Source: an uncultured bacterium
GTDB taxonomy: Bacteria > Babelota > Babeliae > Babelales > Vermiphilaceae
Direction of reading: 5' to 3'
Assembly: GCA_963702025.1 (NCBI GenBank)
Contig: OY969699.1
Coordinates: forward strand, 192,001-256,000
DNA: 64,000 nucleotides
Below, in pieces: positions 1-64,000 of the stretch. Position numbers and translations under genes: made by a program. Each line of letters opens with the position of its first letter. The first letter of the stretch is position 1. The notes under the pieces are model-generated. The model did not search any database. It had not been told where the DNA came from and was given only the letters and a program-made list of their open reading frames with translations.

Positions 1-19
1 CCGAGCCCCCGCCGAGGGG

Positions 20-55
20 TTGCCGAGCCGGAAGGCCCGGATAAGCGAAGACTGG
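20..55. repeat. Palindromic repeat abutting the tmRNA 3' end; related copy downstream of tRNA-fMet
   Basis: ttgccgagccggaaggcccggataagcgaagactgg matches 51317-51352 at 31/36 positions. Confidence 0.75.
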
Positions 56-477
56 TGGAGGCGATGGGAGTCGAACCCATGTCCGCATAATATCAAACTT
101 CAAGCACTACATGCTTAGTCTGAGCATCTACGATTTGACCAGCTTCAAAGACACAGCGCAGCCAAAAAGACAGCTTAGTATACTAGTCATGCCACAAAAC
201 TATACAATCTTGCATGGTAGTTCCATCTTTTATAATACGTATTAGCCAAACTGACAGACACGTCCAGCTAATAAGGCATCAGCTAATTAAGCAAAAACAG
301 GTCCGCTTTGAGCGAAATCATTAAAGCTAAAAAGTGATGTTGGAATTGAACTATAGTTCGCTTCCACTTTTGCATCTTCTGCATTTCTTATTTTGACCAA
401 TTGTTTAACGAGCACTTAGCCAACGCTCGGCATGCTCTCAAAGCTATCAATAACACGTCGAAACCAAATACGCCCCC
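53..477 (-). ncRNA. ssrA: tmRNA (transfer-messenger RNA)
   Basis: 5' GGGGGCG pairs with 3' CGCCTCC-A-CCA, including the G3:U alanine identity pair; T-arm GGTTCGACTCC; internal tag ORF at 382-287; smpB nearby. Confidence 0.95.
287..382 (-). other. tmRNA proteolysis tag ORF, AEDAKVEANYSSIPTSLFSFNDFAQSGPVFA*
   Basis: GCA resume codon after an A-rich stretch; open for 31 codons to TAA; the resume point is inferred. Confidence 0.75.
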
Positions 478-540
478 AGTAATTTCAAAGAAAAGATTAT
501 AGTAAAACAGTAAGTAATTATTGATTATAAGTCAAATTTT

Positions 541-1656
541 TTAAAAAAGAGAGCACTCCTCCTTTTTTTCTTTTCTTTTAACCTTTGCTTCTTGAGCAAG
601 AAGAGTTTTGCAATCCCAAATTCTTACTCCTTTTTCGGTATACGAACCAAATGCCAACTCTTGACCATTAGGGCTAAATGTTAACGAGCCAGCTTCGTGG
701 CTTGCATTCTTATTGCTCGTGCTCGCCCTTATTAATTTTGCTGGCTGGTTTCCGGACAAGTCAGCAAGGAGCAAGTTTCCATCATCGATGCTCGCTGCAA
801 AAATTGTTTGTTGATTTGGGGCAGGGTTAATGGCAAGTGCAATGGCGGATACTTTTTTCTCGGGGGCATTAGAAAGCGCCGCTGAAATCTTAGAGCCTCT
901 TGGTGATTCCTTTTTGCCTTCTAGATTGTATACCGCTAATAATGCGGTACTACTTGCATCATAGACCTTAATATGTGACGAACAGGCAAGAAGCTTGTTA
1001 CCATTCTCAGCATAGGCAATTTTTAACTGGCCATCGCGGTCCTTTAAAGAATAATAAGCATAATCTCTTCTGCTATCCCATATTTTTACTGTGTCGTCTG
1101 CTGCACAGGTAGCGAAATGTTCCGGTTCAACAGGATGCCATTTAACTGCATGGATAGCACCTTCATGACCGTAAAATGCTCCTGCCTGTAATGTTTCTTT
1201 TTCGCGAATATCCCATATTTTTATCACACCATCTTTATAGCCCGCCAAAATGAGATTACCCTCTTTACTATAGTCCACTGCCGTTACCGGTACATTATCC
1301 TGCATCTCCCTGATGCATGCACCTTTTTCAATATCCCACATTTTAATTTTGTCATGGTCTCCGGTGGCATATTTCAATTCCCGTGGATCGGTGGCTAGTG
1401 CGACAACCGGACCGGTATTTATCCCGTCTGCTAAGCAGCTATTTTTAGCATTTCGTTTCCAAACTTTAATGGGAGAATTATTTAACTTATTATCATTGTA
1501 AGTGCCTGCAATAATGTAGGAGCCGTCATAACTATATGCCACCGATTCAACTGGGTAATTTGATTCTAAAAACGTCTTGGCCAAAGGCTCCATACACAAA
1601 ACTGCCAAGTGCGCCCAACACAACAAGCAATACATAAGAATTAAGAAATAGTTCAT
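541..1656 (-). CDS. Secreted WD40-repeat protein with C-terminal CaaX box (CSLF)
   Basis: N-terminal hydrophobic signal; repeated IKVW/IKMWD/IKIWD/VKIWD/VRIWD units and a GH motif; ends KVKRKEKKEECSLF. Confidence 0.88.
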   Translation of the reverse strand: MNYFLILMYCLLCWAHLAVLCMEPLAKTFLESNYPVESVAYSYDGSYIIAGTYNDNKLNNSPIKVWKRNAKNSCLADGINTGPVVALATDPRELKYATGDHDKIKMWDIEKGACIREMQDNVPVTAVDYSKEGNLILAGYKDGVIKIWDIREKETLQAGAFYGHEGAIHAVKWHPVEPEHFATCAADDTVKIWDSRRDYAYYSLKDRDGQLKIAYAENGNKLLACSSHIKVYDASSTALLAVYNLEGKKESPRGSKISAALSNAPEKKVSAIALAINPAPNQQTIFAASIDDGNLLLADLSGNQPAKLIRASTSNKNASHEAGSLTFSPNGQELAFGSYTEKGVRIWDCKTLLAQEAKVKRKEKKEECSLF

Positions 1657-1728
1657 CGCAGATCCTTTAAACCATGTTAAAAGAAATTATACTGTTAACC
1701 TTATCAAACTAATTTCATGAGTCAAAAC

Positions 1729-2187
1729 TTAGAATTTATAGCGCCCACGCAGCTCACGAGACGTCTCTCTTTTGATATCGCGCTCTTTGATGGTCTCTTT
1801 TTTATTCGCTGCTTTTTTGTGCTTCGCAACACCCAATTCTACCTTTGCAAAATTTCGGTCATTAAAATAGATCTTAAGAGGAACTATGGTAACTCCTTTA
1901 CGGGAAATATCACCGATGATGCGATTGATTTCTTTACGATTCAAAAGAAGCTTACGGCTTCGCGTAGCGTCCTCTTTTTTAGCTTGAAATGCTTGGGTGT
2001 AGGGAGTTATATTGCAATTTAATAAAAATAACTGTCCATCATGAACGGTGGCAAATGAGCCGATAAGTGATACTTTACCCGCCCGCAATGATTTAACTTC
2101 GTCACCCGTTAATACAATGCCTGCTTCTAATCGTTCAAGAATTTCATAATCAAAAAATGCTTTTTTGTTCTGTGCAACAACTTTCAT
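1729..2187 (-). CDS. smpB: SsrA-binding protein SmpB
   Basis: NKKAFFDY, EAGIVLTGDEVKSLR, RKLLL, basic C-terminal tail. Confidence 0.97.
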   Translation of the reverse strand: MKVVAQNKKAFFDYEILERLEAGIVLTGDEVKSLRAGKVSLIGSFATVHDGQLFLLNCNITPYTQAFQAKKEDATRSRKLLLNRKEINRIIGDISRKGVTIVPLKIYFNDRNFAKVELGVAKHKKAANKKETIKERDIKRETSRELRGRYKF

Positions 2188-2199
2188 ATTTGTACCAAT

Positions 2200-2655
2200 T
2201 TATTGTCGAATGACACGATGGAAAAAATGGAGTAACAATGGGTATGCAATAAGCGCGACGGCCAAACCAAGAACATGGCCGCCAATAAGAAATGCCCACA
2301 AAGAAAGGTTGGGTATCCCGAGGCAGGCGAGCTTCACATTGAGCCAGTTCATCCAGGTGGGATTATAGGCAAATAGATCAATGCCCAGCTGACGCGCAAT
2401 AAAAGTTCCTACGGCATAGTCTGCCAAATAAATAGGCACCATGGTGAGTGGGTTATTAACCACGTGTGCTGCCGCATACATCACCCCAAAGTTAAGGCGA
2501 AAGGCCCAGGCAAAAATAATGGTCAAGAGCCAATGAATCCCAAGAAGGGGGGAAAAAGCAATAAAAATCCCGAAGGATGAAGCAAGTGCAAGCTTTTGGG
2601 GGGTCCGCTCACCCAAAATCAACTGCTTACCAGTGTGGATCATTTTCTTTATCAT
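2200..2655 (-). CDS. DUF2062-family membrane protein
   Basis: TPQKLALASSFGIFIAFSPLLG and NPLT motifs; several TM segments. Confidence 0.8.
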   Translation of the reverse strand: MIKKMIHTGKQLILGERTPQKLALASSFGIFIAFSPLLGIHWLLTIIFAWAFRLNFGVMYAAAHVVNNPLTMVPIYLADYAVGTFIARQLGIDLFAYNPTWMNWLNVKLACLGIPNLSLWAFLIGGHVLGLAVALIAYPLLLHFFHRVIRQ

Positions 2656-2761
2656 TTTTACAACGCCAGAATTAAGAAATTTATTTTAATGTGAAAAAAT
2701 TTGCTTTTGGTATAGTATATCCTAAAGTTAGTTTAATACGCTAGGATATAGGATTGCTTAT

Positions 2762-3454
2762 ATGAATACTACAAAAATATACAAAATCGGATTGTTAAGC
2801 GTACTTGCATTCAGTGGCCCATTATACGCCTATGCCTACCCAAAAACTCTTTTTGTTGAACGCGTTATATTTCCCAGCACTCTTGAAACAGTTCCCACGA
2901 TTCGCGCATTTTATGCAGGAAGAAAAATATCGGGTGAAGTGAGCGGCAATAGTGTGACCTTCAGTTTCCCCGAAATGCGCCGCAACTTCTTCTATCTGCT
3001 TATATCTCATGATTTAGAATTTGGCTCTCCTGACAACACCATCTCCTGCCTCAAGCTCAAGAAAAATGCCAACTATAAATTTTATGCCCTTGAGCTGGTG
3101 AGTATGGAAAATAAAAAACGCAAAAGATCCTTAAATCAACCGCAATTTGATTACACCTGGAATGTGAAAGAGCTTACCTTATCACTGGCAGGCAACCGCA
3201 TTCCTGATGACACTATTATCGTGTGGTATAATCCCGATTTCATTAAAGCTTTAGAGGGCGGAAATCTTATTGAGTTTCCCAAAATTGTGATAAAGCCCGA
3301 CATTATATCGTTGCTTGGCTCTGAAGAAAAGTTGCACAACCTTTCCAACCAATATCTTCTGAGCGCACTCAATCTTGATACGATCCACGATAATATCACG
3401 CAAGAAATTGCACATACTGCCAGCCCAAAAACAATTCTTGCGCTGACCACCTAG
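2762..3454 (+). CDS. Hypothetical exported protein
   Basis: 230-aa ORF with signal peptide (AYA site), directly upstream of tsaD. Confidence 0.7.
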   Translation: MNTTKIYKIGLLSVLAFSGPLYAYAYPKTLFVERVIFPSTLETVPTIRAFYAGRKISGEVSGNSVTFSFPEMRRNFFYLLISHDLEFGSPDNTISCLKLKKNANYKFYALELVSMENKKRKRSLNQPQFDYTWNVKELTLSLAGNRIPDDTIIVWYNPDFIKALEGGNLIEFPKIVIKPDIISLLGSEEKLHNLSNQYLLSALNLDTIHDNITQEIAHTASPKTILALTT

Positions 3455-3462
3455 GATTTACT

Positions 3463-4485
3463 ATGGCACGTTTGACCTTAGGATTAGAGACATCATGCGA
3501 TGAAACTGCCGCCGCGGTATACCATGAGCAAAAAGGCATACTTTCCAGCGCCCTCTACTCCCAAGTGGCCTCGCATGCCAAACTTGGTGGGGTGCTACCC
3601 GAAATTGCTTCCCGCAAACAACTAGAAAAGATTAATCCTATCATCAAAGAGGCTCTCTCTTGCGCGAACGTGAGCATAGATGATATTGACTACATAGCCG
3701 TTACCCATAAGCCAGGCCTTCCCGGTTCTTTGCTTGCAGGCGTCTGCTTTGCAAAAGCACTCGCCTGGTCCTCCGGTAAAAAATTGATTGGTGTTAATCA
3801 TCTTGAGGGGCATGCATTTTCGCCATTAATTGAGCATGCTGTGCCATTTGCCCATATTTGCATAACCGCATCGGGTGGCCACACGGCCATTTACCTGATT
3901 GAGGGGCTTGGCAATTATACCATGCTGGGAGAAACGGTTGATGATGCAGCCGGTGAGGCATTTGATAAAATTGCTCGTTTGATGCACTACGAATATCCGG
4001 GTGGGCCAATTATAGAAAAACTTGCGGCGCAGGTTGCATATAAAGATTTTTTTCATTACCCACGCGCCATGAGCCAGGGCCTCAACTTTAGTTTTTCAGG
4101 CCTCAAAACGGCAGTGCTCTATGATCTGGTTAAACGCAATGCGTATGATTTGGCCGCTAAAAAGTTCTTAAAAGAACATGATGAGCAATTCAAACAGCAA
4201 GTTGCCAGCTCACTCTTGGTCTGCATCACCGATATTTTCATCGCTAAAATAGAAAAAGCTCTTCAACAATGCCCTCAAGCAAAAGCGGTTACCTTTGCCG
4301 GTGGCGTTGCCTGCAATCAATTTATTAAAAAGAAATTACAAGAACTCTGCGAGAAAAAGGGGATCTCATTTTTTACCCCTTCGCCCAAATATTGCACCGA
4401 CAATGGCGCAATGATCGCCTTTGTGGGCAATTATAAAGCGCAGCAAGGCAAGTTTTCCGATTGGGACCTTGATATTTTGCGATGA
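3463..4485 (+). CDS. tsaD: tRNA threonylcarbamoyladenosine (t6A) transferase TsaD
   Basis: GLETSCDET, HLEGH, SGGHT, DDAAGEAFDK, FSFSGLKT, CTDNGAMI. Confidence 0.96.
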   Translation: MARLTLGLETSCDETAAAVYHEQKGILSSALYSQVASHAKLGGVLPEIASRKQLEKINPIIKEALSCANVSIDDIDYIAVTHKPGLPGSLLAGVCFAKALAWSSGKKLIGVNHLEGHAFSPLIEHAVPFAHICITASGGHTAIYLIEGLGNYTMLGETVDDAAGEAFDKIARLMHYEYPGGPIIEKLAAQVAYKDFFHYPRAMSQGLNFSFSGLKTAVLYDLVKRNAYDLAAKKFLKEHDEQFKQQVASSLLVCITDIFIAKIEKALQQCPQAKAVTFAGGVACNQFIKKKLQELCEKKGISFFTPSPKYCTDNGAMIAFVGNYKAQQGKFSDWDLDILR

Positions 4486-4654
4486 GCTAATCCGCCTTTC
4501 AGCCTTGGATTCGTAAAATAGATGAACAGGTAAATCAGTTACACACAAGACCGGATACTAAACCGTCAACATAAAGAATTCATTAAAATTAAAATGAAAA
4601 AACGATCACTCAATAAACAAGCACAAGAAGAAGTAAGAAAATCTCAATAATTTT

Positions 4655-6289
4655 TTACATTCCTGACGAAGATCCATTTGTGCCGCTGCCGCCACCGGGT
4701 ACCGTTTTCTTGTTGATCGCTTCTAAAAATTCGCGATTGGTTTTCGCTTTTTTCATCTTATCAATCAAGAATTCCATACCTTCAATCGTATTCATCGTTG
4801 CCAAGACTTTCTGCAACACCCATACTTTGTTCAAATCTTCTTCGGATAAGAGAAGATCTTCACGCCGAGTTCCGGACATCAAGAGATCAAATGATGGATA
4901 AATACGCCGATTGGAAAGTTTACGCGTCATGTGCATTTCTAAGTTACCCGTACCTTTAAACTCTTCATAGATAACTTCGTCCATACGTGAGCCGGTTTCA
5001 ACGAGCGCTGATGCTATAATGGTGAGCGAGCCGCCTTCTTCCATATTTCGCGCCGCGCCAAAGAAACGTTTTGGGCGGGTAAGCGCATTGGCATCAATAC
5101 CACCGGTTAATATTTTACCGGAGGCAGGCGCCATGGTGTTATAGGCACGCGCCAAACGGGTTATTGAATCGAGAATGATAAAAACATCTTTACCCGCCTC
5201 AACTAATCGTTTTGCTTTTTCCATAACAATTTCAGCTACTTGAATATGGCGATCGGCAGATTCATCGAAGGTTGAGCTGATTACTTGCGCCGATGATCCA
5301 CGAACCGTGCGCCTCATATCGGCAACCTCTTCGGGCCGCTCATCAACGAGTAAAATAATAAGAATTGCTTCAGGATGATTGGCGATTACCGCTTGTGCAA
5401 TCTCCTTAAGCAACATTGTTTTACCCACTTTTGGCGGCGCAACAATTAATGCACGCTGACCTTTGCCCACTGGGGTAAATAGATCCATTATGCGGGTAGA
5501 AATGCAGGTTGGATCATATTCGAGATTAAATTTTTTATTTGGGTGTAACGGTGAAAGTCTATCAAAATTCGGGCGATCTCCCGCCAACGCCGGGTCTTCA
5601 AAATTTACTTTAGACACTTTAAGAAGCGCAAAATATTTTTCACCTTCTTTTGGTTTACGTATTACACCGGATACGGTGTCGCCTGTTCTTAAATTGAAAC
5701 GCCTAATTTGAGAGGGAGATACGTAAATATCATCCGGCCCTGAAACATAATCGTATTGTGCCGATCGTAAAAACCCAAACCCGTCAGGCAACTTTTCCAG
5801 AACACCCTCAACTTCGATTTCTAAATCAGGATTAGCATCGAGATACTTTATACGCTCTATAAGATTGGTTTTTGATAAAAGACTTGCGCCGACAATGCCA
5901 AATCTTCGCGCATACATATTTAATTCGCCGATAGTCATCTCTTCAAGCGGAATTAGGGTGCGTTGTTTTTGTTCACGATAGTGTGGCTGGCTTGGCATTT
6001 GCCCTGGATCTCTTTGATCCTTTTCACGATAATCGGATGATTGGCGCTGTTCAGATGATGGACTAGCATCCGATTCTCGCTGACGATACTGGGTTCTCAC
6101 ATAGGGTCTACGTTCGCGAGTATATGGACGCGGTTGAGTGCTCTTTTGCTCTTCAGTTGGTTGAGGTAATTCAGAATTAGAACTCGCATTGGTAGGCACT
6201 GGCATATCTACTTCGGGCATAGGTTCTTGTTTCTGATTGTTTTGATCATCGCTGACCACCGGTTTTAATTTTGGATCTTGATCATTCAT
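4655..6289 (-). CDS. rho: Transcription termination factor Rho with a polar N-terminal extension
   Basis: [21 protein letters not shown], Walker [28 protein letters not shown]; start set at the ATG after an AGGAG RBS. Confidence 0.97.
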
Positions 6290-6533
6290 CAAAATCTCCT
6301 CAAAGCAAAAATGAAGACACAAAAAGTCATAATATCTCCGAAAATAATTTTTATACTATTGAATTTCACTCAAAAAGTGACCCTAGTTTCCATCGATAAA
6401 AAGGATTTTTTATATAAATTCGATACAGAAATAGAAAGCTTATTTGCAAAAAAATTTTTCTACTAGAATTATTTTATCATGACAAACATTCTATTTTCAA
6501 CTAAATAGTGCATCGTATTAAAAAAAGCTATTT

Positions 6534-7433
6534 TTAAAGGCTTTTTTTCGCATCTTTATAGAGCAGCATCATAACAGGGCTTGCAATATAAATTGAAGAA
6601 TAGGTGCCAAATACTATTCCAATTAGCAATGCCAAAGAAAAATCTCTTAATGCTTCTCCACCAAAAAAGAGCATAGAAAGAACTGTTAAAGCTGTCGCAA
6701 AACTTAATAAAACACTACGACGCAGCGTTTTATTGAGACTTAAGTTAACGATTTCGTGCAGCGTTGCATCTTTCATTTTATGCAAATTATCACGAATTCT
6801 ACTAAAAATTACAATGGTATCGTTAATTGAATAGCCCATCACTGCCAAAATTACACCGATAACGTTAACTGATATTTCAAGATCAAACATTAAGAAAATG
6901 CCCAGAATAGCAAGAGGGTCATGAATAAGGGCAACAATAGCTCCCGCCGCAAAAGCAAATGACCAAAAACGGATAGCGATATAAATTAATATTGCAATCA
7001 ACGCAATAAGCACCGCCAGGAAAAAATTCCATCGCAGGGTTTTTCCTACGCCGGGGCCCACCGCTTCACTTTGTAATATTTGAACCTGATTATCTGGCAT
7101 TTCAGTTTGAACGGCTTGGCGCATACGCTCTGCCAAACCCTTTGAGTCATTAGAATATTCGCTCACGCGAATTAAGACTTCTTCAGGAGTTGAAAACTCA
7201 CGGGCGATTGGATTGCTCCATCCATTTTTCTCTAAAATATCTTTTACGTGGCATATGCTTACCGGTTTGGCAAACTTAAGCATAACCTGTGTGCCACCGG
7301 TAAAATCGATACTATACTTAAACGTTTCGCCGCGCGTCTGCCATTTATATACATAAACGCCTAACGATGCGAGCAAAAAGAGAAAGCTAAAAGTTCCACA
7401 AACTAAACGATATTTTAAAAAATTAATCATCAC
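6534..7433 (-). CDS. secF: Protein translocase subunit SecF
   Basis: IDFTGGT, VGPGVG, GYSINDTIVIFSRIR, GTYSSIYIA. Confidence 0.95.
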   Translation of the reverse strand: MMINFLKYRLVCGTFSFLFLLASLGVYVYKWQTRGETFKYSIDFTGGTQVMLKFAKPVSICHVKDILEKNGWSNPIAREFSTPEEVLIRVSEYSNDSKGLAERMRQAVQTEMPDNQVQILQSEAVGPGVGKTLRWNFFLAVLIALIAILIYIAIRFWSFAFAAGAIVALIHDPLAILGIFLMFDLEISVNVIGVILAVMGYSINDTIVIFSRIRDNLHKMKDATLHEIVNLSLNKTLRRSVLLSFATALTVLSMLFFGGEALRDFSLALLIGIVFGTYSSIYIASPVMMLLYKDAKKSL

Positions 7434-7551
7434 GCTCTCCGAACTACTTATTATAATGCATATTTTATCGTGGGGTTTTTAGGATTTTTTCACTTGCTTT
7501 AGGCCAGCCACAAAGGCAGAAATCTGATCGATTTGGCACTAAAAAAACGAA

Positions 7552-7809
7552 CTAGGCAAGTGGAAGTATTGAAACGTATTTACGACCCTTGGGCCCAAAG
7601 TGAAATTTAAGCGTTCCTTGCGTTTTGGCAAAGAGCGTATCATCTTTTCCTATGCCAACATATTTACCGGGATGAAACTTGGTACCACGCTGTCTGACGA
7701 TAACTTCACCGCCATTGACTACTTGACCATCAAAAAGCTTTACCCCTAGTCGCTTACTCTGACTATCGCGATTATTCTGCGTCGATCCACCGGTTTTACT
7801 CGTTGCCAT
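7552..7809 (-). CDS. rpmA: 50S ribosomal protein L27
   Basis: [31 protein letters not shown]. Confidence 0.97.
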
Positions 7810-7998
7810 CGCAATCCTTATTATTCGTTACTATGTGAATTATTTTTTTTTAGACAAGGCTATTATGGTTCTAGTATGGATAGATCAGCAAAAAAGTCAA
7901 TATCGAGTTTACAAATCCCTAAAAAAGGCTATGCTTTATGATAAGCAAATTATAATAAAAAGTTGCAAATTTGGCGCTATAAACGGAGGCCAATGCTC

Positions 7999-8691
7999 AT
8001 GAAAAAAGTTGCTCTACTTTTAAATAGTCTTCTCTTCTTAACCAATTCCTTTTCTCTTGAACCAGGCAAAGCACCGCTGGTAAAAGCTGCTGCCGACTCG
8101 ATTTTATTGAATGCGGCAAAAAAAGGTGAATCCCAGCAAATTAAACGCATTCTCGATCATAAAAATGATCCTGATATTCGGGATTCAAATGGCGTAACAC
8201 CCTTAATGTTTGCCTCATATTTTGGATACACTCCCATAGTCCAGATGCTCTTGGCCGCCCGCGCAAACTGTAATCTCGCTACGCATTCAAATAACGCATT
8301 TTCTTTTGGCAAACTGCTCTCAAATAAAAATAGTGGTACCACCGCATTAATGCTTGCGGCATTTTGTGGAAAAATAGAAATCGTTTTGGCACTCTTAAAA
8401 TCCGGCGCTAATCCAAATGCCGTTGATAGTGATGGCCAAACAGCTTTAACGTATGCTATTTTAGCTGATAAAGAATGGCCACATGCGCCGCTGCATGAAT
8501 CGCGCAAAAGGATTATCAAACTACTTCTTGATTTTGGCGCTAATCCAAATATTTGTGATAAAAACGGATTGAATCCTGCCTACTATTATTCTTGTGTGGC
8601 GGGCCTTGTTCCCGGTTTTGGCGTTCGAGGATTCGATACTGATCCAGAAGTTGCGGAGAATGATCCTTTATATAAACGAATGAAATGGTAA
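7999..8691 (+). CDS. Secreted ankyrin-repeat protein
   Basis: GVTPLMFAS, GTTALMLAA, GQTALTYA, GANPN units; signal peptide; start chosen by GGAGG spacing. Confidence 0.88.
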   Translation: MKKVALLLNSLLFLTNSFSLEPGKAPLVKAAADSILLNAAKKGESQQIKRILDHKNDPDIRDSNGVTPLMFASYFGYTPIVQMLLAARANCNLATHSNNAFSFGKLLSNKNSGTTALMLAAFCGKIEIVLALLKSGANPNAVDSDGQTALTYAILADKEWPHAPLHESRKRIIKLLLDFGANPNICDKNGLNPAYYYSCVAGLVPGFGVRGFDTDPEVAENDPLYKRMKW

Positions 8692-8701
8692 GGAGTAACA
8701 A

Positions 8702-9448
8702 ATGAAGCAAACCTTTCTTATTTTAACATTGACTACCTATTTGGGAGTTCATGCAATGGAAAGCAATAAAAAACACCCATCCCCATCAGTTTGGGTTTGG
8801 AGCCCTGAAATAGAGAAAGCGCTTGAAATAGCAGCTCAATGGCATGATGGCACATATCGGAAAGGATTGAGTTCGCATCAACCAGCATTTATGTTGCCTA
8901 ACCAAGAAAGTCCTAAAGTTCCGGTCATAACACATTTGGCCGGTGTTGCTATGATATTACTAAGAACAGGATGGGATGATGAAACGGTAGCTGCAGGGCT
9001 TTTGCATGATACACTTGAAGATGCAAATAAAGCCCAACAAAATTTAAGCAAAACAGCACTAGAAGAAGCGGTTGGTAAAAATATTGCAAATATTGTCGCA
9101 GAAGTATCCGAGCAAAAAACCGATAGCTCCGGCGCTAAACTCAGCTGGAAAGAACGCAAAGAAGCCTATATAGCTCATCTAAAAGAAACCGGCAATTTTA
9201 GAGCGGTAGCAGTAAGTTTAGCCGATAAAATTAATAATATCCGTACCATGAATAATACTATTGCAGCAGGCATTAATCCTTTTAAAGCATCAACCGATAG
9301 AGAAGCGCTCAAAGCGGGCCCCGCTGAACAGATTTGGTATTTCACATCAGTCATCGAAGCTTCTGTGCGGTTTGATGATTCTCGCCTAAAACCATTGCGC
9401 GAAACATTGTCGCAGGAATTAACTCGTTTTAAAGATCTCACAAAATAA
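8702..9448 (+). CDS. HD-domain hydrolase (Mesh1/small alarmone hydrolase-like) with signal peptide
   Basis: HLAGVA, AGLLHDTLED, WKERK, LADKINN; N-terminus MKQTFLILTLTTYLGVHA. Confidence 0.82.
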   Translation: MKQTFLILTLTTYLGVHAMESNKKHPSPSVWVWSPEIEKALEIAAQWHDGTYRKGLSSHQPAFMLPNQESPKVPVITHLAGVAMILLRTGWDDETVAAGLLHDTLEDANKAQQNLSKTALEEAVGKNIANIVAEVSEQKTDSSGAKLSWKERKEAYIAHLKETGNFRAVAVSLADKINNIRTMNNTIAAGINPFKASTDREALKAGPAEQIWYFTSVIEASVRFDDSRLKPLRETLSQELTRFKDLTK

Positions 9449-9462
9449 AAAAAATCTTATTG

Positions 9463-9492
9463 AAAGACCTTCGTTAAAAAACGGGGTCTTTT
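9463..9492. terminator. Probable bidirectional intrinsic terminator
   Basis: Imperfect hairpin aaagaccttcgtt/aacggggtcttt between convergent genes. Confidence 0.6.
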
Positions 9493-9505
9493 ATTAAAAG
9501 AAGTT

Positions 9506-9925
9506 TTAGATCTTAATAAGCCTATATAATTTTTTCATAAGATTGAAATGAGTTTCAGCTTTTTGTGCAATTCTTTCAGCCATCTCATCGCTATAAGTAT
9601 GCACGGTCTCATTGCGATCATCAGACATTTCTAATGCTTCTCGCAGTTCATTTTCAGATAACAGTTTTTGATTAAAACATTCTTGAAATACCTTCTTAGG
9701 CGAAACCACTTCTTGCCCATGTTTTTTTGCTAAAAAATCTTTTAAACTTTTCCAAAGTAGATCGAAACATATCTCAAAGCGCTTGATGACAGAATCACGA
9801 AATGCTATAGTTTCGGGAGAATTTTTAGGTTTATGCTTCTTACTTTCTGTAAGCAACTCAATACTATTTGAAAATTGTATGAGCGCTTTATCAAGATCCT
9901 GATATCGCTTAGTTACTCTTTCCAC
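9506..9925 (-). CDS. HEPN-domain RNase toxin (HI0074/HepT-like)
   Basis: RDSVIKRFEICFDLLWK and the R-x4-H motif RNETVH; follows an MNT gene. Confidence 0.88.
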   Translation of the reverse strand: MERVTKRYQDLDKALIQFSNSIELLTESKKHKPKNSPETIAFRDSVIKRFEICFDLLWKSLKDFLAKKHGQEVVSPKKVFQECFNQKLLSENELREALEMSDDRNETVHTYSDEMAERIAQKAETHFNLMKKLYRLIKI

Positions 9926-10215
9926 AAGATTCCTTCTTTCAGTATGTTCATTCTGAATCCCGCCGGAACACTATTAAGATCAACGACATCAACTTTTCGC
10001 AAAATATTTACTGCCTCAAGAACATTCTTTGCCATAGCAATCTCTGATATGTCTAATTGCCTGCCCATATCAAGTGCCAAATCTATATCCGATTCAAACT
10101 TATGAGTTCCTTTAGCTCTTGACCCAAATAAATATATCTTAACGCCAGGAAAAAGAGCGCTGAGCATACGAATAATCAAATCTTTTTGTGTAACATCACC
10201 ACTAATATTTTTCAT
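9913..10215 (-). CDS. Minimal nucleotidyltransferase antitoxin (MntA-like)
   Basis: LFGSRAKG...SDIDL and VDVVDL; 100 aa. Confidence 0.9.
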   Translation of the reverse strand: MKNISGDVTQKDLIIRMLSALFPGVKIYLFGSRAKGTHKFESDIDLALDMGRQLDISEIAMAKNVLEAVNILRKVDVVDLNSVPAGFRMNILKEGILWKE

Positions 10216-12935
10216 TTGGTAGTCTCTTTCCAGTTTTTACCAATCCGGGTACTTACCACTAACGGTACATTCCAATCGACAACATTTTCAAGAACCGTAG
10301 TAACTAATCCCGGCACCTTCTCTATTTCATCATGCGGCACTTCAATGAGAAGTTCGTCATGGATTTGCAAAACCATTTCACTGCGTAAATGCTCTTTTTT
10401 AAACGCGGTATCCAGATGCAGCATGCCGATTTTCATAATCTCGGCAGCAGTGCCTTGTGACACGGTATTAATAGCAACGCGACATGCTTCTTCATACATT
10501 GCACGATTTTTTTCATAAATAGCTGGTACATATCGGCGGCGACCCCAATGGGTTGTCACATACCCATGATGTTTTGTATCAATAATAACTTTTTCCATCC
10601 ACGCAGAAACGCCCGGGTATTGGGCAAAATATTTTTCTATGTATATTTTTGCATCTTTAAAGGGAATTTTTAAATCTTGCGATAGGCCGTAGGGCGTCAT
10701 GCCATATAAAACACTAAAATTAATACGTTTACCAATCTGGCGTTGCGCAGAGGTCACTTGATCAAGCGGCACATCAAACAATGCCGATGCAGTTTCAGTA
10801 TGAACATCACGGTTATTGAGGAATGCATCCATCAAATTTTTATCTTGGGATAAATAGGCAAGCACCCGAAGCTCAATTTGTGAATAATCGGCCGAAAGAA
10901 AAACATATCCTTCTCTAGGCGTAAACGCAGCACGAATTTCTATGCCGTGGCCATTATTTGTTGGAATATTCTGCAGGTTCGGCTCAGAACTGGCAAGCCG
11001 CCCGGTTGCCACTATCGTTTGGCTAAATGTTGTATGAATTTTTTTAGTGTGAGGGTTCACGTAATCGGGCAAAGCATCGATATACGTAGTTTTTAACTTG
11101 GAAAGTTCCCGATATTTCATTATTAACCGCGGCACCGGATGCAAGGCGCTTAAGAATTCTAAAACTTCCTGATCCGTTGAATAGCCTGTGCGTTTTGCAC
11201 TCTTTTTTTGTGGCGGCAATTGCAACTTCACAAATAAAAGTTGTTCAACCTGACGCGGCGAATTAAGATTTAACTCGGCCATGCTCATGCCAACCAGATC
11301 ACCAATCTCTTTGATGATATCAGCTAATTCAGCATCAACTTTTTTCCCGAGCTGGGCAAGCAAACTGGTATTAAGGCATATTCCTTCAACTTCCATTTCA
11401 TACAAAATCTGACTGAGGGGATGCTCAATGGTGTAATATAAATCTAAAAGTTTTTCTTCTTTTAATGCTTTTTCCAAAAGTGGCTTTAAGCGGAATGTTT
11501 GATGTGCGTCAGCAGCGGCATATTTTGTTGCCAATTCAAGCGGCACATAGGAAAAGTTTTTGTATTTATTATCTTTTACCACTTCCTGAAATGTTAACAT
11601 CGGTTCATTAAAATAATGCTCCGAAAGATATTTTAACCCAATCCGCTGCCAATCTTTGGTGACTAAGTTAGCGGCAATAAGCGTATCAAAAATAATGCCA
11701 TTCACTTCCAAGCCAATCCCATGCAGCGCCTCTTGATCAAATTTTGCACTATGAAAAATTTTCTGGATTTGAGCATCTGCCAAAATAGGCTTCAGAGTTT
11801 CAACCACATAATCTTGCGAAAGTTGTTGCACATTTTTATGGCCAAATGGCAGATAGTAAGCCGTTCCTTCTTGAACACAGAATGAAATGCCAACACAAGA
11901 ATTTTTCACCAGCGGATACCAGCCATTTGTCTCAGTATCAAGAGCAACCAGTTTGCGCTGCTTGATTAAGGAGCACAGATGGTTAAGCTGATCAATGCTT
12001 ACAATAGTGATAAATTCATAGCCAACCATTTTTTGTGCAATTTCTAGCTGAACACCTTTTTCTACCTCATTGGTGACTTCCAAATCTTTGAGTAATGTCT
12101 TAAAATCAAGTTCAGCAAATAACGGACGTGCTTTTTCCCAATTTTTTGCACTAAATTGCAAATCATCAAATGAAAGCCCTGATGGATGCATTTGCAAAAG
12201 AAAAAGTTTATAACTTAAAAAGGCGTTGTCTTTATGCGTTATTAAAGCAGCGCGCATGCGATCTTTAGAAACCTTGTCTAAATGTTCATAAACATCTTCT
12301 AAAGAATTAAATTGTGTTACTAGTTCGAGCGCTCCCTTATCACCAATTCCTTTAACACCGGGAATATTATCGGAAGTATCACCAAGAATGGCAAAATAGA
12401 AGGGCAATTTACTAATGGGAAGCCCCATCTTTTTTTCAAATTTTTCTTGATTAAAAAATTCATCTTTCCAAGGATCAAAGAGCACTATTGTATCATTTTC
12501 AATCGTCTGGCCCATATCTTTATCGGAAGTTACCAAGACAACATTATGGCCCAACTTTTTTTGCTCCTGCGCAATGGAATACATAATATCATCCGCTTCA
12601 ATGCCTTGCTGCGCAACTTGCTTCAATCCAATCAAATCGGCAAATTGAATAATGTATGCTTTTTGTTCAAATATATCGCTGGGCGGCGCTTGGCGAGTTG
12701 CTTTGTATTCCTGATACATTTCATGGCGCGTCGTTTTTCCTTTGCTATCCCAGACAATAGCAATATGCTCCGGCTTAAATGTGTCAATTAATTTTTTAAT
12801 CATGCGGCAGAAACTATAGACCGCTTGCACCGGGATCCCTTTGGCCGTATGCAAGGGGCGAACGCCATAATAAGCTCGATACAAAAATGAAGAACCATCG
12901 ATGAGAAATACTGTTTTTTTGGGATCAAAATTCAT
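10212..12935 (-). CDS. polA: DNA polymerase I
   Basis: 5'-nuclease (LIDGSS, EADD, GDTSDNIPGV), 3'-5' exonuclease (DTET, YAAAD), polymerase (DYSQIELR, QIHDEL). Confidence 0.98.
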   Translation of the reverse strand: MNFDPKKTVFLIDGSSFLYRAYYGVRPLHTAKGIPVQAVYSFCRMIKKLIDTFKPEHIAIVWDSKGKTTRHEMYQEYKATRQAPPSDIFEQKAYIIQFADLIGLKQVAQQGIEADDIMYSIAQEQKKLGHNVVLVTSDKDMGQTIENDTIVLFDPWKDEFFNQEKFEKKMGLPISKLPFYFAILGDTSDNIPGVKGIGDKGALELVTQFNSLEDVYEHLDKVSKDRMRAALITHKDNAFLSYKLFLLQMHPSGLSFDDLQFSAKNWEKARPLFAELDFKTLLKDLEVTNEVEKGVQLEIAQKMVGYEFITIVSIDQLNHLCSLIKQRKLVALDTETNGWYPLVKNSCVGISFCVQEGTAYYLPFGHKNVQQLSQDYVVETLKPILADAQIQKIFHSAKFDQEALHGIGLEVNGIIFDTLIAANLVTKDWQRIGLKYLSEHYFNEPMLTFQEVVKDNKYKNFSYVPLELATKYAAADAHQTFRLKPLLEKALKEEKLLDLYYTIEHPLSQILYEMEVEGICLNTSLLAQLGKKVDAELADIIKEIGDLVGMSMAELNLNSPRQVEQLLFVKLQLPPQKKSAKRTGYSTDQEVLEFLSALHPVPRLIMKYRELSKLKTTYIDALPDYVNPHTKKIHTTFSQTIVATGRLASSEPNLQNIPTNNGHGIEIRAAFTPREGYVFLSADYSQIELRVLAYLSQDKNLMDAFLNNRDVHTETASALFDVPLDQVTSAQRQIGKRINFSVLYGMTPYGLSQDLKIPFKDAKIYIEKYFAQYPGVSAWMEKVIIDTKHHGYVTTHWGRRRYVPAIYEKNRAMYEEACRVAINTVSQGTAAEIMKIGMLHLDTAFKKEHLRSEMVLQIHDELLIEVPHDEIEKVPGLVTTVLENVVDWNVPLVVSTRIGKNWKETTK

Positions 12936-12984
12936 TTGTTTTTACCTTTGGACGCATAGCGCGCTTTTCTCGTCATGCCACTAT

Positions 12985-13542
12985 CTAAGCGGTGGCAAGT
13001 TTCTTGTAAATTTCTTTTGCTACTGATGGCGATACATAATCCTTCGCGTCTTTAAATTGTGCCTCAGGCAATGCTTGACCACCAATTTTTGTTAATCTAT
13101 AAATAGTAGCTTGTAATAAACTTTTTTCAACTCCAAGCGACTTCAACTCTTTGTAGCCAAATTCGCGCGCGCCAAATGTTTCAATAATTTTTTTTAATAA
13201 CAATTCATCGCCGTGACCAATAACTGAACTGGCAAAAACAAATTCGTAATGGCCCAACTGCCACAAAATTGCCTTGGGTATGTTGTTACGCATTTCCAAA
13301 AAGAATCCTTGGGATGTTTGGCTTTCATCCGGCTTGCAACATTCAGGCCGACGCAAATCAAGGGTAACAGCTTTTCCCGAATGCTCTTTTTTTATAGATT
13401 CTGCTAAATCGATAATTTTATTTTTAATATTTATTACTATCTTATAATCTTCAAGATAGATGCGATCCGATGCCTCTTTTTCTTCCATAGCACACGCAGC
13501 AAGATTCAATATGCTCAAAAAATAGATTAATCTTTTCATCAT
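12985..13542 (-). CDS. Hypothetical exported protein (possible lipoprotein)
   Basis: Signal peptide ending LAACA-MEE; AGGAG RBS. Confidence 0.7.
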   Translation of the reverse strand: MMKRLIYFLSILNLAACAMEEKEASDRIYLEDYKIVINIKNKIIDLAESIKKEHSGKAVTLDLRRPECCKPDESQTSQGFFLEMRNNIPKAILWQLGHYEFVFASSVIGHGDELLLKKIIETFGAREFGYKELKSLGVEKSLLQATIYRLTKIGGQALPEAQFKDAKDYVSPSVAKEIYKKLATA

Positions 13543-13628
13543 AATACTCCTGATAAAAATAATGATTCATCTCACTTTTTTGTTGGTATACTATCTTTAA
13601 GTTAATACCTTTTATTCAGCGATGGCAA

Positions 13629-15593
13629 ATGCATTATATTCATGTGAAACTTCTTAATGGGTTCCCGCAACCCTTAACCTATAAAGTCCCTCAACATTTG
13701 CAGGAAAACCTTATTGGCACCGTGGTGAAGGTTCCTCTTAAGGATCGTTTTGTTTCAGCATACGTCTTTGCACAATCAGAAAAACTTGCCACCATTCCCG
13801 CATTTATAATCAAAGAGATGCATTCGCGTGAACCTTTTCCGGCTGATACTCATTATCAGCAATTTCTTGCGCAACTGGGCTCCTATTATCAGGTTGACCC
13901 ACTTCATTTTGTAAAAAGAATTCGCAATTTTGTGAGTCAAGAAGCCGAACCGGAAATTGTATCTGCCCATCAAGTAGCCGGATCCTCAAAAGTTATTCAA
14001 CTCACCCAAGAGCAACAGCATATTGTTGATACGCTCAGCCCCTTCATTGCCCAAGATATTTTTTGCCCGGCACTGGTCCACGGCGTCACCGGTTCAGGTA
14101 AAACAGAAGTATACAAAGAGCTCATTATTAGAACTCTTGAGCAGAAAAAAACTGCGCTCTTACTCTTGCCGGAAGTGAGCCTGGCCTTACGCTTTGAACA
14201 ATTGCTCAAAATACAACTTCCGCAAATACCCATTTTTGGGTTTCACTCGGGAACGCGGCCCAAGGAAAAACGACAATTATGGCAGATGCTGCTGGCAGGA
14301 AAGCCGCTCTTAATCATCGGCGTTCACATTCCCATTTTACTGCCGATTGCTCATTTGGGTTGTATTATAGTTGATGAAGAACATGAGATTGGCTACCAAG
14401 AAAAAAAGCACCCGAAAGTAAATACCAAAGAAGCAGCGCTCATGCGCGCACAACTGAATAAAATTCCCATTGTGCTCGGATCGGCAACGCCATCAATCAG
14501 CTCACTACATCTGGCTAGAACTAAAAAGTGGCACTTTTTTTCGCTGCGCAATCGATTTGCCGGATCATTCCCCGAAATTAAAATTGTATTATTGCCCACC
14601 AAAGAACGCCGTTCCCATTTTTGGATAACCAAAGAACTTGAAGCAGCTATTAAAGATCGTTTGGCAAAAAAAGAACAAATTATCATTTTTTTAAATCGGC
14701 GCGGCTATAGCTTTTTTGTGCAATGCAAAGACTGCAGTTTTATTTTTGAATGTACCGCCTGCTCAGTGAGTCTCACGTTGCATAATACCAATGAACTCAC
14801 CTGCCATTATTGCGGCCGCAGCCAATCATTGCCCCAAACATGTCCTGGCTGCAAATCAAGTGGTCTTTTAAAAAAAGGAATTGGCACACAACAAGTAGTA
14901 ACTATCCTTGAAAATGTCTTTCCCGGAGCACGGGTAGGCCGGGCCGATATGGATGTGAGCAGCAAGAAAAAAATATGGCAACAAACTATGCATGATTTTG
15001 AAACCGGCGCTATTGATATTTTGGTTGGCACGCAAACAATTACCAAAGGGTTCCACTTCCCCAAAGTTACTTTGGTGGGCATTTTATGGGCAGATCTCAA
15101 TTTACATTTTCCATTTTACAATGCCGCCGAAACAAGTTTGCAACAATTGATTCAAGTGGCCGGCCGTGCGGGAAGAGAATATGCGGGCAGCCAAGTGATT
15201 GTGCAAACCATGATGCGCCATCCAATATTTAACTATGTGAATGAAGTTAACTATCTTGATTATTTCGAATACGAAATGGGTATTCGCGCCATGGTAAAAT
15301 ATCCGCCCATTATTCGTCTAGTGGAAATAGAGATTAAAAACACCAATGAAACTGAGTGTGATGACGAATCGCTACAAATAGCTGAAATATTATTGCAAAT
15401 CATTGAAAAAAATAAATATCAAATCACTCTTTTGGGCCCGGCAAAACCATCGGTGGCAAAAATAAAAAATATTCACTCGCGCAAGATATTTTTAAAAAGT
15501 GATTCGATTGCGCAATTAATTAATGCCTTCAGGCACATTGATTGCACACGATTCAAGAGCCACATTTTTTTTACACCAAATCCTAATAGTTAG
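13629..15593 (+). CDS. priA: Primosomal protein N' (replication restart helicase)
   Basis: GVTGSGKT, DEEH, SATPS, four CxxC motifs, QVAGRAGR. Confidence 0.96.
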   Translation: MHYIHVKLLNGFPQPLTYKVPQHLQENLIGTVVKVPLKDRFVSAYVFAQSEKLATIPAFIIKEMHSREPFPADTHYQQFLAQLGSYYQVDPLHFVKRIRNFVSQEAEPEIVSAHQVAGSSKVIQLTQEQQHIVDTLSPFIAQDIFCPALVHGVTGSGKTEVYKELIIRTLEQKKTALLLLPEVSLALRFEQLLKIQLPQIPIFGFHSGTRPKEKRQLWQMLLAGKPLLIIGVHIPILLPIAHLGCIIVDEEHEIGYQEKKHPKVNTKEAALMRAQLNKIPIVLGSATPSISSLHLARTKKWHFFSLRNRFAGSFPEIKIVLLPTKERRSHFWITKELEAAIKDRLAKKEQIIIFLNRRGYSFFVQCKDCSFIFECTACSVSLTLHNTNELTCHYCGRSQSLPQTCPGCKSSGLLKKGIGTQQVVTILENVFPGARVGRADMDVSSKKKIWQQTMHDFETGAIDILVGTQTITKGFHFPKVTLVGILWADLNLHFPFYNAAETSLQQLIQVAGRAGREYAGSQVIVQTMMRHPIFNYVNEVNYLDYFEYEMGIRAMVKYPPIIRLVEIEIKNTNETECDDESLQIAEILLQIIEKNKYQITLLGPAKPSVAKIKNIHSRKIFLKSDSIAQLINAFRHIDCTRFKSHIFFTPNPNS

Positions 15594-15842
15594 AGCGAAT
15601 TCGAGCTAAAACTACAGACACCGATTGAAAAAGGTCGCTCGTGGTGAGTGCGAACGCAGTGAGCGTATCGAACCATGCGGCCTAAAAGGAAGCACTTATT
15701 GACAATGATTGTGGCTCTTTAAAATTGTTAGCAAAAAAGAAATTTTATTAATAAATATTTATTAAACCCGCATGGTTCGATACGATTGCTTCGCAATCAC
15801 TCACCACGAGCGGGTTTTAGTTCTTAGCTCGAATTGGCGTTA
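15591..15842. mobile_element. MITE-like non-autonomous element containing an inverted pair of REP-like units
   Basis: 12-bp perfect IR aattcgagctaa (15598-15609)/ttagctcgaatt (15824-15835); TA at both symmetric ends; inner inverted units at 15636-15680 and 15768-15812. Confidence 0.65.
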
Positions 15843-15897
15843 GTTAGCAGTTTTTTTAGGCTAACGTCATTTTTGCAAATCATTATATCTTCAAGAT

Positions 15898-15923
15898 CCG
15901 TTCGCCTCCATCGACCCGAACGG
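15898..15923. repeat. Collapsed remnant of the REP-like family
   Basis: ccgttcg...cgaacgg inverted ends like those of the other copies. Confidence 0.45.
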
Positions 15924-15959
15924 GGAGGGTTCTTAGAAAAAGTCTAATTTATATTCACT

Positions 15960-16826
15960 CTACACGCTGTATTGCGGCCTGATACCAAACCCTAAATTCA
16001 TTGGACCACGATCGCAGCGGGCAATCTTTCCTTGCAACGGCAAATCCATCTGACTAGTAACCCCATAAAAATAGATCTCCTTTTCATTTTTTATCAATGC
16101 GTATTTACCATCATAAGTTGTTACCAAAGTAATATAACCATCATTAACATTGAGTGATCTAAAATCGGTCTCAAAATTATTAAATTTTTCAAACTCATTT
16201 TCTCGAATAAAAAATGCATTCACAGTGGTAAGCGCTACCAGTTTATATCCTTTTGTTTGAGCAATTCTGGCAAGCGCCGCTGCGGATGAGCCAAAGTTGT
16301 TATTACTGCAATATGGCGCAAATACATCGTAATGAATGGGAATGGTGGGATTATATTCGCAGATTATTACCCGTGGGCGTATTTTTTCTAGGCTATTAAA
16401 TATGTGATAATCGTTGCCATCCACATCAATAGAAAGAAGATCAATCGGTTCGGTAATATTAAATTTTTCCAAAACAGCTTCTAAGCAGTCTGCTTTTTCT
16501 ATGCCAACCCACGCGCACACGGCAAGAACATTAAATTGAGCCGCCGTTTTAGCAAGCTGCTCAAAGCGGTTTACATTGCCCTCAATTAATACCGCTCGCC
16601 AAGAGAGATCGCCAATCCATAACTTGGCAGTATTAGAAAGGTGAATGCCGTCCCATGCGCCAAATTCAACCGCTAGTTTTGATTCGGGGCCAATTATTTC
16701 AAATATTTTTTTGATAATACCATCCTCACCAAATTGTGAATACATATTTTGCGCATACTCAATTAAGCGCTCTTTTGCGTGGCACACGAATGAGCAAAAA
16801 ATGAGTATGGTGATAATTTTTCTCAT
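15960..16826 (-). CDS. FkbM-like SAM-dependent methyltransferase with signal peptide
   Basis: YSQFGEDGII, VEFGAWDG, LIEG, DLLSIDVDGND, PRVIICEYN. Confidence 0.8.
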   Translation of the reverse strand: MRKIITILIFCSFVCHAKERLIEYAQNMYSQFGEDGIIKKIFEIIGPESKLAVEFGAWDGIHLSNTAKLWIGDLSWRAVLIEGNVNRFEQLAKTAAQFNVLAVCAWVGIEKADCLEAVLEKFNITEPIDLLSIDVDGNDYHIFNSLEKIRPRVIICEYNPTIPIHYDVFAPYCSNNNFGSSAAALARIAQTKGYKLVALTTVNAFFIRENEFEKFNNFETDFRSLNVNDGYITLVTTYDGKYALIKNEKEIYFYGVTSQMDLPLQGKIARCDRGPMNLGFGIRPQYSV

Positions 16827-16954
16827 GAGTTATTTCCTTTTTATAATAAACCCGGGCAAAATTTGTCCCTTACGATAAAACACACTATTTTACAAAAATA
16901 ACAAGCGAAATATAATTTTAAAAAAGTTTAATCACAAAAAAGGAAACGAGAAGC

Positions 16955-18091
16955 ATGAACAAAATTAATAGTATATTTTTTCTCATTCCATTCTTGATGG
17001 CCCAAACCGGTTATCCTTGTGTAATAACAAATGGGATTGAAGAGTGGCGCCGACTTGGCGATGGCATTATCACCGTTATCAAAGCAAAATATTATGCCCA
17101 GAAGTTTAAAATACCATTTTATTATAGCAACTTTCCGTATTGCCAGGATTTCCTTTTTTCCGACCAAGAAAAGGCTCTCACTGATAATCATAAAGCGAGC
17201 TTTAGCCGGATTATGATTATTAACGAAGAAAAAGATATTCAAGATGCTCTTGATGGCAACGAATCAATTTTATTCGTGACCCATTTCCTTTGCCCAACGC
17301 CCGATCTCTTTGACTTTATTAAAGATCCACAAAATGCTGATTTTTGTGCAACAATAGAAAAGATGTTCCAATTAAAAACACCCATAGAACCATTACCCAA
17401 AAAACCGAGCACGCTACATGTTGCCTTGCATGTGCGCAAAGGGGGCGGCTATGATTTTCCACTAGACTCGCAACAAGAATATACTCTTGATGCGCCGCTG
17501 CTCAAGAGCAAACAAATCTATATCCACCGAAAAAATCCCGGTATCGCCACCGATGATATTTGGCCCCTTACCGGTCTTGCCGGCCCTGGATTTACCACGC
17601 AAACAAAACTGCTGCTGTTTAAAAAAAATAATTATTCCGATTATATCTGGCCCATCAAGCTCCCGCCCGATCAATATTATATTGAACAAATAAAAGTATT
17701 AGTCAGCATGCTACCGCCGGAAAAACAACTGCAGATAATACTTTTTACCGACGATCCGAACCCGGAAGGCATAGTTGAGCGCTATTTACAAGCGCTGGGC
17801 AACCCATCAAAAATAGAATTCTACTTTCGAAAGTTTGATAATAAGCATAATCAAAACGTGGTTGAAGATCTTTTTTATCTGGCATCATGCGATTGCATTA
17901 TTAGCGCCTATTCATCATTTGCTTTGAGCGCACATCTGATAGGCCATCACTCAATAATTATTTGCCCTGAACATGCTATTACATTACCGGACAAAGTAAT
18001 TATTGATAAAATAAAAACAATCACTATTGAGAATGCCCATGATGCAGCTATGAGGAAAATAGTTAAAAAAGTTATGGCATTGAAAATTTAG
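16955..18091 (+). CDS. Glycosyltransferase, GT11/fucosyltransferase-like
   Basis: RLGD, LHVRKGGGYD (HVRRGD-like), LFTDD, DLFYLASCDCIISAYSSF; hydrophobic N-terminus. Confidence 0.7.
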   Translation: MNKINSIFFLIPFLMAQTGYPCVITNGIEEWRRLGDGIITVIKAKYYAQKFKIPFYYSNFPYCQDFLFSDQEKALTDNHKASFSRIMIINEEKDIQDALDGNESILFVTHFLCPTPDLFDFIKDPQNADFCATIEKMFQLKTPIEPLPKKPSTLHVALHVRKGGGYDFPLDSQQEYTLDAPLLKSKQIYIHRKNPGIATDDIWPLTGLAGPGFTTQTKLLLFKKNNYSDYIWPIKLPPDQYYIEQIKVLVSMLPPEKQLQIILFTDDPNPEGIVERYLQALGNPSKIEFYFRKFDNKHNQNVVEDLFYLASCDCIISAYSSFALSAHLIGHHSIIICPEHAITLPDKVIIDKIKTITIENAHDAAMRKIVKKVMALKI

Positions 18092-18438
18092 TTTATGAGT
18101 GTTGCATTAACAACAAGATGCTCGGTAAATTTGGCTTCCTTAAGAGAATAAATTCTATTGAGAGGTATTGTTTCTGTGGGAAACTCATGAGTTACTTTCC
18201 GTCCGCCTTCCCTTTCAACTTTAACACAAAAGTCAACATCTACACTATCCCAATTTTCCTGCACCAGTGTTGCGCTGAATCTTATGAGAGTACAACCAAT
18301 CTCTTTTTCAAAAAGCATTTGTTTCTGATTGAGTTGTAAAGTTTTTTCTATTATTCCATCACGCAAATGAAACTCCAATTTAGCAGCGCCATTTATAAAG
18401 ATTGGCAAAAGCATTAACATGAATAAAATTCTTTTCAT
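18088..18438 (-). CDS. Small exported beta-rich hypothetical protein
   Basis: Signal peptide; AAGGA RBS; 31 bp downstream of the fibre gene. Confidence 0.7.
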   Translation of the reverse strand: MKRILFMLMLLPIFINGAAKLEFHLRDGIIEKTLQLNQKQMLFEKEIGCTLIRFSATLVQENWDSVDVDFCVKVEREGGRKVTHEFPTETIPLNRIYSLKEAKFTEHLVVNATLIN

Positions 18439-18469
18439 CGCACATCATCCTTTTTTAGAAATATTTTTC

Positions 18470-21400
18470 TCAGATATTCTTTTCGCGTAATTCATTAACT
18501 TCATTTTGCAAAGCAGTTATCAGCATTTGTTGATCCTTAATTAACTGATTATGTTGTTGTACTTGATTAAGTAATGCTATAAATGCTTTATCTAATTGCA
18601 GGTAGTTACTCAATTTTCCATCAATCATACTGAGTAATTCCGGACAAAATTCAGCTGGATCATCAGGGGGCATCAACATAGCCTTAAGATCTCTTTCTCC
18701 AAATTGAGAACGATAAAAAACTGACTTGAGCTCCATCAACTTTTCTGATTGATTTCTGGTGAATTGATCATCAAGCGAATCTATTGCTAAAGATCTCACT
18801 CTTGGCGGTGGAGCAACAGCGCAGGCCGCGCACGGACCATAGACAACCGCTCCAAGAACCGGAGTATAACTTACGATTGTAAATGGATCAAAGCCCGGTA
18901 GCAACCCATGTATAAAGCAACCGGTTTCATTAACGAAACTTCCAAGCGTGACATCACTTCCAAAACTTTCAGAGACGGTTCCTATTGAAATGGCATTCAC
19001 CCCAAATGAAAGAGATGTGTCACCGATGGTAACATTACCCAATCCATTTGACGAACAATCAGCTCCTATTGCAATCCCACCCGCTCCATCCGAAACGGCA
19101 GCATCACCAATGGCAATTCCACCCAGCCCATCTGAAGAGGCGCCATTACCTATGGCAATTGCACCCGCACCAACTGTATCGGCCGCATTACCAATACAAA
19201 CGAGGCCAACCCCAAAAATGTCAATACCGTCACCAATTCCAACTGTTCCAGCACCGACAATACCCATAGCATTTCCAATTCCAACCGCACCAGCACCATC
19301 TACTGCAGCAGCCGCTCCCATACCAATGGTTCCCGCACCAACCACTCCAATAGCATCGCCTATCGCGATCGATCCCGCACCATCGGTAGTACCCGCATGC
19401 CCGATACAAATACTGGCAACCGCTGCCACTTCAGCCTCACCACCAATACAAATGCTGCCAACACCATTACAATCAACTGCTTGTCCAATAGCAATACTTT
19501 GTAGGCCATCAGTAACTGCTTCAGATCCTATGGTTATGGCCCCTTCACCGGTGGCATAAGTATTATACCCAACGAGCGTACAGGCAACTCCAACCGCTTC
19601 ACATTTTGCGCCGATTGCCGTAAGAAGTTCATCAGCAGAATAATAGATTGCTGAAAATCCCACGGCGGTGTTAAAGTACCCTTCTACGTTGGTTGCCATT
19701 GCCATAGAGCCCACGGCAACATTATAATTACCATATGATTCTTCCATAGCGTGCCATCCAACGGCAGTATTATCATACATAGGATTTAAGTGACTCAGAC
19801 TAACGGTTTTATTACCGCCCAGTGTTTCAACACCAACCGCCGTACAATTATAGGCAAAAACGGTATTTCTAATAGCACTATCCCCAACAGCTACATTATC
19901 CTTGCCATAATACATGCCGGATAGCGCGCTCGCCCCGCACGTTGTATTACCCGATGATAAATTAAGATATTTATTGTTCATCGCATCATTACCAATAACG
20001 GTATTTGAATAATTATAATAAGAATAAGCTCCACTCATGGTGTTATTGCCATGTGTCACATTATCAAAGCTAAAATAGTGGTTCTTGAGCGTATTATTAC
20101 CAATAGCAACATTTTCATAGCAAAATATCGGGCGCTGAAGACTGCTATTACCAATCGAAATATTACCATACTGGAAAGGGAAATAGGGGACCGTGAAGCT
20201 GGGAATAGAGTGGCCGGGAAAAATAAATGGGTATATGTCCGAGAAGCAAACTTTATATGATATCGGAATGTGCGGGAGACTAAAGGTGTAGCAAAGATTT
20301 CCGGTTAGCTGTCCCGGCCCTTGCAAGGCATTTACTCCAACCGCAATGTTCTCATAACTGAATGTGCTATATTGCATCGTGTCAGTTCCAAGAGCAGTAT
20401 TGCTATGAGCATAAAGATGCTGAGTTGGAATTATTGGGTTGCTTGGTGCAATGGAAATTGTTTGTAGATTTTCCATTGAATGGGTGCCAACTGCCGTAAG
20501 TTCCGTACCAAAATCACTCGCTTGCAACGCATACGATCCAACAGCAAGATTTTCATCAACTTGATTGGTATAGAGCGCTTGCCAACCGACTGCGGTATTT
20601 TCAGATGCCGGATCAACGGAATATAAAGTAAACGCACCTAATGCAGTATTGCCATCCCCGGAGGTCATTTGATTCATGGAAGAGCACCCCAAGGCAGTAT
20701 CGTTGGTGCCGGTTTGATTATTTTGCATAGCGCCTTCGCCAATGGCGGTATTTGAGGTGCCGTTGGCTACCGGATTGGTATTATCGCCAACCGAGAGATT
20801 ACAGTTGGCCAGATTCGTGGATACCACCGGGTTGCCATTTATACTAAAATATGAATAGGTAATAATTGGCCCTTGCGCACTAATACCGCCGCAAACATAG
20901 AGATCTTTGCCAATACCAACACCGCCATCAACTACCAATGCACCATTATTGCAGGCACTGCTATCGGTAGTATTAAAAATATGTTCTTTGCCACAGATAT
21001 TTAAATTGCCACCAATTCCTTCACCACCGGCCACGACTAATGCCCCATTGGTGCACGCTGTGCTTTGTGCCGTATCAAAAATATTAACCATTCCGCAAAT
21101 ATTTGCGCCGCTTGCTATTCCTACTGAACCATCAACAATCAACGCGCCACCTGAGCAGGTTGAATCCGAAGCGGTGCTAAAGATATGGGTTGTGCCGCAT
21201 ACATTAAGATCGCCACCGATCCCAAGGCCACCGGCAACAACAAGCGCACCCGATCCACAATCATTACTTTGTTGAGTGCTGCCCACGGTGATACCACCAC
21301 ACACATTTAAATCTTGGCCAATACCAACACCACCGCCAACCACTAATGCGCCATGTTGACAATCGATACTTGGCGTTAAGTTATTAATATGTTCGGTGCC

Positions 21401-22006
21401 GCAAACATTTAAATTACCTTGGATCCCAACCCCGCCTTTTACCGTAAGCGCACCCGAGCCGCAATCTGAGCTGTCAGTTGTATTGTTAATAACCACTTTC
21501 CCGTTAAAAATGCCATTTTGGGTAACCTGCTGGCTTTGAGCGCAGACATCATTAAACCCAATAAGAATTCCCTGATTTTGAACCCCGGCGCCGGAGCATG
21601 GGCTGGGCACCGCGCGCTCAACAGTGGTAACCGGCGCTTCATCCAGATCTTTTTTTATTTTTTGCAGATAATGCGCAATTAATTCACCATCGGCAGATGC
21701 ACCATTTTGCATGAGGTTATTGGCAAGTTGCTCAAGTTGCTTCAGACCAATGCGAAGCTCATCTTGGCAAGCAATCATCTCACCTTTTTCAATCTGCTCA
21801 ACAAGAGCTAGAAAAGCCGGAACCGATTCAGCTTTCGCTTCTACTTTACTCTTTAAAAGAAAAAGCCGTTTAGCTACTTTCCGTGGTAATTCGAGTGCCG
21901 GCACCTGCTCCTTGATCATATGATCAGCAGACAATGCCGCATGATGAAAAACAAGAAAGGAGAATAATAAAAAAGTAAGATTTAATCTTGTTTTAAAAAA
22001 CTTCAT
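18470..22006 (-). CDS. Large secreted fibre/adhesin-like protein (Cys-bearing 34-aa repeats, YadA-head-like repeats, C-terminal coiled coil)
   Basis: Signal peptide; 6x34-aa GALVVxGGVGIG repeats; NTAxG repeats; 14x14-aa GxGxIxIG repeats; no C-terminal beta-barrel. Confidence 0.8.
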   Translation of the reverse strand: MKFFKTRLNLTFLLFSFLVFHHAALSADHMIKEQVPALELPRKVAKRLFLLKSKVEAKAESVPAFLALVEQIEKGEMIACQDELRIGLKQLEQLANNLMQNGASADGELIAHYLQKIKKDLDEAPVTTVERAVPSPCSGAGVQNQGILIGFNDVCAQSQQVTQNGIFNGKVVINNTTDSSDCGSGALTVKGGVGIQGNLNVCGTEHINNLTPSIDCQHGALVVGGGVGIGQDLNVCGGITVGSTQQSNDCGSGALVVAGGLGIGGDLNVCGTTHIFSTASDSTCSGGALIVDGSVGIASGANICGMVNIFDTAQSTACTNGALVVAGGEGIGGNLNICGKEHIFNTTDSSACNNGALVVDGGVGIGKDLYVCGGISAQGPIITYSYFSINGNPVVSTNLANCNLSVGDNTNPVANGTSNTAIGEGAMQNNQTGTNDTALGCSSMNQMTSGDGNTALGAFTLYSVDPASENTAVGWQALYTNQVDENLAVGSYALQASDFGTELTAVGTHSMENLQTISIAPSNPIIPTQHLYAHSNTALGTDTMQYSTFSYENIAVGVNALQGPGQLTGNLCYTFSLPHIPISYKVCFSDIYPFIFPGHSIPSFTVPYFPFQYGNISIGNSSLQRPIFCYENVAIGNNTLKNHYFSFDNVTHGNNTMSGAYSYYNYSNTVIGNDAMNNKYLNLSSGNTTCGASALSGMYYGKDNVAVGDSAIRNTVFAYNCTAVGVETLGGNKTVSLSHLNPMYDNTAVGWHAMEESYGNYNVAVGSMAMATNVEGYFNTAVGFSAIYYSADELLTAIGAKCEAVGVACTLVGYNTYATGEGAITIGSEAVTDGLQSIAIGQAVDCNGVGSICIGGEAEVAAVASICIGHAGTTDGAGSIAIGDAIGVVGAGTIGMGAAAAVDGAGAVGIGNAMGIVGAGTVGIGDGIDIFGVGLVCIGNAADTVGAGAIAIGNGASSDGLGGIAIGDAAVSDGAGGIAIGADCSSNGLGNVTIGDTSLSFGVNAISIGTVSESFGSDVTLGSFVNETGCFIHGLLPGFDPFTIVSYTPVLGAVVYGPCAACAVAPPPRVRSLAIDSLDDQFTRNQSEKLMELKSVFYRSQFGERDLKAMLMPPDDPAEFCPELLSMIDGKLSNYLQLDKAFIALLNQVQQHNQLIKDQQMLITALQNEVNELREKNI
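18962..19549 (-). repeat. 14 tandem 14-aa YadA-head-like repeats (protein level)
   Basis: GEGAITIGSEAVTD through GVNAISIGTVSESF with strict 42-nt periodicity. Confidence 0.8.
20876..21487 (-). repeat. 6 tandem 34-aa repeats, each with two invariant Cys
   Basis: e.g. NNTTDSSDCGSGALTVKGGVGIQGNLNVCGTEHI; Cys at positions 9 and 29 in all six. Confidence 0.85.
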
Positions 22007-22174
22007 TATTAAATCCTTTTAAAAATTTTATATTAAATATCTCAATCCAAACTAATAAAAAAAAATCCACCAAGTCAACGGTAAAAAAATTGTTTGCATC
22101 CTTGCATTTTCAATTCAATTTGAGTAATGCTCTTTTTAAGAGAGTATGATTACAATTAAAGTGAAAGGAGCATT

Positions 22175-23830
22175 GTGAAGACACTACATTATTATGTTAT
22201 TATTTGTCTTTTTTTAGCCTTATCGGGCCATACAATTACACAAACACAAACAAAATTACAGGCGGCAAATCTTAGTGCAGCAACCATAACAAGAGCCTGT
22301 CCGGCGGTTGGCTGCATACCATCGTTAACATGTGTATCAAGTTCAAGCTCATTCACCGGACCCTGCGCAAATTTTGACTGCATCACTACCATAAATTTAA
22401 CGATCGGCGGCATCTTAACAGCAGCCTGCGAACAAATTACCGGAAATCTTACGGTGGGCGGTAGCACTCTCATAGAAGGAAGCCTTGTTGTTGAGAGCAA
22501 TAGCGATTTCAAGGGCAATGTCTGCGTCGAAGGTAATTTGAATGTTTCAGGTGATGAAACGGTGGGCGGCAATGAGAATCTAGCAGGAAGTTTAACCGTA
22601 AATAATGGTGCAATTATTAACGGCGGCTTGACCGTAAACGGTGATGAAACCATTACCGGTTCAGTAACCGTTAGTGGCAATCAAACAATTAACCAAAACC
22701 TTCTTGTACAAGGTCTGGGTACCATCAACGGTCTTACCACCGCAAATGGCGGGTTGGTTGTCTTTAATGGTGAAACGATCAACAATGGCGGATTAAATGT
22801 TTTAAACGGCGGGGCAAGCATCACCGGCGATGTCACTGTTACGGGTAGTGAAACCGTGGATAATTTAGAGGTTCTTGGTAATTTAACCGTTGATGAAACT
22901 GGTTTTTTAAACGGGTGCAGCACCACGGTAAACGGCACATTTACCGCAAACGGCCCGGTAGTAATGAATCAAGGATTAACAATCGCCTCGGGAGATGAAA
23001 CCATAAATACCGGTAACTTAACACTCAATAGCGGCAATTTAACAGTTGGTGGATTCTCAACATTCAATAATCCGGTCACTGCAAATAGCGGCGCAACTAT
23101 TAATGGTGGACTCACCGTATTTGGCGGCGAAACAATCGCTACGGGTAATCTCACCATTGCCAACTGTAATAATAGTGTTACCATAGGCGGAAGCCTGAGC
23201 GTAGCAGGCTCTATCACCAGCCCTTCAGAGGCAACAATGGGCAGTTTAACGCTCACCAATACTACCAATAGCACAAGCCCTACCACCGGCACACTTATTG
23301 TGAACGGTGGCGTTGGAATAGGGGAAGATCTCTGGATTGGCGGCAGCGAATATTTTGCTAACGTAACCACCCAAGGCGGCACACCCAGCCCATTTAATTA
23401 TTACGAAGAAACATGCTTTACTACACGATTCATTGCGGGTGTCGCATCAGCCACGGTAACCATTGGCATCGTTCGCATCGGTAGCATAGTTAATTTACTT
23501 ATTCCTGCATTTACGATGAGTAACACGCAGGCTTGTGCGGTTATTTCTACCGCCGGCTTCGGCGGTGGGCCCACATTACCTGCTCGCTTTATTCCCTGCT
23601 TGGCCCGCGGCGCATCATCAACCATTATTTATAATAGTGGCTCTGTAACAGTTGGTCAATTAGGCGAATGGGAGGTGGACTCGATGGGGAACATAACATT
23701 TGGCCTCCCCGCTAGCACCTGCATGATCCCTCCTGCATTGGGACCACAGCCTTTTGCCTCAACTGTGCCGGTCCAAGTGGATGCGACAACAATTACCTAT
23801 AATGTTCTTGGCTGCTCGTGCTCCAATTAA
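22175..23830 (+). CDS. Secreted Gly/Thr/Asn-rich beta-helical fibre-like protein
   Basis: Signal peptide, Cys-rich N-terminus, GxLTVxG/GDET repeats, C-terminal YYEET...VRIG...LPARF domain; GTG start after AAGGAG. Confidence 0.8.
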   Translation: MKTLHYYVIICLFLALSGHTITQTQTKLQAANLSAATITRACPAVGCIPSLTCVSSSSSFTGPCANFDCITTINLTIGGILTAACEQITGNLTVGGSTLIEGSLVVESNSDFKGNVCVEGNLNVSGDETVGGNENLAGSLTVNNGAIINGGLTVNGDETITGSVTVSGNQTINQNLLVQGLGTINGLTTANGGLVVFNGETINNGGLNVLNGGASITGDVTVTGSETVDNLEVLGNLTVDETGFLNGCSTTVNGTFTANGPVVMNQGLTIASGDETINTGNLTLNSGNLTVGGFSTFNNPVTANSGATINGGLTVFGGETIATGNLTIANCNNSVTIGGSLSVAGSITSPSEATMGSLTLTNTTNSTSPTTGTLIVNGGVGIGEDLWIGGSEYFANVTTQGGTPSPFNYYEETCFTTRFIAGVASATVTIGIVRIGSIVNLLIPAFTMSNTQACAVISTAGFGGGPTLPARFIPCLARGASSTIIYNSGSVTVGQLGEWEVDSMGNITFGLPASTCMIPPALGPQPFASTVPVQVDATTITYNVLGCSCSN

Positions 23831-23846
23831 TTACTAAGGAGAGTAT

Positions 23847-25544
23847 ATGAAAATTGTAACTTATATCGCAAGCACACTGCTCTTCTTTGGTGGTACAATT
23901 ATCACTACTACCGGGTATGCCAGTGCCAGAAATAACAGTTGCGCACATCCGGGCCCAATCAGTATGCGCTCATGTCCGATTTGCCCTAATTTTCTGTGTA
24001 CCGGCCCAACCTCGTGCTCCGGCATTACCGGCTGCACGGGAATGACCGGCACTACAGGAAATACTGGCTGCACCGGACCATGCACAGCACAAATATGTAA
24101 CTGCATAGATGTTATCGGGAACGTAACGGTTAATACTCAGTTGCTCGTTAACACCCAAATTATCAACAACAATTTGATCATCGATCAAAATGCTGATTTT
24201 AAAGGCAATTTTGTGGTTGTGGGAAGAGCAAACTTAACCGGCATAGTCTGCGTAGAACAAGATATCGGCGTGGGTAATAATCTCGTTATTGGAGAAAATG
24301 GTGTTGTTCTTGGCACCATGACTGTTGGTGAGGGTACCTTTATAACCGGCCCATTACAAGAGATAGGAACGGTACAAATTAACGGCAATGCATCAATTGG
24401 CGGTGATGAAACAGTAGGCGGCAATCTTTTAGTTCTTGGCACTGCTACTTTTAATGATGTGCTTACTGCTAATAATGGGCTCACCGTCAATCAAGGAGAA
24501 ACCATCAATAGTGGTGGGTTAACTATTTTGGCAGATGGTGCTTCCATAACCAGTAACCTTTGCATTAACGGTGATGAAACCGTAACAGGAGATTTTACCA
24601 CCAATACAGTAACCGTTGATGGAAATACAACTTTTAATAATTTAATTTCCGGAACCGGCACACTCACTGCCAATGGCCCTGTTGTTTTTAATGAGGGATT
24701 AGTAATAGCATCGGGCAATGAAATTATTAAGGCCGGCAACTTGATTCTTACTGAAGGTAACCTTACTGTTGGCGGCAGCACCACATTGCAAAGCAAGGCG
24801 ACCATGAATGCCGGCGCAGTAATTAGTGGCGGCTTAACCGTTAACGGTGGCGAACAAATTTCTCAAGGCGGGCTGGATATTACCAGCGGCAGCCTTATCA
24901 TTAGTGGGAATCTTTTTGTGAGCGGCGCAATAACCGGAGCTAGTGCAGGCACTCTTGATAGCCTCACCCTCACTGACACTATAAATAGCACCGGGCCGGC
25001 CAGTGGAACACTTGTTGTTGATGGCGGCGTGGGGGTTGCTCGTGATATTTGGGAAGGTGGATCCGAATACCTTCAAACTGCCAGTGGCGTGGCTAGTCCC
25101 TTGGACTTTTACGAAGAAACCACTTTTTCTACCGGCTTTATCTGGGGGGGCGTTACGGTTGCCCCATCATTGAGCCTGCTGTTAAGAATTGTGCGCGCCG
25201 GGGATCTGGTAAACATAATGATTCCTAATATTATTATTAACAATGCCGGAACTCATATTGATGTGATAAGCTCAGCAACGCCATTACCAACCAGATTTAG
25301 ACCATTTGTTACCGTTCGGGGCCCTGCTTCAACAATAATATACAATACTTCAGTCACCGGACCACTGGTCGGCGTGCTCGGTGAATTTAACGTGTCGCCG
25401 GCAGGAACCATAACACTCGGGTTACCCGGAACCGCTATCGGTCCTCAAACAATACCATCAAGCGGCGGCGTGCAAGCTGACTATAACACCATAACTTATA
25501 CTTTGATTAGCGGATGCAATAATCATATCTGTCCGACAACGTAG
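23847..25544 (+). CDS. Paralogous secreted fibre-like protein with a short Gly-X-Thr collagen-like stretch
   Basis: Collinear with 22175-23830 (TANGPVV, FYEET, VRAG, LPTRF); GIT-GCT-GMT-GTT-GNT-GCT-GPC. Confidence 0.8.
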   Translation: MKIVTYIASTLLFFGGTIITTTGYASARNNSCAHPGPISMRSCPICPNFLCTGPTSCSGITGCTGMTGTTGNTGCTGPCTAQICNCIDVIGNVTVNTQLLVNTQIINNNLIIDQNADFKGNFVVVGRANLTGIVCVEQDIGVGNNLVIGENGVVLGTMTVGEGTFITGPLQEIGTVQINGNASIGGDETVGGNLLVLGTATFNDVLTANNGLTVNQGETINSGGLTILADGASITSNLCINGDETVTGDFTTNTVTVDGNTTFNNLISGTGTLTANGPVVFNEGLVIASGNEIIKAGNLILTEGNLTVGGSTTLQSKATMNAGAVISGGLTVNGGEQISQGGLDITSGSLIISGNLFVSGAITGASAGTLDSLTLTDTINSTGPASGTLVVDGGVGVARDIWEGGSEYLQTASGVASPLDFYEETTFSTGFIWGGVTVAPSLSLLLRIVRAGDLVNIMIPNIIINNAGTHIDVISSATPLPTRFRPFVTVRGPASTIIYNTSVTGPLVGVLGEFNVSPAGTITLGLPGTAIGPQTIPSSGGVQADYNTITYTLISGCNNHICPTT

Positions 25545-25557
25545 CAGTTGCAATTTT

Positions 25558-25607
25558 AAGAGATGCCACATAGTTGGATTCCTTTCAATTATGTGGTATC
25601 TCTTTTT
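25558..25607 (+). terminator. Intrinsic terminator after the fibre-gene pair
   Basis: Long stem aagagatgccacatagttg/caattatgtggtatctctt followed by a T-run. Confidence 0.75.
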
Positions 25608-25653
25608 GTGAACTCGATCTAAGAAATTCAAAAAACTGGGAAAAAAGGAACTC

Positions 25654-26736
25654 ATGAACCGTACTCTTTTTTTGTATCCGCTACTGTTGTATTGCATTAG
25701 TAGTAATGCGGATTACTTTACCGATAAATTCTCTCAACCCTGCCCCATCCCCAAAAAAAATATTGAAAAAAAAGAAAAGAAAATTGACTGGCATGCGCTC
25801 TTGCCCACCGTCGATGAAAAAAATCCGGATCTTACCTTCAAAATCAGCCGCAAAAATAATTGTTTTGAGCCAACTTTTTTACAAATGATTGAAGAGACAT
25901 TTTGTGTGCCGGATTGCATTGAAATGGCAACCTTTAGCGGGCAAACAACCACACACTTAAAGACAATCTTTAAAGAAGTACATAGTATTGAAATGCGGAA
26001 AACCTTTTACGAGCAAGCTAAAAAAAAATTTAATCCGGAAAAAAATATTTTTCTTTACCAAGGCAGCCCTTTGGAACATTTACCCGCCATACTTAAAAAA
26101 TTACCTAAGGAAAACCTTATTCTCTTTAACACACAATACAACACAAGCACTATTATTTCACCTAAAAATCTTATTCTTAAAGAGCTTGATTTAATAAAAA
26201 AAGCAGGCTCCTTACCAATACTTATCTTTGATGACATGCGATTATTTTACGCGCAAAAAAATAAAAATCCGAACTTGCTTTACCCATCAATTGAAGAAAT
26301 TATAGGGGTAATATCCCAGATGGACAGCCCTTATCAGATTGCTCTGATCTACGACGCATTAATTGCTTTTCCCGCGCAGTATGAGATCACTGTTACACCG
26401 GTGGTACATGCAGCTACTCTTAGCAGAATCTATTCCGGTTCAAATTTTACCGATGAAGAATTACTTATTGCGGAGCTATGCATTGCCCAAGCCAAAGAAG
26501 ATGAAAAAACTGCCTTATGCCATTTGGGCCAAACATGGATCGAATCATGGACAAAGCAATTGGGATTCGCTCAGCATATACCACTCTGGTTTGGACTCAT
26601 TATGCTTGCCCACGACCAATTTCCAACAGCAGCTGCGTATTTAAAAGAAGCAAAAGATCGCGGATTAACGCATTGGCGGATCGACTGGTATTTGGCGATG
26701 GCAGAATGCAACTGTTTTTTTAATATTAAGGAATAA
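25654..26736 (+). CDS. Exported methyltransferase-fold-like protein with a helical (TPR-like) C-terminus
   Basis: Signal peptide; degenerate class-I SAM-like motifs IEMATFSG/VHSIE/LIFDD. Confidence 0.5.
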   Translation: MNRTLFLYPLLLYCISSNADYFTDKFSQPCPIPKKNIEKKEKKIDWHALLPTVDEKNPDLTFKISRKNNCFEPTFLQMIEETFCVPDCIEMATFSGQTTTHLKTIFKEVHSIEMRKTFYEQAKKKFNPEKNIFLYQGSPLEHLPAILKKLPKENLILFNTQYNTSTIISPKNLILKELDLIKKAGSLPILIFDDMRLFYAQKNKNPNLLYPSIEEIIGVISQMDSPYQIALIYDALIAFPAQYEITVTPVVHAATLSRIYSGSNFTDEELLIAELCIAQAKEDEKTALCHLGQTWIESWTKQLGFAQHIPLWFGLIMLAHDQFPTAAAYLKEAKDRGLTHWRIDWYLAMAECNCFFNIKE

Positions 26737-26750
26737 TATTATTGTGCATT

Positions 26751-27302
26751 TCATTTTTCCGGAATAAAAAAATATTTCCTGTAATGCGCAAGCTCTTTTA
26801 TCGAACCGCGAACATCTTCCAGAGCGCGATGATTGTCCGGCTTTTCAAATTTAAGAAATTGGCTTTTTGGATACCATCGGATGGCCAACTCTTTGACCGA
26901 ACTGACATCAATCAAGCGATAATGTAAATAATCGGTAATGCGCGGCATGTATTTGCGCAAAAAGGCACGATCTTGCCACACGGAATTACCGCAAAGCACC
27001 CCGTCACGCAACGGGCAATACTCTTTAATAAAATCAAGCGTTTCTTCTTGCGCAACGGCAACGGTCATAGATGATTTGGTAACCGCGTCTATTAAGCCAG
27101 TTTTAGTGTGTTGATTACGCACCCAGCTATCCATTAAATCAAGCGCCGCTTGCGGCTGGTGTATAATTAATGCAGGCCCTTCTGCAATTATGTTAAGTTC
27201 ATTATCGGTAATAATTGTGGCAATTTCTAAAATGACATCAATATCCACGTTTAACCCGGTCATTTCCAAGTCCATCCACACCAAATGTTCTTTTTTATTC
27301 AT
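26751..27302 (-). CDS. orn: Oligoribonuclease
   Basis: WMDLEMTGL, GNSVWQDR, HYRLIDVSS, HRALED. Confidence 0.96.
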   Translation of the reverse strand: MNKKEHLVWMDLEMTGLNVDIDVILEIATIITDNELNIIAEGPALIIHQPQAALDLMDSWVRNQHTKTGLIDAVTKSSMTVAVAQEETLDFIKEYCPLRDGVLCGNSVWQDRAFLRKYMPRITDYLHYRLIDVSSVKELAIRWYPKSQFLKFEKPDNHRALEDVRGSIKELAHYRKYFFIPEK

Positions 27303-27382
27303 AAACTCCTAAAAAAATTAATATACTATAGTATTATTATTACATTAATTATTAGTTTTCACCTCAAAAAGAATCAATATTT

Positions 27383-29602
27383 ATGACAAAACTTCGCGTT
27401 GGCGTTTTAATGGGCGGTAAATCTATTGAGCGGGAAGTGTCTTTTAACTCAGGGCGCACCATTTGTGATCACCTTGATACCCAACGGTACACCATTATCC
27501 CGTTATTTCAGACAATCTCCAACCGGTTATTTATTCTTCCGTGGCATTTTTTGCATCGGGGAAAAATTAGTGATTTTGAGCAACGGCTCACTATCCAAGC
27601 GCAAGAAATAATCTGGGATGATTTAAAAAATCATATTGATTTTGCCTATATCGCAATGCATGGCAAATATGCCGAAGACGGCACCATGCAGGGAATTTGT
27701 GAAGTTTTTGGCATTCCTTACATCGGCTCAAAAGTGTTGGGTAGCGCACTCAGCATGGACAAAATAATGCAAAAAAAATTTTTGAATGCCAATAACATTG
27801 CCACAGCACGCGATATTGTAGTTACCCCGGATCAAATTACTCATTTTACCGCACATGCTGCTAAAATAATGCAACAAATGCAAGAAAAAAATATTGAATT
27901 CCCCTGCATTGTAAAGCCTTATAAAGAAGGATCCAGCTTGGGAGTCAGCGTTGCGCGTACACATGACGAACTTGAACACGCACTCATTAGTGCCTGCTTT
28001 ATTGATAAAAAAAATCCTCAATCGGTGCTGGTTGAAGAAAAAATAATCGGCATGGAGTTCACCTGCATAACCATCACCGATTATAAAACCAACACCATTA
28101 TTGCCTTGCCACCTACTGAACTGGTTGCCGATGCATCGGTTGAATTTTTTGATTATGAACAAAAATATATGCCCGGCAGAGCAACGGAATTTACACCGGC
28201 TCGCTGCAGCGAACAAATTCTTGAAAAAATAAAAAAAACCTGCATCAAGGTTATGCGTGCTCTTAATCTTACCAATATGTCTCGCATTGATGGATTTGTT
28301 AAGCAAGACGGCACAATTGTGATTATAGACCCTAACTCATTTTCCGGCGCTGCACCCAGCAGCTTTTTATTTCGAGAAGCAGCATTTTATGGCATGAGCC
28401 ACACGCAGCTGATTAACCATCTTATTGAAACAGAGCTTGAATCATACGGCATGTTGCAATCCATTCTTGACCAAGAACAAAAAGAGGCGACCATTATGCA
28501 AACTAAAAAAATTCGGGTTGGTATTTTAATGGGCGGCCCATCCAATGAGCGTGAAATATCTCTTGAATCCGGAAGAAATGTTACTTACAAACTTTCACCC
28601 CATAAGTATGAAGCATTACCTATCTTTGTAAGCAGTAGCATGGAACTCTTTCCGCTTTCCCATCAACAATTGGTACTCAATTCTACGCAAGAAATCTCAC
28701 AATCCCTTGATTCAAAAAATAAAATCACATGGCATGATTTATCACAATTAGTTGATTTTGTATTTATCGCTCTCCATGGTGGCCCGGGAGAGAATGGTGC
28801 GGTGCAAGGAACATTGGAAATGTTAGGGATTCCTTATAATGGTTCAAGTGTACTTGCAAGCGCCTTATGCATGGACAAATATAAAACGAATGAGTTTTTG
28901 CATTCACAAGGATTTGATGTCCCACGTAATATGTTGCTTGATAAACAAACATGGCTCAATGACAAACAATCTGTCATGGCAAATATTCTTGACACCTTAC
29001 CACTCCCATTGATCATAAAACCTCATGATGATGGATGCAGTGTAATGGTACAAAAAATAAAAAAATCAGCAAATCTGGAACCGGCCATCAACCTGATTTT
29101 TTCACACGGTAAAGAGTATGCACTTATCGAAGAGTGCATAATGGGTATGGAACTTACCGTCGGCATTATTGGCAACGATAGCCCCCGTGCGCTACCACCA
29201 TCACAAGCAGTGTGCAATGCAGATATACTATCCATCGAAGAAAAATTTTTACCGGGCGCCGGCGAAAATCAAACACCCGCACCATTACCCAAAGATAGTT
29301 TGTATTTTGTGCAAAAGATCATGGAAGCAGTTTACGTGGCAGTTGGCTGCAAAGGCTACGCACGAATTGATTGCTTTTATCAATCGGCCGACCAAAGTCC
29401 AACGGGAAAAGAACGGGTGATTATCCTAGAAATTAACACCTTGCCGGGGATAACTCCCGCCACCTGCATTTTTCATCAGGCGGCGGAGGTAAATATAAAG
29501 CCAATGGATTTTATTGATTTGATTGTAACACTCGGTTTGGAAAACCATCGATCGTCCGCAGATCTTCAGCAACCGATACAACAGCCTTCTGCTTTTGTGT
29601 GA
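27383..29602 (+). CDS. ddl: Tandem double-domain D-alanine--D-alanine ligase family protein
   Basis: Two complete ATP-grasp Ddl modules, each with MGGxSxERExS, HG, MDK, KP and RID; the second starts at M372. Confidence 0.88.
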   Translation: MTKLRVGVLMGGKSIEREVSFNSGRTICDHLDTQRYTIIPLFQTISNRLFILPWHFLHRGKISDFEQRLTIQAQEIIWDDLKNHIDFAYIAMHGKYAEDGTMQGICEVFGIPYIGSKVLGSALSMDKIMQKKFLNANNIATARDIVVTPDQITHFTAHAAKIMQQMQEKNIEFPCIVKPYKEGSSLGVSVARTHDELEHALISACFIDKKNPQSVLVEEKIIGMEFTCITITDYKTNTIIALPPTELVADASVEFFDYEQKYMPGRATEFTPARCSEQILEKIKKTCIKVMRALNLTNMSRIDGFVKQDGTIVIIDPNSFSGAAPSSFLFREAAFYGMSHTQLINHLIETELESYGMLQSILDQEQKEATIMQTKKIRVGILMGGPSNEREISLESGRNVTYKLSPHKYEALPIFVSSSMELFPLSHQQLVLNSTQEISQSLDSKNKITWHDLSQLVDFVFIALHGGPGENGAVQGTLEMLGIPYNGSSVLASALCMDKYKTNEFLHSQGFDVPRNMLLDKQTWLNDKQSVMANILDTLPLPLIIKPHDDGCSVMVQKIKKSANLEPAINLIFSHGKEYALIEECIMGMELTVGIIGNDSPRALPPSQAVCNADILSIEEKFLPGAGENQTPAPLPKDSLYFVQKIMEAVYVAVGCKGYARIDCFYQSADQSPTGKERVIILEINTLPGITPATCIFHQAAEVNIKPMDFIDLIVTLGLENHRSSADLQQPIQQPSAFV

Positions 29603-30788
29603 TTGCATCAAGATGAGTTGATATTTCATTTCTCATTTTATGCGCTGCAAGTACTGCGGATATGTCCCATAATTTAATCGAAAGATCGCGAGACCCCGAG
29701 ACTACTTTGTTAAAATCATTAAAAGCAGCTAAACTTTGGATCCACTGATCATGGCCAATAAGAATTGCCAGGCACTGTGGTTTGCGTAAATCCCATAATT
29801 TAATTTGAGTATCCCATGAGCCTGAAAGAAGATACTGCAATTTCCCATCACTAACTAAAGTAGTAATTCCTGAAGAATGCCCCTTAAATATTTTAAATTC
29901 TTTTTTATCCCGAACATCCCAGAGCCGGATGTAATTATCTCCCGTTGCACACGCAAAAAAGTCTCCTCTATCATCAATTATTTTCATACAAGAAAGAGTC
30001 TCATCCGGCACTATTTGCAATGATGAAATCTCTTTTTGGGTTTCGGTGTCCCAAATTTTTACGCAGCCATCAAATGATCCGGAAACTACCGCGCAGTTAT
30101 CTGCAGTAATATATGCATCTTTAGAAGATTTGTTATGCCCTTGGAAAATAGCTTTGCATTCATTCTTTGCCGTTTGCCATAATTTAACCAGATGATCATT
30201 ACTCGTCGATACAAAATACTCTTCATTTGCAGATAATAAAATACTATTGATTTGTTTTTCGTGTGCGACTATGGTGCTTATAGCTTCGTACTTTTCTATA
30301 TCGTATTTCATAATGCCACCGGAAGAGCCACCAATAATTAGCAGCTTTCCATTCTTATCTAATGCCACACTCCCAATCCCGGGAGCAATGCCTGCTTTAG
30401 ATTTTAAGCAGTCAGTAAGATCATTTTGGCAACAAAACGTCATTTCTCCATCGCAACCGATGGCAAGAATCTGTTTTTTTGAGGGCAATGGAGCAACAAC
30501 ACAAACGCCTTTATATTCTAGGCTTTTATTATTTGTTGAAAATGCTTTCAAAGGAAAAGTCTCTTCTATTTCCTTCACTTTTTTATCGCCAGCAGTAACA
30601 ACAAGATCTTGAAGAACTGAGGGAGTACCCCAAAATTCTTGAGAGTCTAAAAATGGTGGCTTTTTTAGGAGAAGATAATCACAGATGATATCAACCAATT
30701 TTCTGATAAGTGCGGGTTTTTTAAAGGGTTGCATGGAATATGCGCAATTAAAAAAAAGAATCAGAATAAAAAATAAAGAACGGCACAT
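29511..30788 (-). CDS. Secreted WD40-repeat protein
   Basis: Repeated GH...SGSxD...IKLWD units; signal peptide MCRSLFFILILFFNCAYS after a GGAGG RBS. Confidence 0.88.
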   Translation of the reverse strand: MCRSLFFILILFFNCAYSMQPFKKPALIRKLVDIICDYLLLKKPPFLDSQEFWGTPSVLQDLVVTAGDKKVKEIEETFPLKAFSTNNKSLEYKGVCVVAPLPSKKQILAIGCDGEMTFCCQNDLTDCLKSKAGIAPGIGSVALDKNGKLLIIGGSSGGIMKYDIEKYEAISTIVAHEKQINSILLSANEEYFVSTSNDHLVKLWQTAKNECKAIFQGHNKSSKDAYITADNCAVVSGSFDGCVKIWDTETQKEISSLQIVPDETLSCMKIIDDRGDFFACATGDNYIRLWDVRDKKEFKIFKGHSSGITTLVSDGKLQYLLSGSWDTQIKLWDLRKPQCLAILIGHDQWIQSLAAFNDFNKVVSGSRDLSIKLWDISAVLAAHKMRNEISTHLDAITQKQKAVVSVAEDLRTIDGFPNRVLQSNQ

Positions 30789-30864
30789 AGCAATTCCTCC
30801 CCCGTTAACTGTCCCACTAGTTAATTTTAAGGAATCACAAAAGCATTGTGCAATGAAAAAAAAA

Positions 30865-31302
30865 TTACGGCGTAAAATTAATTTTATAAACCAGTAATGC
30901 ACTCATAATATTTGCGCATATGATGCAGGCGATAACGCGCCATGCAATCAAGTGAACCCATCTGCGCATAATATATACTAATATAATCTCTATTCCCGAA
31001 TAACAAGCTGCTAAAACAAGACTTATATTCAGATGATCATACGTGCCATAATAAGAATTTTCGGGTAGCAAGTAAGGAACATTAAGCCACCATATCAAGG
31101 TGCCGGCTAAAGTACCAAAAAAAATAAGAAATGCCACACTATTAAAGAAAAAGCTCATATATATCGCTTTTAGTAATGGCTCATGATCCCACAATTTGAA
31201 TAACAATGCCATCAAAAAAAAGGCGAATGGAATGTGATAAATACCGCCGGTTATGCTCCATAAAAACAGCGTTAACAAGAAATTGGTAATATGCGTTATC
31301 AT
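30865..31302 (-). CDS. Hypothetical integral membrane protein
   Basis: About four hydrophobic segments. Confidence 0.7.
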   Translation of the reverse strand: MITHITNFLLTLFLWSITGGIYHIPFAFFLMALLFKLWDHEPLLKAIYMSFFFNSVAFLIFFGTLAGTLIWWLNVPYLLPENSYYGTYDHLNISLVLAACYSGIEIILVYIMRRWVHLIAWRVIACIICANIMSALLVYKINFTP

Positions 31303-31311
31303 ATTTTTAGG

Positions 31312-31488
31312 TTAGAAAATAACGATGCCAAACAAATAAAGAATAAAATAAACAATAACCAAGAAAAGAATAATATTAATAGCCGTTAGCAATAAACTCC
31401 GTAAAGTTCCGGTCGGTGCGGCAAATAAAAGATACGCAACTAAAATTGCCAGAATTAATGCGCCAACGGATGGAATAGCTAATATCAT
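31312..31488 (-). CDS. Small two-TM membrane protein
   Basis: AAAGGAG RBS before the ATG at 31488; two hydrophobic helices. Confidence 0.6.
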   Translation of the reverse strand: MILAIPSVGALILAILVAYLLFAAPTGTLRSLLLTAINIILFLVIVYFILYLFGIVIF

Positions 31489-31633
31489 ATTTTCTCCTTT
31501 ATAAAAAAACAGTAACACTTCATATCATCTCAATACCATAAAAAATTCCCCTTTAACAAGAGTTCTATCTACTATTGTTTCTGCTCAGCATTACTTGGTA
31601 GAGTAATTTTGAAAAAATGAAAGGGGAACATTG

Positions 31634-32011
31634 ATGAAAAAATTAATAGTAATAGCATCTTTTATCAGTACCTTGGCACACGGGCAAGAAACACCAGTGA
31701 GTCCAGCCATACAAGAAGAACAAAATGCCGAACAAGAAAATAGCCTACCCACACGTTCAATCACTATTAATCTTTCGGTAGCGAATTCACATCAAGTGGA
31801 AAACAGCCCCTGCGCGCCAGTGATTCAAGCAATCTCTCAAGAACAATCAAAACCATTGCCGCAACCAATACCCGAGCCCATAATAGTACCTGAATCTTCA
31901 CGGTTCAAGAAGGCAGCATTTGTGGCGTCTATGGGATACCTTGCTGCTAAAATGGCAGGAATTATGGATAAAATAGACATGAATAAATTATTTTCAATTT
32001 TCAGTCGCTAA
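31634..32011 (+). CDS. Hypothetical exported protein
   Basis: Signal peptide (AHG site); Q/P/E-rich; hydrophobic C-terminal segment. Confidence 0.65.
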   Translation: MKKLIVIASFISTLAHGQETPVSPAIQEEQNAEQENSLPTRSITINLSVANSHQVENSPCAPVIQAISQEQSKPLPQPIPEPIIVPESSRFKKAAFVASMGYLAAKMAGIMDKIDMNKLFSIFSR

Positions 32012-32026
32012 TCAAGGAATACTACT

Positions 32027-32899
32027 ATGCGATATTTATTCTTTGCCTTAATGTTCATTTCCCTTGGGGCAGTTATTCCAGAAAAACCACGCAAGCCGCT
32101 TACGATGACACAAAAAATAGACAAAGATTTTAATCTGGTGATAACGGTAAATAATGATCACGTCGCTCACAATAATCCCCAGGCTTCATCGGTGCAAGTA
32201 ATACAAAAACCGGAACCGGAATCCTCACCTATTTTGAAGAAATTGCAGGAAATAAAATCCGAGTTACATGTTTCGGAGCGCATGAAAGACATTTTAGAAA
32301 AAAGATCATTTTTTTATGACTACAAATGGCATTTACTGGGCCTTACGGTGGCCGGCTCCTATGCCTTTCTTTTGTATATTATTTATGCCGGTAACTCATA
32401 TTTGAGCAACAATGAATTATGGTCATCGTGGCGGCAAGATTTGCCGCTCGATCAACTTCTTGCCATTCCGCAGGAGCAATTTTCTCAAGAACTGATCCGA
32501 GAAATTCAGCGCCGCTACACTGATCCCCGATCGGTAATTGATTTGGTAAAACCGCTTTCTGAATTTATTATTACTACTAATGATGAAGAAGAACAGCTGC
32601 GCTGGTATCAGTCAACCTTTGGATGGCTCTCTTATTTGCAACTGATTAAAATTGTCCCCCTTTCAAAACAACGGTTCACCAAAATCAACGAGCGATTACA
32701 ACGACTTGCCTATTATAAAAATATCTTCCAATCCTGGGCGGCTGATTACCAGCTTAATCACCGATTGCGCGCTCAGCCATATGAAATTTTCGATAATGAA
32801 AACATAGCAGAATTTGCTGAGTATGTTCATACGCTCATGAGCAACCAACTCGATGACCACTGGGCAAGAAAGCAGAACGCCTTAATTCCCTGCGCATAG
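32027..32899 (+). CDS. Hypothetical exported/membrane protein
   Basis: Signal peptide plus one internal TM segment. Confidence 0.7.
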   Translation: MRYLFFALMFISLGAVIPEKPRKPLTMTQKIDKDFNLVITVNNDHVAHNNPQASSVQVIQKPEPESSPILKKLQEIKSELHVSERMKDILEKRSFFYDYKWHLLGLTVAGSYAFLLYIIYAGNSYLSNNELWSSWRQDLPLDQLLAIPQEQFSQELIREIQRRYTDPRSVIDLVKPLSEFIITTNDEEEQLRWYQSTFGWLSYLQLIKIVPLSKQRFTKINERLQRLAYYKNIFQSWAADYQLNHRLRAQPYEIFDNENIAEFAEYVHTLMSNQLDDHWARKQNALIPCA

Positions 32900-33078
32900 T
32901 TGATCTTTTAACCAGATGCACGCACAATAGTTTCTCGCCCAGGTCAATTGCTTGCATGGCTTGAAAAGAAGCTTTTAAATTTCTAATTGAAACTATTTAA
33001 CTTAAATAAGCCATTCAATTTGACTTTATTTGTATTTATTTTATCCTAAAAATATGATTCTATTTTGGAGGAAATATT

Positions 33079-33489
33079 ATGAATATGCGTAAATTCTTGC
33101 TGTTTTGTTGTCTCATGACTCAAATATCTTCAGTAAATACTATGCAACCGGATTCTGAGTTGATTTTAGAAGGGCCCCTTAGAAATGGCATTCGTTTAAG
33201 ATTAAAAGACCAAAATTATAAATTCCAAGATATTTTAAACAAAGTGAATGGAATAACTACTGTCCCTCAAACAAGAAAATTTGGCTCTTCTGTCTTGTCT
33301 TATATTTATGGCGGTATCGCAGCATGGGCAATGGGCGAAGTAAGCGCCGCAATTCACGAAACACCCGCAGAAATCTGGAACAATACTTTCTTCTTGGCAC
33401 GACCATTCATTGCAATCGGTAAAGCAGCTTCAAATATGTCACAGCGGCCAAAAGAGATTTTTAACTGGCTCACCAACAAATTGCGATAA
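33079..33489 (+). CDS. Hypothetical exported protein
   Basis: GGAGG RBS; signal peptide followed by MQP. Confidence 0.65.
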   Translation: MNMRKFLLFCCLMTQISSVNTMQPDSELILEGPLRNGIRLRLKDQNYKFQDILNKVNGITTVPQTRKFGSSVLSYIYGGIAAWAMGEVSAAIHETPAEIWNNTFFLARPFIAIGKAASNMSQRPKEIFNWLTNKLR

Positions 33490-33493
33490 ATAA

Positions 33494-34231
33494 TTACACT
33501 TCAATAAATAATCGCAGATAATCCTGTTGCGTTTCTTTAACTGTTTTTGCAATAAATAATAAAAATTCAGCATCATCAGAATGTGCTTTTTCTAAGACCT
33601 GAACGTATTGATTGCGCAATATTGGCGGAATAATAGCAATCTCATAGCCTTCTTGCAACAAAATAAGATTCATTAATAAGCGTGCCACTCGCCCATTGCC
33701 ATCAACAAACGGATGAATAAAAACAAACTCTTTATGTGCCAATGCTGCCACTTCAACCGGATTTTTTTCTTTGCGCAATCGCGCCAACATTACCATAAAT
33801 TGGTCCATCAGATCATATAATTGATCCGGTCCGGGCAACGGATATTTTGAGCCGGTGATATAGGCACGCTCAGTGCGGTAATTGCCTGCTTTTTCTTCAT
33901 CGATTCGAAAATAAAATAAATGATGCAAACGTTTGATGTCATCTTGTGTTATTTCATTCTTTTTTGCCAAATCATACAAATAACTATACGCATCACTATG
34001 TCCTATCGCTTCAAAATGCTCAATCATCCGCTTGCCGCCAATAGTGATACCATCTTCCAAAATGATTTTTGTTTCACTTTCGGTCAGCGAATTGCCCTCG
34101 ATCGCATTACTTGTATAGGTAAGCCCAATGCGATAATACTCGCGTATTTGCTTCAGCAAATGCGGGGAAAGTGGTCGATGCATATTAATTTTTTTTTGTA
34201 ATTCATCAATTAGAGAATAGATATTTTTCAT
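33494..34231 (-). CDS. Fic-domain protein (class II, N-terminal autoinhibitory motif)
   Basis: Catalytic motif HPFVDGNGRVAR; SNAIEGN matches (S/T)xxxE(G/N). Confidence 0.92.
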   Translation of the reverse strand: MKNIYSLIDELQKKINMHRPLSPHLLKQIREYYRIGLTYTSNAIEGNSLTESETKIILEDGITIGGKRMIEHFEAIGHSDAYSYLYDLAKKNEITQDDIKRLHHLFYFRIDEEKAGNYRTERAYITGSKYPLPGPDQLYDLMDQFMVMLARLRKEKNPVEVAALAHKEFVFIHPFVDGNGRVARLLMNLILLQEGYEIAIIPPILRNQYVQVLEKAHSDDAEFLLFIAKTVKETQQDYLRLFIEV

Positions 34232-34249
34232 ATTTGAATTTCCTGAAAC

Positions 34250-35317
34250 TCAGACTAAATAAACAGTTCGTATTTTCACCACCGGCGCAGCATCTTTGCC
34301 CGATCCTTTTTCTCGTTCTAACAGAACCCAAATAATAACCGTAACTTTGCCCACTTTAGCGCTCGATAACACCGAAAAGATTTTTGGCGAAAACGTTGGA
34401 TTAAATAATTGAGAAAAATTTGCCGGAAGCGCGCTATATTCTACGCCATAAACCGGTTTAAAGATGGTGTTCCAATCAGTTTTCCAGTTACTTTGTTCTT
34501 TAGCGGTTTTTACTACTTCTTCAGAAAACAATTTTTTTTGCACACCTTTTGGCAGATACAATTGAATAATTGAATGGGAGAAAAGCCACGGATCAATCTC
34601 TTTCTTTCCCGATGAAATGGTAAAAATATCGGTTAAATAAATAGCATCTTTTTTGCCCGCAGGATCATAGAAAATAGTATTCTTAAAGACCTCAAAGCCT
34701 TTGATCGTTAATAATTCCGTAACATCGTTGAGCGGATATTTGCGCTCTTTTAAGAACTTTTCAAATTCAGTAAAAAGATCAGCATTTATTTTCCCTTTGA
34801 TCAAACCGAACAGCTCTTGGAAAAACTTTTTCATATCGCCATTTGGTTTGCCCTCACCAATAAATGCATGTTTTTCAAAATCATATAAACGGTTAATATT
34901 AATTTTTCCCTCTTCACTGCCCAACGTAATCGCCATGGTAGCATCGATTCCTTCAACACCGCGTAAAAGCTTTAATGATTGTTGTTGATTTAATATCGGA
35001 ACTATTTCTTTGAGCACCGCTTTAGCATCCGAGAGTGGCGCTTCTTGCGCTTTTGCTTGCTGCGGATTCTTATTTGGTTGCGGCTGCGGCTGCTCTTGTT
35101 TAGGTTCTTTTTTTTCAGTTACCGATAACTGCGCGATTGCCAGCTGAATACCGCCGAATGCGAGTTGACGCGCCTTTTCACGATCAACCATAGTTTGTGA
35201 AACACGCGCGAAAATAAATCCTCTGTTAAAAACATAGGTGCTCAAAAACATTGCAAGCATGATCAAGCCAAGGGTGAGCGTGAGAATGTAACCGGGTTGA
35301 TTGTTGGTGTGTTTCAT
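34250..35317 (-). CDS. gspK: Type II secretion minor pseudopilin GspK-like
   Basis: PG|YILTL prepilin site lacking Glu5; EEGKININ motif; last gene of the cluster. Confidence 0.75.
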   Translation of the reverse strand: MKHTNNQPGYILTLTLGLIMLAMFLSTYVFNRGFIFARVSQTMVDREKARQLAFGGIQLAIAQLSVTEKKEPKQEQPQPQPNKNPQQAKAQEAPLSDAKAVLKEIVPILNQQQSLKLLRGVEGIDATMAITLGSEEGKININRLYDFEKHAFIGEGKPNGDMKKFFQELFGLIKGKINADLFTEFEKFLKERKYPLNDVTELLTIKGFEVFKNTIFYDPAGKKDAIYLTDIFTISSGKKEIDPWLFSHSIIQLYLPKGVQKKLFSEEVVKTAKEQSNWKTDWNTIFKPVYGVEYSALPANFSQLFNPTFSPKIFSVLSSAKVGKVTVIIWVLLEREKGSGKDAAPVVKIRTVYLV

Positions 35318-36369
35318 GGGGTAGATCCTCTTGGTGCAGGAGTTGTTGGCTGCTTGCCTGCCGCAGATCCGGCCTGTTGGCCCGGTTTACCATTTTGATC
35401 AACTGCCCCCACTAATTCTTTAAGCTTTCCAAGCAAACGCGAACCTTCTTTTCGTTCCGCTTCAATTTCTGAACGTATTGGTATCTTCAAAGAAAAGCTC
35501 CTACTTTTTTTCTTGGGCAAATCCCACAAAGCAACAGTAAATTCTACCAGTTGTGGCACCACCGGTAACCTCTGCTTGCTTTCATCTTCTCCCTCTTTTT
35601 TTTCCAACCATTCAGCAACTTTTTTTATTTCTTTCTTTTTGCTCTCTTTTTTTTGCGCCGCCTCTTTTTTTGCCGCCTCCGGCTGAGTAGCTCCTGGCTT
35701 AGGCGTTTCTTGTTCTTTTTGTTCTTGTAACACCGCAGTATATTCAACCGATAATGATTTTATACCGCGCACCATTTCATATTCTTTAGCGGTTTCTTTG
35801 TTGTCGAGCGCATTAATATCAAGCTTAGCCGATTCTTGCCGGATAAGCGCATAGGATTTAGCAGGATTTTTTGGTGTCGGTTTTTCTTCTTTTAAAAGAT
35901 ACCGCACGCGAATAACACGCGGTTTTGCTGAACCTGATTTGGCGCCCCAATATATTTGCAAAGGATTGGTGGTAATAAATGTTAGTTGGTCGAGCATGCC
36001 CCCTTTATTGGTGCTATAAAAAAGTTTTTCTAAGGGCCTTTGCTGTTTTGCTTGCGCGCCCGGTGCTGCATTTTCTTCTGCTTGTTCTTCTTCCGCTTCT
36101 TTCTTTTGGTCCGGTTTTGGGGTAGCAGCATTTTTTTGTTGTGGTTTTTTTTGACGGAGATACCACTCATTGGGGGCGGTAACTCCCGAAAGATCCCGCT
36201 CAAACTGCGCATTGAGCAGCGCGGCATTCTCATAAATTGCCGTTGTTGAATCAATCACCGGCACAAAGCGATTAATTTGATAGATAGCACTCATTAAAAG
36301 ACCACTTAAAATTGAAGCAATTAATGAGGCAATTAATAATTCAACGAGACTAAACCCCGGATTTTTCAC
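35314..36369 (-). CDS. gspJ: Type II secretion minor pseudopilin GspJ-like
   Basis: PG|FSLVELL prepilin site; QFERDL; gene order. Confidence 0.75.
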   Translation of the reverse strand: MKNPGFSLVELLIASLIASILSGLLMSAIYQINRFVPVIDSTTAIYENAALLNAQFERDLSGVTAPNEWYLRQKKPQQKNAATPKPDQKKEAEEEQAEENAAPGAQAKQQRPLEKLFYSTNKGGMLDQLTFITTNPLQIYWGAKSGSAKPRVIRVRYLLKEEKPTPKNPAKSYALIRQESAKLDINALDNKETAKEYEMVRGIKSLSVEYTAVLQEQKEQETPKPGATQPEAAKKEAAQKKESKKKEIKKVAEWLEKKEGEDESKQRLPVVPQLVEFTVALWDLPKKKSRSFSLKIPIRSEIEAERKEGSRLLGKLKELVGAVDQNGKPGQQAGSAAGKQPTTPAPRGSTP

Positions 36370-36901
36370 TGCTGGACTCCGGCTTATAGATAAAACTTAC
36401 CAAACGTTCTTGTTTTTTGCTCTGCGTTTGCGGCGCCTGAATTGTTACGCTTTGGATCAGCACATTTTTAAATTTTTTAAGCGCAGAAGAATCAGGTATT
36501 TTTTTAAGTTCATATTTTAAGGTGATCCCTTCATCACTCTTTTTACTTGTTGTAAATGTTTGCGCTTCGGGTGCAAGATTAAATTCCGTATCAATTAAAA
36601 ATTTTTTTGCCGCCAGAATTCCCCCAAAAGCTCTGCGCGCACGCGAAACACTGCGAGAAATAGCCGATTGCCCGTTAAAAATGGGCGTGAGCACCAAGCC
36701 GATGATGGCCATTGCCAGGAGCACTTCGATTAAGGTGAAACCATTGCGTGACCCCGCTCGCCCTGAGTGCGAGTGCAACGAGCGTATCGAAGGGTCATAA
36801 TTCGGCATAGTTCGATACGCCGCTTTGAGGTGGATTTTGTCCTGAGCGCCGTCGAAGGGCACTACGAGCGGAGATGTTACCTTATTTTTGAAAACTATCA
36901 T
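36350..36901 (-). CDS. gspI: Type II secretion minor pseudopilin GspI-like with a repeat-expanded leader
   Basis: NG|FTLIEVLLAMAI; ATG 36901 overlaps the end of gspH and gives a 54-aa leader. Confidence 0.72.
   Translation of the reverse strand: MIVFKNKVTSPLVVPFDGAQDKIHLKAAYRTMPNYDPSIRSLHSHSGRAGSRNGFTLIEVLLAMAIIGLVLTPIFNGQSAISRSVSRARRAFGGILAAKKFLIDTEFNLAPEAQTFTTSKKSDEGITLKYELKKIPDSSALKKFKNVLIQSVTIQAPQTQSKKQERLVSFIYKPESSSEKSGV
36754..36871. repeat. Nested REP-like palindromic element inside the gspI leader
   Basis: Outer IR ccgctcg/cgagcgg; inner IR gcgtatcgaa/ttcgatacgc; shares cgctcg-nnn-tgagtgcga...gagcgtatcgaa with 15636-15680. Confidence 0.8.
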
Positions 36902-37442
36902 ACACCGTAAACTGCGCGGTAAAAGGGTTGAGCACCAAACCAAATTGCCGTGGTTTTCCTGCCGTATTTTTTTGTTTTTTATCAATAAAATTAATAGTCA
37001 CGTTTTGCGTTAACCCATCCGGCACAATAAAAAAATAACTTGCTATAGTTTTTTCGCTTGTTGACCGTGCCTTTTCATCAAATCCTTCGATAATAAAATT
37101 TTTAATCTCTATATTTGATGGAATGGCGAGTGATGTATTAAGATATGCCCCTTTAATCGGGGCAGTTTCGGGCGGCCCGTTATCTTTGAATCGCACAACA
37201 TCACTCACCGAAACAATATTCTTTTTAAAATCAAACTCCACCTGCTGAGTTTTACGCTCAACAAGCGCGCGGTGCCACGCAAATCGCGTTAATGCATTGA
37301 GTTTCCCCAAAAATACTTGGCGCTCTCTGCGTGGCAGTAATTTACTAAAATTAGGTACAACTACCGCAGTCATTAACCCAATAATAGCAACAACAATCAG
37401 GATCTCTATTAAAGTAAATCCATTCTTATTGCTTCCAAGCAT
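36882..37442 (-). CDS. gspH: Type II secretion minor pseudopilin GspH-like
   Basis: NG|FTLIEILIVVAIIG; FFIVPDG near the C-terminus. Confidence 0.75.
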   Translation of the reverse strand: MLGSNKNGFTLIEILIVVAIIGLMTAVVVPNFSKLLPRRERQVFLGKLNALTRFAWHRALVERKTQQVEFDFKKNIVSVSDVVRFKDNGPPETAPIKGAYLNTSLAIPSNIEIKNFIIEGFDEKARSTSEKTIASYFFIVPDGLTQNVTINFIDKKQKNTAGKPRQFGLVLNPFTAQFTVYDSFQK

Positions 37443-37872
37443 CTATCCACTCAGATTTTGGTGTACCTTTACCCCGTTTGCTTCCATAGGAATAAAGCTC
37501 AAACGGATGCTCGCCGCCTTCAGTTGGCTCATAGTGGAACGGTTTATTCCAACCATCTTTTGGTACTTCTCCCTTTTTGGCAGTAATATAGGGGCCGTCC
37601 CAACTTTCAGCAATTTTCTCATCGGCAGGCTTTTTTATCAAATCAACTAAGTTATGTGGATACTCACCCGTATCATCATTATAGGCTTCGATCCGATCTC
37701 TAATAAACTTTAAGCTCAATGCGGTGCTCTTTTTACGATTCGATTCTAGAATGCCTTGCACGGAATAGGTAACTATTCCTCCCAAAATCATCACGAGCGC
37801 TGCCGCGATTAAAATTTCTACCAATGTAAAACCATTTTGTGCATGTTTTTGCTTTTCAATATAAATCATCAA
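37426..37872 (-). CDS. gspG: Type II secretion major pseudopilin GspG
   Basis: NG|FTLVE; YxxDTGEYP, WDGPYI, PKDGWNKPFHY, LYSYG. Confidence 0.88.
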   Translation of the reverse strand: MMIYIEKQKHAQNGFTLVEILIAAALVMILGGIVTYSVQGILESNRKKSTALSLKFIRDRIEAYNDDTGEYPHNLVDLIKKPADEKIAESWDGPYITAKKGEVPKDGWNKPFHYEPTEGGEHPFELYSYGSKRGKGTPKSEWIDAWKQ

Positions 37873-37874
37873 TT

Positions 37875-39089
37875 TTACTCCTCGGTAAATGCAGCCTGTT
37901 GAATCATTGGCAGCATTAATGAGATAACAATAAACCCAACAATAACCGCCATTACAATCAGCAATGCCGGCCCAATTTTTGCCGATAAACTATCAGCGTA
38001 TTCTCCCAATTCCTCCTCATAGTTCCTAGCAACCGTTAACAACATCTGATCTAACTGTCCGCTTTGTTCACCGGTACTAATTAAATAAATAGCGATCGGA
38101 GGAAACAAATTTGTCTGCTTAAGATACTGTGCAATTTTACCCTGTTTAATAATTTTATCACGCGCTTCTCGCAGCGCATCGGCAAGGATGCGATTGTCTA
38201 TAATATTAACCACAATATCAAGTGATTCGGCCAGATTAACGCCACCTTCTAAAAGCATTCCCAGCGTATAACAAAACTGCACAATCGCATTGGTACGCGT
38301 AAAATACCCGATTATGGGCAATTTTAATTTGATTGTGTCAATCATACGCGCACCGGTTGGCGTTGATCGCCACCAGCGATACCCAACTATACCAAGTATC
38401 AAAAGGGTGGCAACGATCCACAGATATTTAGTAAACAATGATGATATGCCCAACAAGATTTTAGTGGTAGCCGGAAGCTCTTTACCGCTTGATGCAAAAT
38501 TTTCGGCCATCGAGGGCACTACAAAAATAAGCAAAACACTTATTACTATAACCGCAACAATTAATTGGATAATCGGCCCGGTTAATGCTGAACGAACGCG
38601 TTTTCTAATTTCTGCACGCCGCTCAAGATAGGCGGTTAACCTTTCAAGGATAACTTCTAATTTGCCGCTCGCTTCCCCTGCGCGAACAAGCTGAACGTAA
38701 ATATTATCAAATACTTTAGGATATTTTTTAAGCGCGTCAGCAAATGAAATACCCTCTTTTACTTCATCTTTAATATTTACGAGCATGGTGCGCAAGCTGC
38801 CCTCAAACTGCTCAATCAAAAGTTCAAGCGCCTGCAATAATGGCACCCCCGATTTGAGGAGCACCACAAGTTGCCGCGTGAATAAGATTTTTTCTTTTGG
38901 GGTAATCTTTGGCGAAAACAAACGCTTCCACCAGGGCATTGATGCTTCGGGTGAACTCAAAGTAACCGAAATCGGATAAATACCCTGTTTGCTCAGTTGT
39001 TCTTTGGCACTTTGCAAGGTTGGCGCGTCAATGGTGCCGGTAATTTTCTTGCCGTCCTTTGCAAATGCTTGGTACAAATACAATGCCAT
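37875..39089 (-). CDS. gspF: Type II secretion inner-membrane platform protein GspF/PilC
   Basis: FTRQLxxLLKSGVPL, AGEASGKL, GEQSGQLD; duplicated T2SSF domains. Confidence 0.92.
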   Translation of the reverse strand: MALYLYQAFAKDGKKITGTIDAPTLQSAKEQLSKQGIYPISVTLSSPEASMPWWKRLFSPKITPKEKILFTRQLVVLLKSGVPLLQALELLIEQFEGSLRTMLVNIKDEVKEGISFADALKKYPKVFDNIYVQLVRAGEASGKLEVILERLTAYLERRAEIRKRVRSALTGPIIQLIVAVIVISVLLIFVVPSMAENFASSGKELPATTKILLGISSLFTKYLWIVATLLILGIVGYRWWRSTPTGARMIDTIKLKLPIIGYFTRTNAIVQFCYTLGMLLEGGVNLAESLDIVVNIIDNRILADALREARDKIIKQGKIAQYLKQTNLFPPIAIYLISTGEQSGQLDQMLLTVARNYEEELGEYADSLSAKIGPALLIVMAVIVGFIVISLMLPMIQQAAFTEE

Positions 39090-39189
39090 GGTAAAATATC
39101 CTTTATTAAACAGGATTTGACGCCTGAGCATAAGTGTGATTCAATGAAAAACTATAGACCTTTTATGCATCATATCTAAAAGGACAATT

Positions 39190-40158
39190 ATGAAAAACCA
39201 TTTACATTTCAGTATAATCATTGCCATTTTTCTTGCTAGCTGCACAACCCTCATCGGTACTACTAGTCATAATGCAAAAGTTGCGGATAATCAACTTCCT
39301 CATCCAACTACCCTGAGAAGCATTGATTTTACTCGATCGGTTTTTGCCGAGGGAGTGGTCCCTTTCTTTACCAACGTTTTTAATAACCCCCTGTATGCCA
39401 AAGATTTTTTACCCAATAATATCCATTTTCATCTGCTTGAGTTTCTTCATCAGGGAAATGCGTTGGGCAAAGATAGTGTCTATGTGCGATCCGTTTTACG
39501 TCTTTTTTATAACAAGCTCAAAGCATTGCCTTATGTGAATGCCTATAGTTTCGGTGAGCTTCTTTCCCAATTACCCGATGCGCTCGAACGCCATTTTGCT
39601 ATCGATACCCAACAAGTTCTTGGTTCACTTAAAAATATAATCTATGAAATCCAATACCATGCATTTATGGCTAATTTTGCAGAATTCAAAACAAAACCGG
39701 AAACATTTTTGGGCAATTTATCACAACAACTTGAAAATGCAGCAGAACTGAGAAAGCTGATAGTGCTTCTTCTTGAAACATCAATCGATCGTTTGATTTG
39801 GGTCCCTTCTGATCAATTTGAAACGTGGCAGCAAGTTAAAACCATTTCTCATCTTCTTGCCATTCTTCACGAAAGAACGATTATCGGTGATCTTGAAGAT
39901 TTAAATAGTTTGTATGTCGCACTCATTGAACGTTATTGCTATTTTCTTGATGTTGCGGGAAAACATATCGATAGCGAAACCTACCAAAAGATCCGCCTTG
40001 ATATTCAAAAAGATCAGTTGCCATTGCTCACCCTTGAAGAACAGCAGGAATATATTGAAACCAAACTGCAACGATTAAGCCGTTGCCTGTTTGAGCTTGA
40101 AAGCAAATCATTGGCCTGCGAATCAGGGATTCTTATTAAAAGTCAACCGAGAGCATAA
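39190..40158 (+). CDS. Hypothetical helical exported protein
   Basis: AAGGA RBS; signal or lipobox-like N-terminus (FLASC). Confidence 0.7.
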   Translation: MKNHLHFSIIIAIFLASCTTLIGTTSHNAKVADNQLPHPTTLRSIDFTRSVFAEGVVPFFTNVFNNPLYAKDFLPNNIHFHLLEFLHQGNALGKDSVYVRSVLRLFYNKLKALPYVNAYSFGELLSQLPDALERHFAIDTQQVLGSLKNIIYEIQYHAFMANFAEFKTKPETFLGNLSQQLENAAELRKLIVLLLETSIDRLIWVPSDQFETWQQVKTISHLLAILHERTIIGDLEDLNSLYVALIERYCYFLDVAGKHIDSETYQKIRLDIQKDQLPLLTLEEQQEYIETKLQRLSRCLFELESKSLACESGILIKSQPRA

Positions 40159-41395
40159 AACCGACGGTGGTAAAGGCAATTGATCGTTTACCGCCAAATG
40201 GTAGTCGTGCAAAAAGTGATGCTTGGGGTACGATACAGGGATCCATTTGACATGCAGAAAAATCATAACTCAGATTAAATTCAGCAGAATGCACGATCCA
40301 TTCATCAAGACTTATTGCCGTATTGGCAATAGTACTTGAATAATCACAGCTATTGAGCGCCAAATGATCTTCGCCTTTCTTTAAAAATTGATACCCAACC
40401 AAGAAAGATACTCCGGCAATATTATAGGCCTGCACAAAAAGATTAAATCGTTGCATAAGACCATAATCGGTATATGCTGGTGTTTTTGCCAAGAGTAATA
40501 GATCGGTCTGATCTATGGAAGTTTTTATGCGCCGTTCACGGGTATTGCCAAAAAGATGGAGCAACTGCACATCAAAACCGGCCTTGAAATAATCCCCCAG
40601 AGTTACGCTTAATCCACCGCCATACACAATGCCAACGGCACCATTATAGCCAAATGGGAAGGCCATAAGTTTATCAACATCTTGTTTAAGACCGGTGGGA
40701 AAAGTAAAGCCGACGCGCCCTCCAACATCCACATTTTTTAGAAATTGTCTATTTTTTTGAGGAAAATCAAACATAAATTCCAACAGTAAATTTAAATCGC
40801 CCGGACCGGTTCGCTTCCATCCATTCAAATCAAGCCCGTCACCCAACTGATCAATAACCTGCGTAAGCCTGCTGGTTAATAAATTCCTAACCCGAAAATC
40901 GGCAGGCGTTTTTAGTTGCGTTCTATCGATAAAACCAACATCGGTTAAGCGCACACGGTAAAATGGTAAAAAGGTGGTAAACCACGCATGGGGCAAGAAA
41001 TACCAACGCGCACCAATTACTGCACCTAAATCCAAATGCAACTTGCCGTCAAACATAAGAGTGCCGCGTACATCGTCATTAATAGCATGCAATTGATCGC
41101 CCAACAATGATTGAGGACTGTTGTTAGGAAATCCCTTTAACATAGCAAGAGCATCCTGAAAAGGGTTCCAGATATTAAGCACGTTCACAATATTGCTGTC
41201 ATCACCATAGCCACGCGCAGGACGGACGCCGGTCTCTGCCCATAGGGTTAACTCGTAGCACCGGTCAAGATGCACTTCGGGAATAAGCAAGGTATCATAG
41301 GGGCGCATAAGCAAATTCATGCTGAATGAAACGGCTGGAAAAGATGTAGCCACTACTAAAAAAATTTTTATTACACTAGAAAAATTCCTCGTCAT
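40136..41395 (-). CDS. Putative outer-membrane beta-barrel protein
   Basis: Signal peptide, alternating amphipathic strands, C-terminal GFMLSVDF ending in Phe. Confidence 0.6.
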   Translation of the reverse strand: MTRNFSSVIKIFLVVATSFPAVSFSMNLLMRPYDTLLIPEVHLDRCYELTLWAETGVRPARGYGDDSNIVNVLNIWNPFQDALAMLKGFPNNSPQSLLGDQLHAINDDVRGTLMFDGKLHLDLGAVIGARWYFLPHAWFTTFLPFYRVRLTDVGFIDRTQLKTPADFRVRNLLTSRLTQVIDQLGDGLDLNGWKRTGPGDLNLLLEFMFDFPQKNRQFLKNVDVGGRVGFTFPTGLKQDVDKLMAFPFGYNGAVGIVYGGGLSVTLGDYFKAGFDVQLLHLFGNTRERRIKTSIDQTDLLLLAKTPAYTDYGLMQRFNLFVQAYNIAGVSFLVGYQFLKKGEDHLALNSCDYSSTIANTAISLDEWIVHSAEFNLSYDFSACQMDPCIVPQASLFARLPFGGKRSIAFTTVGFMLSVDF

Positions 41396-41423
41396 GAAGC
41401 AATCCTACTTAATCCAATTAATG

Positions 41424-44400
41424 TTAATTATTTACGAGCAATCCAAAGTCGCCAGCAACCAGAATGTTCCCCCATCGCTTACTGCGCATGATATGAGTAA
41501 TGTGCTGCGCTTTGATCTTTTCAAAATCAACGGGAACCTTAGATTTTGATCCGCCAAACCCTGCATACAGATTCGGATGTCTTGCAACGCCCTGAGGTGT
41601 TGGTTTCTTTTTATCAGTGGCAGTGAAATAGAGTGAACCATCGGTCATAAATGATGATATGTATGTACCACATTTAATAAAACTTGTAAGAGCGTCTTGT
41701 GCACCAAAATCACGCAATGGTTGCACGGTAGTTCCATCAATTTCTTTATCACGAATTGTATGAATCACAAAGCGAGATATCCAAGTATTATCTCTATCAA
41801 TTGACCCTGAAATTACATAGAGCTGACCTACGGTTGCACGTGCCACATCGGTGGTGGCGCCATTGACACTGGTGCATACCAAACCGGTTACCGGTGTTTT
41901 TGTAGTCGTGAGCTGAATGTCTGTCCACGCCAAAGAATCTGTATCGCCAGAGCGCACATCTTTTCCATCCCCAACGCGGCACAGCCCGGCACTATGAGCA
42001 AGCAGCGCAAGCTTTTCTGACACAATCAAATCATGAAAAATGCCCATTTGCTGACCGGTAATTTTTTGCACCTGCGCAAGCGTTACTGGATGAAGTTGGC
42101 CACTCGCAAGGTCAACATTGCGCATATCAATACGATCCAACTGCGAATCGGTTAACACATATAAATACGGCGCATCAAAAACTAATTTTCGAACAAACGT
42201 ATAATTACCGAGCGAAACAAAACGCATTGTCGGCCCAAGCCCGCTAAAACCATACCCCAAACCCGGGTTACGGGGCCAGCCATTGCCATTCGCATCGCGT
42301 AAGACCGCCATACCGTTAACCCCGCCAACTACTAACCATGCCATAGCATCATTAGCAACAATTTCTGCAGCAATCACCGGACCAATTTTTTCTAACTCTC
42401 CACCGCTCATGCTCAAGACAGCACATGAGGGATCCAGCACAGTATCAATAATGCCATTCTTAAACTGTGCGACTGTTTCTTTCCCTTTTGACTCTATTTG
42501 TCCAACCAAAACAACCTTATTCAATCCGGTGGCGCACAAAAAAGGCTCAAACTCAAAAAGTCCTTGTATCCCAGCATCTTCTTGTTTAAATTCTGCATGC
42601 AGCAAGGCAAGACCAGTAGGAACATCTGTATCAACTTCTTTCCATTGCGATCTTGCAACCGTGCTGGCAGAATCCGCGGTTAAACCCGAAACAATGGTCA
42701 TGGTTGCTTGTTGAGCATCAAAAAGAGCTTGATGAATTGCGCCGCCCGTATCACCTATCTTTTGCCACATGGTCCATGCGGCAATACGGCCATCATAATC
42801 AAAAATTGCTTGAGAATGGTAAATACCGTTGGCCGCAAGATCTTCCGATTCATTAACAAATGCATAGACCGCGTCATCCTTTACCACAAAATTGCTAATT
42901 GGCGCCAGTAATGGCCCGGCTCCAACCAAAGCAGCGCTATCATCTTGCGCATAAATTCCTCGTGCATTTTTTGGCGGCATAACAAAATGGCGCGCCGCGA
43001 ATGGTTGCATGGTGCCCCTGGTAAAAAATTCTGCCGGCGATTCGGTAACATCGGCAAGGGTTCCGTGAAAATCCGCCAGCGACGGGTCAATAACACCGAA
43101 CGTGTTTTTATAATTAAGCGCCGGTAATGCAAAAATTGTTTTTTGTGTTTGTTCCGGCTCGCCATTACCGCCTTGGATAATTAAATAATCAAGAAAGCCG
43201 GTGGCGGTTTGCAGTGTTCGTATTTTATGAACCGAGACCGCTTGTTGTCCACCAATACCGCCAATAATCGAACAACGATCGACAGAAAGCATTGATTCTG
43301 CTACAACCGGCACAAGCGTAAGTGCCCCCTCATAATTAATATAACCGACAGCAACCGCTCGCGCCCCCGCACCTTCCTTGGAACCGGATCGAACACGCAA
43401 AGAAATATAAAGACGTTCAAGCGACGGGCCCCAATACAGATCCACAATATCATCCATGCAGGCCAGATCATCGCCAATTTTTAAAAAGGGCGAGCCACGG
43501 TGCACCGGCGCAGCAGCAATAACCTGCTTTTTAGGATCCTCATTGACCGCGGTAGCAACCTGGGTAAACTTTTTTTCAACTACCTTTCTAAAATACTTGG
43601 GCTTTTCTTCTTTCTTATCCTTATCTTCACGTATCGCGCCTAACTGTCTACCAATTTCATCCTCGTCCTCCTCTTCTAATTTTTTCTGCAGCTCCTCAAT
43701 CTCTTTTGAAGAAATTTCAATCTCTTTAATCGCTTCAAGGAAATATATCAGCGCAATACCGCTATCGCCATCACCAAAATGATCTTGATTGTTTCCTTTA
43801 ATCACTACAAATGCCTTGTCATCATGGCCCGCCAACGCAAGAATACCGTTATTAAGCGCTTTTCCTGATGCGTCATAAATCTTTTTAAGAGAAAAAAGCT
43901 GCTGCTGTGGAACAGGCTTTTTTTTCTGTTCTTTTTTTTCTGGCTCTTTTTCTTTTTTAGGCGCCGCATTTAGTGTTTTATCCTGTTCTTGCACCGATGG
44001 TTCCTTTGGAGCCTCTTGGACATTTTCTTTATTTGGCACCGGCAACAACCCATTAACTAAATAGAGTGTTTGTGGTTCAGAATCAGTAACAATCACAATA
44101 TTATTTTTTTGATTAATTTCGGTTATGTGCGCAATCGCAGCATTATATAACGGGCTTATTTGATCCTTAACCGTATCGAGCGTTACCGTTTGTGGTGCCA
44201 TGGGAATGAACTCTGTACTCATGCGCTCTAGATAGGAAATGGCAAATTCTTTGGCCGCATCTTGTTTGTCAGCACCAACATAGAGCCTATTATTACGATT
44301 AACAAAATTTGTTTTTATGGGAAAAGAAAATGTATTTCCCCGCGATGTATCATTTCCTTCAATTTTTTGCCAAGCGTGGAGTATAGTGGTGGTAAAAGAA

Positions 44401-44447
44401 AAGAGTATAATTGTCAAAACTTTTTTAGTACTAACGATGGTTACCAT
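41424..44447 (-). CDS. Large exported beta-rich hypothetical protein
   Basis: 1007-aa ORF; signal peptide (LHA site); charged low-complexity insertions. Confidence 0.75.
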   Translation of the reverse strand: MVTIVSTKKVLTIILFSFTTTILHAWQKIEGNDTSRGNTFSFPIKTNFVNRNNRLYVGADKQDAAKEFAISYLERMSTEFIPMAPQTVTLDTVKDQISPLYNAAIAHITEINQKNNIVIVTDSEPQTLYLVNGLLPVPNKENVQEAPKEPSVQEQDKTLNAAPKKEKEPEKKEQKKKPVPQQQLFSLKKIYDASGKALNNGILALAGHDDKAFVVIKGNNQDHFGDGDSGIALIYFLEAIKEIEISSKEIEELQKKLEEEDEDEIGRQLGAIREDKDKKEEKPKYFRKVVEKKFTQVATAVNEDPKKQVIAAAPVHRGSPFLKIGDDLACMDDIVDLYWGPSLERLYISLRVRSGSKEGAGARAVAVGYINYEGALTLVPVVAESMLSVDRCSIIGGIGGQQAVSVHKIRTLQTATGFLDYLIIQGGNGEPEQTQKTIFALPALNYKNTFGVIDPSLADFHGTLADVTESPAEFFTRGTMQPFAARHFVMPPKNARGIYAQDDSAALVGAGPLLAPISNFVVKDDAVYAFVNESEDLAANGIYHSQAIFDYDGRIAAWTMWQKIGDTGGAIHQALFDAQQATMTIVSGLTADSASTVARSQWKEVDTDVPTGLALLHAEFKQEDAGIQGLFEFEPFLCATGLNKVVLVGQIESKGKETVAQFKNGIIDTVLDPSCAVLSMSGGELEKIGPVIAAEIVANDAMAWLVVGGVNGMAVLRDANGNGWPRNPGLGYGFSGLGPTMRFVSLGNYTFVRKLVFDAPYLYVLTDSQLDRIDMRNVDLASGQLHPVTLAQVQKITGQQMGIFHDLIVSEKLALLAHSAGLCRVGDGKDVRSGDTDSLAWTDIQLTTTKTPVTGLVCTSVNGATTDVARATVGQLYVISGSIDRDNTWISRFVIHTIRDKEIDGTTVQPLRDFGAQDALTSFIKCGTYISSFMTDGSLYFTATDKKKPTPQGVARHPNLYAGFGGSKSKVPVDFEKIKAQHITHIMRSKRWGNILVAGDFGLLVNN

Positions 44448-44523
44448 TAATTTCCTTAATCATGAAAATTCGCACGTGTCGGATTTAATCTTAAATAAAA
44501 AACAGAAAACTGGCCAGGGGAAT

Positions 44524-46305
44524 ATGCGCATACGAACTCTATTTTTATGTTTTATCGGTATACTTACCCTCAATAATCAGTCATTCTGCTATGGACCACC
44601 CCAGGGCTGCGCATCAGAAAAACTTACCACAATTTGCCAGGCATACCACGAGTTTCTGGTCAGCGAATTTCCTGAATATGTCACCGCTTTTGCATTGGGC
44701 CCCACTACAAGCTGGACCGATTTATCACCTGCGGCAATCGCACTACGAACAGCAAAAATTGACGCGCTCGCGCAAGCAATCCAGGCACTGCCCTTGGCAG
44801 ATTTGAATTGCGATGAACTCATCTGCGCCCAATCACTCCAGCAAGAAATAGAGCTCTGGCAAAAAAAATGTACCGATGATGGCGCATACTGTTACGCAGC
44901 GCATCCGCTGATCGCGCTCATTGAATTGCCCTTTATCATGAGTAGGATGCCGCATGAAACAATGGATGATTATGGGTGCATTGAACAGCGTTTGCATGCT
45001 ATCCCAACGTTGGTTACCCAAATAATTACTTTGATTAACCGGCACACCATATCTCTTGAGATTTTTTCAGACCAAACCATTGCCGCTTTCCAATCGACCT
45101 TCAATGATTTTTGTGAGCCGACACCAACGAAAAACCCTCTCTTTTTTTTCTACGAAAATCTTCCGCAAACAATCAGCCAGGAGGGAAAAAGAGCACTGTG
45201 CGCCCGCGCGCGAGAACTGTTGATCAACGATATTATACCGGCATTCAGTCAGTTACAAGAAGTTGTCACACGCGCCTATTGCCAATATGCCGATCGGCAA
45301 AACAGATCCTCTATCAAATCAAAATGGTATGAGGATCAAGCTAAAATGTATACCAATAGCACATTGAGCGTGCAAGAAATTCATGATCTTGGAACGGCGG
45401 AGGTTGCGCGCATCGAAAATGAGATGATTGCCCTAATCCTCGATAACGGTTTTGCTGGTAGTATTCAGGAATTTATTCAACAACTCCGATCCCAGACGCA
45501 TTATTTTTACCCGGACCCCCAATCATTGATTGCAAGTCTTAAAAAGCGTATTGAGATTGTGGAGCACCATTTACCAAGACTATTTTTGCAAAAACCAAAA
45601 ATATCATGCTCCGTGCAAATAATTCCGCCCAATAGCCCATTCGCTCCACTGGGTGCCTATTATATTAGCGGATCAGTAAAAAATAATGTGCCGGGAAATT
45701 TTTACGTTAACGCGCATAATTTACCAAACTTCCCTGATTGGGAACTTGATGCATTAATATTGCATGAAGCATTGCCGGGCCACCATTTGCAAATGAGTCT
45801 TGCGCAAGAAGTGCAAAAGATGCCCATTTTTTTTCGCACCGAATCACAATCATTCTATAACTTTACTGCTTTCATAGAAGGCTGGGGACTCTATGCCGAA
45901 TCTTTGGGCAAAGAATTAGGTCTTTACAAAGATTACGCAAGCAGATTCGGAAAATTGTCGTATGAAATGATGCGTGCCGTACGGCTGGTGATAGATACCG
46001 GGTTACATGCATTTAATTGGTCCCGTGAACAAGCAGTAGATTATTTTGTAGAAAAAACGGGCATGACCGTTGAATTGGCCCGCGATGAAGTGAAGCGCTA
46101 TTTACTCTGGCCCGCGCAAGCGCTCTCGTATAAAATTGGCGAATTAAAAATTCACGAACTCCGCGCCTACGCACACACTATTCTCAAGGACCATTTTGAC
46201 ATACGCCAATTCCATCATCAGATTTTGGCTCATGGCTATATTCATCTGGATGTTTTAGAAAAACATATCAAAAAATGGGCATTGGATCTATCAAACGCGC
46301 ACTAA
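44524..46305 (+). CDS. DUF885-family putative metallopeptidase, exported
   Basis: HEALPGHH, FIEGWGLYAE, RAVRLVIDTGLH, PAQALSYKIG; start moved to MRIRTLF. Confidence 0.88.
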   Translation: MRIRTLFLCFIGILTLNNQSFCYGPPQGCASEKLTTICQAYHEFLVSEFPEYVTAFALGPTTSWTDLSPAAIALRTAKIDALAQAIQALPLADLNCDELICAQSLQQEIELWQKKCTDDGAYCYAAHPLIALIELPFIMSRMPHETMDDYGCIEQRLHAIPTLVTQIITLINRHTISLEIFSDQTIAAFQSTFNDFCEPTPTKNPLFFFYENLPQTISQEGKRALCARARELLINDIIPAFSQLQEVVTRAYCQYADRQNRSSIKSKWYEDQAKMYTNSTLSVQEIHDLGTAEVARIENEMIALILDNGFAGSIQEFIQQLRSQTHYFYPDPQSLIASLKKRIEIVEHHLPRLFLQKPKISCSVQIIPPNSPFAPLGAYYISGSVKNNVPGNFYVNAHNLPNFPDWELDALILHEALPGHHLQMSLAQEVQKMPIFFRTESQSFYNFTAFIEGWGLYAESLGKELGLYKDYASRFGKLSYEMMRAVRLVIDTGLHAFNWSREQAVDYFVEKTGMTVELARDEVKRYLLWPAQALSYKIGELKIHELRAYAHTILKDHFDIRQFHHQILAHGYIHLDVLEKHIKKWALDLSNAH

Positions 46306-46317
46306 TCGCGAGCTTAA

Positions 46318-46860
46318 TTAGGCTTTTCCAGTACCTGTGGCACAATTATGATTAGATTCTTGTTTTTCAGAGAGGTTAGGTTGCATTGCATTAATTCTTT
46401 CATTCACTTCACGCCGCCTTTGTTCAAGAGTTTCGTAATATTTTACCAATTCCTTTAAAATACTCTGCTCATTGGCAACCCTGATTAAACCAAACTTTAA
46501 CATATTAAATTGGCCAGGCATTTGGTTACTACCCGATTTTTTAAAAAGCTCTTTAATCAAAAAACCATCCATGTTTTTTTCATTATTAAATCGCTCAACA
46601 AAAGCACGAATCTTATCACCTTTATGGTCAATTTGTTCTTGATTAAGATCTTTTTTTGCAAATTTTTCACCTAAAATGAGTATGGTTTGTTGCATTAGCA
46701 TTTCTATCTTCGCAGATCTTTGGGCAATCTGATCAGCTAATTCTGAAAGTTGTTCTTTTATTCGACGTTTCATCATTTCTAAATGTGCTTTAGGATCATT
46801 ATCACCATGAGCGAGTGGCATCGCAAAAAGAACAACCACTAATATTTTTTTGTAATTCAT
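46318..46860 (-). CDS. Hypothetical exported coiled-coil protein
   Basis: Signal peptide; helical heptad pattern. Confidence 0.65.
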   Translation of the reverse strand: MNYKKILVVVLFAMPLAHGDNDPKAHLEMMKRRIKEQLSELADQIAQRSAKIEMLMQQTILILGEKFAKKDLNQEQIDHKGDKIRAFVERFNNEKNMDGFLIKELFKKSGSNQMPGQFNMLKFGLIRVANEQSILKELVKYYETLEQRRREVNERINAMQPNLSEKQESNHNCATGTGKA

Positions 46861-46908
46861 GTTTTTTACCTTTGTAAGTTTAAAAAATGTTATTTACTTT
46901 GATTGGAA

Positions 46909-47409
46909 CTATTTTTGAAGCAAAAGAAATTTAATTTTTTGAGCATCTTCTAATTTTCTATGCAGATCTTGGTAAAATTTATTCGCGTCATAAAATATGC
47001 CTTTTAGTAAGAAACCAACTGAAACTAGGGATAGGAAAGAACATATTATTTCTCCCCGTGTCGGTTCAATAATTTCAACAAGAGCTGGTGATTCCATTCT
47101 CATTATATTATCAATCCTTAGAGCTCTATACATTTGATCAAGAAGGCATAGCATTACTCCCGGAATAATTACCGATTTTATCCCGTAGACTTTCAACCAG
47201 TCTAATTCAAGATTTTTGCGATCACTCATAATAATGTCATCGGCCAATGCAATTAAGGCCTCTTTTTCACTTTCAGACAATTGTTGATTTTGCAACTCTT
47301 GTTTAAATTGCTGATAATCACTTTTGATAATAAGATCTTCTAATGAGCCATGCGCACTGGCTACTGAAACTACAAGTAATGCTGATAAAACTATATATTT
47401 GGTTTTCAT
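46909..47409 (-). CDS. Hypothetical exported/membrane protein
   Basis: Signal peptide MKTKYIVLSALLVVSVASA; two hydrophobic segments. Confidence 0.65.
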   Translation of the reverse strand: MKTKYIVLSALLVVSVASAHGSLEDLIIKSDYQQFKQELQNQQLSESEKEALIALADDIIMSDRKNLELDWLKVYGIKSVIIPGVMLCLLDQMYRALRIDNIMRMESPALVEIIEPTRGEIICSFLSLVSVGFLLKGIFYDANKFYQDLHRKLEDAQKIKFLLLQK

Positions 47410-47495
47410 GAAAGCCTCGCTGTTGAGAAAATTAAACAATAATTGCTTAGTTTATTCATTTTAAAGCCATTTACCAAAATTTATGTTTATGAAAA

Positions 47496-47813
47496 TTATC
47501 TGGCTTTTGTCTTGTTTAGGCTTTGAGGATATAAGCCTTGATCAATGATCTCCAAAAGACGCAACGCTGACGGAGCCGGATTGCGCTTTCCCGCCTCCCA
47601 TGATTGCAAAGTGCGCAAGCTAACGCCAAGAACCTTTGCAAAGTAACCTTGAGAATATTTTTTTCTTTCTCTTAGCTTCTTGATATCTTTCGCTTTATAC
47701 TCCGTAGGCGGTTCAGGAATCTCTACAAGCTCCGAACGAAGATTAATTTTACTTTCTTTGTGGGCGATGATTTCTTCAAGACCGTCTTTTAGGTCTTTAA
47801 AAAATTTTGACAT
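47496..47813 (-). CDS. XRE-family HTH antitoxin (HigA-2-like)
   Basis: IKKLRE..SQGYFAKVLGVSLRTLQSWEAGKRNP; downstream of a toxin-like gene. Confidence 0.88.
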   Translation of the reverse strand: MSKFFKDLKDGLEEIIAHKESKINLRSELVEIPEPPTEYKAKDIKKLRERKKYSQGYFAKVLGVSLRTLQSWEAGKRNPAPSALRLLEIIDQGLYPQSLNKTKAR

Positions 47814-47815
47814 AG

Positions 47816-48159
47816 TTATCTCGACTTAATGATTGTGGTTAATTGTTTTAAAGCTTTGATTTCTTCACTACTCAAATTTTCTTTTTCATTTTTGGGATAT
47901 ATTGCAATGAAATATATTTCTTCGTGCAATGGATCGTCATAATAGCAAACACGAAATCCTCCCCTTTTTCCTTTGGTTAAACTTTTAAGGCGAGTTTTTC
48001 TTATTCCTCCGGTCTTGGGAATTAAATCACCCCAATCAGGGTTTTCAATCAGTTTCTTCTTTAAATCCTCAAAATCTTTTTCTGAAGCTTTTCTTGAGGC
48101 AAAGAGCTCATCTATTGTTTTAGTGAATTTTCTGGTCTAGTAAAAATTCTTTTACTCAT
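47816..48159 (-). pseudogene. Frameshifted RelE/HigB-2-family toxin
   Basis: The ATG frame (MSKRIFT) stops early; a shifted frame encodes NPDWGDLIPKTGGIRKTR..GKRGGFRVCYY..YPKNEKENL. Confidence 0.8.
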
Positions 48160-48166
48160 AATCAAT

Positions 48167-48195
48167 CATACTACTTTGTATGGCATTTATGTCAA
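48167..48195 (-). promoter_or_regulatory. Sigma70-type promoter of the TA operon, overlapped by an inverted-repeat operator
   Basis: TTGACA-16 nt-TAGTAT; IR catac-n6-gtatg over the -10; ATG only 8 nt downstream. Confidence 0.55.
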
Positions 48196-48236
48196 TAAAT
48201 ATCACTAGGCCGTGCTTAGGATTTTATTATATTACA

Positions 48237-48263
48237 TCCTTCGACCGGCTCAGCACGAACGGA
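48237..48263. repeat. Single REP-like unit
   Basis: Reverse complement tccgttcgtgctgagccggtcgaagga fits the family consensus. Confidence 0.65.
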
Positions 48264-48373
48264 CTGTGTGCTCAAACATCGATTCACTCTTTCAAATAGT
48301 TAAAAATCTGTTATAACTATCCATATGCTTAATTTTATAAAACACAATTCTTTTCAATCTGGACTATCACCCT

Positions 48374-49918
48374 ATGCATGCAAAAATTTTTTCAGCAACC
48401 ACCATCGGTATTGATGCGCATCTTATTGAAGTTGAAGTAGATATCTCCTTTGGTCTGGTTAATTTTTTTATTGTCGGCCTTCCCGATACTGCCGTTAAAG
48501 AAAGCAGCAAGCGGCTCTTGACCGCACTTAAAAATTGCGGCTTTCAACTTCCTTCTAAAAAAATTACGGTCAATTTAGCGCCCGCCGATGTAAAAAAAGA
48601 GGGAACATTATTTGATTTACCCATTGCGGTGGGAATTTTGGTTGCTGCTGAATTTCTTGTCATGGAAAAAAGTTTTTTGGATGAAACATTATTTTTAGGC
48701 GAACTTTCTCTTGACGGAAGCATCCGGCCCATCAAAGGCGCCCTGGCCATCGCGTATGATGCGGCAAATCTCAAAAAAAAGCGGATCATTGTGCCGCAGG
48801 CAAATGCGCGGGAAGCGGCATTAATTTCCGGGCTGGAAGTGATCGGCGTTGAACATATCACCCAGCTCATTGCCTTTTTGCGCGGCGAACTAATTATTGA
48901 GCCAACGCGCAGCGCATTTGATGAGCATGCCACTGCAACGAGCAAAGACTCATTAGATTTTAATCAAGTTAAGGGGCAAACCTTTGCAAAACGCGCTCTG
49001 CAAATTGCTGCTGCCGGCCGCCACAATATTTTATTTGTTGGGCCACCGGGAGCGGGAAAAACAATGCTTGCCAAACGATTGCCCTCCATCATGCCGGCAA
49101 TGACTTTTGATGAAGTGCTCGAAGCAAGCAAAATTTATTCAATTAGTGGAAAATTAGGCAATCAATCATTAATCACGCAGCGGCCTTTCCGTGATCCGCA
49201 TCACACTATTTCACAAGCGGGATTAGTTGGCGGTGGCTCTTATCCACAACCGGGTGAGATTAGTTTGGCGCACAACGGCATCCTTTTTTTGGATGAACTT
49301 ACTGAATTTAAACGGCACACTTTGGAAGTATTGCGTCAGCCGCTGGAAAATAAAACGGTCCATATTTCTCGCGCTCTCCACTCTCTCTCTTTTCCTGCTT
49401 CCTTTTTACTCGTTGCGGCACTCAATCCTTGCCCGTGTGGATTTTGGGGCGATAAAAAACGGCGTTGTTCTTGCTCGAGCCAACAAATAGCCCATTATTT
49501 AGAAAAATTGTCAGGTCCGCTCCTTGATCGCATTGATTTGCAAATTAATGTGCAATCGATTGAATATGATACCATCAAAGCGAGCCCGAGCACCTGCCAA
49601 AGTTCGGCCGATCTTTTTGCCGGCGTACAAAATGCGCTCACTGCTCAATCAAGCCGTTTTGGCACTAACGCACAATGGAACGCGCACATGAGCGCTGAGC
49701 TGGTAGAAAAACATTGTATTTTATCACCGGAAGCCGAAGCTATTATCAAAAAAGCATTTGATGTGTTGCATTTGAGCATGCGAGGCTACCACAAAATTCT
49801 GCGCGTGGCACGCACCATCGCCGATATTGAACAACAAACCATTATTGATGTTCCCCATATTCAAGAAGCAATCATGTACCGCTCACTCGATCAAAGCTTG
49901 GAGCGGCATCGTCAATGA
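48374..49918 (+). CDS. comM: YifB/ComM Mg-chelatase-like AAA+ ATPase
   Basis: IVGLPD, NLAPAD, GPPGAGKT, PGEISLAHNGILFLDE, NPCPCG, SGPLLDRID. Confidence 0.92.
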   Translation: MHAKIFSATTIGIDAHLIEVEVDISFGLVNFFIVGLPDTAVKESSKRLLTALKNCGFQLPSKKITVNLAPADVKKEGTLFDLPIAVGILVAAEFLVMEKSFLDETLFLGELSLDGSIRPIKGALAIAYDAANLKKKRIIVPQANAREAALISGLEVIGVEHITQLIAFLRGELIIEPTRSAFDEHATATSKDSLDFNQVKGQTFAKRALQIAAAGRHNILFVGPPGAGKTMLAKRLPSIMPAMTFDEVLEASKIYSISGKLGNQSLITQRPFRDPHHTISQAGLVGGGSYPQPGEISLAHNGILFLDELTEFKRHTLEVLRQPLENKTVHISRALHSLSFPASFLLVAALNPCPCGFWGDKKRRCSCSSQQIAHYLEKLSGPLLDRIDLQINVQSIEYDTIKASPSTCQSSADLFAGVQNALTAQSSRFGTNAQWNAHMSAELVEKHCILSPEAEAIIKKAFDVLHLSMRGYHKILRVARTIADIEQQTIIDVPHIQEAIMYRSLDQSLERHRQ

Positions 49919-50313
49919 TTCTGGGCATCGGCATTGACTCAGTTGTCATTGAGCGTTTTGGCCAATGGCATTCGTATGACCAGGCAAAACTCGCGCGTAT
50001 TTTTAGCCAACCGGAAATCACCTATTGTCTTTCAAATACTAGTTTAAGCGCGCAACGCTTTGCCGTTCGCTTTGCCACCCGTGAAGCACTTTTTAAAGCA
50101 ATCAGTGCGGCATTTGCCGATCACACTGTTCCATTTTTAACACTTTGTCGCGCAACAATTATAATAAAACACCGTGCGCCAAGATTGATTATTGACTGGC
50201 AATTACTTGTCCCCTATGGCATGAATAATTTTTCTGGAATTATTGCTCATCTTTCATTAACTCACACTAATCACAGTGCAACCGCATTTGTTATTCTATC
50301 GCAGCGCAATTAA
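49915..50313 (+). CDS. acpS: Holo-[acyl-carrier-protein] synthase
   Basis: ILGIGID, RFATREALFKA, HLSLTH. Confidence 0.85.
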   Translation: MILGIGIDSVVIERFGQWHSYDQAKLARIFSQPEITYCLSNTSLSAQRFAVRFATREALFKAISAAFADHTVPFLTLCRATIIIKHRAPRLIIDWQLLVPYGMNNFSGIIAHLSLTHTNHSATAFVILSQRN

Positions 50314-50381
50314 GTTGAAGTAAAAAAATTATCGTAGTATATCAAGAATTAGTATTAGTATTCCCAAAAAAAGGAACCCTC

Positions 50382-50894
50382 ATCAATATAAAGTCACTTC
50401 TTTTACTCAGCCTGCCACTAACCATTTTGTGCTCCGCAGCCGGCGCCATGCAAGATGAGCAACATCAACTTTCACCACAATCAATCCCTGAGCATAGCGT
50501 TTGTCTCGATCCCTCATTTGCGGATGATGAAGTTCTTAATCACCTGATTTACAAAGACCTAAATAAACAAGAACCGAGCCGTTTCGATAAAATCATTGCT
50601 TTAGCAAAAGGTCTAGATAACTCCCTGGATTTCGATGAGACCTATTATAAGTATCCAAAGAATACCAAAGAAGAAAAAGAGTTAGTTGAAAAACAAGATT
50701 TTAGAATTCCTCTTCGTCATCACATCAGGCTCATACTTAAATTAGCCAAACAAAAGAATAGCGATGATCTCACTATACTAGAAAATGCCATACTTAGCCT
50801 TCCTCCATATAAAATAAAATATCTGATACACAAAAGCCACATCGAGCGTCTTTCCGAATTGGCACCACCAAACGTGACTATGATAATTGCTTAG
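50382..50894 (+). CDS. Hypothetical exported protein (start uncertain: ATC 50382 or TTG 50427)
   Basis: In-frame signal peptide begins at ATC after AAGGA; followed by AGA-MQD. Confidence 0.55.
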   Translation: MNIKSLLLLSLPLTILCSAAGAMQDEQHQLSPQSIPEHSVCLDPSFADDEVLNHLIYKDLNKQEPSRFDKIIALAKGLDNSLDFDETYYKYPKNTKEEKELVEKQDFRIPLRHHIRLILKLAKQKNSDDLTILENAILSLPPYKIKYLIHKSHIERLSELAPPNVTMIIA

Positions 50895-51085
50895 TAAAAG
50901 AACATACCTCAAAATATAAAGATGCTATGCATTGCGCACTCATGGACTCACCCTATCCTTTTATGACTCCTATTGCTGAATCGCGCCTATTTTCGAAATA
51001 ATTTTTCAAGGTATTTAGGGGACATTATTCTCAATGTTCCCTGCAAAAAAACCATTCATGCAAAGCTCTTGAGGGCACTTCTTAT

Positions 51086-51113
51086 TTGACAAATGCTTAA
51101 AAGTCCGTACTCT
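51086..51113 (+). promoter_or_regulatory. Putative sigma70 promoter for tRNA-fMet
   Basis: TTGACA-16 nt-TACTCT upstream of the tRNA. Confidence 0.45.
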
Positions 51114-51146
51114 TATAGTACTTTCTTCTTCTCTTTGAATGTAAAT

Positions 51147-51221
<75 letters not shown>

Positions 51222-51223
<2 letters not shown>

Positions 51224-51352
51224 GTCTTCGCCCACAAGGGGCTACGCCTGGCAGGCCAGTTTCTAAGGAAGAAAATATAACATTATTAGCACATTGCGAA
51301 GACTGCCCGCCGTAGCTTGCCAAGCCGGAAGGCGTGGATAAGCGTAGGCTGG
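51222..51352. repeat. tRNA-associated inverted palindromic repeat pair
   Basis: IRs cagtcttcgc/gcgaagactg and gctacg/cgtagc; 51317-51352 matches 20-55. Confidence 0.7.
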
Positions 51353-51661
51353 GCTGATTGTCTTGGAAAATATTTTTATAATAGGCCAGTTTTTTAAAGA
51401 TTCTTCCCTAATAAATTCCCCTAATTACCTACTCTTCAAGCTACTTAAAATCACTAGAAAGAGCCAAAAAAGAAGAATGTCCGCCCAAGCATCTATATGA
51501 CTATACTTATTACTTTACATAGAACTAAGCAATGGCTGGACTGATTCTGGGGCCTTTTTTTTAAAATAATCAACTCTTATTCTTAGCACTTCTTCTTTAC
51601 TTATCGTTTCTCTTTTTGTAATGTCGAGATTGAATCATTCCTAAAAAAAGGAGAATGAAAA

Positions 51662-52126
51662 ATGTTGATTATTTTTATCGCAATTGCTTTATGTCCTCAT
51701 ATTTTACACAGCATGGAAGAGCATGATAGAAACGCGCAATCAAGTAGCATCATGATTAAACAATCATCCGACAAAACATCGCCGGCCCATTCGCCGCTGG
51801 AACCTTCAGCACTCACTAATAAAATAAAACAACAACAGTTTGAGATAAACCATACCGTTGATACTATAACAAATCAGGCCACCAAATGGCTCTACGATGC
51901 TCAAGTTGATTCGGATAGTGAATTGGGCGATCCGGAAATCAGATATTATATTGAAGATATTTGGAAAGAAAATTATAAACAGATTATCGAAAAAATAATA
52001 AAGGATCCTAAGACTAATATTGAGGATACGCAAATAGCGTTAGAACTTGTTTCTCATACCGCACAACTTGCAATTTTTCTCAATAAAATATCCAACTGGC
52101 ATTCGCAAAAAAAAACTATTAAATAA
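51662..52126 (+). CDS. Hypothetical exported protein
   Basis: AAGGAG RBS; signal peptide followed by MEE. Confidence 0.7.
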   Translation: MLIIFIAIALCPHILHSMEEHDRNAQSSSIMIKQSSDKTSPAHSPLEPSALTNKIKQQQFEINHTVDTITNQATKWLYDAQVDSDSELGDPEIRYYIEDIWKENYKQIIEKIIKDPKTNIEDTQIALELVSHTAQLAIFLNKISNWHSQKKTIK

Positions 52127-52152
52127 TTATTCAAACAGCCCGCTCCAATTAA

Positions 52153-52605
52153 TCATCTCCTCAAGCGCATTTTTGGAGATAATTGCATTATCATGAGGCC
52201 GGCAACATACGTAAAAAGCCCTCCTATGGCAACCATCTCAGCAGTGCATAGAGGAGAGATTGGGCTCACATAATCGGGATTCAAACAAATATTCTCCGCA
52301 GGCAAATCAAATAACTTTTCACATCCATCGGCAAACAGCGTTGAATAGGCCACAAGTACACCTGCTCCAGAAACGCTCAATCCAGCCGCAGCAAAGGGAT
52401 CAGTTTTAATGGTGTCTTTTATTTTTTCATAAAGGGTTAATTGTTTATTATTGCTAGTCACTATTGCTTTTTCTTCATCATATTCGGGATCTTGAGCAGC
52501 ATAATGGTAAATTTTTCTGGTTCGTCTCTTTTTGCCTTCAAGCCTCATCGCATCAAGCTGAGTAACGCAAATATAACCTAAGAGTATTGCTAAAAACCAT
52601 TTCAT
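52153..52605 (-). CDS. Hypothetical exported protein with basic stretch and two TM segments
   Basis: Signal peptide LDA-MRL; KKRRTRK. Confidence 0.65.
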   Translation of the reverse strand: MKWFLAILLGYICVTQLDAMRLEGKKRRTRKIYHYAAQDPEYDEEKAIVTSNNKQLTLYEKIKDTIKTDPFAAAGLSVSGAGVLVAYSTLFADGCEKLFDLPAENICLNPDYVSPISPLCTAEMVAIGGLFTYVAGLMIMQLSPKMRLRR

Positions 52606-53030
52606 AGTGTGCCCTTCAAAAAATCATCTGCCTTTTGTAAAATTGATTTTGCATTCGCGTAGGTGAGCCGCTCATAGGCTTTTTCAAAGGGTAACCACAG
52701 ATAGCCCGAATGTTCCCGGGATAATGCTACTCGTTCTTGGTCAGCGCTTCCTAAAAAAAATACTACTGTTTTTTCAATCGGTTTACCGCGTTCTTTAAAA
52801 TTATACTGCAATGATTCTTCAAATCCCGGAACAATCTCTGCCGTTAAACCGGTTTCTTCTTTAAGTTCCCGATGCGCCGCTTGCATCATGGTCTCACCAG
52901 GCTCTAATTTTCCTTTTGCAAAATCCCAGTGCCCACCAAGGTAATGCAACACCAGATAGTGCGGTTCATGATCTTTTTGTATATAGAGAATTATTCCCGC
53001 ACATTGTTGTTTAATCATGATTTCACTCAC
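52602..53030 (-). CDS. Nudix hydrolase (asymmetrical Ap4A hydrolase-like)
   Basis: HWDFAKGKLEPGETMMQAAHRELKEETGL Nudix box; LSREH. Confidence 0.85.
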   Translation of the reverse strand: MSEIMIKQQCAGIILYIQKDHEPHYLVLHYLGGHWDFAKGKLEPGETMMQAAHRELKEETGLTAEIVPGFEESLQYNFKERGKPIEKTVVFFLGSADQERVALSREHSGYLWLPFEKAYERLTYANAKSILQKADDFLKGTL

Positions 53031-53033
53031 ATT

Positions 53034-54584
53034 TTAATCTAAAAAATACAATTGAATACCACATTGTTTACGATATACATATAATAACAAACCGGCTATC
53101 AGGCAGAGCGGGCTCACCCACAGCCAAAAGCCGATTTTTTCCAAGAAAAACGGTGACACATTTTCGGGTAGCGCGAACTTTAAAAATGCACCCGTGCATC
53201 TATACGCCACATAAAATATCCCGCTCACCACCGTTAGTTGAGCCAAATAGCGGAGTATAAAAATACCAAAATGGCGCGGATAGCCATGAAAGTTAAACTT
53301 TTTTTTCAAAAAATAAAATAACAAAATTGTTTGTACTATACCGGAAATAGTAGTAGCCGCAACAAGTCCCACGCCGGCAAACGACTGCATCAATAAATAA
53401 TTAAGCGCTATATTCAGCAGTGTTGCCACAATGCTCACGATCGTTGGTAGCCCCGGCGCATGGAGCGCATAAAAAAGATTTAATAATACTTTGTTAAATG
53501 AAAAGAAAAATAAGCCGAGGGCAAACACAATTAAAAATGTTCCGGCATCATGAGCTTGCTGCAGGGTGAACCGAGGAACAAATAACGTAATAAAAATATT
53601 ATTAGCAAAAAAGATAAGGGCGAGCATGCACGGAATAGTCACCCAAAAAACCAACTTGGCCGATTCATACAAAAAGAAGTTAAGCCGCTTTGGCGCATAG
53701 GTGCCGATACGTGAAAAATAGGGAAGCAAAATAGTAGAAAATGCCACGCCAAAAACTCCCATCGGAATACCCACAAAACGGTTGGCATAATAAATCAATG
53801 AAACTGATCCATCTGAAAGCAGGGAAGCAAAACTGGTATCTATAAATAAGCCCACTTCCATCACACTCATACTAAGTCCTGTCATACAAAATTTTGTTAA
53901 AACATGGGAAAATGATTGCCATGCCTTTTTGGTCACCGGTCCGAACCTAAATCCGGCCTTAAAATAGGCATAGAGGTGCTGCAAGAATTGCAAGAGGCCG
54001 CCCAGCAATATAAAAAAACATAAATAGGTAACCGGCAACGAAAAAAACAAACAAATGCACAAGCCGATAATAAAAACAATATTCAGCAAAATTGGCCCGA
54101 ATGCCGGCACAAAAAAACGGCCAACCGATTGCAGAGCTCCGGCCAAAATCGCGCTGCTGGAAATAAAAAAAATAAAGGGCATTAAAATGCGAAAAAAAGT
54201 TGTAGTTATAGCAATTTTTTCTTCGCCAAAACCCGGTACAATCACCCATAATAAATAGGGTGCAATAAGCATAGAAATGGCACAAACCACTAAAAGTGCA
54301 CCTTCAAAGAGTATAAAGGCAAATGAAAGCAAGCTCTCAGCTTCTTTGTGGTCTTTTTTGAGCGCAGCGATAAATGAGGGGACAAAGGCGGCAGAAAGCG
54401 CGCCCTCGGCAAAAATTTTGCGTAGGGTGTTGGGCACTTTGTATGCGGTAATAAATGCATCAGAGATTATGCCGGCCCCCAAATAGCGAACCATAAGCAG
54501 TTCACGAATGATTCCCAAAAATCTGCTCATTAAGGTGGTGCCGCCAACCTGCACACATTTTTTTAATACTGCTTTTTTATGCAT
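53034..54584 (-). CDS. murJ: Lipid II flippase MurJ (MviN)
   Basis: SRFLGIIRE, DAFITAYKVPN, FAEGALSAAFVP, YYANR; start shortened. Confidence 0.93.
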   Translation of the reverse strand: MHKKAVLKKCVQVGGTTLMSRFLGIIRELLMVRYLGAGIISDAFITAYKVPNTLRKIFAEGALSAAFVPSFIAALKKDHKEAESLLSFAFILFEGALLVVCAISMLIAPYLLWVIVPGFGEEKIAITTTFFRILMPFIFFISSSAILAGALQSVGRFFVPAFGPILLNIVFIIGLCICLFFSLPVTYLCFFILLGGLLQFLQHLYAYFKAGFRFGPVTKKAWQSFSHVLTKFCMTGLSMSVMEVGLFIDTSFASLLSDGSVSLIYYANRFVGIPMGVFGVAFSTILLPYFSRIGTYAPKRLNFFLYESAKLVFWVTIPCMLALIFFANNIFITLFVPRFTLQQAHDAGTFLIVFALGLFFFSFNKVLLNLFYALHAPGLPTIVSIVATLLNIALNYLLMQSFAGVGLVAATTISGIVQTILLFYFLKKKFNFHGYPRHFGIFILRYLAQLTVVSGIFYVAYRCTGAFLKFALPENVSPFFLEKIGFWLWVSPLCLIAGLLLYVYRKQCGIQLYFLD

Positions 54585-54675
54585 AATCTGTTTTTCGTTA
54601 CATTTGAACAATAATTTCATTTTAGTATAGAGTGATTTATGCGCAAGTAAATCAATCAAAAATCCGGAGATATGC

Positions 54676-55224
54676 ATGATATTTGTATTGTTTGGTTTGG
54701 CCACACTCATTTTTTTGCCTCTTTTTTCAATGGAGTTTCCTACCAATGGTAAGAATATTGAAAAAGTAACAAGAAAAGCAGAGTCATTGACCGAAAAACT
54801 AACCAGGTTACAAACAGCTATATCCGAAAAGCTGCAGTTAACAGTGTCAAACGTAAAAGCCGAACACTACAATAAATGCAATGAATATATCGAGGATAAC
54901 CACCACGAAAAATTTTCTATGATTATTGGCTGGACAACGAACAAAAAGATAGTGGAATATTTACCTGCTTTTGAAAAAAATGTGGCAACTCTTATCGAAT
55001 TTGAGCAAGAACTGGCCAAAAATGAAACAAAATTATTGCAGGATCCTGAAAATCTCTATGAAGCAAACCAAAGAAATGATTTACTTGCAAAAATTAATTC
55101 GAACGACAATCAGTTGCTTGAAACGGTAATAACATTGATGTGCTACCATGAAGTGCGGCAAGCAGAACAGCTTATTAAAATTCAACGTAGGGCAAATCAG
55201 CCGATTATTAATACCAAGCCTTAG
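54676..55224 (+). CDS. Hypothetical exported helical protein
   Basis: GGAG RBS; signal peptide followed by MEF. Confidence 0.7.
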   Translation: MIFVLFGLATLIFLPLFSMEFPTNGKNIEKVTRKAESLTEKLTRLQTAISEKLQLTVSNVKAEHYNKCNEYIEDNHHEKFSMIIGWTTNKKIVEYLPAFEKNVATLIEFEQELAKNETKLLQDPENLYEANQRNDLLAKINSNDNQLLETVITLMCYHEVRQAEQLIKIQRRANQPIINTKP

Positions 55225-57143
55225 GCGCCATGCAATTCTTCCCATTCTTGCATAAGCTGCTTATGCTGTTCTTTAAGCAGTAGCAGATCTTGTTCAGCCA
55301 TTTTATAGGAATCGGTGCCATAAGAGAGTTCAGCGAAGGCCAATTCTTGCGCAGCTATTTTCTGTTCAAGCTGATCAATTTTTTTCTCAATTAAACGGCT
55401 TTTTTTGAGGAAGTCATTATTCAGTTCACTCGTGCCCACCGCAGAACTTTTTTGCTGACTTGCAGACGCATTCATTGAGCGCACGGCACCATGGGACTGC
55501 CCAAGTGTTGGCTTATTTGTTGCAATTTCAGTTTCTTTAAGTTGCATCTGCTTCTTGTAATACAAAAACTGATCATAATTACCATCAAAGCTAATAATGC
55601 CGGTCGGCGTTAGCTCAATTACTCGCGTTGCCAAATCATTTAAAAATGCCCGATCATGAGAAACAAACAAAATAGTGCCCTCATATTTTCGCAATGCTTC
55701 CAACAAAATCTTTTTTGAATCGATATCAAGGTGGTTGGTCGGCTCATCGAGTAGCAAAAAGTTGGTTTGCTGCAGAAGCGTTTTTACCATGCCCACTCTA
55801 TTTTTTTCACCGCCACTCAAAACTTCTATCTTTTTATGAACATCGTCACCACTAAATAAAAATGCGCCTAAAAATGATCGCATCGTTGGTATGGTGACCC
55901 CGCGGGGACAAGAATCCTCAATATTTTCAAGAACGGTTTTTTTACCATCCAATGCAGCATTTTGGTCCTGATCAAATAATGTTTTGGTAACATTTGAACC
56001 GAAGGTGATTGTCCCCTTTTGCAGGGGCAATTTGCCGCTAATAAGATTGAGCAGCGTTGATTTTCCAACTCCATTGCCGGCAACCAGCGCCACTTTTTGA
56101 CCGCGCTCAATTTCAAGATTCACATTTTTAAAGATTTCTCGATCTCCAAAAGAAAAAGCCACATTATCAACTTTTAGGACCAATGTTCCTGAACGTGTAA
56201 TGGGGGGAAAAGAAAAATTCATCGTTTTTAAGGTCGGCGGCAATACAATACGCTCAAGCTTATCAAGCTGTTTTATCATACTTTGTGCTTGCTTAGCACG
56301 TGAAGCGCTTGCGCGGAACTTATTAATAATCTCTTGTTTATGTTTAATCTCTTTTTGCTGTAATTGATAAGCAGATTCCAAAAGGGCCCGATTATGCTCT
56401 TTTTGAATTTCGTAAGCGCTATAATTTCCTTGATAAAAGGTAGCTTTTCCCTGTTCCAATTCAAGAATCTGATTACAAAGCGCATCTAAAAAATACCGCT
56501 CATGGCACACGAGCATAAAACCAAAAGGGGCATCTTTTAAAAAATCGAGGAACCAATCTTTGGCGAAGATATCCAAGTGGTTGGTTGGCTCATCAAAGAG
56601 ATAAAAATCGGCATTTTGCAATAATAATTTTGCCAACACAATTCGCATACGCCAGCCAACACTGAGTGAAAGTACCGGATTGCCAAAATCTGCTTCTTTA
56701 AATCCAAGCCCCAAAAGCATCTTTTTTGCTTGAGCTCCCAAACTGTCGGGGTTAAGCTCACGCAGCTTTTCATGCAGCTGAGCATACTCTTCAAGGTCAT
56801 CTTGCTCATGAGTATGGGTTAGTTTTTCTTCTAATTCAATAAGCTTTGCCTGCAGTGCCGCAATATCAGCAAAAGCGGTCATAGTTTCATCAAGAATGGA
56901 AAGCGAGGAAGAAAGCACCACATCTTGAGCCAAATAGGCTATTTTTTTTCGTTTACTTACGGTAATTGAACCATCATCCAGTAGTTGCATACCCACAATT
57001 GCTTCCAGCAATGTGGATTTGCCCGATCCATTGGCACCAATGAGCCCAATGCGTTGGTCATCCTTGATATCAAAAGAGATATCATCGAATAACATGCGTG
57101 AACCAAATGATAGATAAATAGAATTAGCTTGTATCATATACAA
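55221..57143 (-). CDS. ABC-F family ATP-binding protein
   Basis: Two ABC cassettes (GANGSGKS, xGNGVGKS, DEPTNHLD twice), no TM segments, C-terminal coiled coil. Confidence 0.93.
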   Translation of the reverse strand: MYMIQANSIYLSFGSRMLFDDISFDIKDDQRIGLIGANGSGKSTLLEAIVGMQLLDDGSITVSKRKKIAYLAQDVVLSSSLSILDETMTAFADIAALQAKLIELEEKLTHTHEQDDLEEYAQLHEKLRELNPDSLGAQAKKMLLGLGFKEADFGNPVLSLSVGWRMRIVLAKLLLQNADFYLFDEPTNHLDIFAKDWFLDFLKDAPFGFMLVCHERYFLDALCNQILELEQGKATFYQGNYSAYEIQKEHNRALLESAYQLQQKEIKHKQEIINKFRASASRAKQAQSMIKQLDKLERIVLPPTLKTMNFSFPPITRSGTLVLKVDNVAFSFGDREIFKNVNLEIERGQKVALVAGNGVGKSTLLNLISGKLPLQKGTITFGSNVTKTLFDQDQNAALDGKKTVLENIEDSCPRGVTIPTMRSFLGAFLFSGDDVHKKIEVLSGGEKNRVGMVKTLLQQTNFLLLDEPTNHLDIDSKKILLEALRKYEGTILFVSHDRAFLNDLATRVIELTPTGIISFDGNYDQFLYYKKQMQLKETEIATNKPTLGQSHGAVRSMNASASQQKSSAVGTSELNNDFLKKSRLIEKKIDQLEQKIAAQELAFAELSYGTDSYKMAEQDLLLLKEQHKQLMQEWEELHGA

Positions 57144-57235
57144 AAGTATAAGCTAGATAACAGCCAAGAGCAAACGTTGCTTGCAATATTTGATCAAATG
57201 AATACGCTAATGCCAAATATTAGAAAGGAAACAAG

Positions 57236-57970
57236 ATGTACTATAACAAAAAAACATATCTCTTAGTATTGGCAACACTATCTTTGACCAGTATGGAACC
57301 AGATCTTCCAAAGCTATCACCCAAAACGCAAGAAGCGCTCGATGCTTTTCAGGGAAATGATTCATTTAATATTCAAGGTGCCGGATCCCCTAACAAACAT
57401 TTTTCGCCCGATACCTCAGATAAACCGCTAAAAAAACGAAAGCTGGAATTTACCGAACAATTATCTGGACGCCTTGAACAATTGCACAAAGATACAAAAA
57501 GAGACCTTGCAGAGCTTTGTAATGCAGAATGCGATAAGTTCTTTGGTCAATTGAAAAATTTAATCGTGCTCAAATCACATGCAAACAAAGAAACACAAGA
57601 CTATGAAATTAAAGAAATTGCCGAAAAGACCCTCGCCAATAATCAGGCAATTTTGTTACTGTTGAGCACAAACTATGCCACCTTGCACAGTGGAAGAGAA
57701 GAGTTAATGAAAAGCCAAAATCAGGAAGAAATTTTTAGTTCGAGCCCACTCTTTAACTTCATTTCAGAAAAACAGCGCAATAATACAAAAGAGATTTTTC
57801 AATTTCAGACCAGTGACATGTGCGCTCGCAATGCGATTAATTTTTTTAATAATCAATTATCCTCTACTCTCGTTGAAATTGCTAAAAGTGATTTATTACA
57901 ACAAAGAGAGGAAGACGACGAAGAAGAGTCTGAAAATAATAACTCTAGCCAACGAGCAAATAATCATTAA
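57236..57970 (+). CDS. Hypothetical exported protein, paralog 1
   Basis: Signal peptide followed by MEP; KPLKKRK; LHK...ECDKFF...FQFQ. Confidence 0.75.
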   Translation: MYYNKKTYLLVLATLSLTSMEPDLPKLSPKTQEALDAFQGNDSFNIQGAGSPNKHFSPDTSDKPLKKRKLEFTEQLSGRLEQLHKDTKRDLAELCNAECDKFFGQLKNLIVLKSHANKETQDYEIKEIAEKTLANNQAILLLLSTNYATLHSGREELMKSQNQEEIFSSSPLFNFISEKQRNNTKEIFQFQTSDMCARNAINFFNNQLSSTLVEIAKSDLLQQREEDDEEESENNNSSQRANNH

Positions 57971-57983
57971 AAGGAGAAACTTA

Positions 57984-58559
57984 ATGTATAGAAACCATAT
58001 AGTGCTTATGATTTTAGTAATCTTCCCCATAACTGCTATGGAATCCAAAAAAAGGGGTCCGGAGCAAGAGCTAGCCGAATCAAAAGAAAAAAAACAAAAA
58101 GGCGACAAATCTTCAGAAATTTTCGAGGAAATAAGAGTATTGCACAAAGAAATCAGCAAAGAATATCAGGGAAAATTTAAACAAGAGTGTGATAAATCGT
58201 TCGAAAGGATTATAGAACTCATTAAGATTCGCGATGCTCATGAGGATACGACTTCTTATTCCTTTCTCAGGGAAATTATTGAAATATTAAAACGAGAGAA
58301 TAGCCTAGCAATATCAATCCATGCAGAAACAGCAGAAAATAGTTTAAAAGCGTGGCATGGCAACATAAATATGAAAAAATATGAAGATTTAATTTGCGCC
58401 GAAAATTTGATTAATATGAACTTGGCCGAAGCAGAGCAACAAATAGATAAGCGTTTTCAATTACAAATAAGCCAGTTTTGTTATGAAAAAATTAGTATAG
58501 CTGCTAAAAGAAAAATCGCGTTTGAAATGATTGAAGAAGCGAAGAGGTATGAAGACTAA
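57984..58559 (+). CDS. Hypothetical exported protein, paralog 2
   Basis: AAGGAG RBS; signal peptide followed by MESKKR; LHK...ECDKSF...FQLQ. Confidence 0.75.
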   Translation: MYRNHIVLMILVIFPITAMESKKRGPEQELAESKEKKQKGDKSSEIFEEIRVLHKEISKEYQGKFKQECDKSFERIIELIKIRDAHEDTTSYSFLREIIEILKRENSLAISIHAETAENSLKAWHGNINMKKYEDLICAENLINMNLAEAEQQIDKRFQLQISQFCYEKISIAAKRKIAFEMIEEAKRYED

Positions 58560-59243
58560 TTATACCACCTGTACCAACAAACCATCCTTGAGCGCATAGA
58601 CATTTTCCAGTCTTTCGGTCACATATCGATCATGGGAACTAATAATAAGTCCCATGCCCCATTCTTTTTGCATGCGCAAAATCACCTCAAGAACAGAGAT
58701 TCCCGTGTGGACGTCTAGATTCCCCGTAGGTTCATCGGCAAGCAAAAATACCGGCCGATTCATCAAAGCCCGCGCAAGCGCCACCCGTTGTTGCTGCCCA
58801 CCAGAAAGTTGGCCCGGATACGAATCAATTTTTGAGGCAAGCCCCACCATTTCCAAAAGTTCTTTGGCCTGCAGGCTACAAGCATGCTCGGCTTGGCCGG
58901 CAATTAAGCCTTTAAGCATAACGTTTTCTATGGTGCTTAACTCTTTAATAAGATAGGGATATTGAAAAACGAGCCCAATCGATTGATTTAAAAATACTTT
59001 TTTTTGGCGAGCAGAAAAGTGATTAATATCGGCATTATCGTAATAAATGGCACCGGAAGTGGGCTCATCAAGACCTGCCAAAAGATGCAAAAGAGTCGAT
59101 TTTCCGCTGCCCGAAACGCCGGTTAACCCGTATGATTTGCCTCGGGCAAAATCAAAGGTGATTCCTTGCAGCACCCAGATATCTGATGTTCCTTGGGTAT
59201 ATTTCTTTGTAACAGAACGGGCAGATAATGAATGTACATTCAT
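58560..59243 (-). CDS. ABC transporter ATPase, LolD-like
   Basis: [38 protein letters not shown]. Confidence 0.88.
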
Positions 59244-59437
59244 GATTACTCTTTTAAATAAATGACAAATCTACATACAGTATTATCACAAAACAAATGT
59301 GTTTTCAAAAAGAAGATTCGCCCTTTTGCCGTTAAATATTGTCTTTGTGCACAACAGGCCCCTACAATTGGAATGTAGGGTAATGAATATCGAGCGTAAA
59401 AATACACGCGTAGATAAATTCGATTGAGGGGGAGTGA

Positions 59438-61801
59438 ATGAAAACGGTTTTAAACAAAGACATGCATGAACATATTCCAGAAATGCTCCCAGTAATTCCG
59501 ACGATGGATGTTGTTGTGTTTCCACATATGATTGTGCCACTGTTAGTGCTTGATGAAAAGATTATCAAGGGCATTAATCAATCACTACAAGAAGCCAAAT
59601 TGGTATTACTGCTTGCGGCAAAAAAACAGATCGATAGCGATGAGGGGATCGCTACCAAAGATCTCTATTCTATAGGAACAGTTGCATCTATTATGCGGCT
59701 CATAAAAATACCCGAAGGGGGAATAAAGATCCTCGTTCAGGGCATCTGCAAAGCCGAGGCAAAAAATATTCTGGCATCAGAGGACAGCTTACAAGCTATG
59801 GTGAGCAAAATCTCCAACAGCGGCGATAAAAACAAAGACGAAATCCAGGCACACATAAAAAACATTAAGAATTTAGCGGAAAAAATGGCAATGGCCGGCA
59901 ATGCGTTTAGCCCGGATTTTCATATTATTCTTTCTAAGATGCAGGATCCGGATAAAATTGCGGATTTTATATTGTCCCATCTTAATCTTGGGGTTGAGCA
60001 GGCCCAAAACTTGCTAGAAATTAATGAACAAGCAGTACTGCTTGAAGCATTATATCGTCTTCTTGCCAAAGAGATGGAAATGGCCGACATGCAAGAAAAG
60101 ATCCGCAACAGCGCCCGGGATTCCATGAACAAAGCGCAAAAAGAGTTTTATCTACGGGAACAAATGCGCGCGATAAAAAAAGAGCTTGGTGAAGACGATC
60201 TTGAAGAATTAGACGTAATGCGCGAACGGCTAGAAAAACTTGCAGCACCCGAAGAAGTAAAAACTGAAGTGCGTCGCCACATAAATCGGCTGGAAAAAAC
60301 ATCACCCGATTCCATGGAAGCCACCGTTACGCGTAATTATTTAGAGTGGATCTTTGGTTTACCATGGCAAATATTCACGGTGGATAATTTAGATATTGCT
60401 CATGCCAAAAATATCCTTGATGAAGATCATCATGGGCTTAAAGAAATTAAAGAGCGGATCCTTGATTTTATTTCCATACGCAAATTAAAGACCGATGGCT
60501 TTGCACCAATTTTATGTTTTGTGGGTCCTCCAGGCACGGGCAAAACATCACTGGGACAATCCATCGCACGTGCTTTAGGGAGAACCTATTTCCGTATTTC
60601 ACTGGGCGGCGTTAAAGATGAAGCGGAGATCCGCGGACATCGCCGCACCTACGTTGGCGCAATGCCGGGGCGGTTTATTCAGGCAGTAAAAAAATCGGGC
60701 AGTTGTAATCCGGTAATTGTAATTGATGAACTTGATAAAATCGGTTCTGATTTTAGGGGTGATCCATCGGCCGCGATGCTAGAAGTACTCGATCCGCAAC
60801 AAAACAAAACCTTTTATGATAATTATTTAGGAATTCCTTTTGATCTTTCTCATGTGATGTTTATTGCAACGGCAAACTCATTGGAAACTATTTCCGAGCC
60901 ATTGCGTGATCGCATGGAAATAATTGAAGTTTCAGGTTACACTCACGAAGAAAAACTCAATATTGCTCGCATGCATCTGATTAAAAAAGCGATTATAGAC
61001 GCCGGGATGGCTGATCAGGAATTATGCCTTGAAGATGCATTAATTCTGGATATCATCAGCAACTACACCAAAGAATCGGGCGTGCGGCAACTTGAGCGCA
61101 TTATACGAAAATTATGTTCCAAGGCAGCGCGCATGTATGTGCAAGAAGATAAAGTGATAACCTTTGATCAAGACAATCTGCATCTCTATCTTGGCCCGCG
61201 AAAATTCTTAGAAGATGAGCTTGATAAAGAAGATCAAATTGGCATTAGCAACGGGCTTGCCTGGACAGCATATGGCGGTGAAATGATCAAAATTGAAGCG
61301 GTTCTAATGCCAGGCAAAGGTAAACTTTTATTAACCGGTCAACTGGGCGACGTGATGAAAGAATCTGCGCAGGCAGCGGTGAGTTATGCGCGTTCCCATG
61401 CAAAAGACTTTAATATTGATCAAAAATTGTTCACCAACTACGATTTGCATATTCATGTGCCGGCCGGCGGCGTGCCAAAAGATGGCCCATCGGCAGGAAT
61501 AACCATGCTTACGGCTATTCTTTCGGTTCTCACGCAACGGCCAATAAATGCGCATTACGCAATGACCGGTGAGCTAAATCTCCGTGGCGAAGTTATGCCA
61601 ATTGGCGGCGTAAAAGAGAAGATCTTGGCAGCAAAACGTAATAAGGTTGATCATATTATTTTGCCGTATAAAAATAAGAATGATTTAACCGGCATTGAAG
61701 AGATTGCGCAGGATATCAAAGTTATCTGGGTGCATCATGCCAACGAAGTGATTCAACATGTGCTGCTGCCGGCTGAAGATAAAATAGCCAAAGCAGCGTA
61801 A
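59438..61801 (+). CDS. lon: ATP-dependent Lon protease
   Basis: Lon N-domain, GPPGTGKT, GHRRTYVGAMPG, PKDGPSAG (catalytic Ser), GGVKEK. Confidence 0.98.
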   Translation: MKTVLNKDMHEHIPEMLPVIPTMDVVVFPHMIVPLLVLDEKIIKGINQSLQEAKLVLLLAAKKQIDSDEGIATKDLYSIGTVASIMRLIKIPEGGIKILVQGICKAEAKNILASEDSLQAMVSKISNSGDKNKDEIQAHIKNIKNLAEKMAMAGNAFSPDFHIILSKMQDPDKIADFILSHLNLGVEQAQNLLEINEQAVLLEALYRLLAKEMEMADMQEKIRNSARDSMNKAQKEFYLREQMRAIKKELGEDDLEELDVMRERLEKLAAPEEVKTEVRRHINRLEKTSPDSMEATVTRNYLEWIFGLPWQIFTVDNLDIAHAKNILDEDHHGLKEIKERILDFISIRKLKTDGFAPILCFVGPPGTGKTSLGQSIARALGRTYFRISLGGVKDEAEIRGHRRTYVGAMPGRFIQAVKKSGSCNPVIVIDELDKIGSDFRGDPSAAMLEVLDPQQNKTFYDNYLGIPFDLSHVMFIATANSLETISEPLRDRMEIIEVSGYTHEEKLNIARMHLIKKAIIDAGMADQELCLEDALILDIISNYTKESGVRQLERIIRKLCSKAARMYVQEDKVITFDQDNLHLYLGPRKFLEDELDKEDQIGISNGLAWTAYGGEMIKIEAVLMPGKGKLLLTGQLGDVMKESAQAAVSYARSHAKDFNIDQKLFTNYDLHIHVPAGGVPKDGPSAGITMLTAILSVLTQRPINAHYAMTGELNLRGEVMPIGGVKEKILAAKRNKVDHIILPYKNKNDLTGIEEIAQDIKVIWVHHANEVIQHVLLPAEDKIAKAA

Positions 61802-61820
61802 TAGTAAAACAATTTTTACC

Positions 61821-61854
61821 AAAGAGCAGCTTTACAAAAAGCTGCTCTTTTTTT
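61821..61854 (+). terminator. Intrinsic terminator after lon
   Basis: 13-bp perfect stem aaagagcagcttt/aaagctgctcttt plus T-run. Confidence 0.85.
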
Positions 61855-61983
61855 GTACCTATTTGCTCCGAATGCTCATCCTCTTGTATACTCATTGCTG
61901 CACTTTTGCATCGCGCACGCTTATCTTAAAAAAATATTGGCCAAAAAATGTAAACCAAAATTGTGTTGCAGGGGTCATTCATT

Positions 61984-62796
61984 ATGAATGCAATCAAAAA
62001 TAGCTTGATCGTAGCAATTTTTGCTTTAGTTTCGCCGCACACCAAGGGTATGGAAAAAAAGCGCCCGATGCAGGATTTAGCAAAACCAGAAAAGCGTCAC
62101 AAAACAAACCGAGAAAAAAATAAGGTAAACGATTTGGAAGAATTTGCTGCTTATGTTCAAAGAACGAGTAACATAAATGAAATAGACAGGCTTCATGGTA
62201 TGACAATGCTTCATTGGGCCGCCATGGAGAACCACGTTGAGAGGCTAAAAATATTGCTCGCTCATCCCCAATGCAATGTGAATGCAAAAAGCTTTTCGAC
62301 AGATACACCACTCCATTTTGCAATAAAATATGAGAGGGTGGAAATAGCAAAAATATTAATTACTCAGCCTCATTGCGATGTGAATGCGCTAACCAGTGAT
62401 AAATGGTCCCCTCTTTATACTGCCATTCGCCATAAACAACCAGAAATAGTAGCCTTACTGCTCGCTCGCCCCGAATGTAACCTGCACACCAAATGCGTCA
62501 TGGGCTGGTCGCCCCTTACTTTTGCAGCTCACACAAAACAGATTGAAATAGTAAAATTATTGCTTGCTCACCGAGAGCCTGATCAAAAAAATAAAGCCAT
62601 CCAAGCCTGCAAGGGCGATAAAACTATCTATTTTTCTCTTTTTCCTAATGATATTATTAACTTTTTATGCAGGCACTATTGCACCTTTTACAGCATTTCC
62701 GATAACCAAGCAAAACAAGTGACAGGAAAGCAATATGTTAAAAAAGAGATAAAAGAACTAATAATCGACCAGCTTAAAGCCCGAAATTCTAGATAA
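61984..62796 (+). CDS. Secreted ankyrin-repeat protein with NLS-like N-terminus and F-box-like tail
   Basis: GMTMLHWAA, TPLHFAI, SPLYTAI, SPLTFAA; signal peptide followed by MEKKR. Confidence 0.85.
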   Translation: MNAIKNSLIVAIFALVSPHTKGMEKKRPMQDLAKPEKRHKTNREKNKVNDLEEFAAYVQRTSNINEIDRLHGMTMLHWAAMENHVERLKILLAHPQCNVNAKSFSTDTPLHFAIKYERVEIAKILITQPHCDVNALTSDKWSPLYTAIRHKQPEIVALLLARPECNLHTKCVMGWSPLTFAAHTKQIEIVKLLLAHREPDQKNKAIQACKGDKTIYFSLFPNDIINFLCRHYCTFYSISDNQAKQVTGKQYVKKEIKELIIDQLKARNSR

Positions 62797-62835
62797 GAGC
62801 CCCAAAAAAGGGGTTTGCATCATCAAAAAAAATAA

Positions 62836-62898
62836 TTGACAAATATGAAATTTAATGCATAATTAGGGTATAAATAGTTTTTTTAGTTTTAAAGGAGG
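62836..62898 (+). promoter_or_regulatory. Putative sigma70 promoter and strong RBS
   Basis: TTGACA-16 nt-CATAAT; AAGGAGG 6 nt before the ATG at 62905. Confidence 0.55.
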
Positions 62899-62904
62899 TT
62901 ACCT

Positions 62905-64000
62905 ATGAATCTAGTCAAATATACCCTAATTTTAGCCCTTTTAGGCTCATTTTCATCTACTGCCTTTGGCATGGAGAAAAAGCGTTCTGGGGAAGAAATA
63001 AGCCCAGAAGAAGGCTGGAAATACCCAAGAAAAGAAATTAAGAAAGAATATAAGGATGATGATAGATTCTTTTATCCTTATCGAGAAGAAGAATCTACCC
63101 AAGCATTTCCTCAAGATGGCTCCGCACTTGGCGATGAGGAGACAATTGAACCTGAAGTGCAAGCGACTAATGATATCGATATAGATATAGCTATTCCCGA
63201 AATCGACACTTCAAGCAATAATAATGCGCTCCCACAAACTAGTGAAATGCAAGACTCTGCAGCTCCTGCGAATATCAGCCAATTAACCTTAGAAATGGGG
63301 AATTTGAGAGAATTCGTGGAGAAAAAATTCACCACAACGAGGAAGATTTTACAGACAATTACTGAACGAATACGTGAAGCAAATAACCAAATAGATATAA
63401 TGGCAAATGATGTTGCTGCTTTAAAAGCATTACAACCTAAGCTGCAGCCAATGCCACTCGCTTCTAACCTTAAGCCCGCGCCAAAAAAAGCTGCTGATAA
63501 AGTGCAGATGATAATGGTCCCGGGTCAAAAACCGGGAATGACCAAGTATGTCCCATCAACTGCTGCCGAGCCCAGGGAACTTCAATGGGTGCAATACCCA
63601 CAATCAGGGGCGGCCCAGTATATTCCACTTATTCCCATAGAAGCTGCATCAACCTATTATCCTCACAAGGATCATTTGCCACAATCAATTAATCCGGCTT
63701 CTGCTCAAAAACCGGCCGCACCTGCATCAAAACCTGCAGCACCTCAGAAAGCCCCCAATCTTCCGAGACCTGTTGCAAAACCAGCGGCACAATCATTCTT
63801 ACCTTTTGATCAAATTATTCCAGGCTATCGATCCACTCATCGATCAGACACATTAATAGAATGCGCAGAAAAAATTGAAGCTAATAATCGCGTTATCTTT
63901 AACTGGCTTTCGGATCTGAGTAAGGAAAAACGTCCTTTCCCTACTGAAAAAATAGCATGGTTCTCGCCTTTACAAATCTACCCAATTCAAACCGCCTACA
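62905..64000 (+). CDS. Exported low-complexity protein, truncated by the window end (absent from the ORF track)
   Basis: Open from ATG 62905 to the window end; MNLVKYTLILALLGSFSSTAFG-MEKKR, then acidic, coiled-coil and Pro/Ala-rich segments. Confidence 0.85.
   Translation, partial: MNLVKYTLILALLGSFSSTAFGMEKKRSGEEISPEEGWKYPRKEIKKEYKDDDRFFYPYREEESTQAFPQDGSALGDEETIEPEVQATNDIDIDIAIPEIDTSSNNNALPQTSEMQDSAAPANISQLTLEMGNLREFVEKKFTTTRKILQTITERIREANNQIDIMANDVAALKALQPKLQPMPLASNLKPAPKKAADKVQMIMVPGQKPGMTKYVPSTAAEPRELQWVQYPQSGAAQYIPLIPIEAASTYYPHKDHLPQSINPASAQKPAAPASKPAAPQKAPNLPRPVAKPAAQSFLPFDQIIPGYRSTHRSDTLIECAEKIEANNRVIFNWLSDLSKEKRPFPTEKIAWFSPLQIYPIQTAY

What the first reader, a model, noticed from the sequence alone, without database searches (positions are those of the whole stretch)
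541..64000. Candidate effector system: signal peptides that unmask a new Met-Glu/Met-Gln N-terminus
Seen: 14 mostly unrelated secreted ORFs have a Met right after the apparent signal-peptidase site, at residue 18-26. They are VLC|MEP (1656-), VHA|MES (8702), ACA|MEE (13542-), AYS|MQP (30788-), VNT|MQP (33079), SFS|MNL (41395-), AGA|MQD (50382), LHS|MEE (51662), LDA|MRL (52605-), LFS|MEF (54676), LTS|MEP (57236), ITA|MES (57984), TKG|MEK (61984) and AFG|MEK (62905). That is roughly half of the signal-peptide proteins in the window, and it includes both WD40 proteins, one ankyrin protein and the HD hydrolase. Established: Met is uncommon at +1 of SPase I substrates, and Met-Glu/Asp/Asn/Gln is the substrate rule of eukaryotic N-acetyltransferase NatB; 13 of the 14 fit it. 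Inference: the mature proteins mimic natively initiated host proteins (N-acetylation, N-degron avoidance), or the motif is a sorting tag for a second export step such as the T2SS here. An alternative is internal start codons giving cytoplasmic isoforms. I do not know of a description of this pattern.
Basis: partly seen in the sequence, partly recalled or inferred. Interest (0 to 1): 0.85.

Follow-up and report, generated by a model that had tools for sequence, protein, structure and literature searches.

The report
Methionine cap on exported parasite proteins
In this bacterium, from a group that parasitises protists, most exported proteins with eukaryote-like domains are predicted to begin with a fresh methionine plus glutamate or glutamine once their export signal is cut off, while its own envelope proteins mostly do not, which may shield them from the host's protein-disposal system and gives a sequence marker for likely effectors.

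Summary
Real and genome-wide. The genome is a Babeliales (TM6/Dependentiae) member. By my own heuristic (no SignalP), 344 of 701 soluble signal-peptide-like proteins have Met at the cleavage site, 240 followed by E/Q/D/N, 92 with Pro at +4; control bacteria give 8 of 98. It sorts by cargo: 109 of 122 ankyrin/WD40/LRR/ubiquitin/SET proteins, against 6 of 27 cleavable envelope proteins and 1 of 29 glycan enzymes. Internal starts are rejected: a ribosome-binding site precedes 1 of 344 second ATGs and 271 of 344 first. The motif is patchy in Babeliales (strong in 61 of 201 genomes) although GspG is nearly universal, and a weaker signal appears in unrelated ATP/ADP-translocase-bearing Pseudomonadota. 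Best reading (0.45): an N-terminus that escapes host N-degron and MetAP rules without needing NatB, which is co-translational. A PEXEL-like sorting tag (0.25) or relic start codons (0.15) remain open. Cleavage is predicted, not measured. My literature searches and the scan's notes showed no earlier description.

The parts
541..1656 (-). WD40 protein; signal peptide then VLC|MEPL, Met codon 1591-1593
   Evidence: blind rule prefers an upstream site
8702..9448 (+). HD_4 (RelA/SpoT-type) hydrolase; VHA|MESN, Met codon 8756-8758; three close homologues keep GVHA|ME across linker indels, distant homologues have no signal peptide
12985..13542 (-). no-family protein; ACA|MEEK, Met codon 13486-13488
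29511..30788 (-). WD40 protein; AYS|MQPF, Met codon 30732-30734
33079..33489 (+). no-family protein; VNT|MQPD, Met codon 33142-33144
40136..41395 (-). SFS|MNLL, Met codon 41318-41320; doubtful member, probably an outer-membrane barrel whose homologues lack the Met
50382..50894 (+). no-family protein with ATC start behind AAAGGA; AGA|MQDE, Met codon 50448-50450
51662..52126 (+). no-family protein; LHS|MEEH, Met codon 51713-51715
52153..52605 (-). no-family protein; LDA|MRLE, Met codon 52546-52548 (the one non-E/Q/D/N case)
54676..55224 (+). no-family protein; LFS|MEFP, Met codon 54730-54732
57236..57970 (+). no-family protein; LTS|MEPD, Met codon 57293-57295
57984..58559 (+). no-family protein; ITA|MESK, Met codon 58038-58040
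61984..62796 (+). ankyrin protein; TKG|MEKK, Met codon 62050-62052
62905..64000 (+). ankyrin protein running past the window end (555 aa); AFG|MEKK, Met codon 62971-62973
7993..8691 (+). counter-example: ankyrin protein with signal peptide and Leu-Glu-Pro in place of Met-Glu
34250..39131 (-). type II secretion gene cluster (GspF 37875-39089, GspG 37426-37869, pseudopilin 36882-37442; the rest by context); candidate second export step, not shown to read the motif

Best explanation
Host-directed proteins are exported by Sec and cut by the single signal peptidase I just before a Met, so the mature protein starts Met-[Glu>Gln>Asn/Asp]-x-(Pro). They then leave the periplasm, probably by the T2SS, and reach the protist cytosol. 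A protein arriving folded misses co-translational acetylation. Its N-terminus is therefore selected to be the class that eukaryotic N-degron pathways and MetAP leave alone: Met followed by an acid or amide residue. Envelope proteins never meet those pathways and are free at +1. Shown by computation: the motif, its cargo bias, the absence of internal ribosome-binding sites, one LepB. Inferred: the cleavage site, the T2SS route, arrival in the cytosol and the protective function.
For: Cargo bias: 109 of 122 eukaryote-like against 6 of 27 cleavable envelope proteins (p 8e-12); with E/Q/D/N 79 of 122 against 1 of 27; one vote per BLAST family 18 of 18 against 6 of 38 envelope plus glycan families. 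Non-ankyrin eukaryote-like proteins alone: 25 of 26. The +2 residue avoids both risky classes: small MetAP-type 57 of 344 (background 0.35), hydrophobic 21 (0.25), basic 26 (0.15), E/Q/D/N 240 (0.25). Met-lacking signal-peptide proteins have an Arg/N-degron-type +1 residue in 159 of 253 predictions. PMC11735805 section 9: unacetylated small residues, basic or hydrophobic residues, D/N/Q/E and Met-hydrophobic/basic termini are degrons, while no physical interaction of ligases with unacetylated NatB-type termini had been identified. Congeners shift among E, D and Q (MEKP here, MDKP/MDAP in L003, MQ in L001 and L004). The motif sits on 152 of 475 BLAST families with no shared signal-peptide cassette and genome-average codon use. 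All 5 of 401 genomes of an unrelated Pseudomonadota class with two or more profile matches carry a strong ATP/ADP translocase, against 0 of 3 single-match genomes tested and 3 of 401 in a phylum sample.
Against: No measured N-terminus, localisation or half-life. N-degron rules come from yeast, plants and animals, not protist hosts; the same review reports that NatB shields some substrates from UBR ligases. The rule does not explain E over D (172 to 15) or Pro at +4 (92 of 344 against 13 of 253). 10 of 28 ankyrin-rich Babeliales genomes have few profile candidates, and their secreted ankyrins often lack the Met or have another +2. 13 of 122 eukaryote-like proteins here lack it, and two PLA2, one RING and one HDAC protein with signal peptides lack it. 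The ortholog conservation test was inconclusive (+1 kept in 0.31-0.33 of pairs, other Met 0.23-0.29). The profile was trained on this AT-rich genome, and G854's hits were not read at sequence level. Babela grows inside a vacuole (PMC4378268), so a further membrane must be crossed.
Confidence: 0.45

Rival explanations
1. The mature Met-[E/Q/D]-x-Pro terminus is a sorting tag read by a bacterial export or translocation step after Sec (T2SS, vesicle loading or crossing the vacuole membrane), as the mature PEXEL N-terminus is in Plasmodium.
For: Four-residue consensus beyond degron logic: MEKP 21, MELP 19, MEMP 17 of 240. Sharp split by cargo. T2SS is reported as the only secretion system of Babela (PMC4378268) and lies in this window. 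xE/Q/D is the PEXEL remnant.
Against: GspG is in 29 of 31 relatives whether Met-rich or Met-poor. Met-poor families secrete ankyrins without it. G854 has 39 profile matches and no GspG match. T2SS substrates are generally recognised folded (recalled).
Confidence: 0.25
2. The Met is a relic: new effectors arise when a signal peptide is added upstream of an existing gene's start codon, and families then expand; the Met is tolerated, not selected.
For: In the HD hydrolase the Met lies about where signal-less homologues begin. Several normally cytoplasmic folds carry signal peptide plus Met (RNR, GNATs, PPDK_N). Conservation test inconclusive.
Against: Initiator +2 in this genome is E in 5.7% of 732 cytoplasmic proteins, against 50% after the second Met. 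Cytoplasmic-type enzymes that gained a signal peptide mostly lost the Met: glycan enzymes 1 of 29, others 7 of 23. GVHA|ME survives indels right behind it. No Kozak-like or cassette signal in the DNA.
Confidence: 0.15
3. The terminus is made to be acetylated by host NatB, or modified by a bacterial secreted GNAT, and the acetyl group gives the function.
For: The +2 set is exactly NatB's (PMC11735805). 14 GNAT proteins carry signal peptides.
Against: NatB acts co-translationally on the ribosome. Acetylated Met-Gln can itself be a degron. Other lineages use non-NatB +2 residues.
Confidence: 0.08
4. A lineage-wide preference of signal peptidase I (or of another protease cutting at or near this site), like a Q-rule with Met, unrelated to the host.
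For: One LepB with Thr where E. coli has Ile before the catalytic Lys; Leu common at -3 and Pro sometimes at -1.
Against: The same LepB serves envelope and glycan proteins that lack the Met (7 of 56). No extra peptidase in Met-rich genomes G000, G028, G436-G438.
Confidence: 0.05
5. The second ATG is an internal start that gives cytoplasmic isoforms.
For: 17 of 105 genes called at ME/MQ/MD had an in-frame signal peptide upstream, so the second ATG can be read as a start by a gene caller. The HD hydrolase has a GGAG-type 4-mer before it.
Against: Shine-Dalgarno 4-mer before 1 of 344 second ATGs, 271 of 344 first ATGs and 91 of 1464 deeper ATGs; mean start score -2.1 against 5.0. Fixed position behind a -3/-1 site.
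Confidence: 0.02

Closest known systems
Bacteroidetes Q-rule (PMC5837995, PMC10653852)
   Same: A lineage-specific residue exposed at +1 by signal peptidase I, linked to stability of the mature protein.
   Different: Gln rather than Met; covers most SPase I substrates including periplasmic and outer-membrane proteins; needs a periplasmic glutaminyl cyclase. Here the mark is biased to host-type cargo, has +2 and +4 preferences, is patchy within the order, and no modifying enzyme was identified.
Plasmodium PEXEL (RxL|xE/Q/D; bioRxiv 10.1101/2023.07.12.548774)
   Same: Proteolysis exposes a mature N-terminus with E/Q/D at +2 that marks host-directed cargo of an intracellular parasite.
   Different: Eukaryotic ER, plasmepsin V, upstream RxL, variable +1, acetylation and PTEX. 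Here -3/-1 is an ordinary SPase I site with no RxL and +1 is fixed as Met.
Eukaryotic NatB substrates and N-degron pathways (PMC11735805)
   Same: Met-Asp/Asn/Glu/Gln termini, resistant to MetAP.
   Different: There the Met is the initiator and acetylation is co-translational; here it is an internal residue unmasked after export.
Signal-peptide-bearing ankyrin effectors of Babela and Chromulinavorax (PMC4378268, PMC6561590)
   Same: Sec signal peptides on most ankyrin proteins (79 of 126; 78%), T2SS as the likely route.
   Different: The passages I read do not mention a residue rule after the signal peptide; 'methionine' occurs 0 times in either main text. Whether those two genomes carry the motif was not tested.

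Membership tests
Sec/SPase I substrate | Basic n-region, hydrophobic h-region, small residues at -1 and -3 | tested here: met
   Of 240 Met-E/Q/D/N proteins, -1 is A108 G57 S36 T14 C13 P12 (the rule required one of these) and -3 is L64 A46 I32 S24 T22 V22; blind rule gives Met as the top +1 residue
Sec/SPase I substrate | Measured cleavage before the Met | not testable with these tools
   No proteomics; SignalP is not on the machine
Sec/SPase I substrate | A canonical LepB in the genome | tested here: met
   One PF10502 match with Ser and Lys motifs aligned to E. coli LepB
Q-rule | Gln at +1 in most SPase I substrates | tested here: not met
   Blind +1: Met 155, Gln 31 of 583
Q-rule | Applies regardless of destination | tested here: not met
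   109 of 122 against 6 of 27
Q-rule | Dedicated periplasmic modifying enzyme | tested here: inconclusive
   No cyclase, MetAP or deformylase among 629 signal-peptide proteins scanned; 14 GNATs of unknown target
PEXEL/HT motif | RxL before the cut | tested here: not met
   -3 and -1 are aliphatic and small residues
PEXEL/HT motif | E/Q/D at +2 of the mature terminus | tested here: met
   E172 Q34 D15 of 344
PEXEL/HT motif | Mature terminus required for export | not testable with these tools
   Needs mutants
NatB substrate | Met-[DENQ] terminus | tested here: met
   240 of 344
NatB substrate | Initiator Met acetylated on the host ribosome | tested here: not met
   The Met is internal, with no start signal before it; acetylation itself not testable
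T2SS substrate tag | Co-occurs with T2SS across genomes | tested here: not met
   GspG in 29 of 31 relatives, motif patchy; G854 has matches and no GspG match

The most novel reading that the evidence does not exclude
Intracellular bacteria that export effectors through Sec have evolved, more than once, a 'second methionine' rule: signal peptidase unmasks Met-[E/D/Q]-x-Pro only on host-directed proteins, as a degron-proof cap or a short translocation address. It would be a linear effector mark for Sec/T2SS-type secretion, present in many Babeliales and in unrelated energy-parasite Pseudomonadota, and would flag about a fifth of this proteome, mostly genes of no known family, as effectors.
Probability: 0.45. 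Interest if true: 0.9.

Novelty: new variant of a known kind. Interest (0 to 1): 0.8.

Why it matters
Babeliales are widespread, barely cultured parasites of protists; 44% of Chromulinavorax proteins carry signal peptides and many have no known family (PMC6561590). There has been no way to tell effectors from envelope proteins among them. This mark separates the annotated classes well and extends to 212 of 448 unannotated signal-peptide proteins here. It also makes a general question testable: how proteins whose N-terminus is made by a bacterial peptidase survive eukaryotic N-degron surveillance. It warns annotators that the second Met is easily called as the start, which hides the signal peptide.

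Tried and rejected
Internal start codons: rejected. Mobile signal-peptide cassette: 4 of 55,350 cross-family pairs reach 60% identity, mean 14%. Kozak-like DNA signal: GCC before ATG 0.22 against 0.21 genome-wide. Dedicated second signal peptidase: not found in G000, G028, G436-G438. Ortholog and paralog conservation of the Met: inconclusive, 16 and 46 noisy pairs that include false members. DNA patterns as a survey tool: too much background, replaced by protein profile A1. A1 against 1.84 billion representatives gave 3 hits, uninformative for so short a profile. ESM Atlas on the first 32 residues: no usable hit; a second Atlas look did not place G334 below phylum. Orders of G334 and G243: 1-3 matches in 10 of 18 and 1 of 3 genomes; 16 of the 21 G334-order hits read were signal peptide plus Met, but they were picked by the profile and are near chance numbers, and direct samples of G334 and G243 gave 0 of 26 and 0 of 19; one G243-order hit looks like an outer-membrane protein. 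Sequencing runs: no RNA holder listed. G000's own TLC-family matches are modest (E 7e-24 and 4e-21). No structure or complex prediction was run, as none bears on the question. Chlamydiota, Legionellales and cultured Babeliales were not examined as named genomes.
Full report
Organism and method. The closest named SmpB loci are Candidatus Babeliales, Dependentiae or TM6 records, up to 83% identical, with closer ones labelled only as uncultured. The genome is one 1.6-Mb contig. SignalP and Prodigal are absent, so I wrote a gene caller (1543 genes) and a loose signal-peptide rule (701 soluble candidates of 1515 proteins of at least 70 aa). The rule admits false cases: 19 were clearly cytoplasmic by Pfam and some signal anchors remain. 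All cleavage sites below are predictions.

The observation. All 14 motifs are present. Genome-wide, Met peaks at positions 18-25 in signal-peptide-like proteins and not in the 704 others. Taking the first Met behind a small residue in the cleavage window, 325 of 701 proteins qualify, 28.6 times the Met background, while the other 19 residues score 1.7-7.5 times theirs; 19 more have Pro at -1, giving 344. A rule blind to +1 picks Met in 155 of 583. The consensus is [A/G/S]|M-E-[K/L]-P: +2 is E172 Q34 N19 D15 of 344 and +4 is Pro in 92 of 344 against 13 of 253 in Met-lacking proteins. The first-Met rule sometimes picks the wrong Met. Controls from seven Pseudomonadota samples give 8 of 98 Met and 3 of 98 Met-E/Q/D/N, so some 50-60 of the 344 may be chance.

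Cargo. I scanned 629 of the 701 with Pfam; the rest were ankyrin proteins located, whose list was cut at 150 rows. I assigned classes by hand from the Pfam names, knowing which batch was which. Ankyrin 84 of 96, WD40 11 of 11, LRR 8 of 8, ubiquitin-system 3 of 4, SET 2 of 2 and zinc finger 1 of 1 carry the Met (109 of 122). Envelope proteins: 9 of 46, glycan enzymes 1 of 29, GNATs 6 of 14, other cytoplasmic-type enzymes 7 of 23, unclassified 212 of 448. After dropping 19 lipoproteins, pilins and signal anchors by eye, envelope proteins give 6 of 27, and 1 of 27 with E/Q/D/N; with one vote per BLAST family the split is 18 of 18 against 6 of 38 (p 6e-10). BamA, amidases, NamZ, the S41 protease, SpoIID and surface adhesins lack it. 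Exceptions run both ways: 13 eukaryote-like proteins lack it, and an M15 dipeptidase, an S49 peptidase, OmpH, a BamD-like protein, an FKBP and an S74 protein are scored as having it, mostly without E/Q/D/N.

What it is not. Not an internal start, not a DNA signal and not a shared cassette. It spans 152 of 475 BLAST families. It is not simply a kept start codon, because initiator +2 is E in 5.7% of 732 cytoplasmic proteins and signal-peptide-bearing glycan enzymes lost their Met. The HD hydrolase shows both sides: its Met lies near the start of signal-less homologues, some named Bacteroidota, yet three close homologues keep GVHA|ME while the linker behind it changes length. A wider conservation test was inconclusive. 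One LepB serves both classes.

Range. Direct samples: G006 10 of 16, G009 8 of 21, G016 8 of 27, G017 8 of 18, G028 7 of 24, but G030 1 of 35, G023 3 of 22, G019 1 of 12, G022 1 of 15, G024 1 of 8, G020 0 of 3. A 30-column profile from 70 of this genome's N-termini (A1) found 148 and 126 matches in G000 and G017 (150 scored), 16 in G022 and 1 each in G030 and a Methylophilus genome. Over 201 phylum genomes, 61 have 20 or more matches of 40 scored and 64 have three or fewer; families f11 (9 of 9) and f19 (4 of 4) are rich, f1 (28 of 67), f3 (14 of 28) and f5 (3 of 8) mixed, and f12, f13, f6, f7, f4 and f15 have none at that level. Their ankyrins have either no Met or MH, MS, MT, MP, MK, ML, once ME. 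The profile favours E, so it under-counts such lineages. GspG is in 29 of 31 relatives.

Outside the phylum. 33 of 401 Pseudomonadota and 10 of 201 genomes of a Bacteroidia genome's phylum have a match at E 0.02, never more than two. In 401 genomes of the class of G334, five have two or more; all five carry a strong ATP/ADP translocase, while three top single-match genomes do not, and 3 of 401 did in the phylum sample. G854 has 39 matches at E 1 and no GspG match. Hits read in G334's order are signal peptide plus MD, ME or MQ on proteins I did not assign to families, but at near-chance numbers. That these are Holosporales- or Rickettsiales-like is my inference from the translocase. AT-rich composition is a confounder and G854's sequences remain unread, so convergence is a lead.

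Mechanism. The +2 residue avoids small residues, which MetAP would expose, and hydrophobic or basic ones, which form Met-type degrons. The review PMC11735805 (passages and section 9 part 1 read) lists nearly every other unacetylated terminus as a degron, names signal peptidases as a source of Arg/N-degrons, says NatB is co-translational, and says no physical link between unacetylated NatB-type termini and ligases had been found, though NatB shields some substrates. A folded protein arriving from a bacterium would thus be safest with Met-acid or Met-amide. This is inference. It does not explain E over D or Pro at +4, which may block exopeptidases (recalled) or belong to a sorting tag.

Comparison and literature. 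Closest are the Q-rule (PMC5837995: listing and passages; PMC10653852: abstract) and PEXEL (10.1101/2023.07.12.548774: abstract and Introduction); it is a member of neither. For Dependentiae I read passages of PMC6561590, PMC4776705 and PMC4378268; they report signal peptides and a T2SS, and 'methionine' occurs 0 times in their main texts. Searches showed no description of the motif; the library lacks most subscription papers, including any Dependentiae reviews outside it, and I did not open supplements (Babela Additional file 9 lists the secreted ankyrins). The scan's own notes gave nothing on it.

Verdict. A real, strong, cargo-selective N-terminal rule, apparently undescribed; function inferred. 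Interest 0.8.

Noticed in passing
window 50370-50384: The ORF has AAAGGA seven bases before an ATC codon that opens an intact signal peptide: a non-canonical start, a recent mutation or an assembly error.
   Followed up: partly
L151-L152, L102, L088 (G000 about 1,525,000-1,563,000; 498,000-503,000; 165,000-169,000): Normally cytoplasmic glycan enzymes carry signal peptides: two GDP-mannose dehydratases, UDP-GlcNAc 2-epimerase, UDP-glucose dehydrogenase, FkbM/TylF methyltransferases, sulfotransferases, six GT17 enzymes. 28 of 29 lack the Met, suggesting a glycan pathway moved out of the cytoplasm.
   Followed up: partly
L086:16921-17445, L130:14312-14929, L105:10810-11835, L136:1798-3630, L093:12737-16171: Nucleotide and DNA enzymes with N-terminal signal-like segments: NDK, adenylate kinase, ATP-dependent DNA ligase, ribonucleotide reductase (AQG|MEAQ) and a PPDK_N protein (IPG|MQGY).
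   Followed up: no
L118:669-1652 (lepB): Thr replaces the Ile just before the catalytic Lys of E. coli LepB (NLTKR against DYIKR); may relate to Leu at -3 and Pro at -1 in substrates (inference).
   Followed up: no
L092:1814-2773, L093:4285-5358, L148:61-726: Three ankyrin proteins have Cys where others have Met (LYP|CFAP, IKA|CYST, MYG|CARF); lipoproteins or a second small class.
   Followed up: no
window 40136-44447: A 419-aa probable outer-membrane barrel next to a 1007-aa secreted protein, both without Pfam match; a similar pair lies in G030 (L159).
   Followed up: partly
window 53-477 and 51147-51220: tmRNA near smpB, and a tRNA at the start of a run of Met-class genes.
   Followed up: no
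G000 genome-wide: 17 of 105 genes called at ME/MQ/MD have an in-frame signal peptide upstream, some without an ATG, so annotation will often clip these proteins at the second Met.
   Followed up: partly
G472, G553, G594, G557: Very large ankyrin loads (687-1047 first-look candidates) in family f3 genomes of 1.7-1.9 Mb.
   Followed up: no
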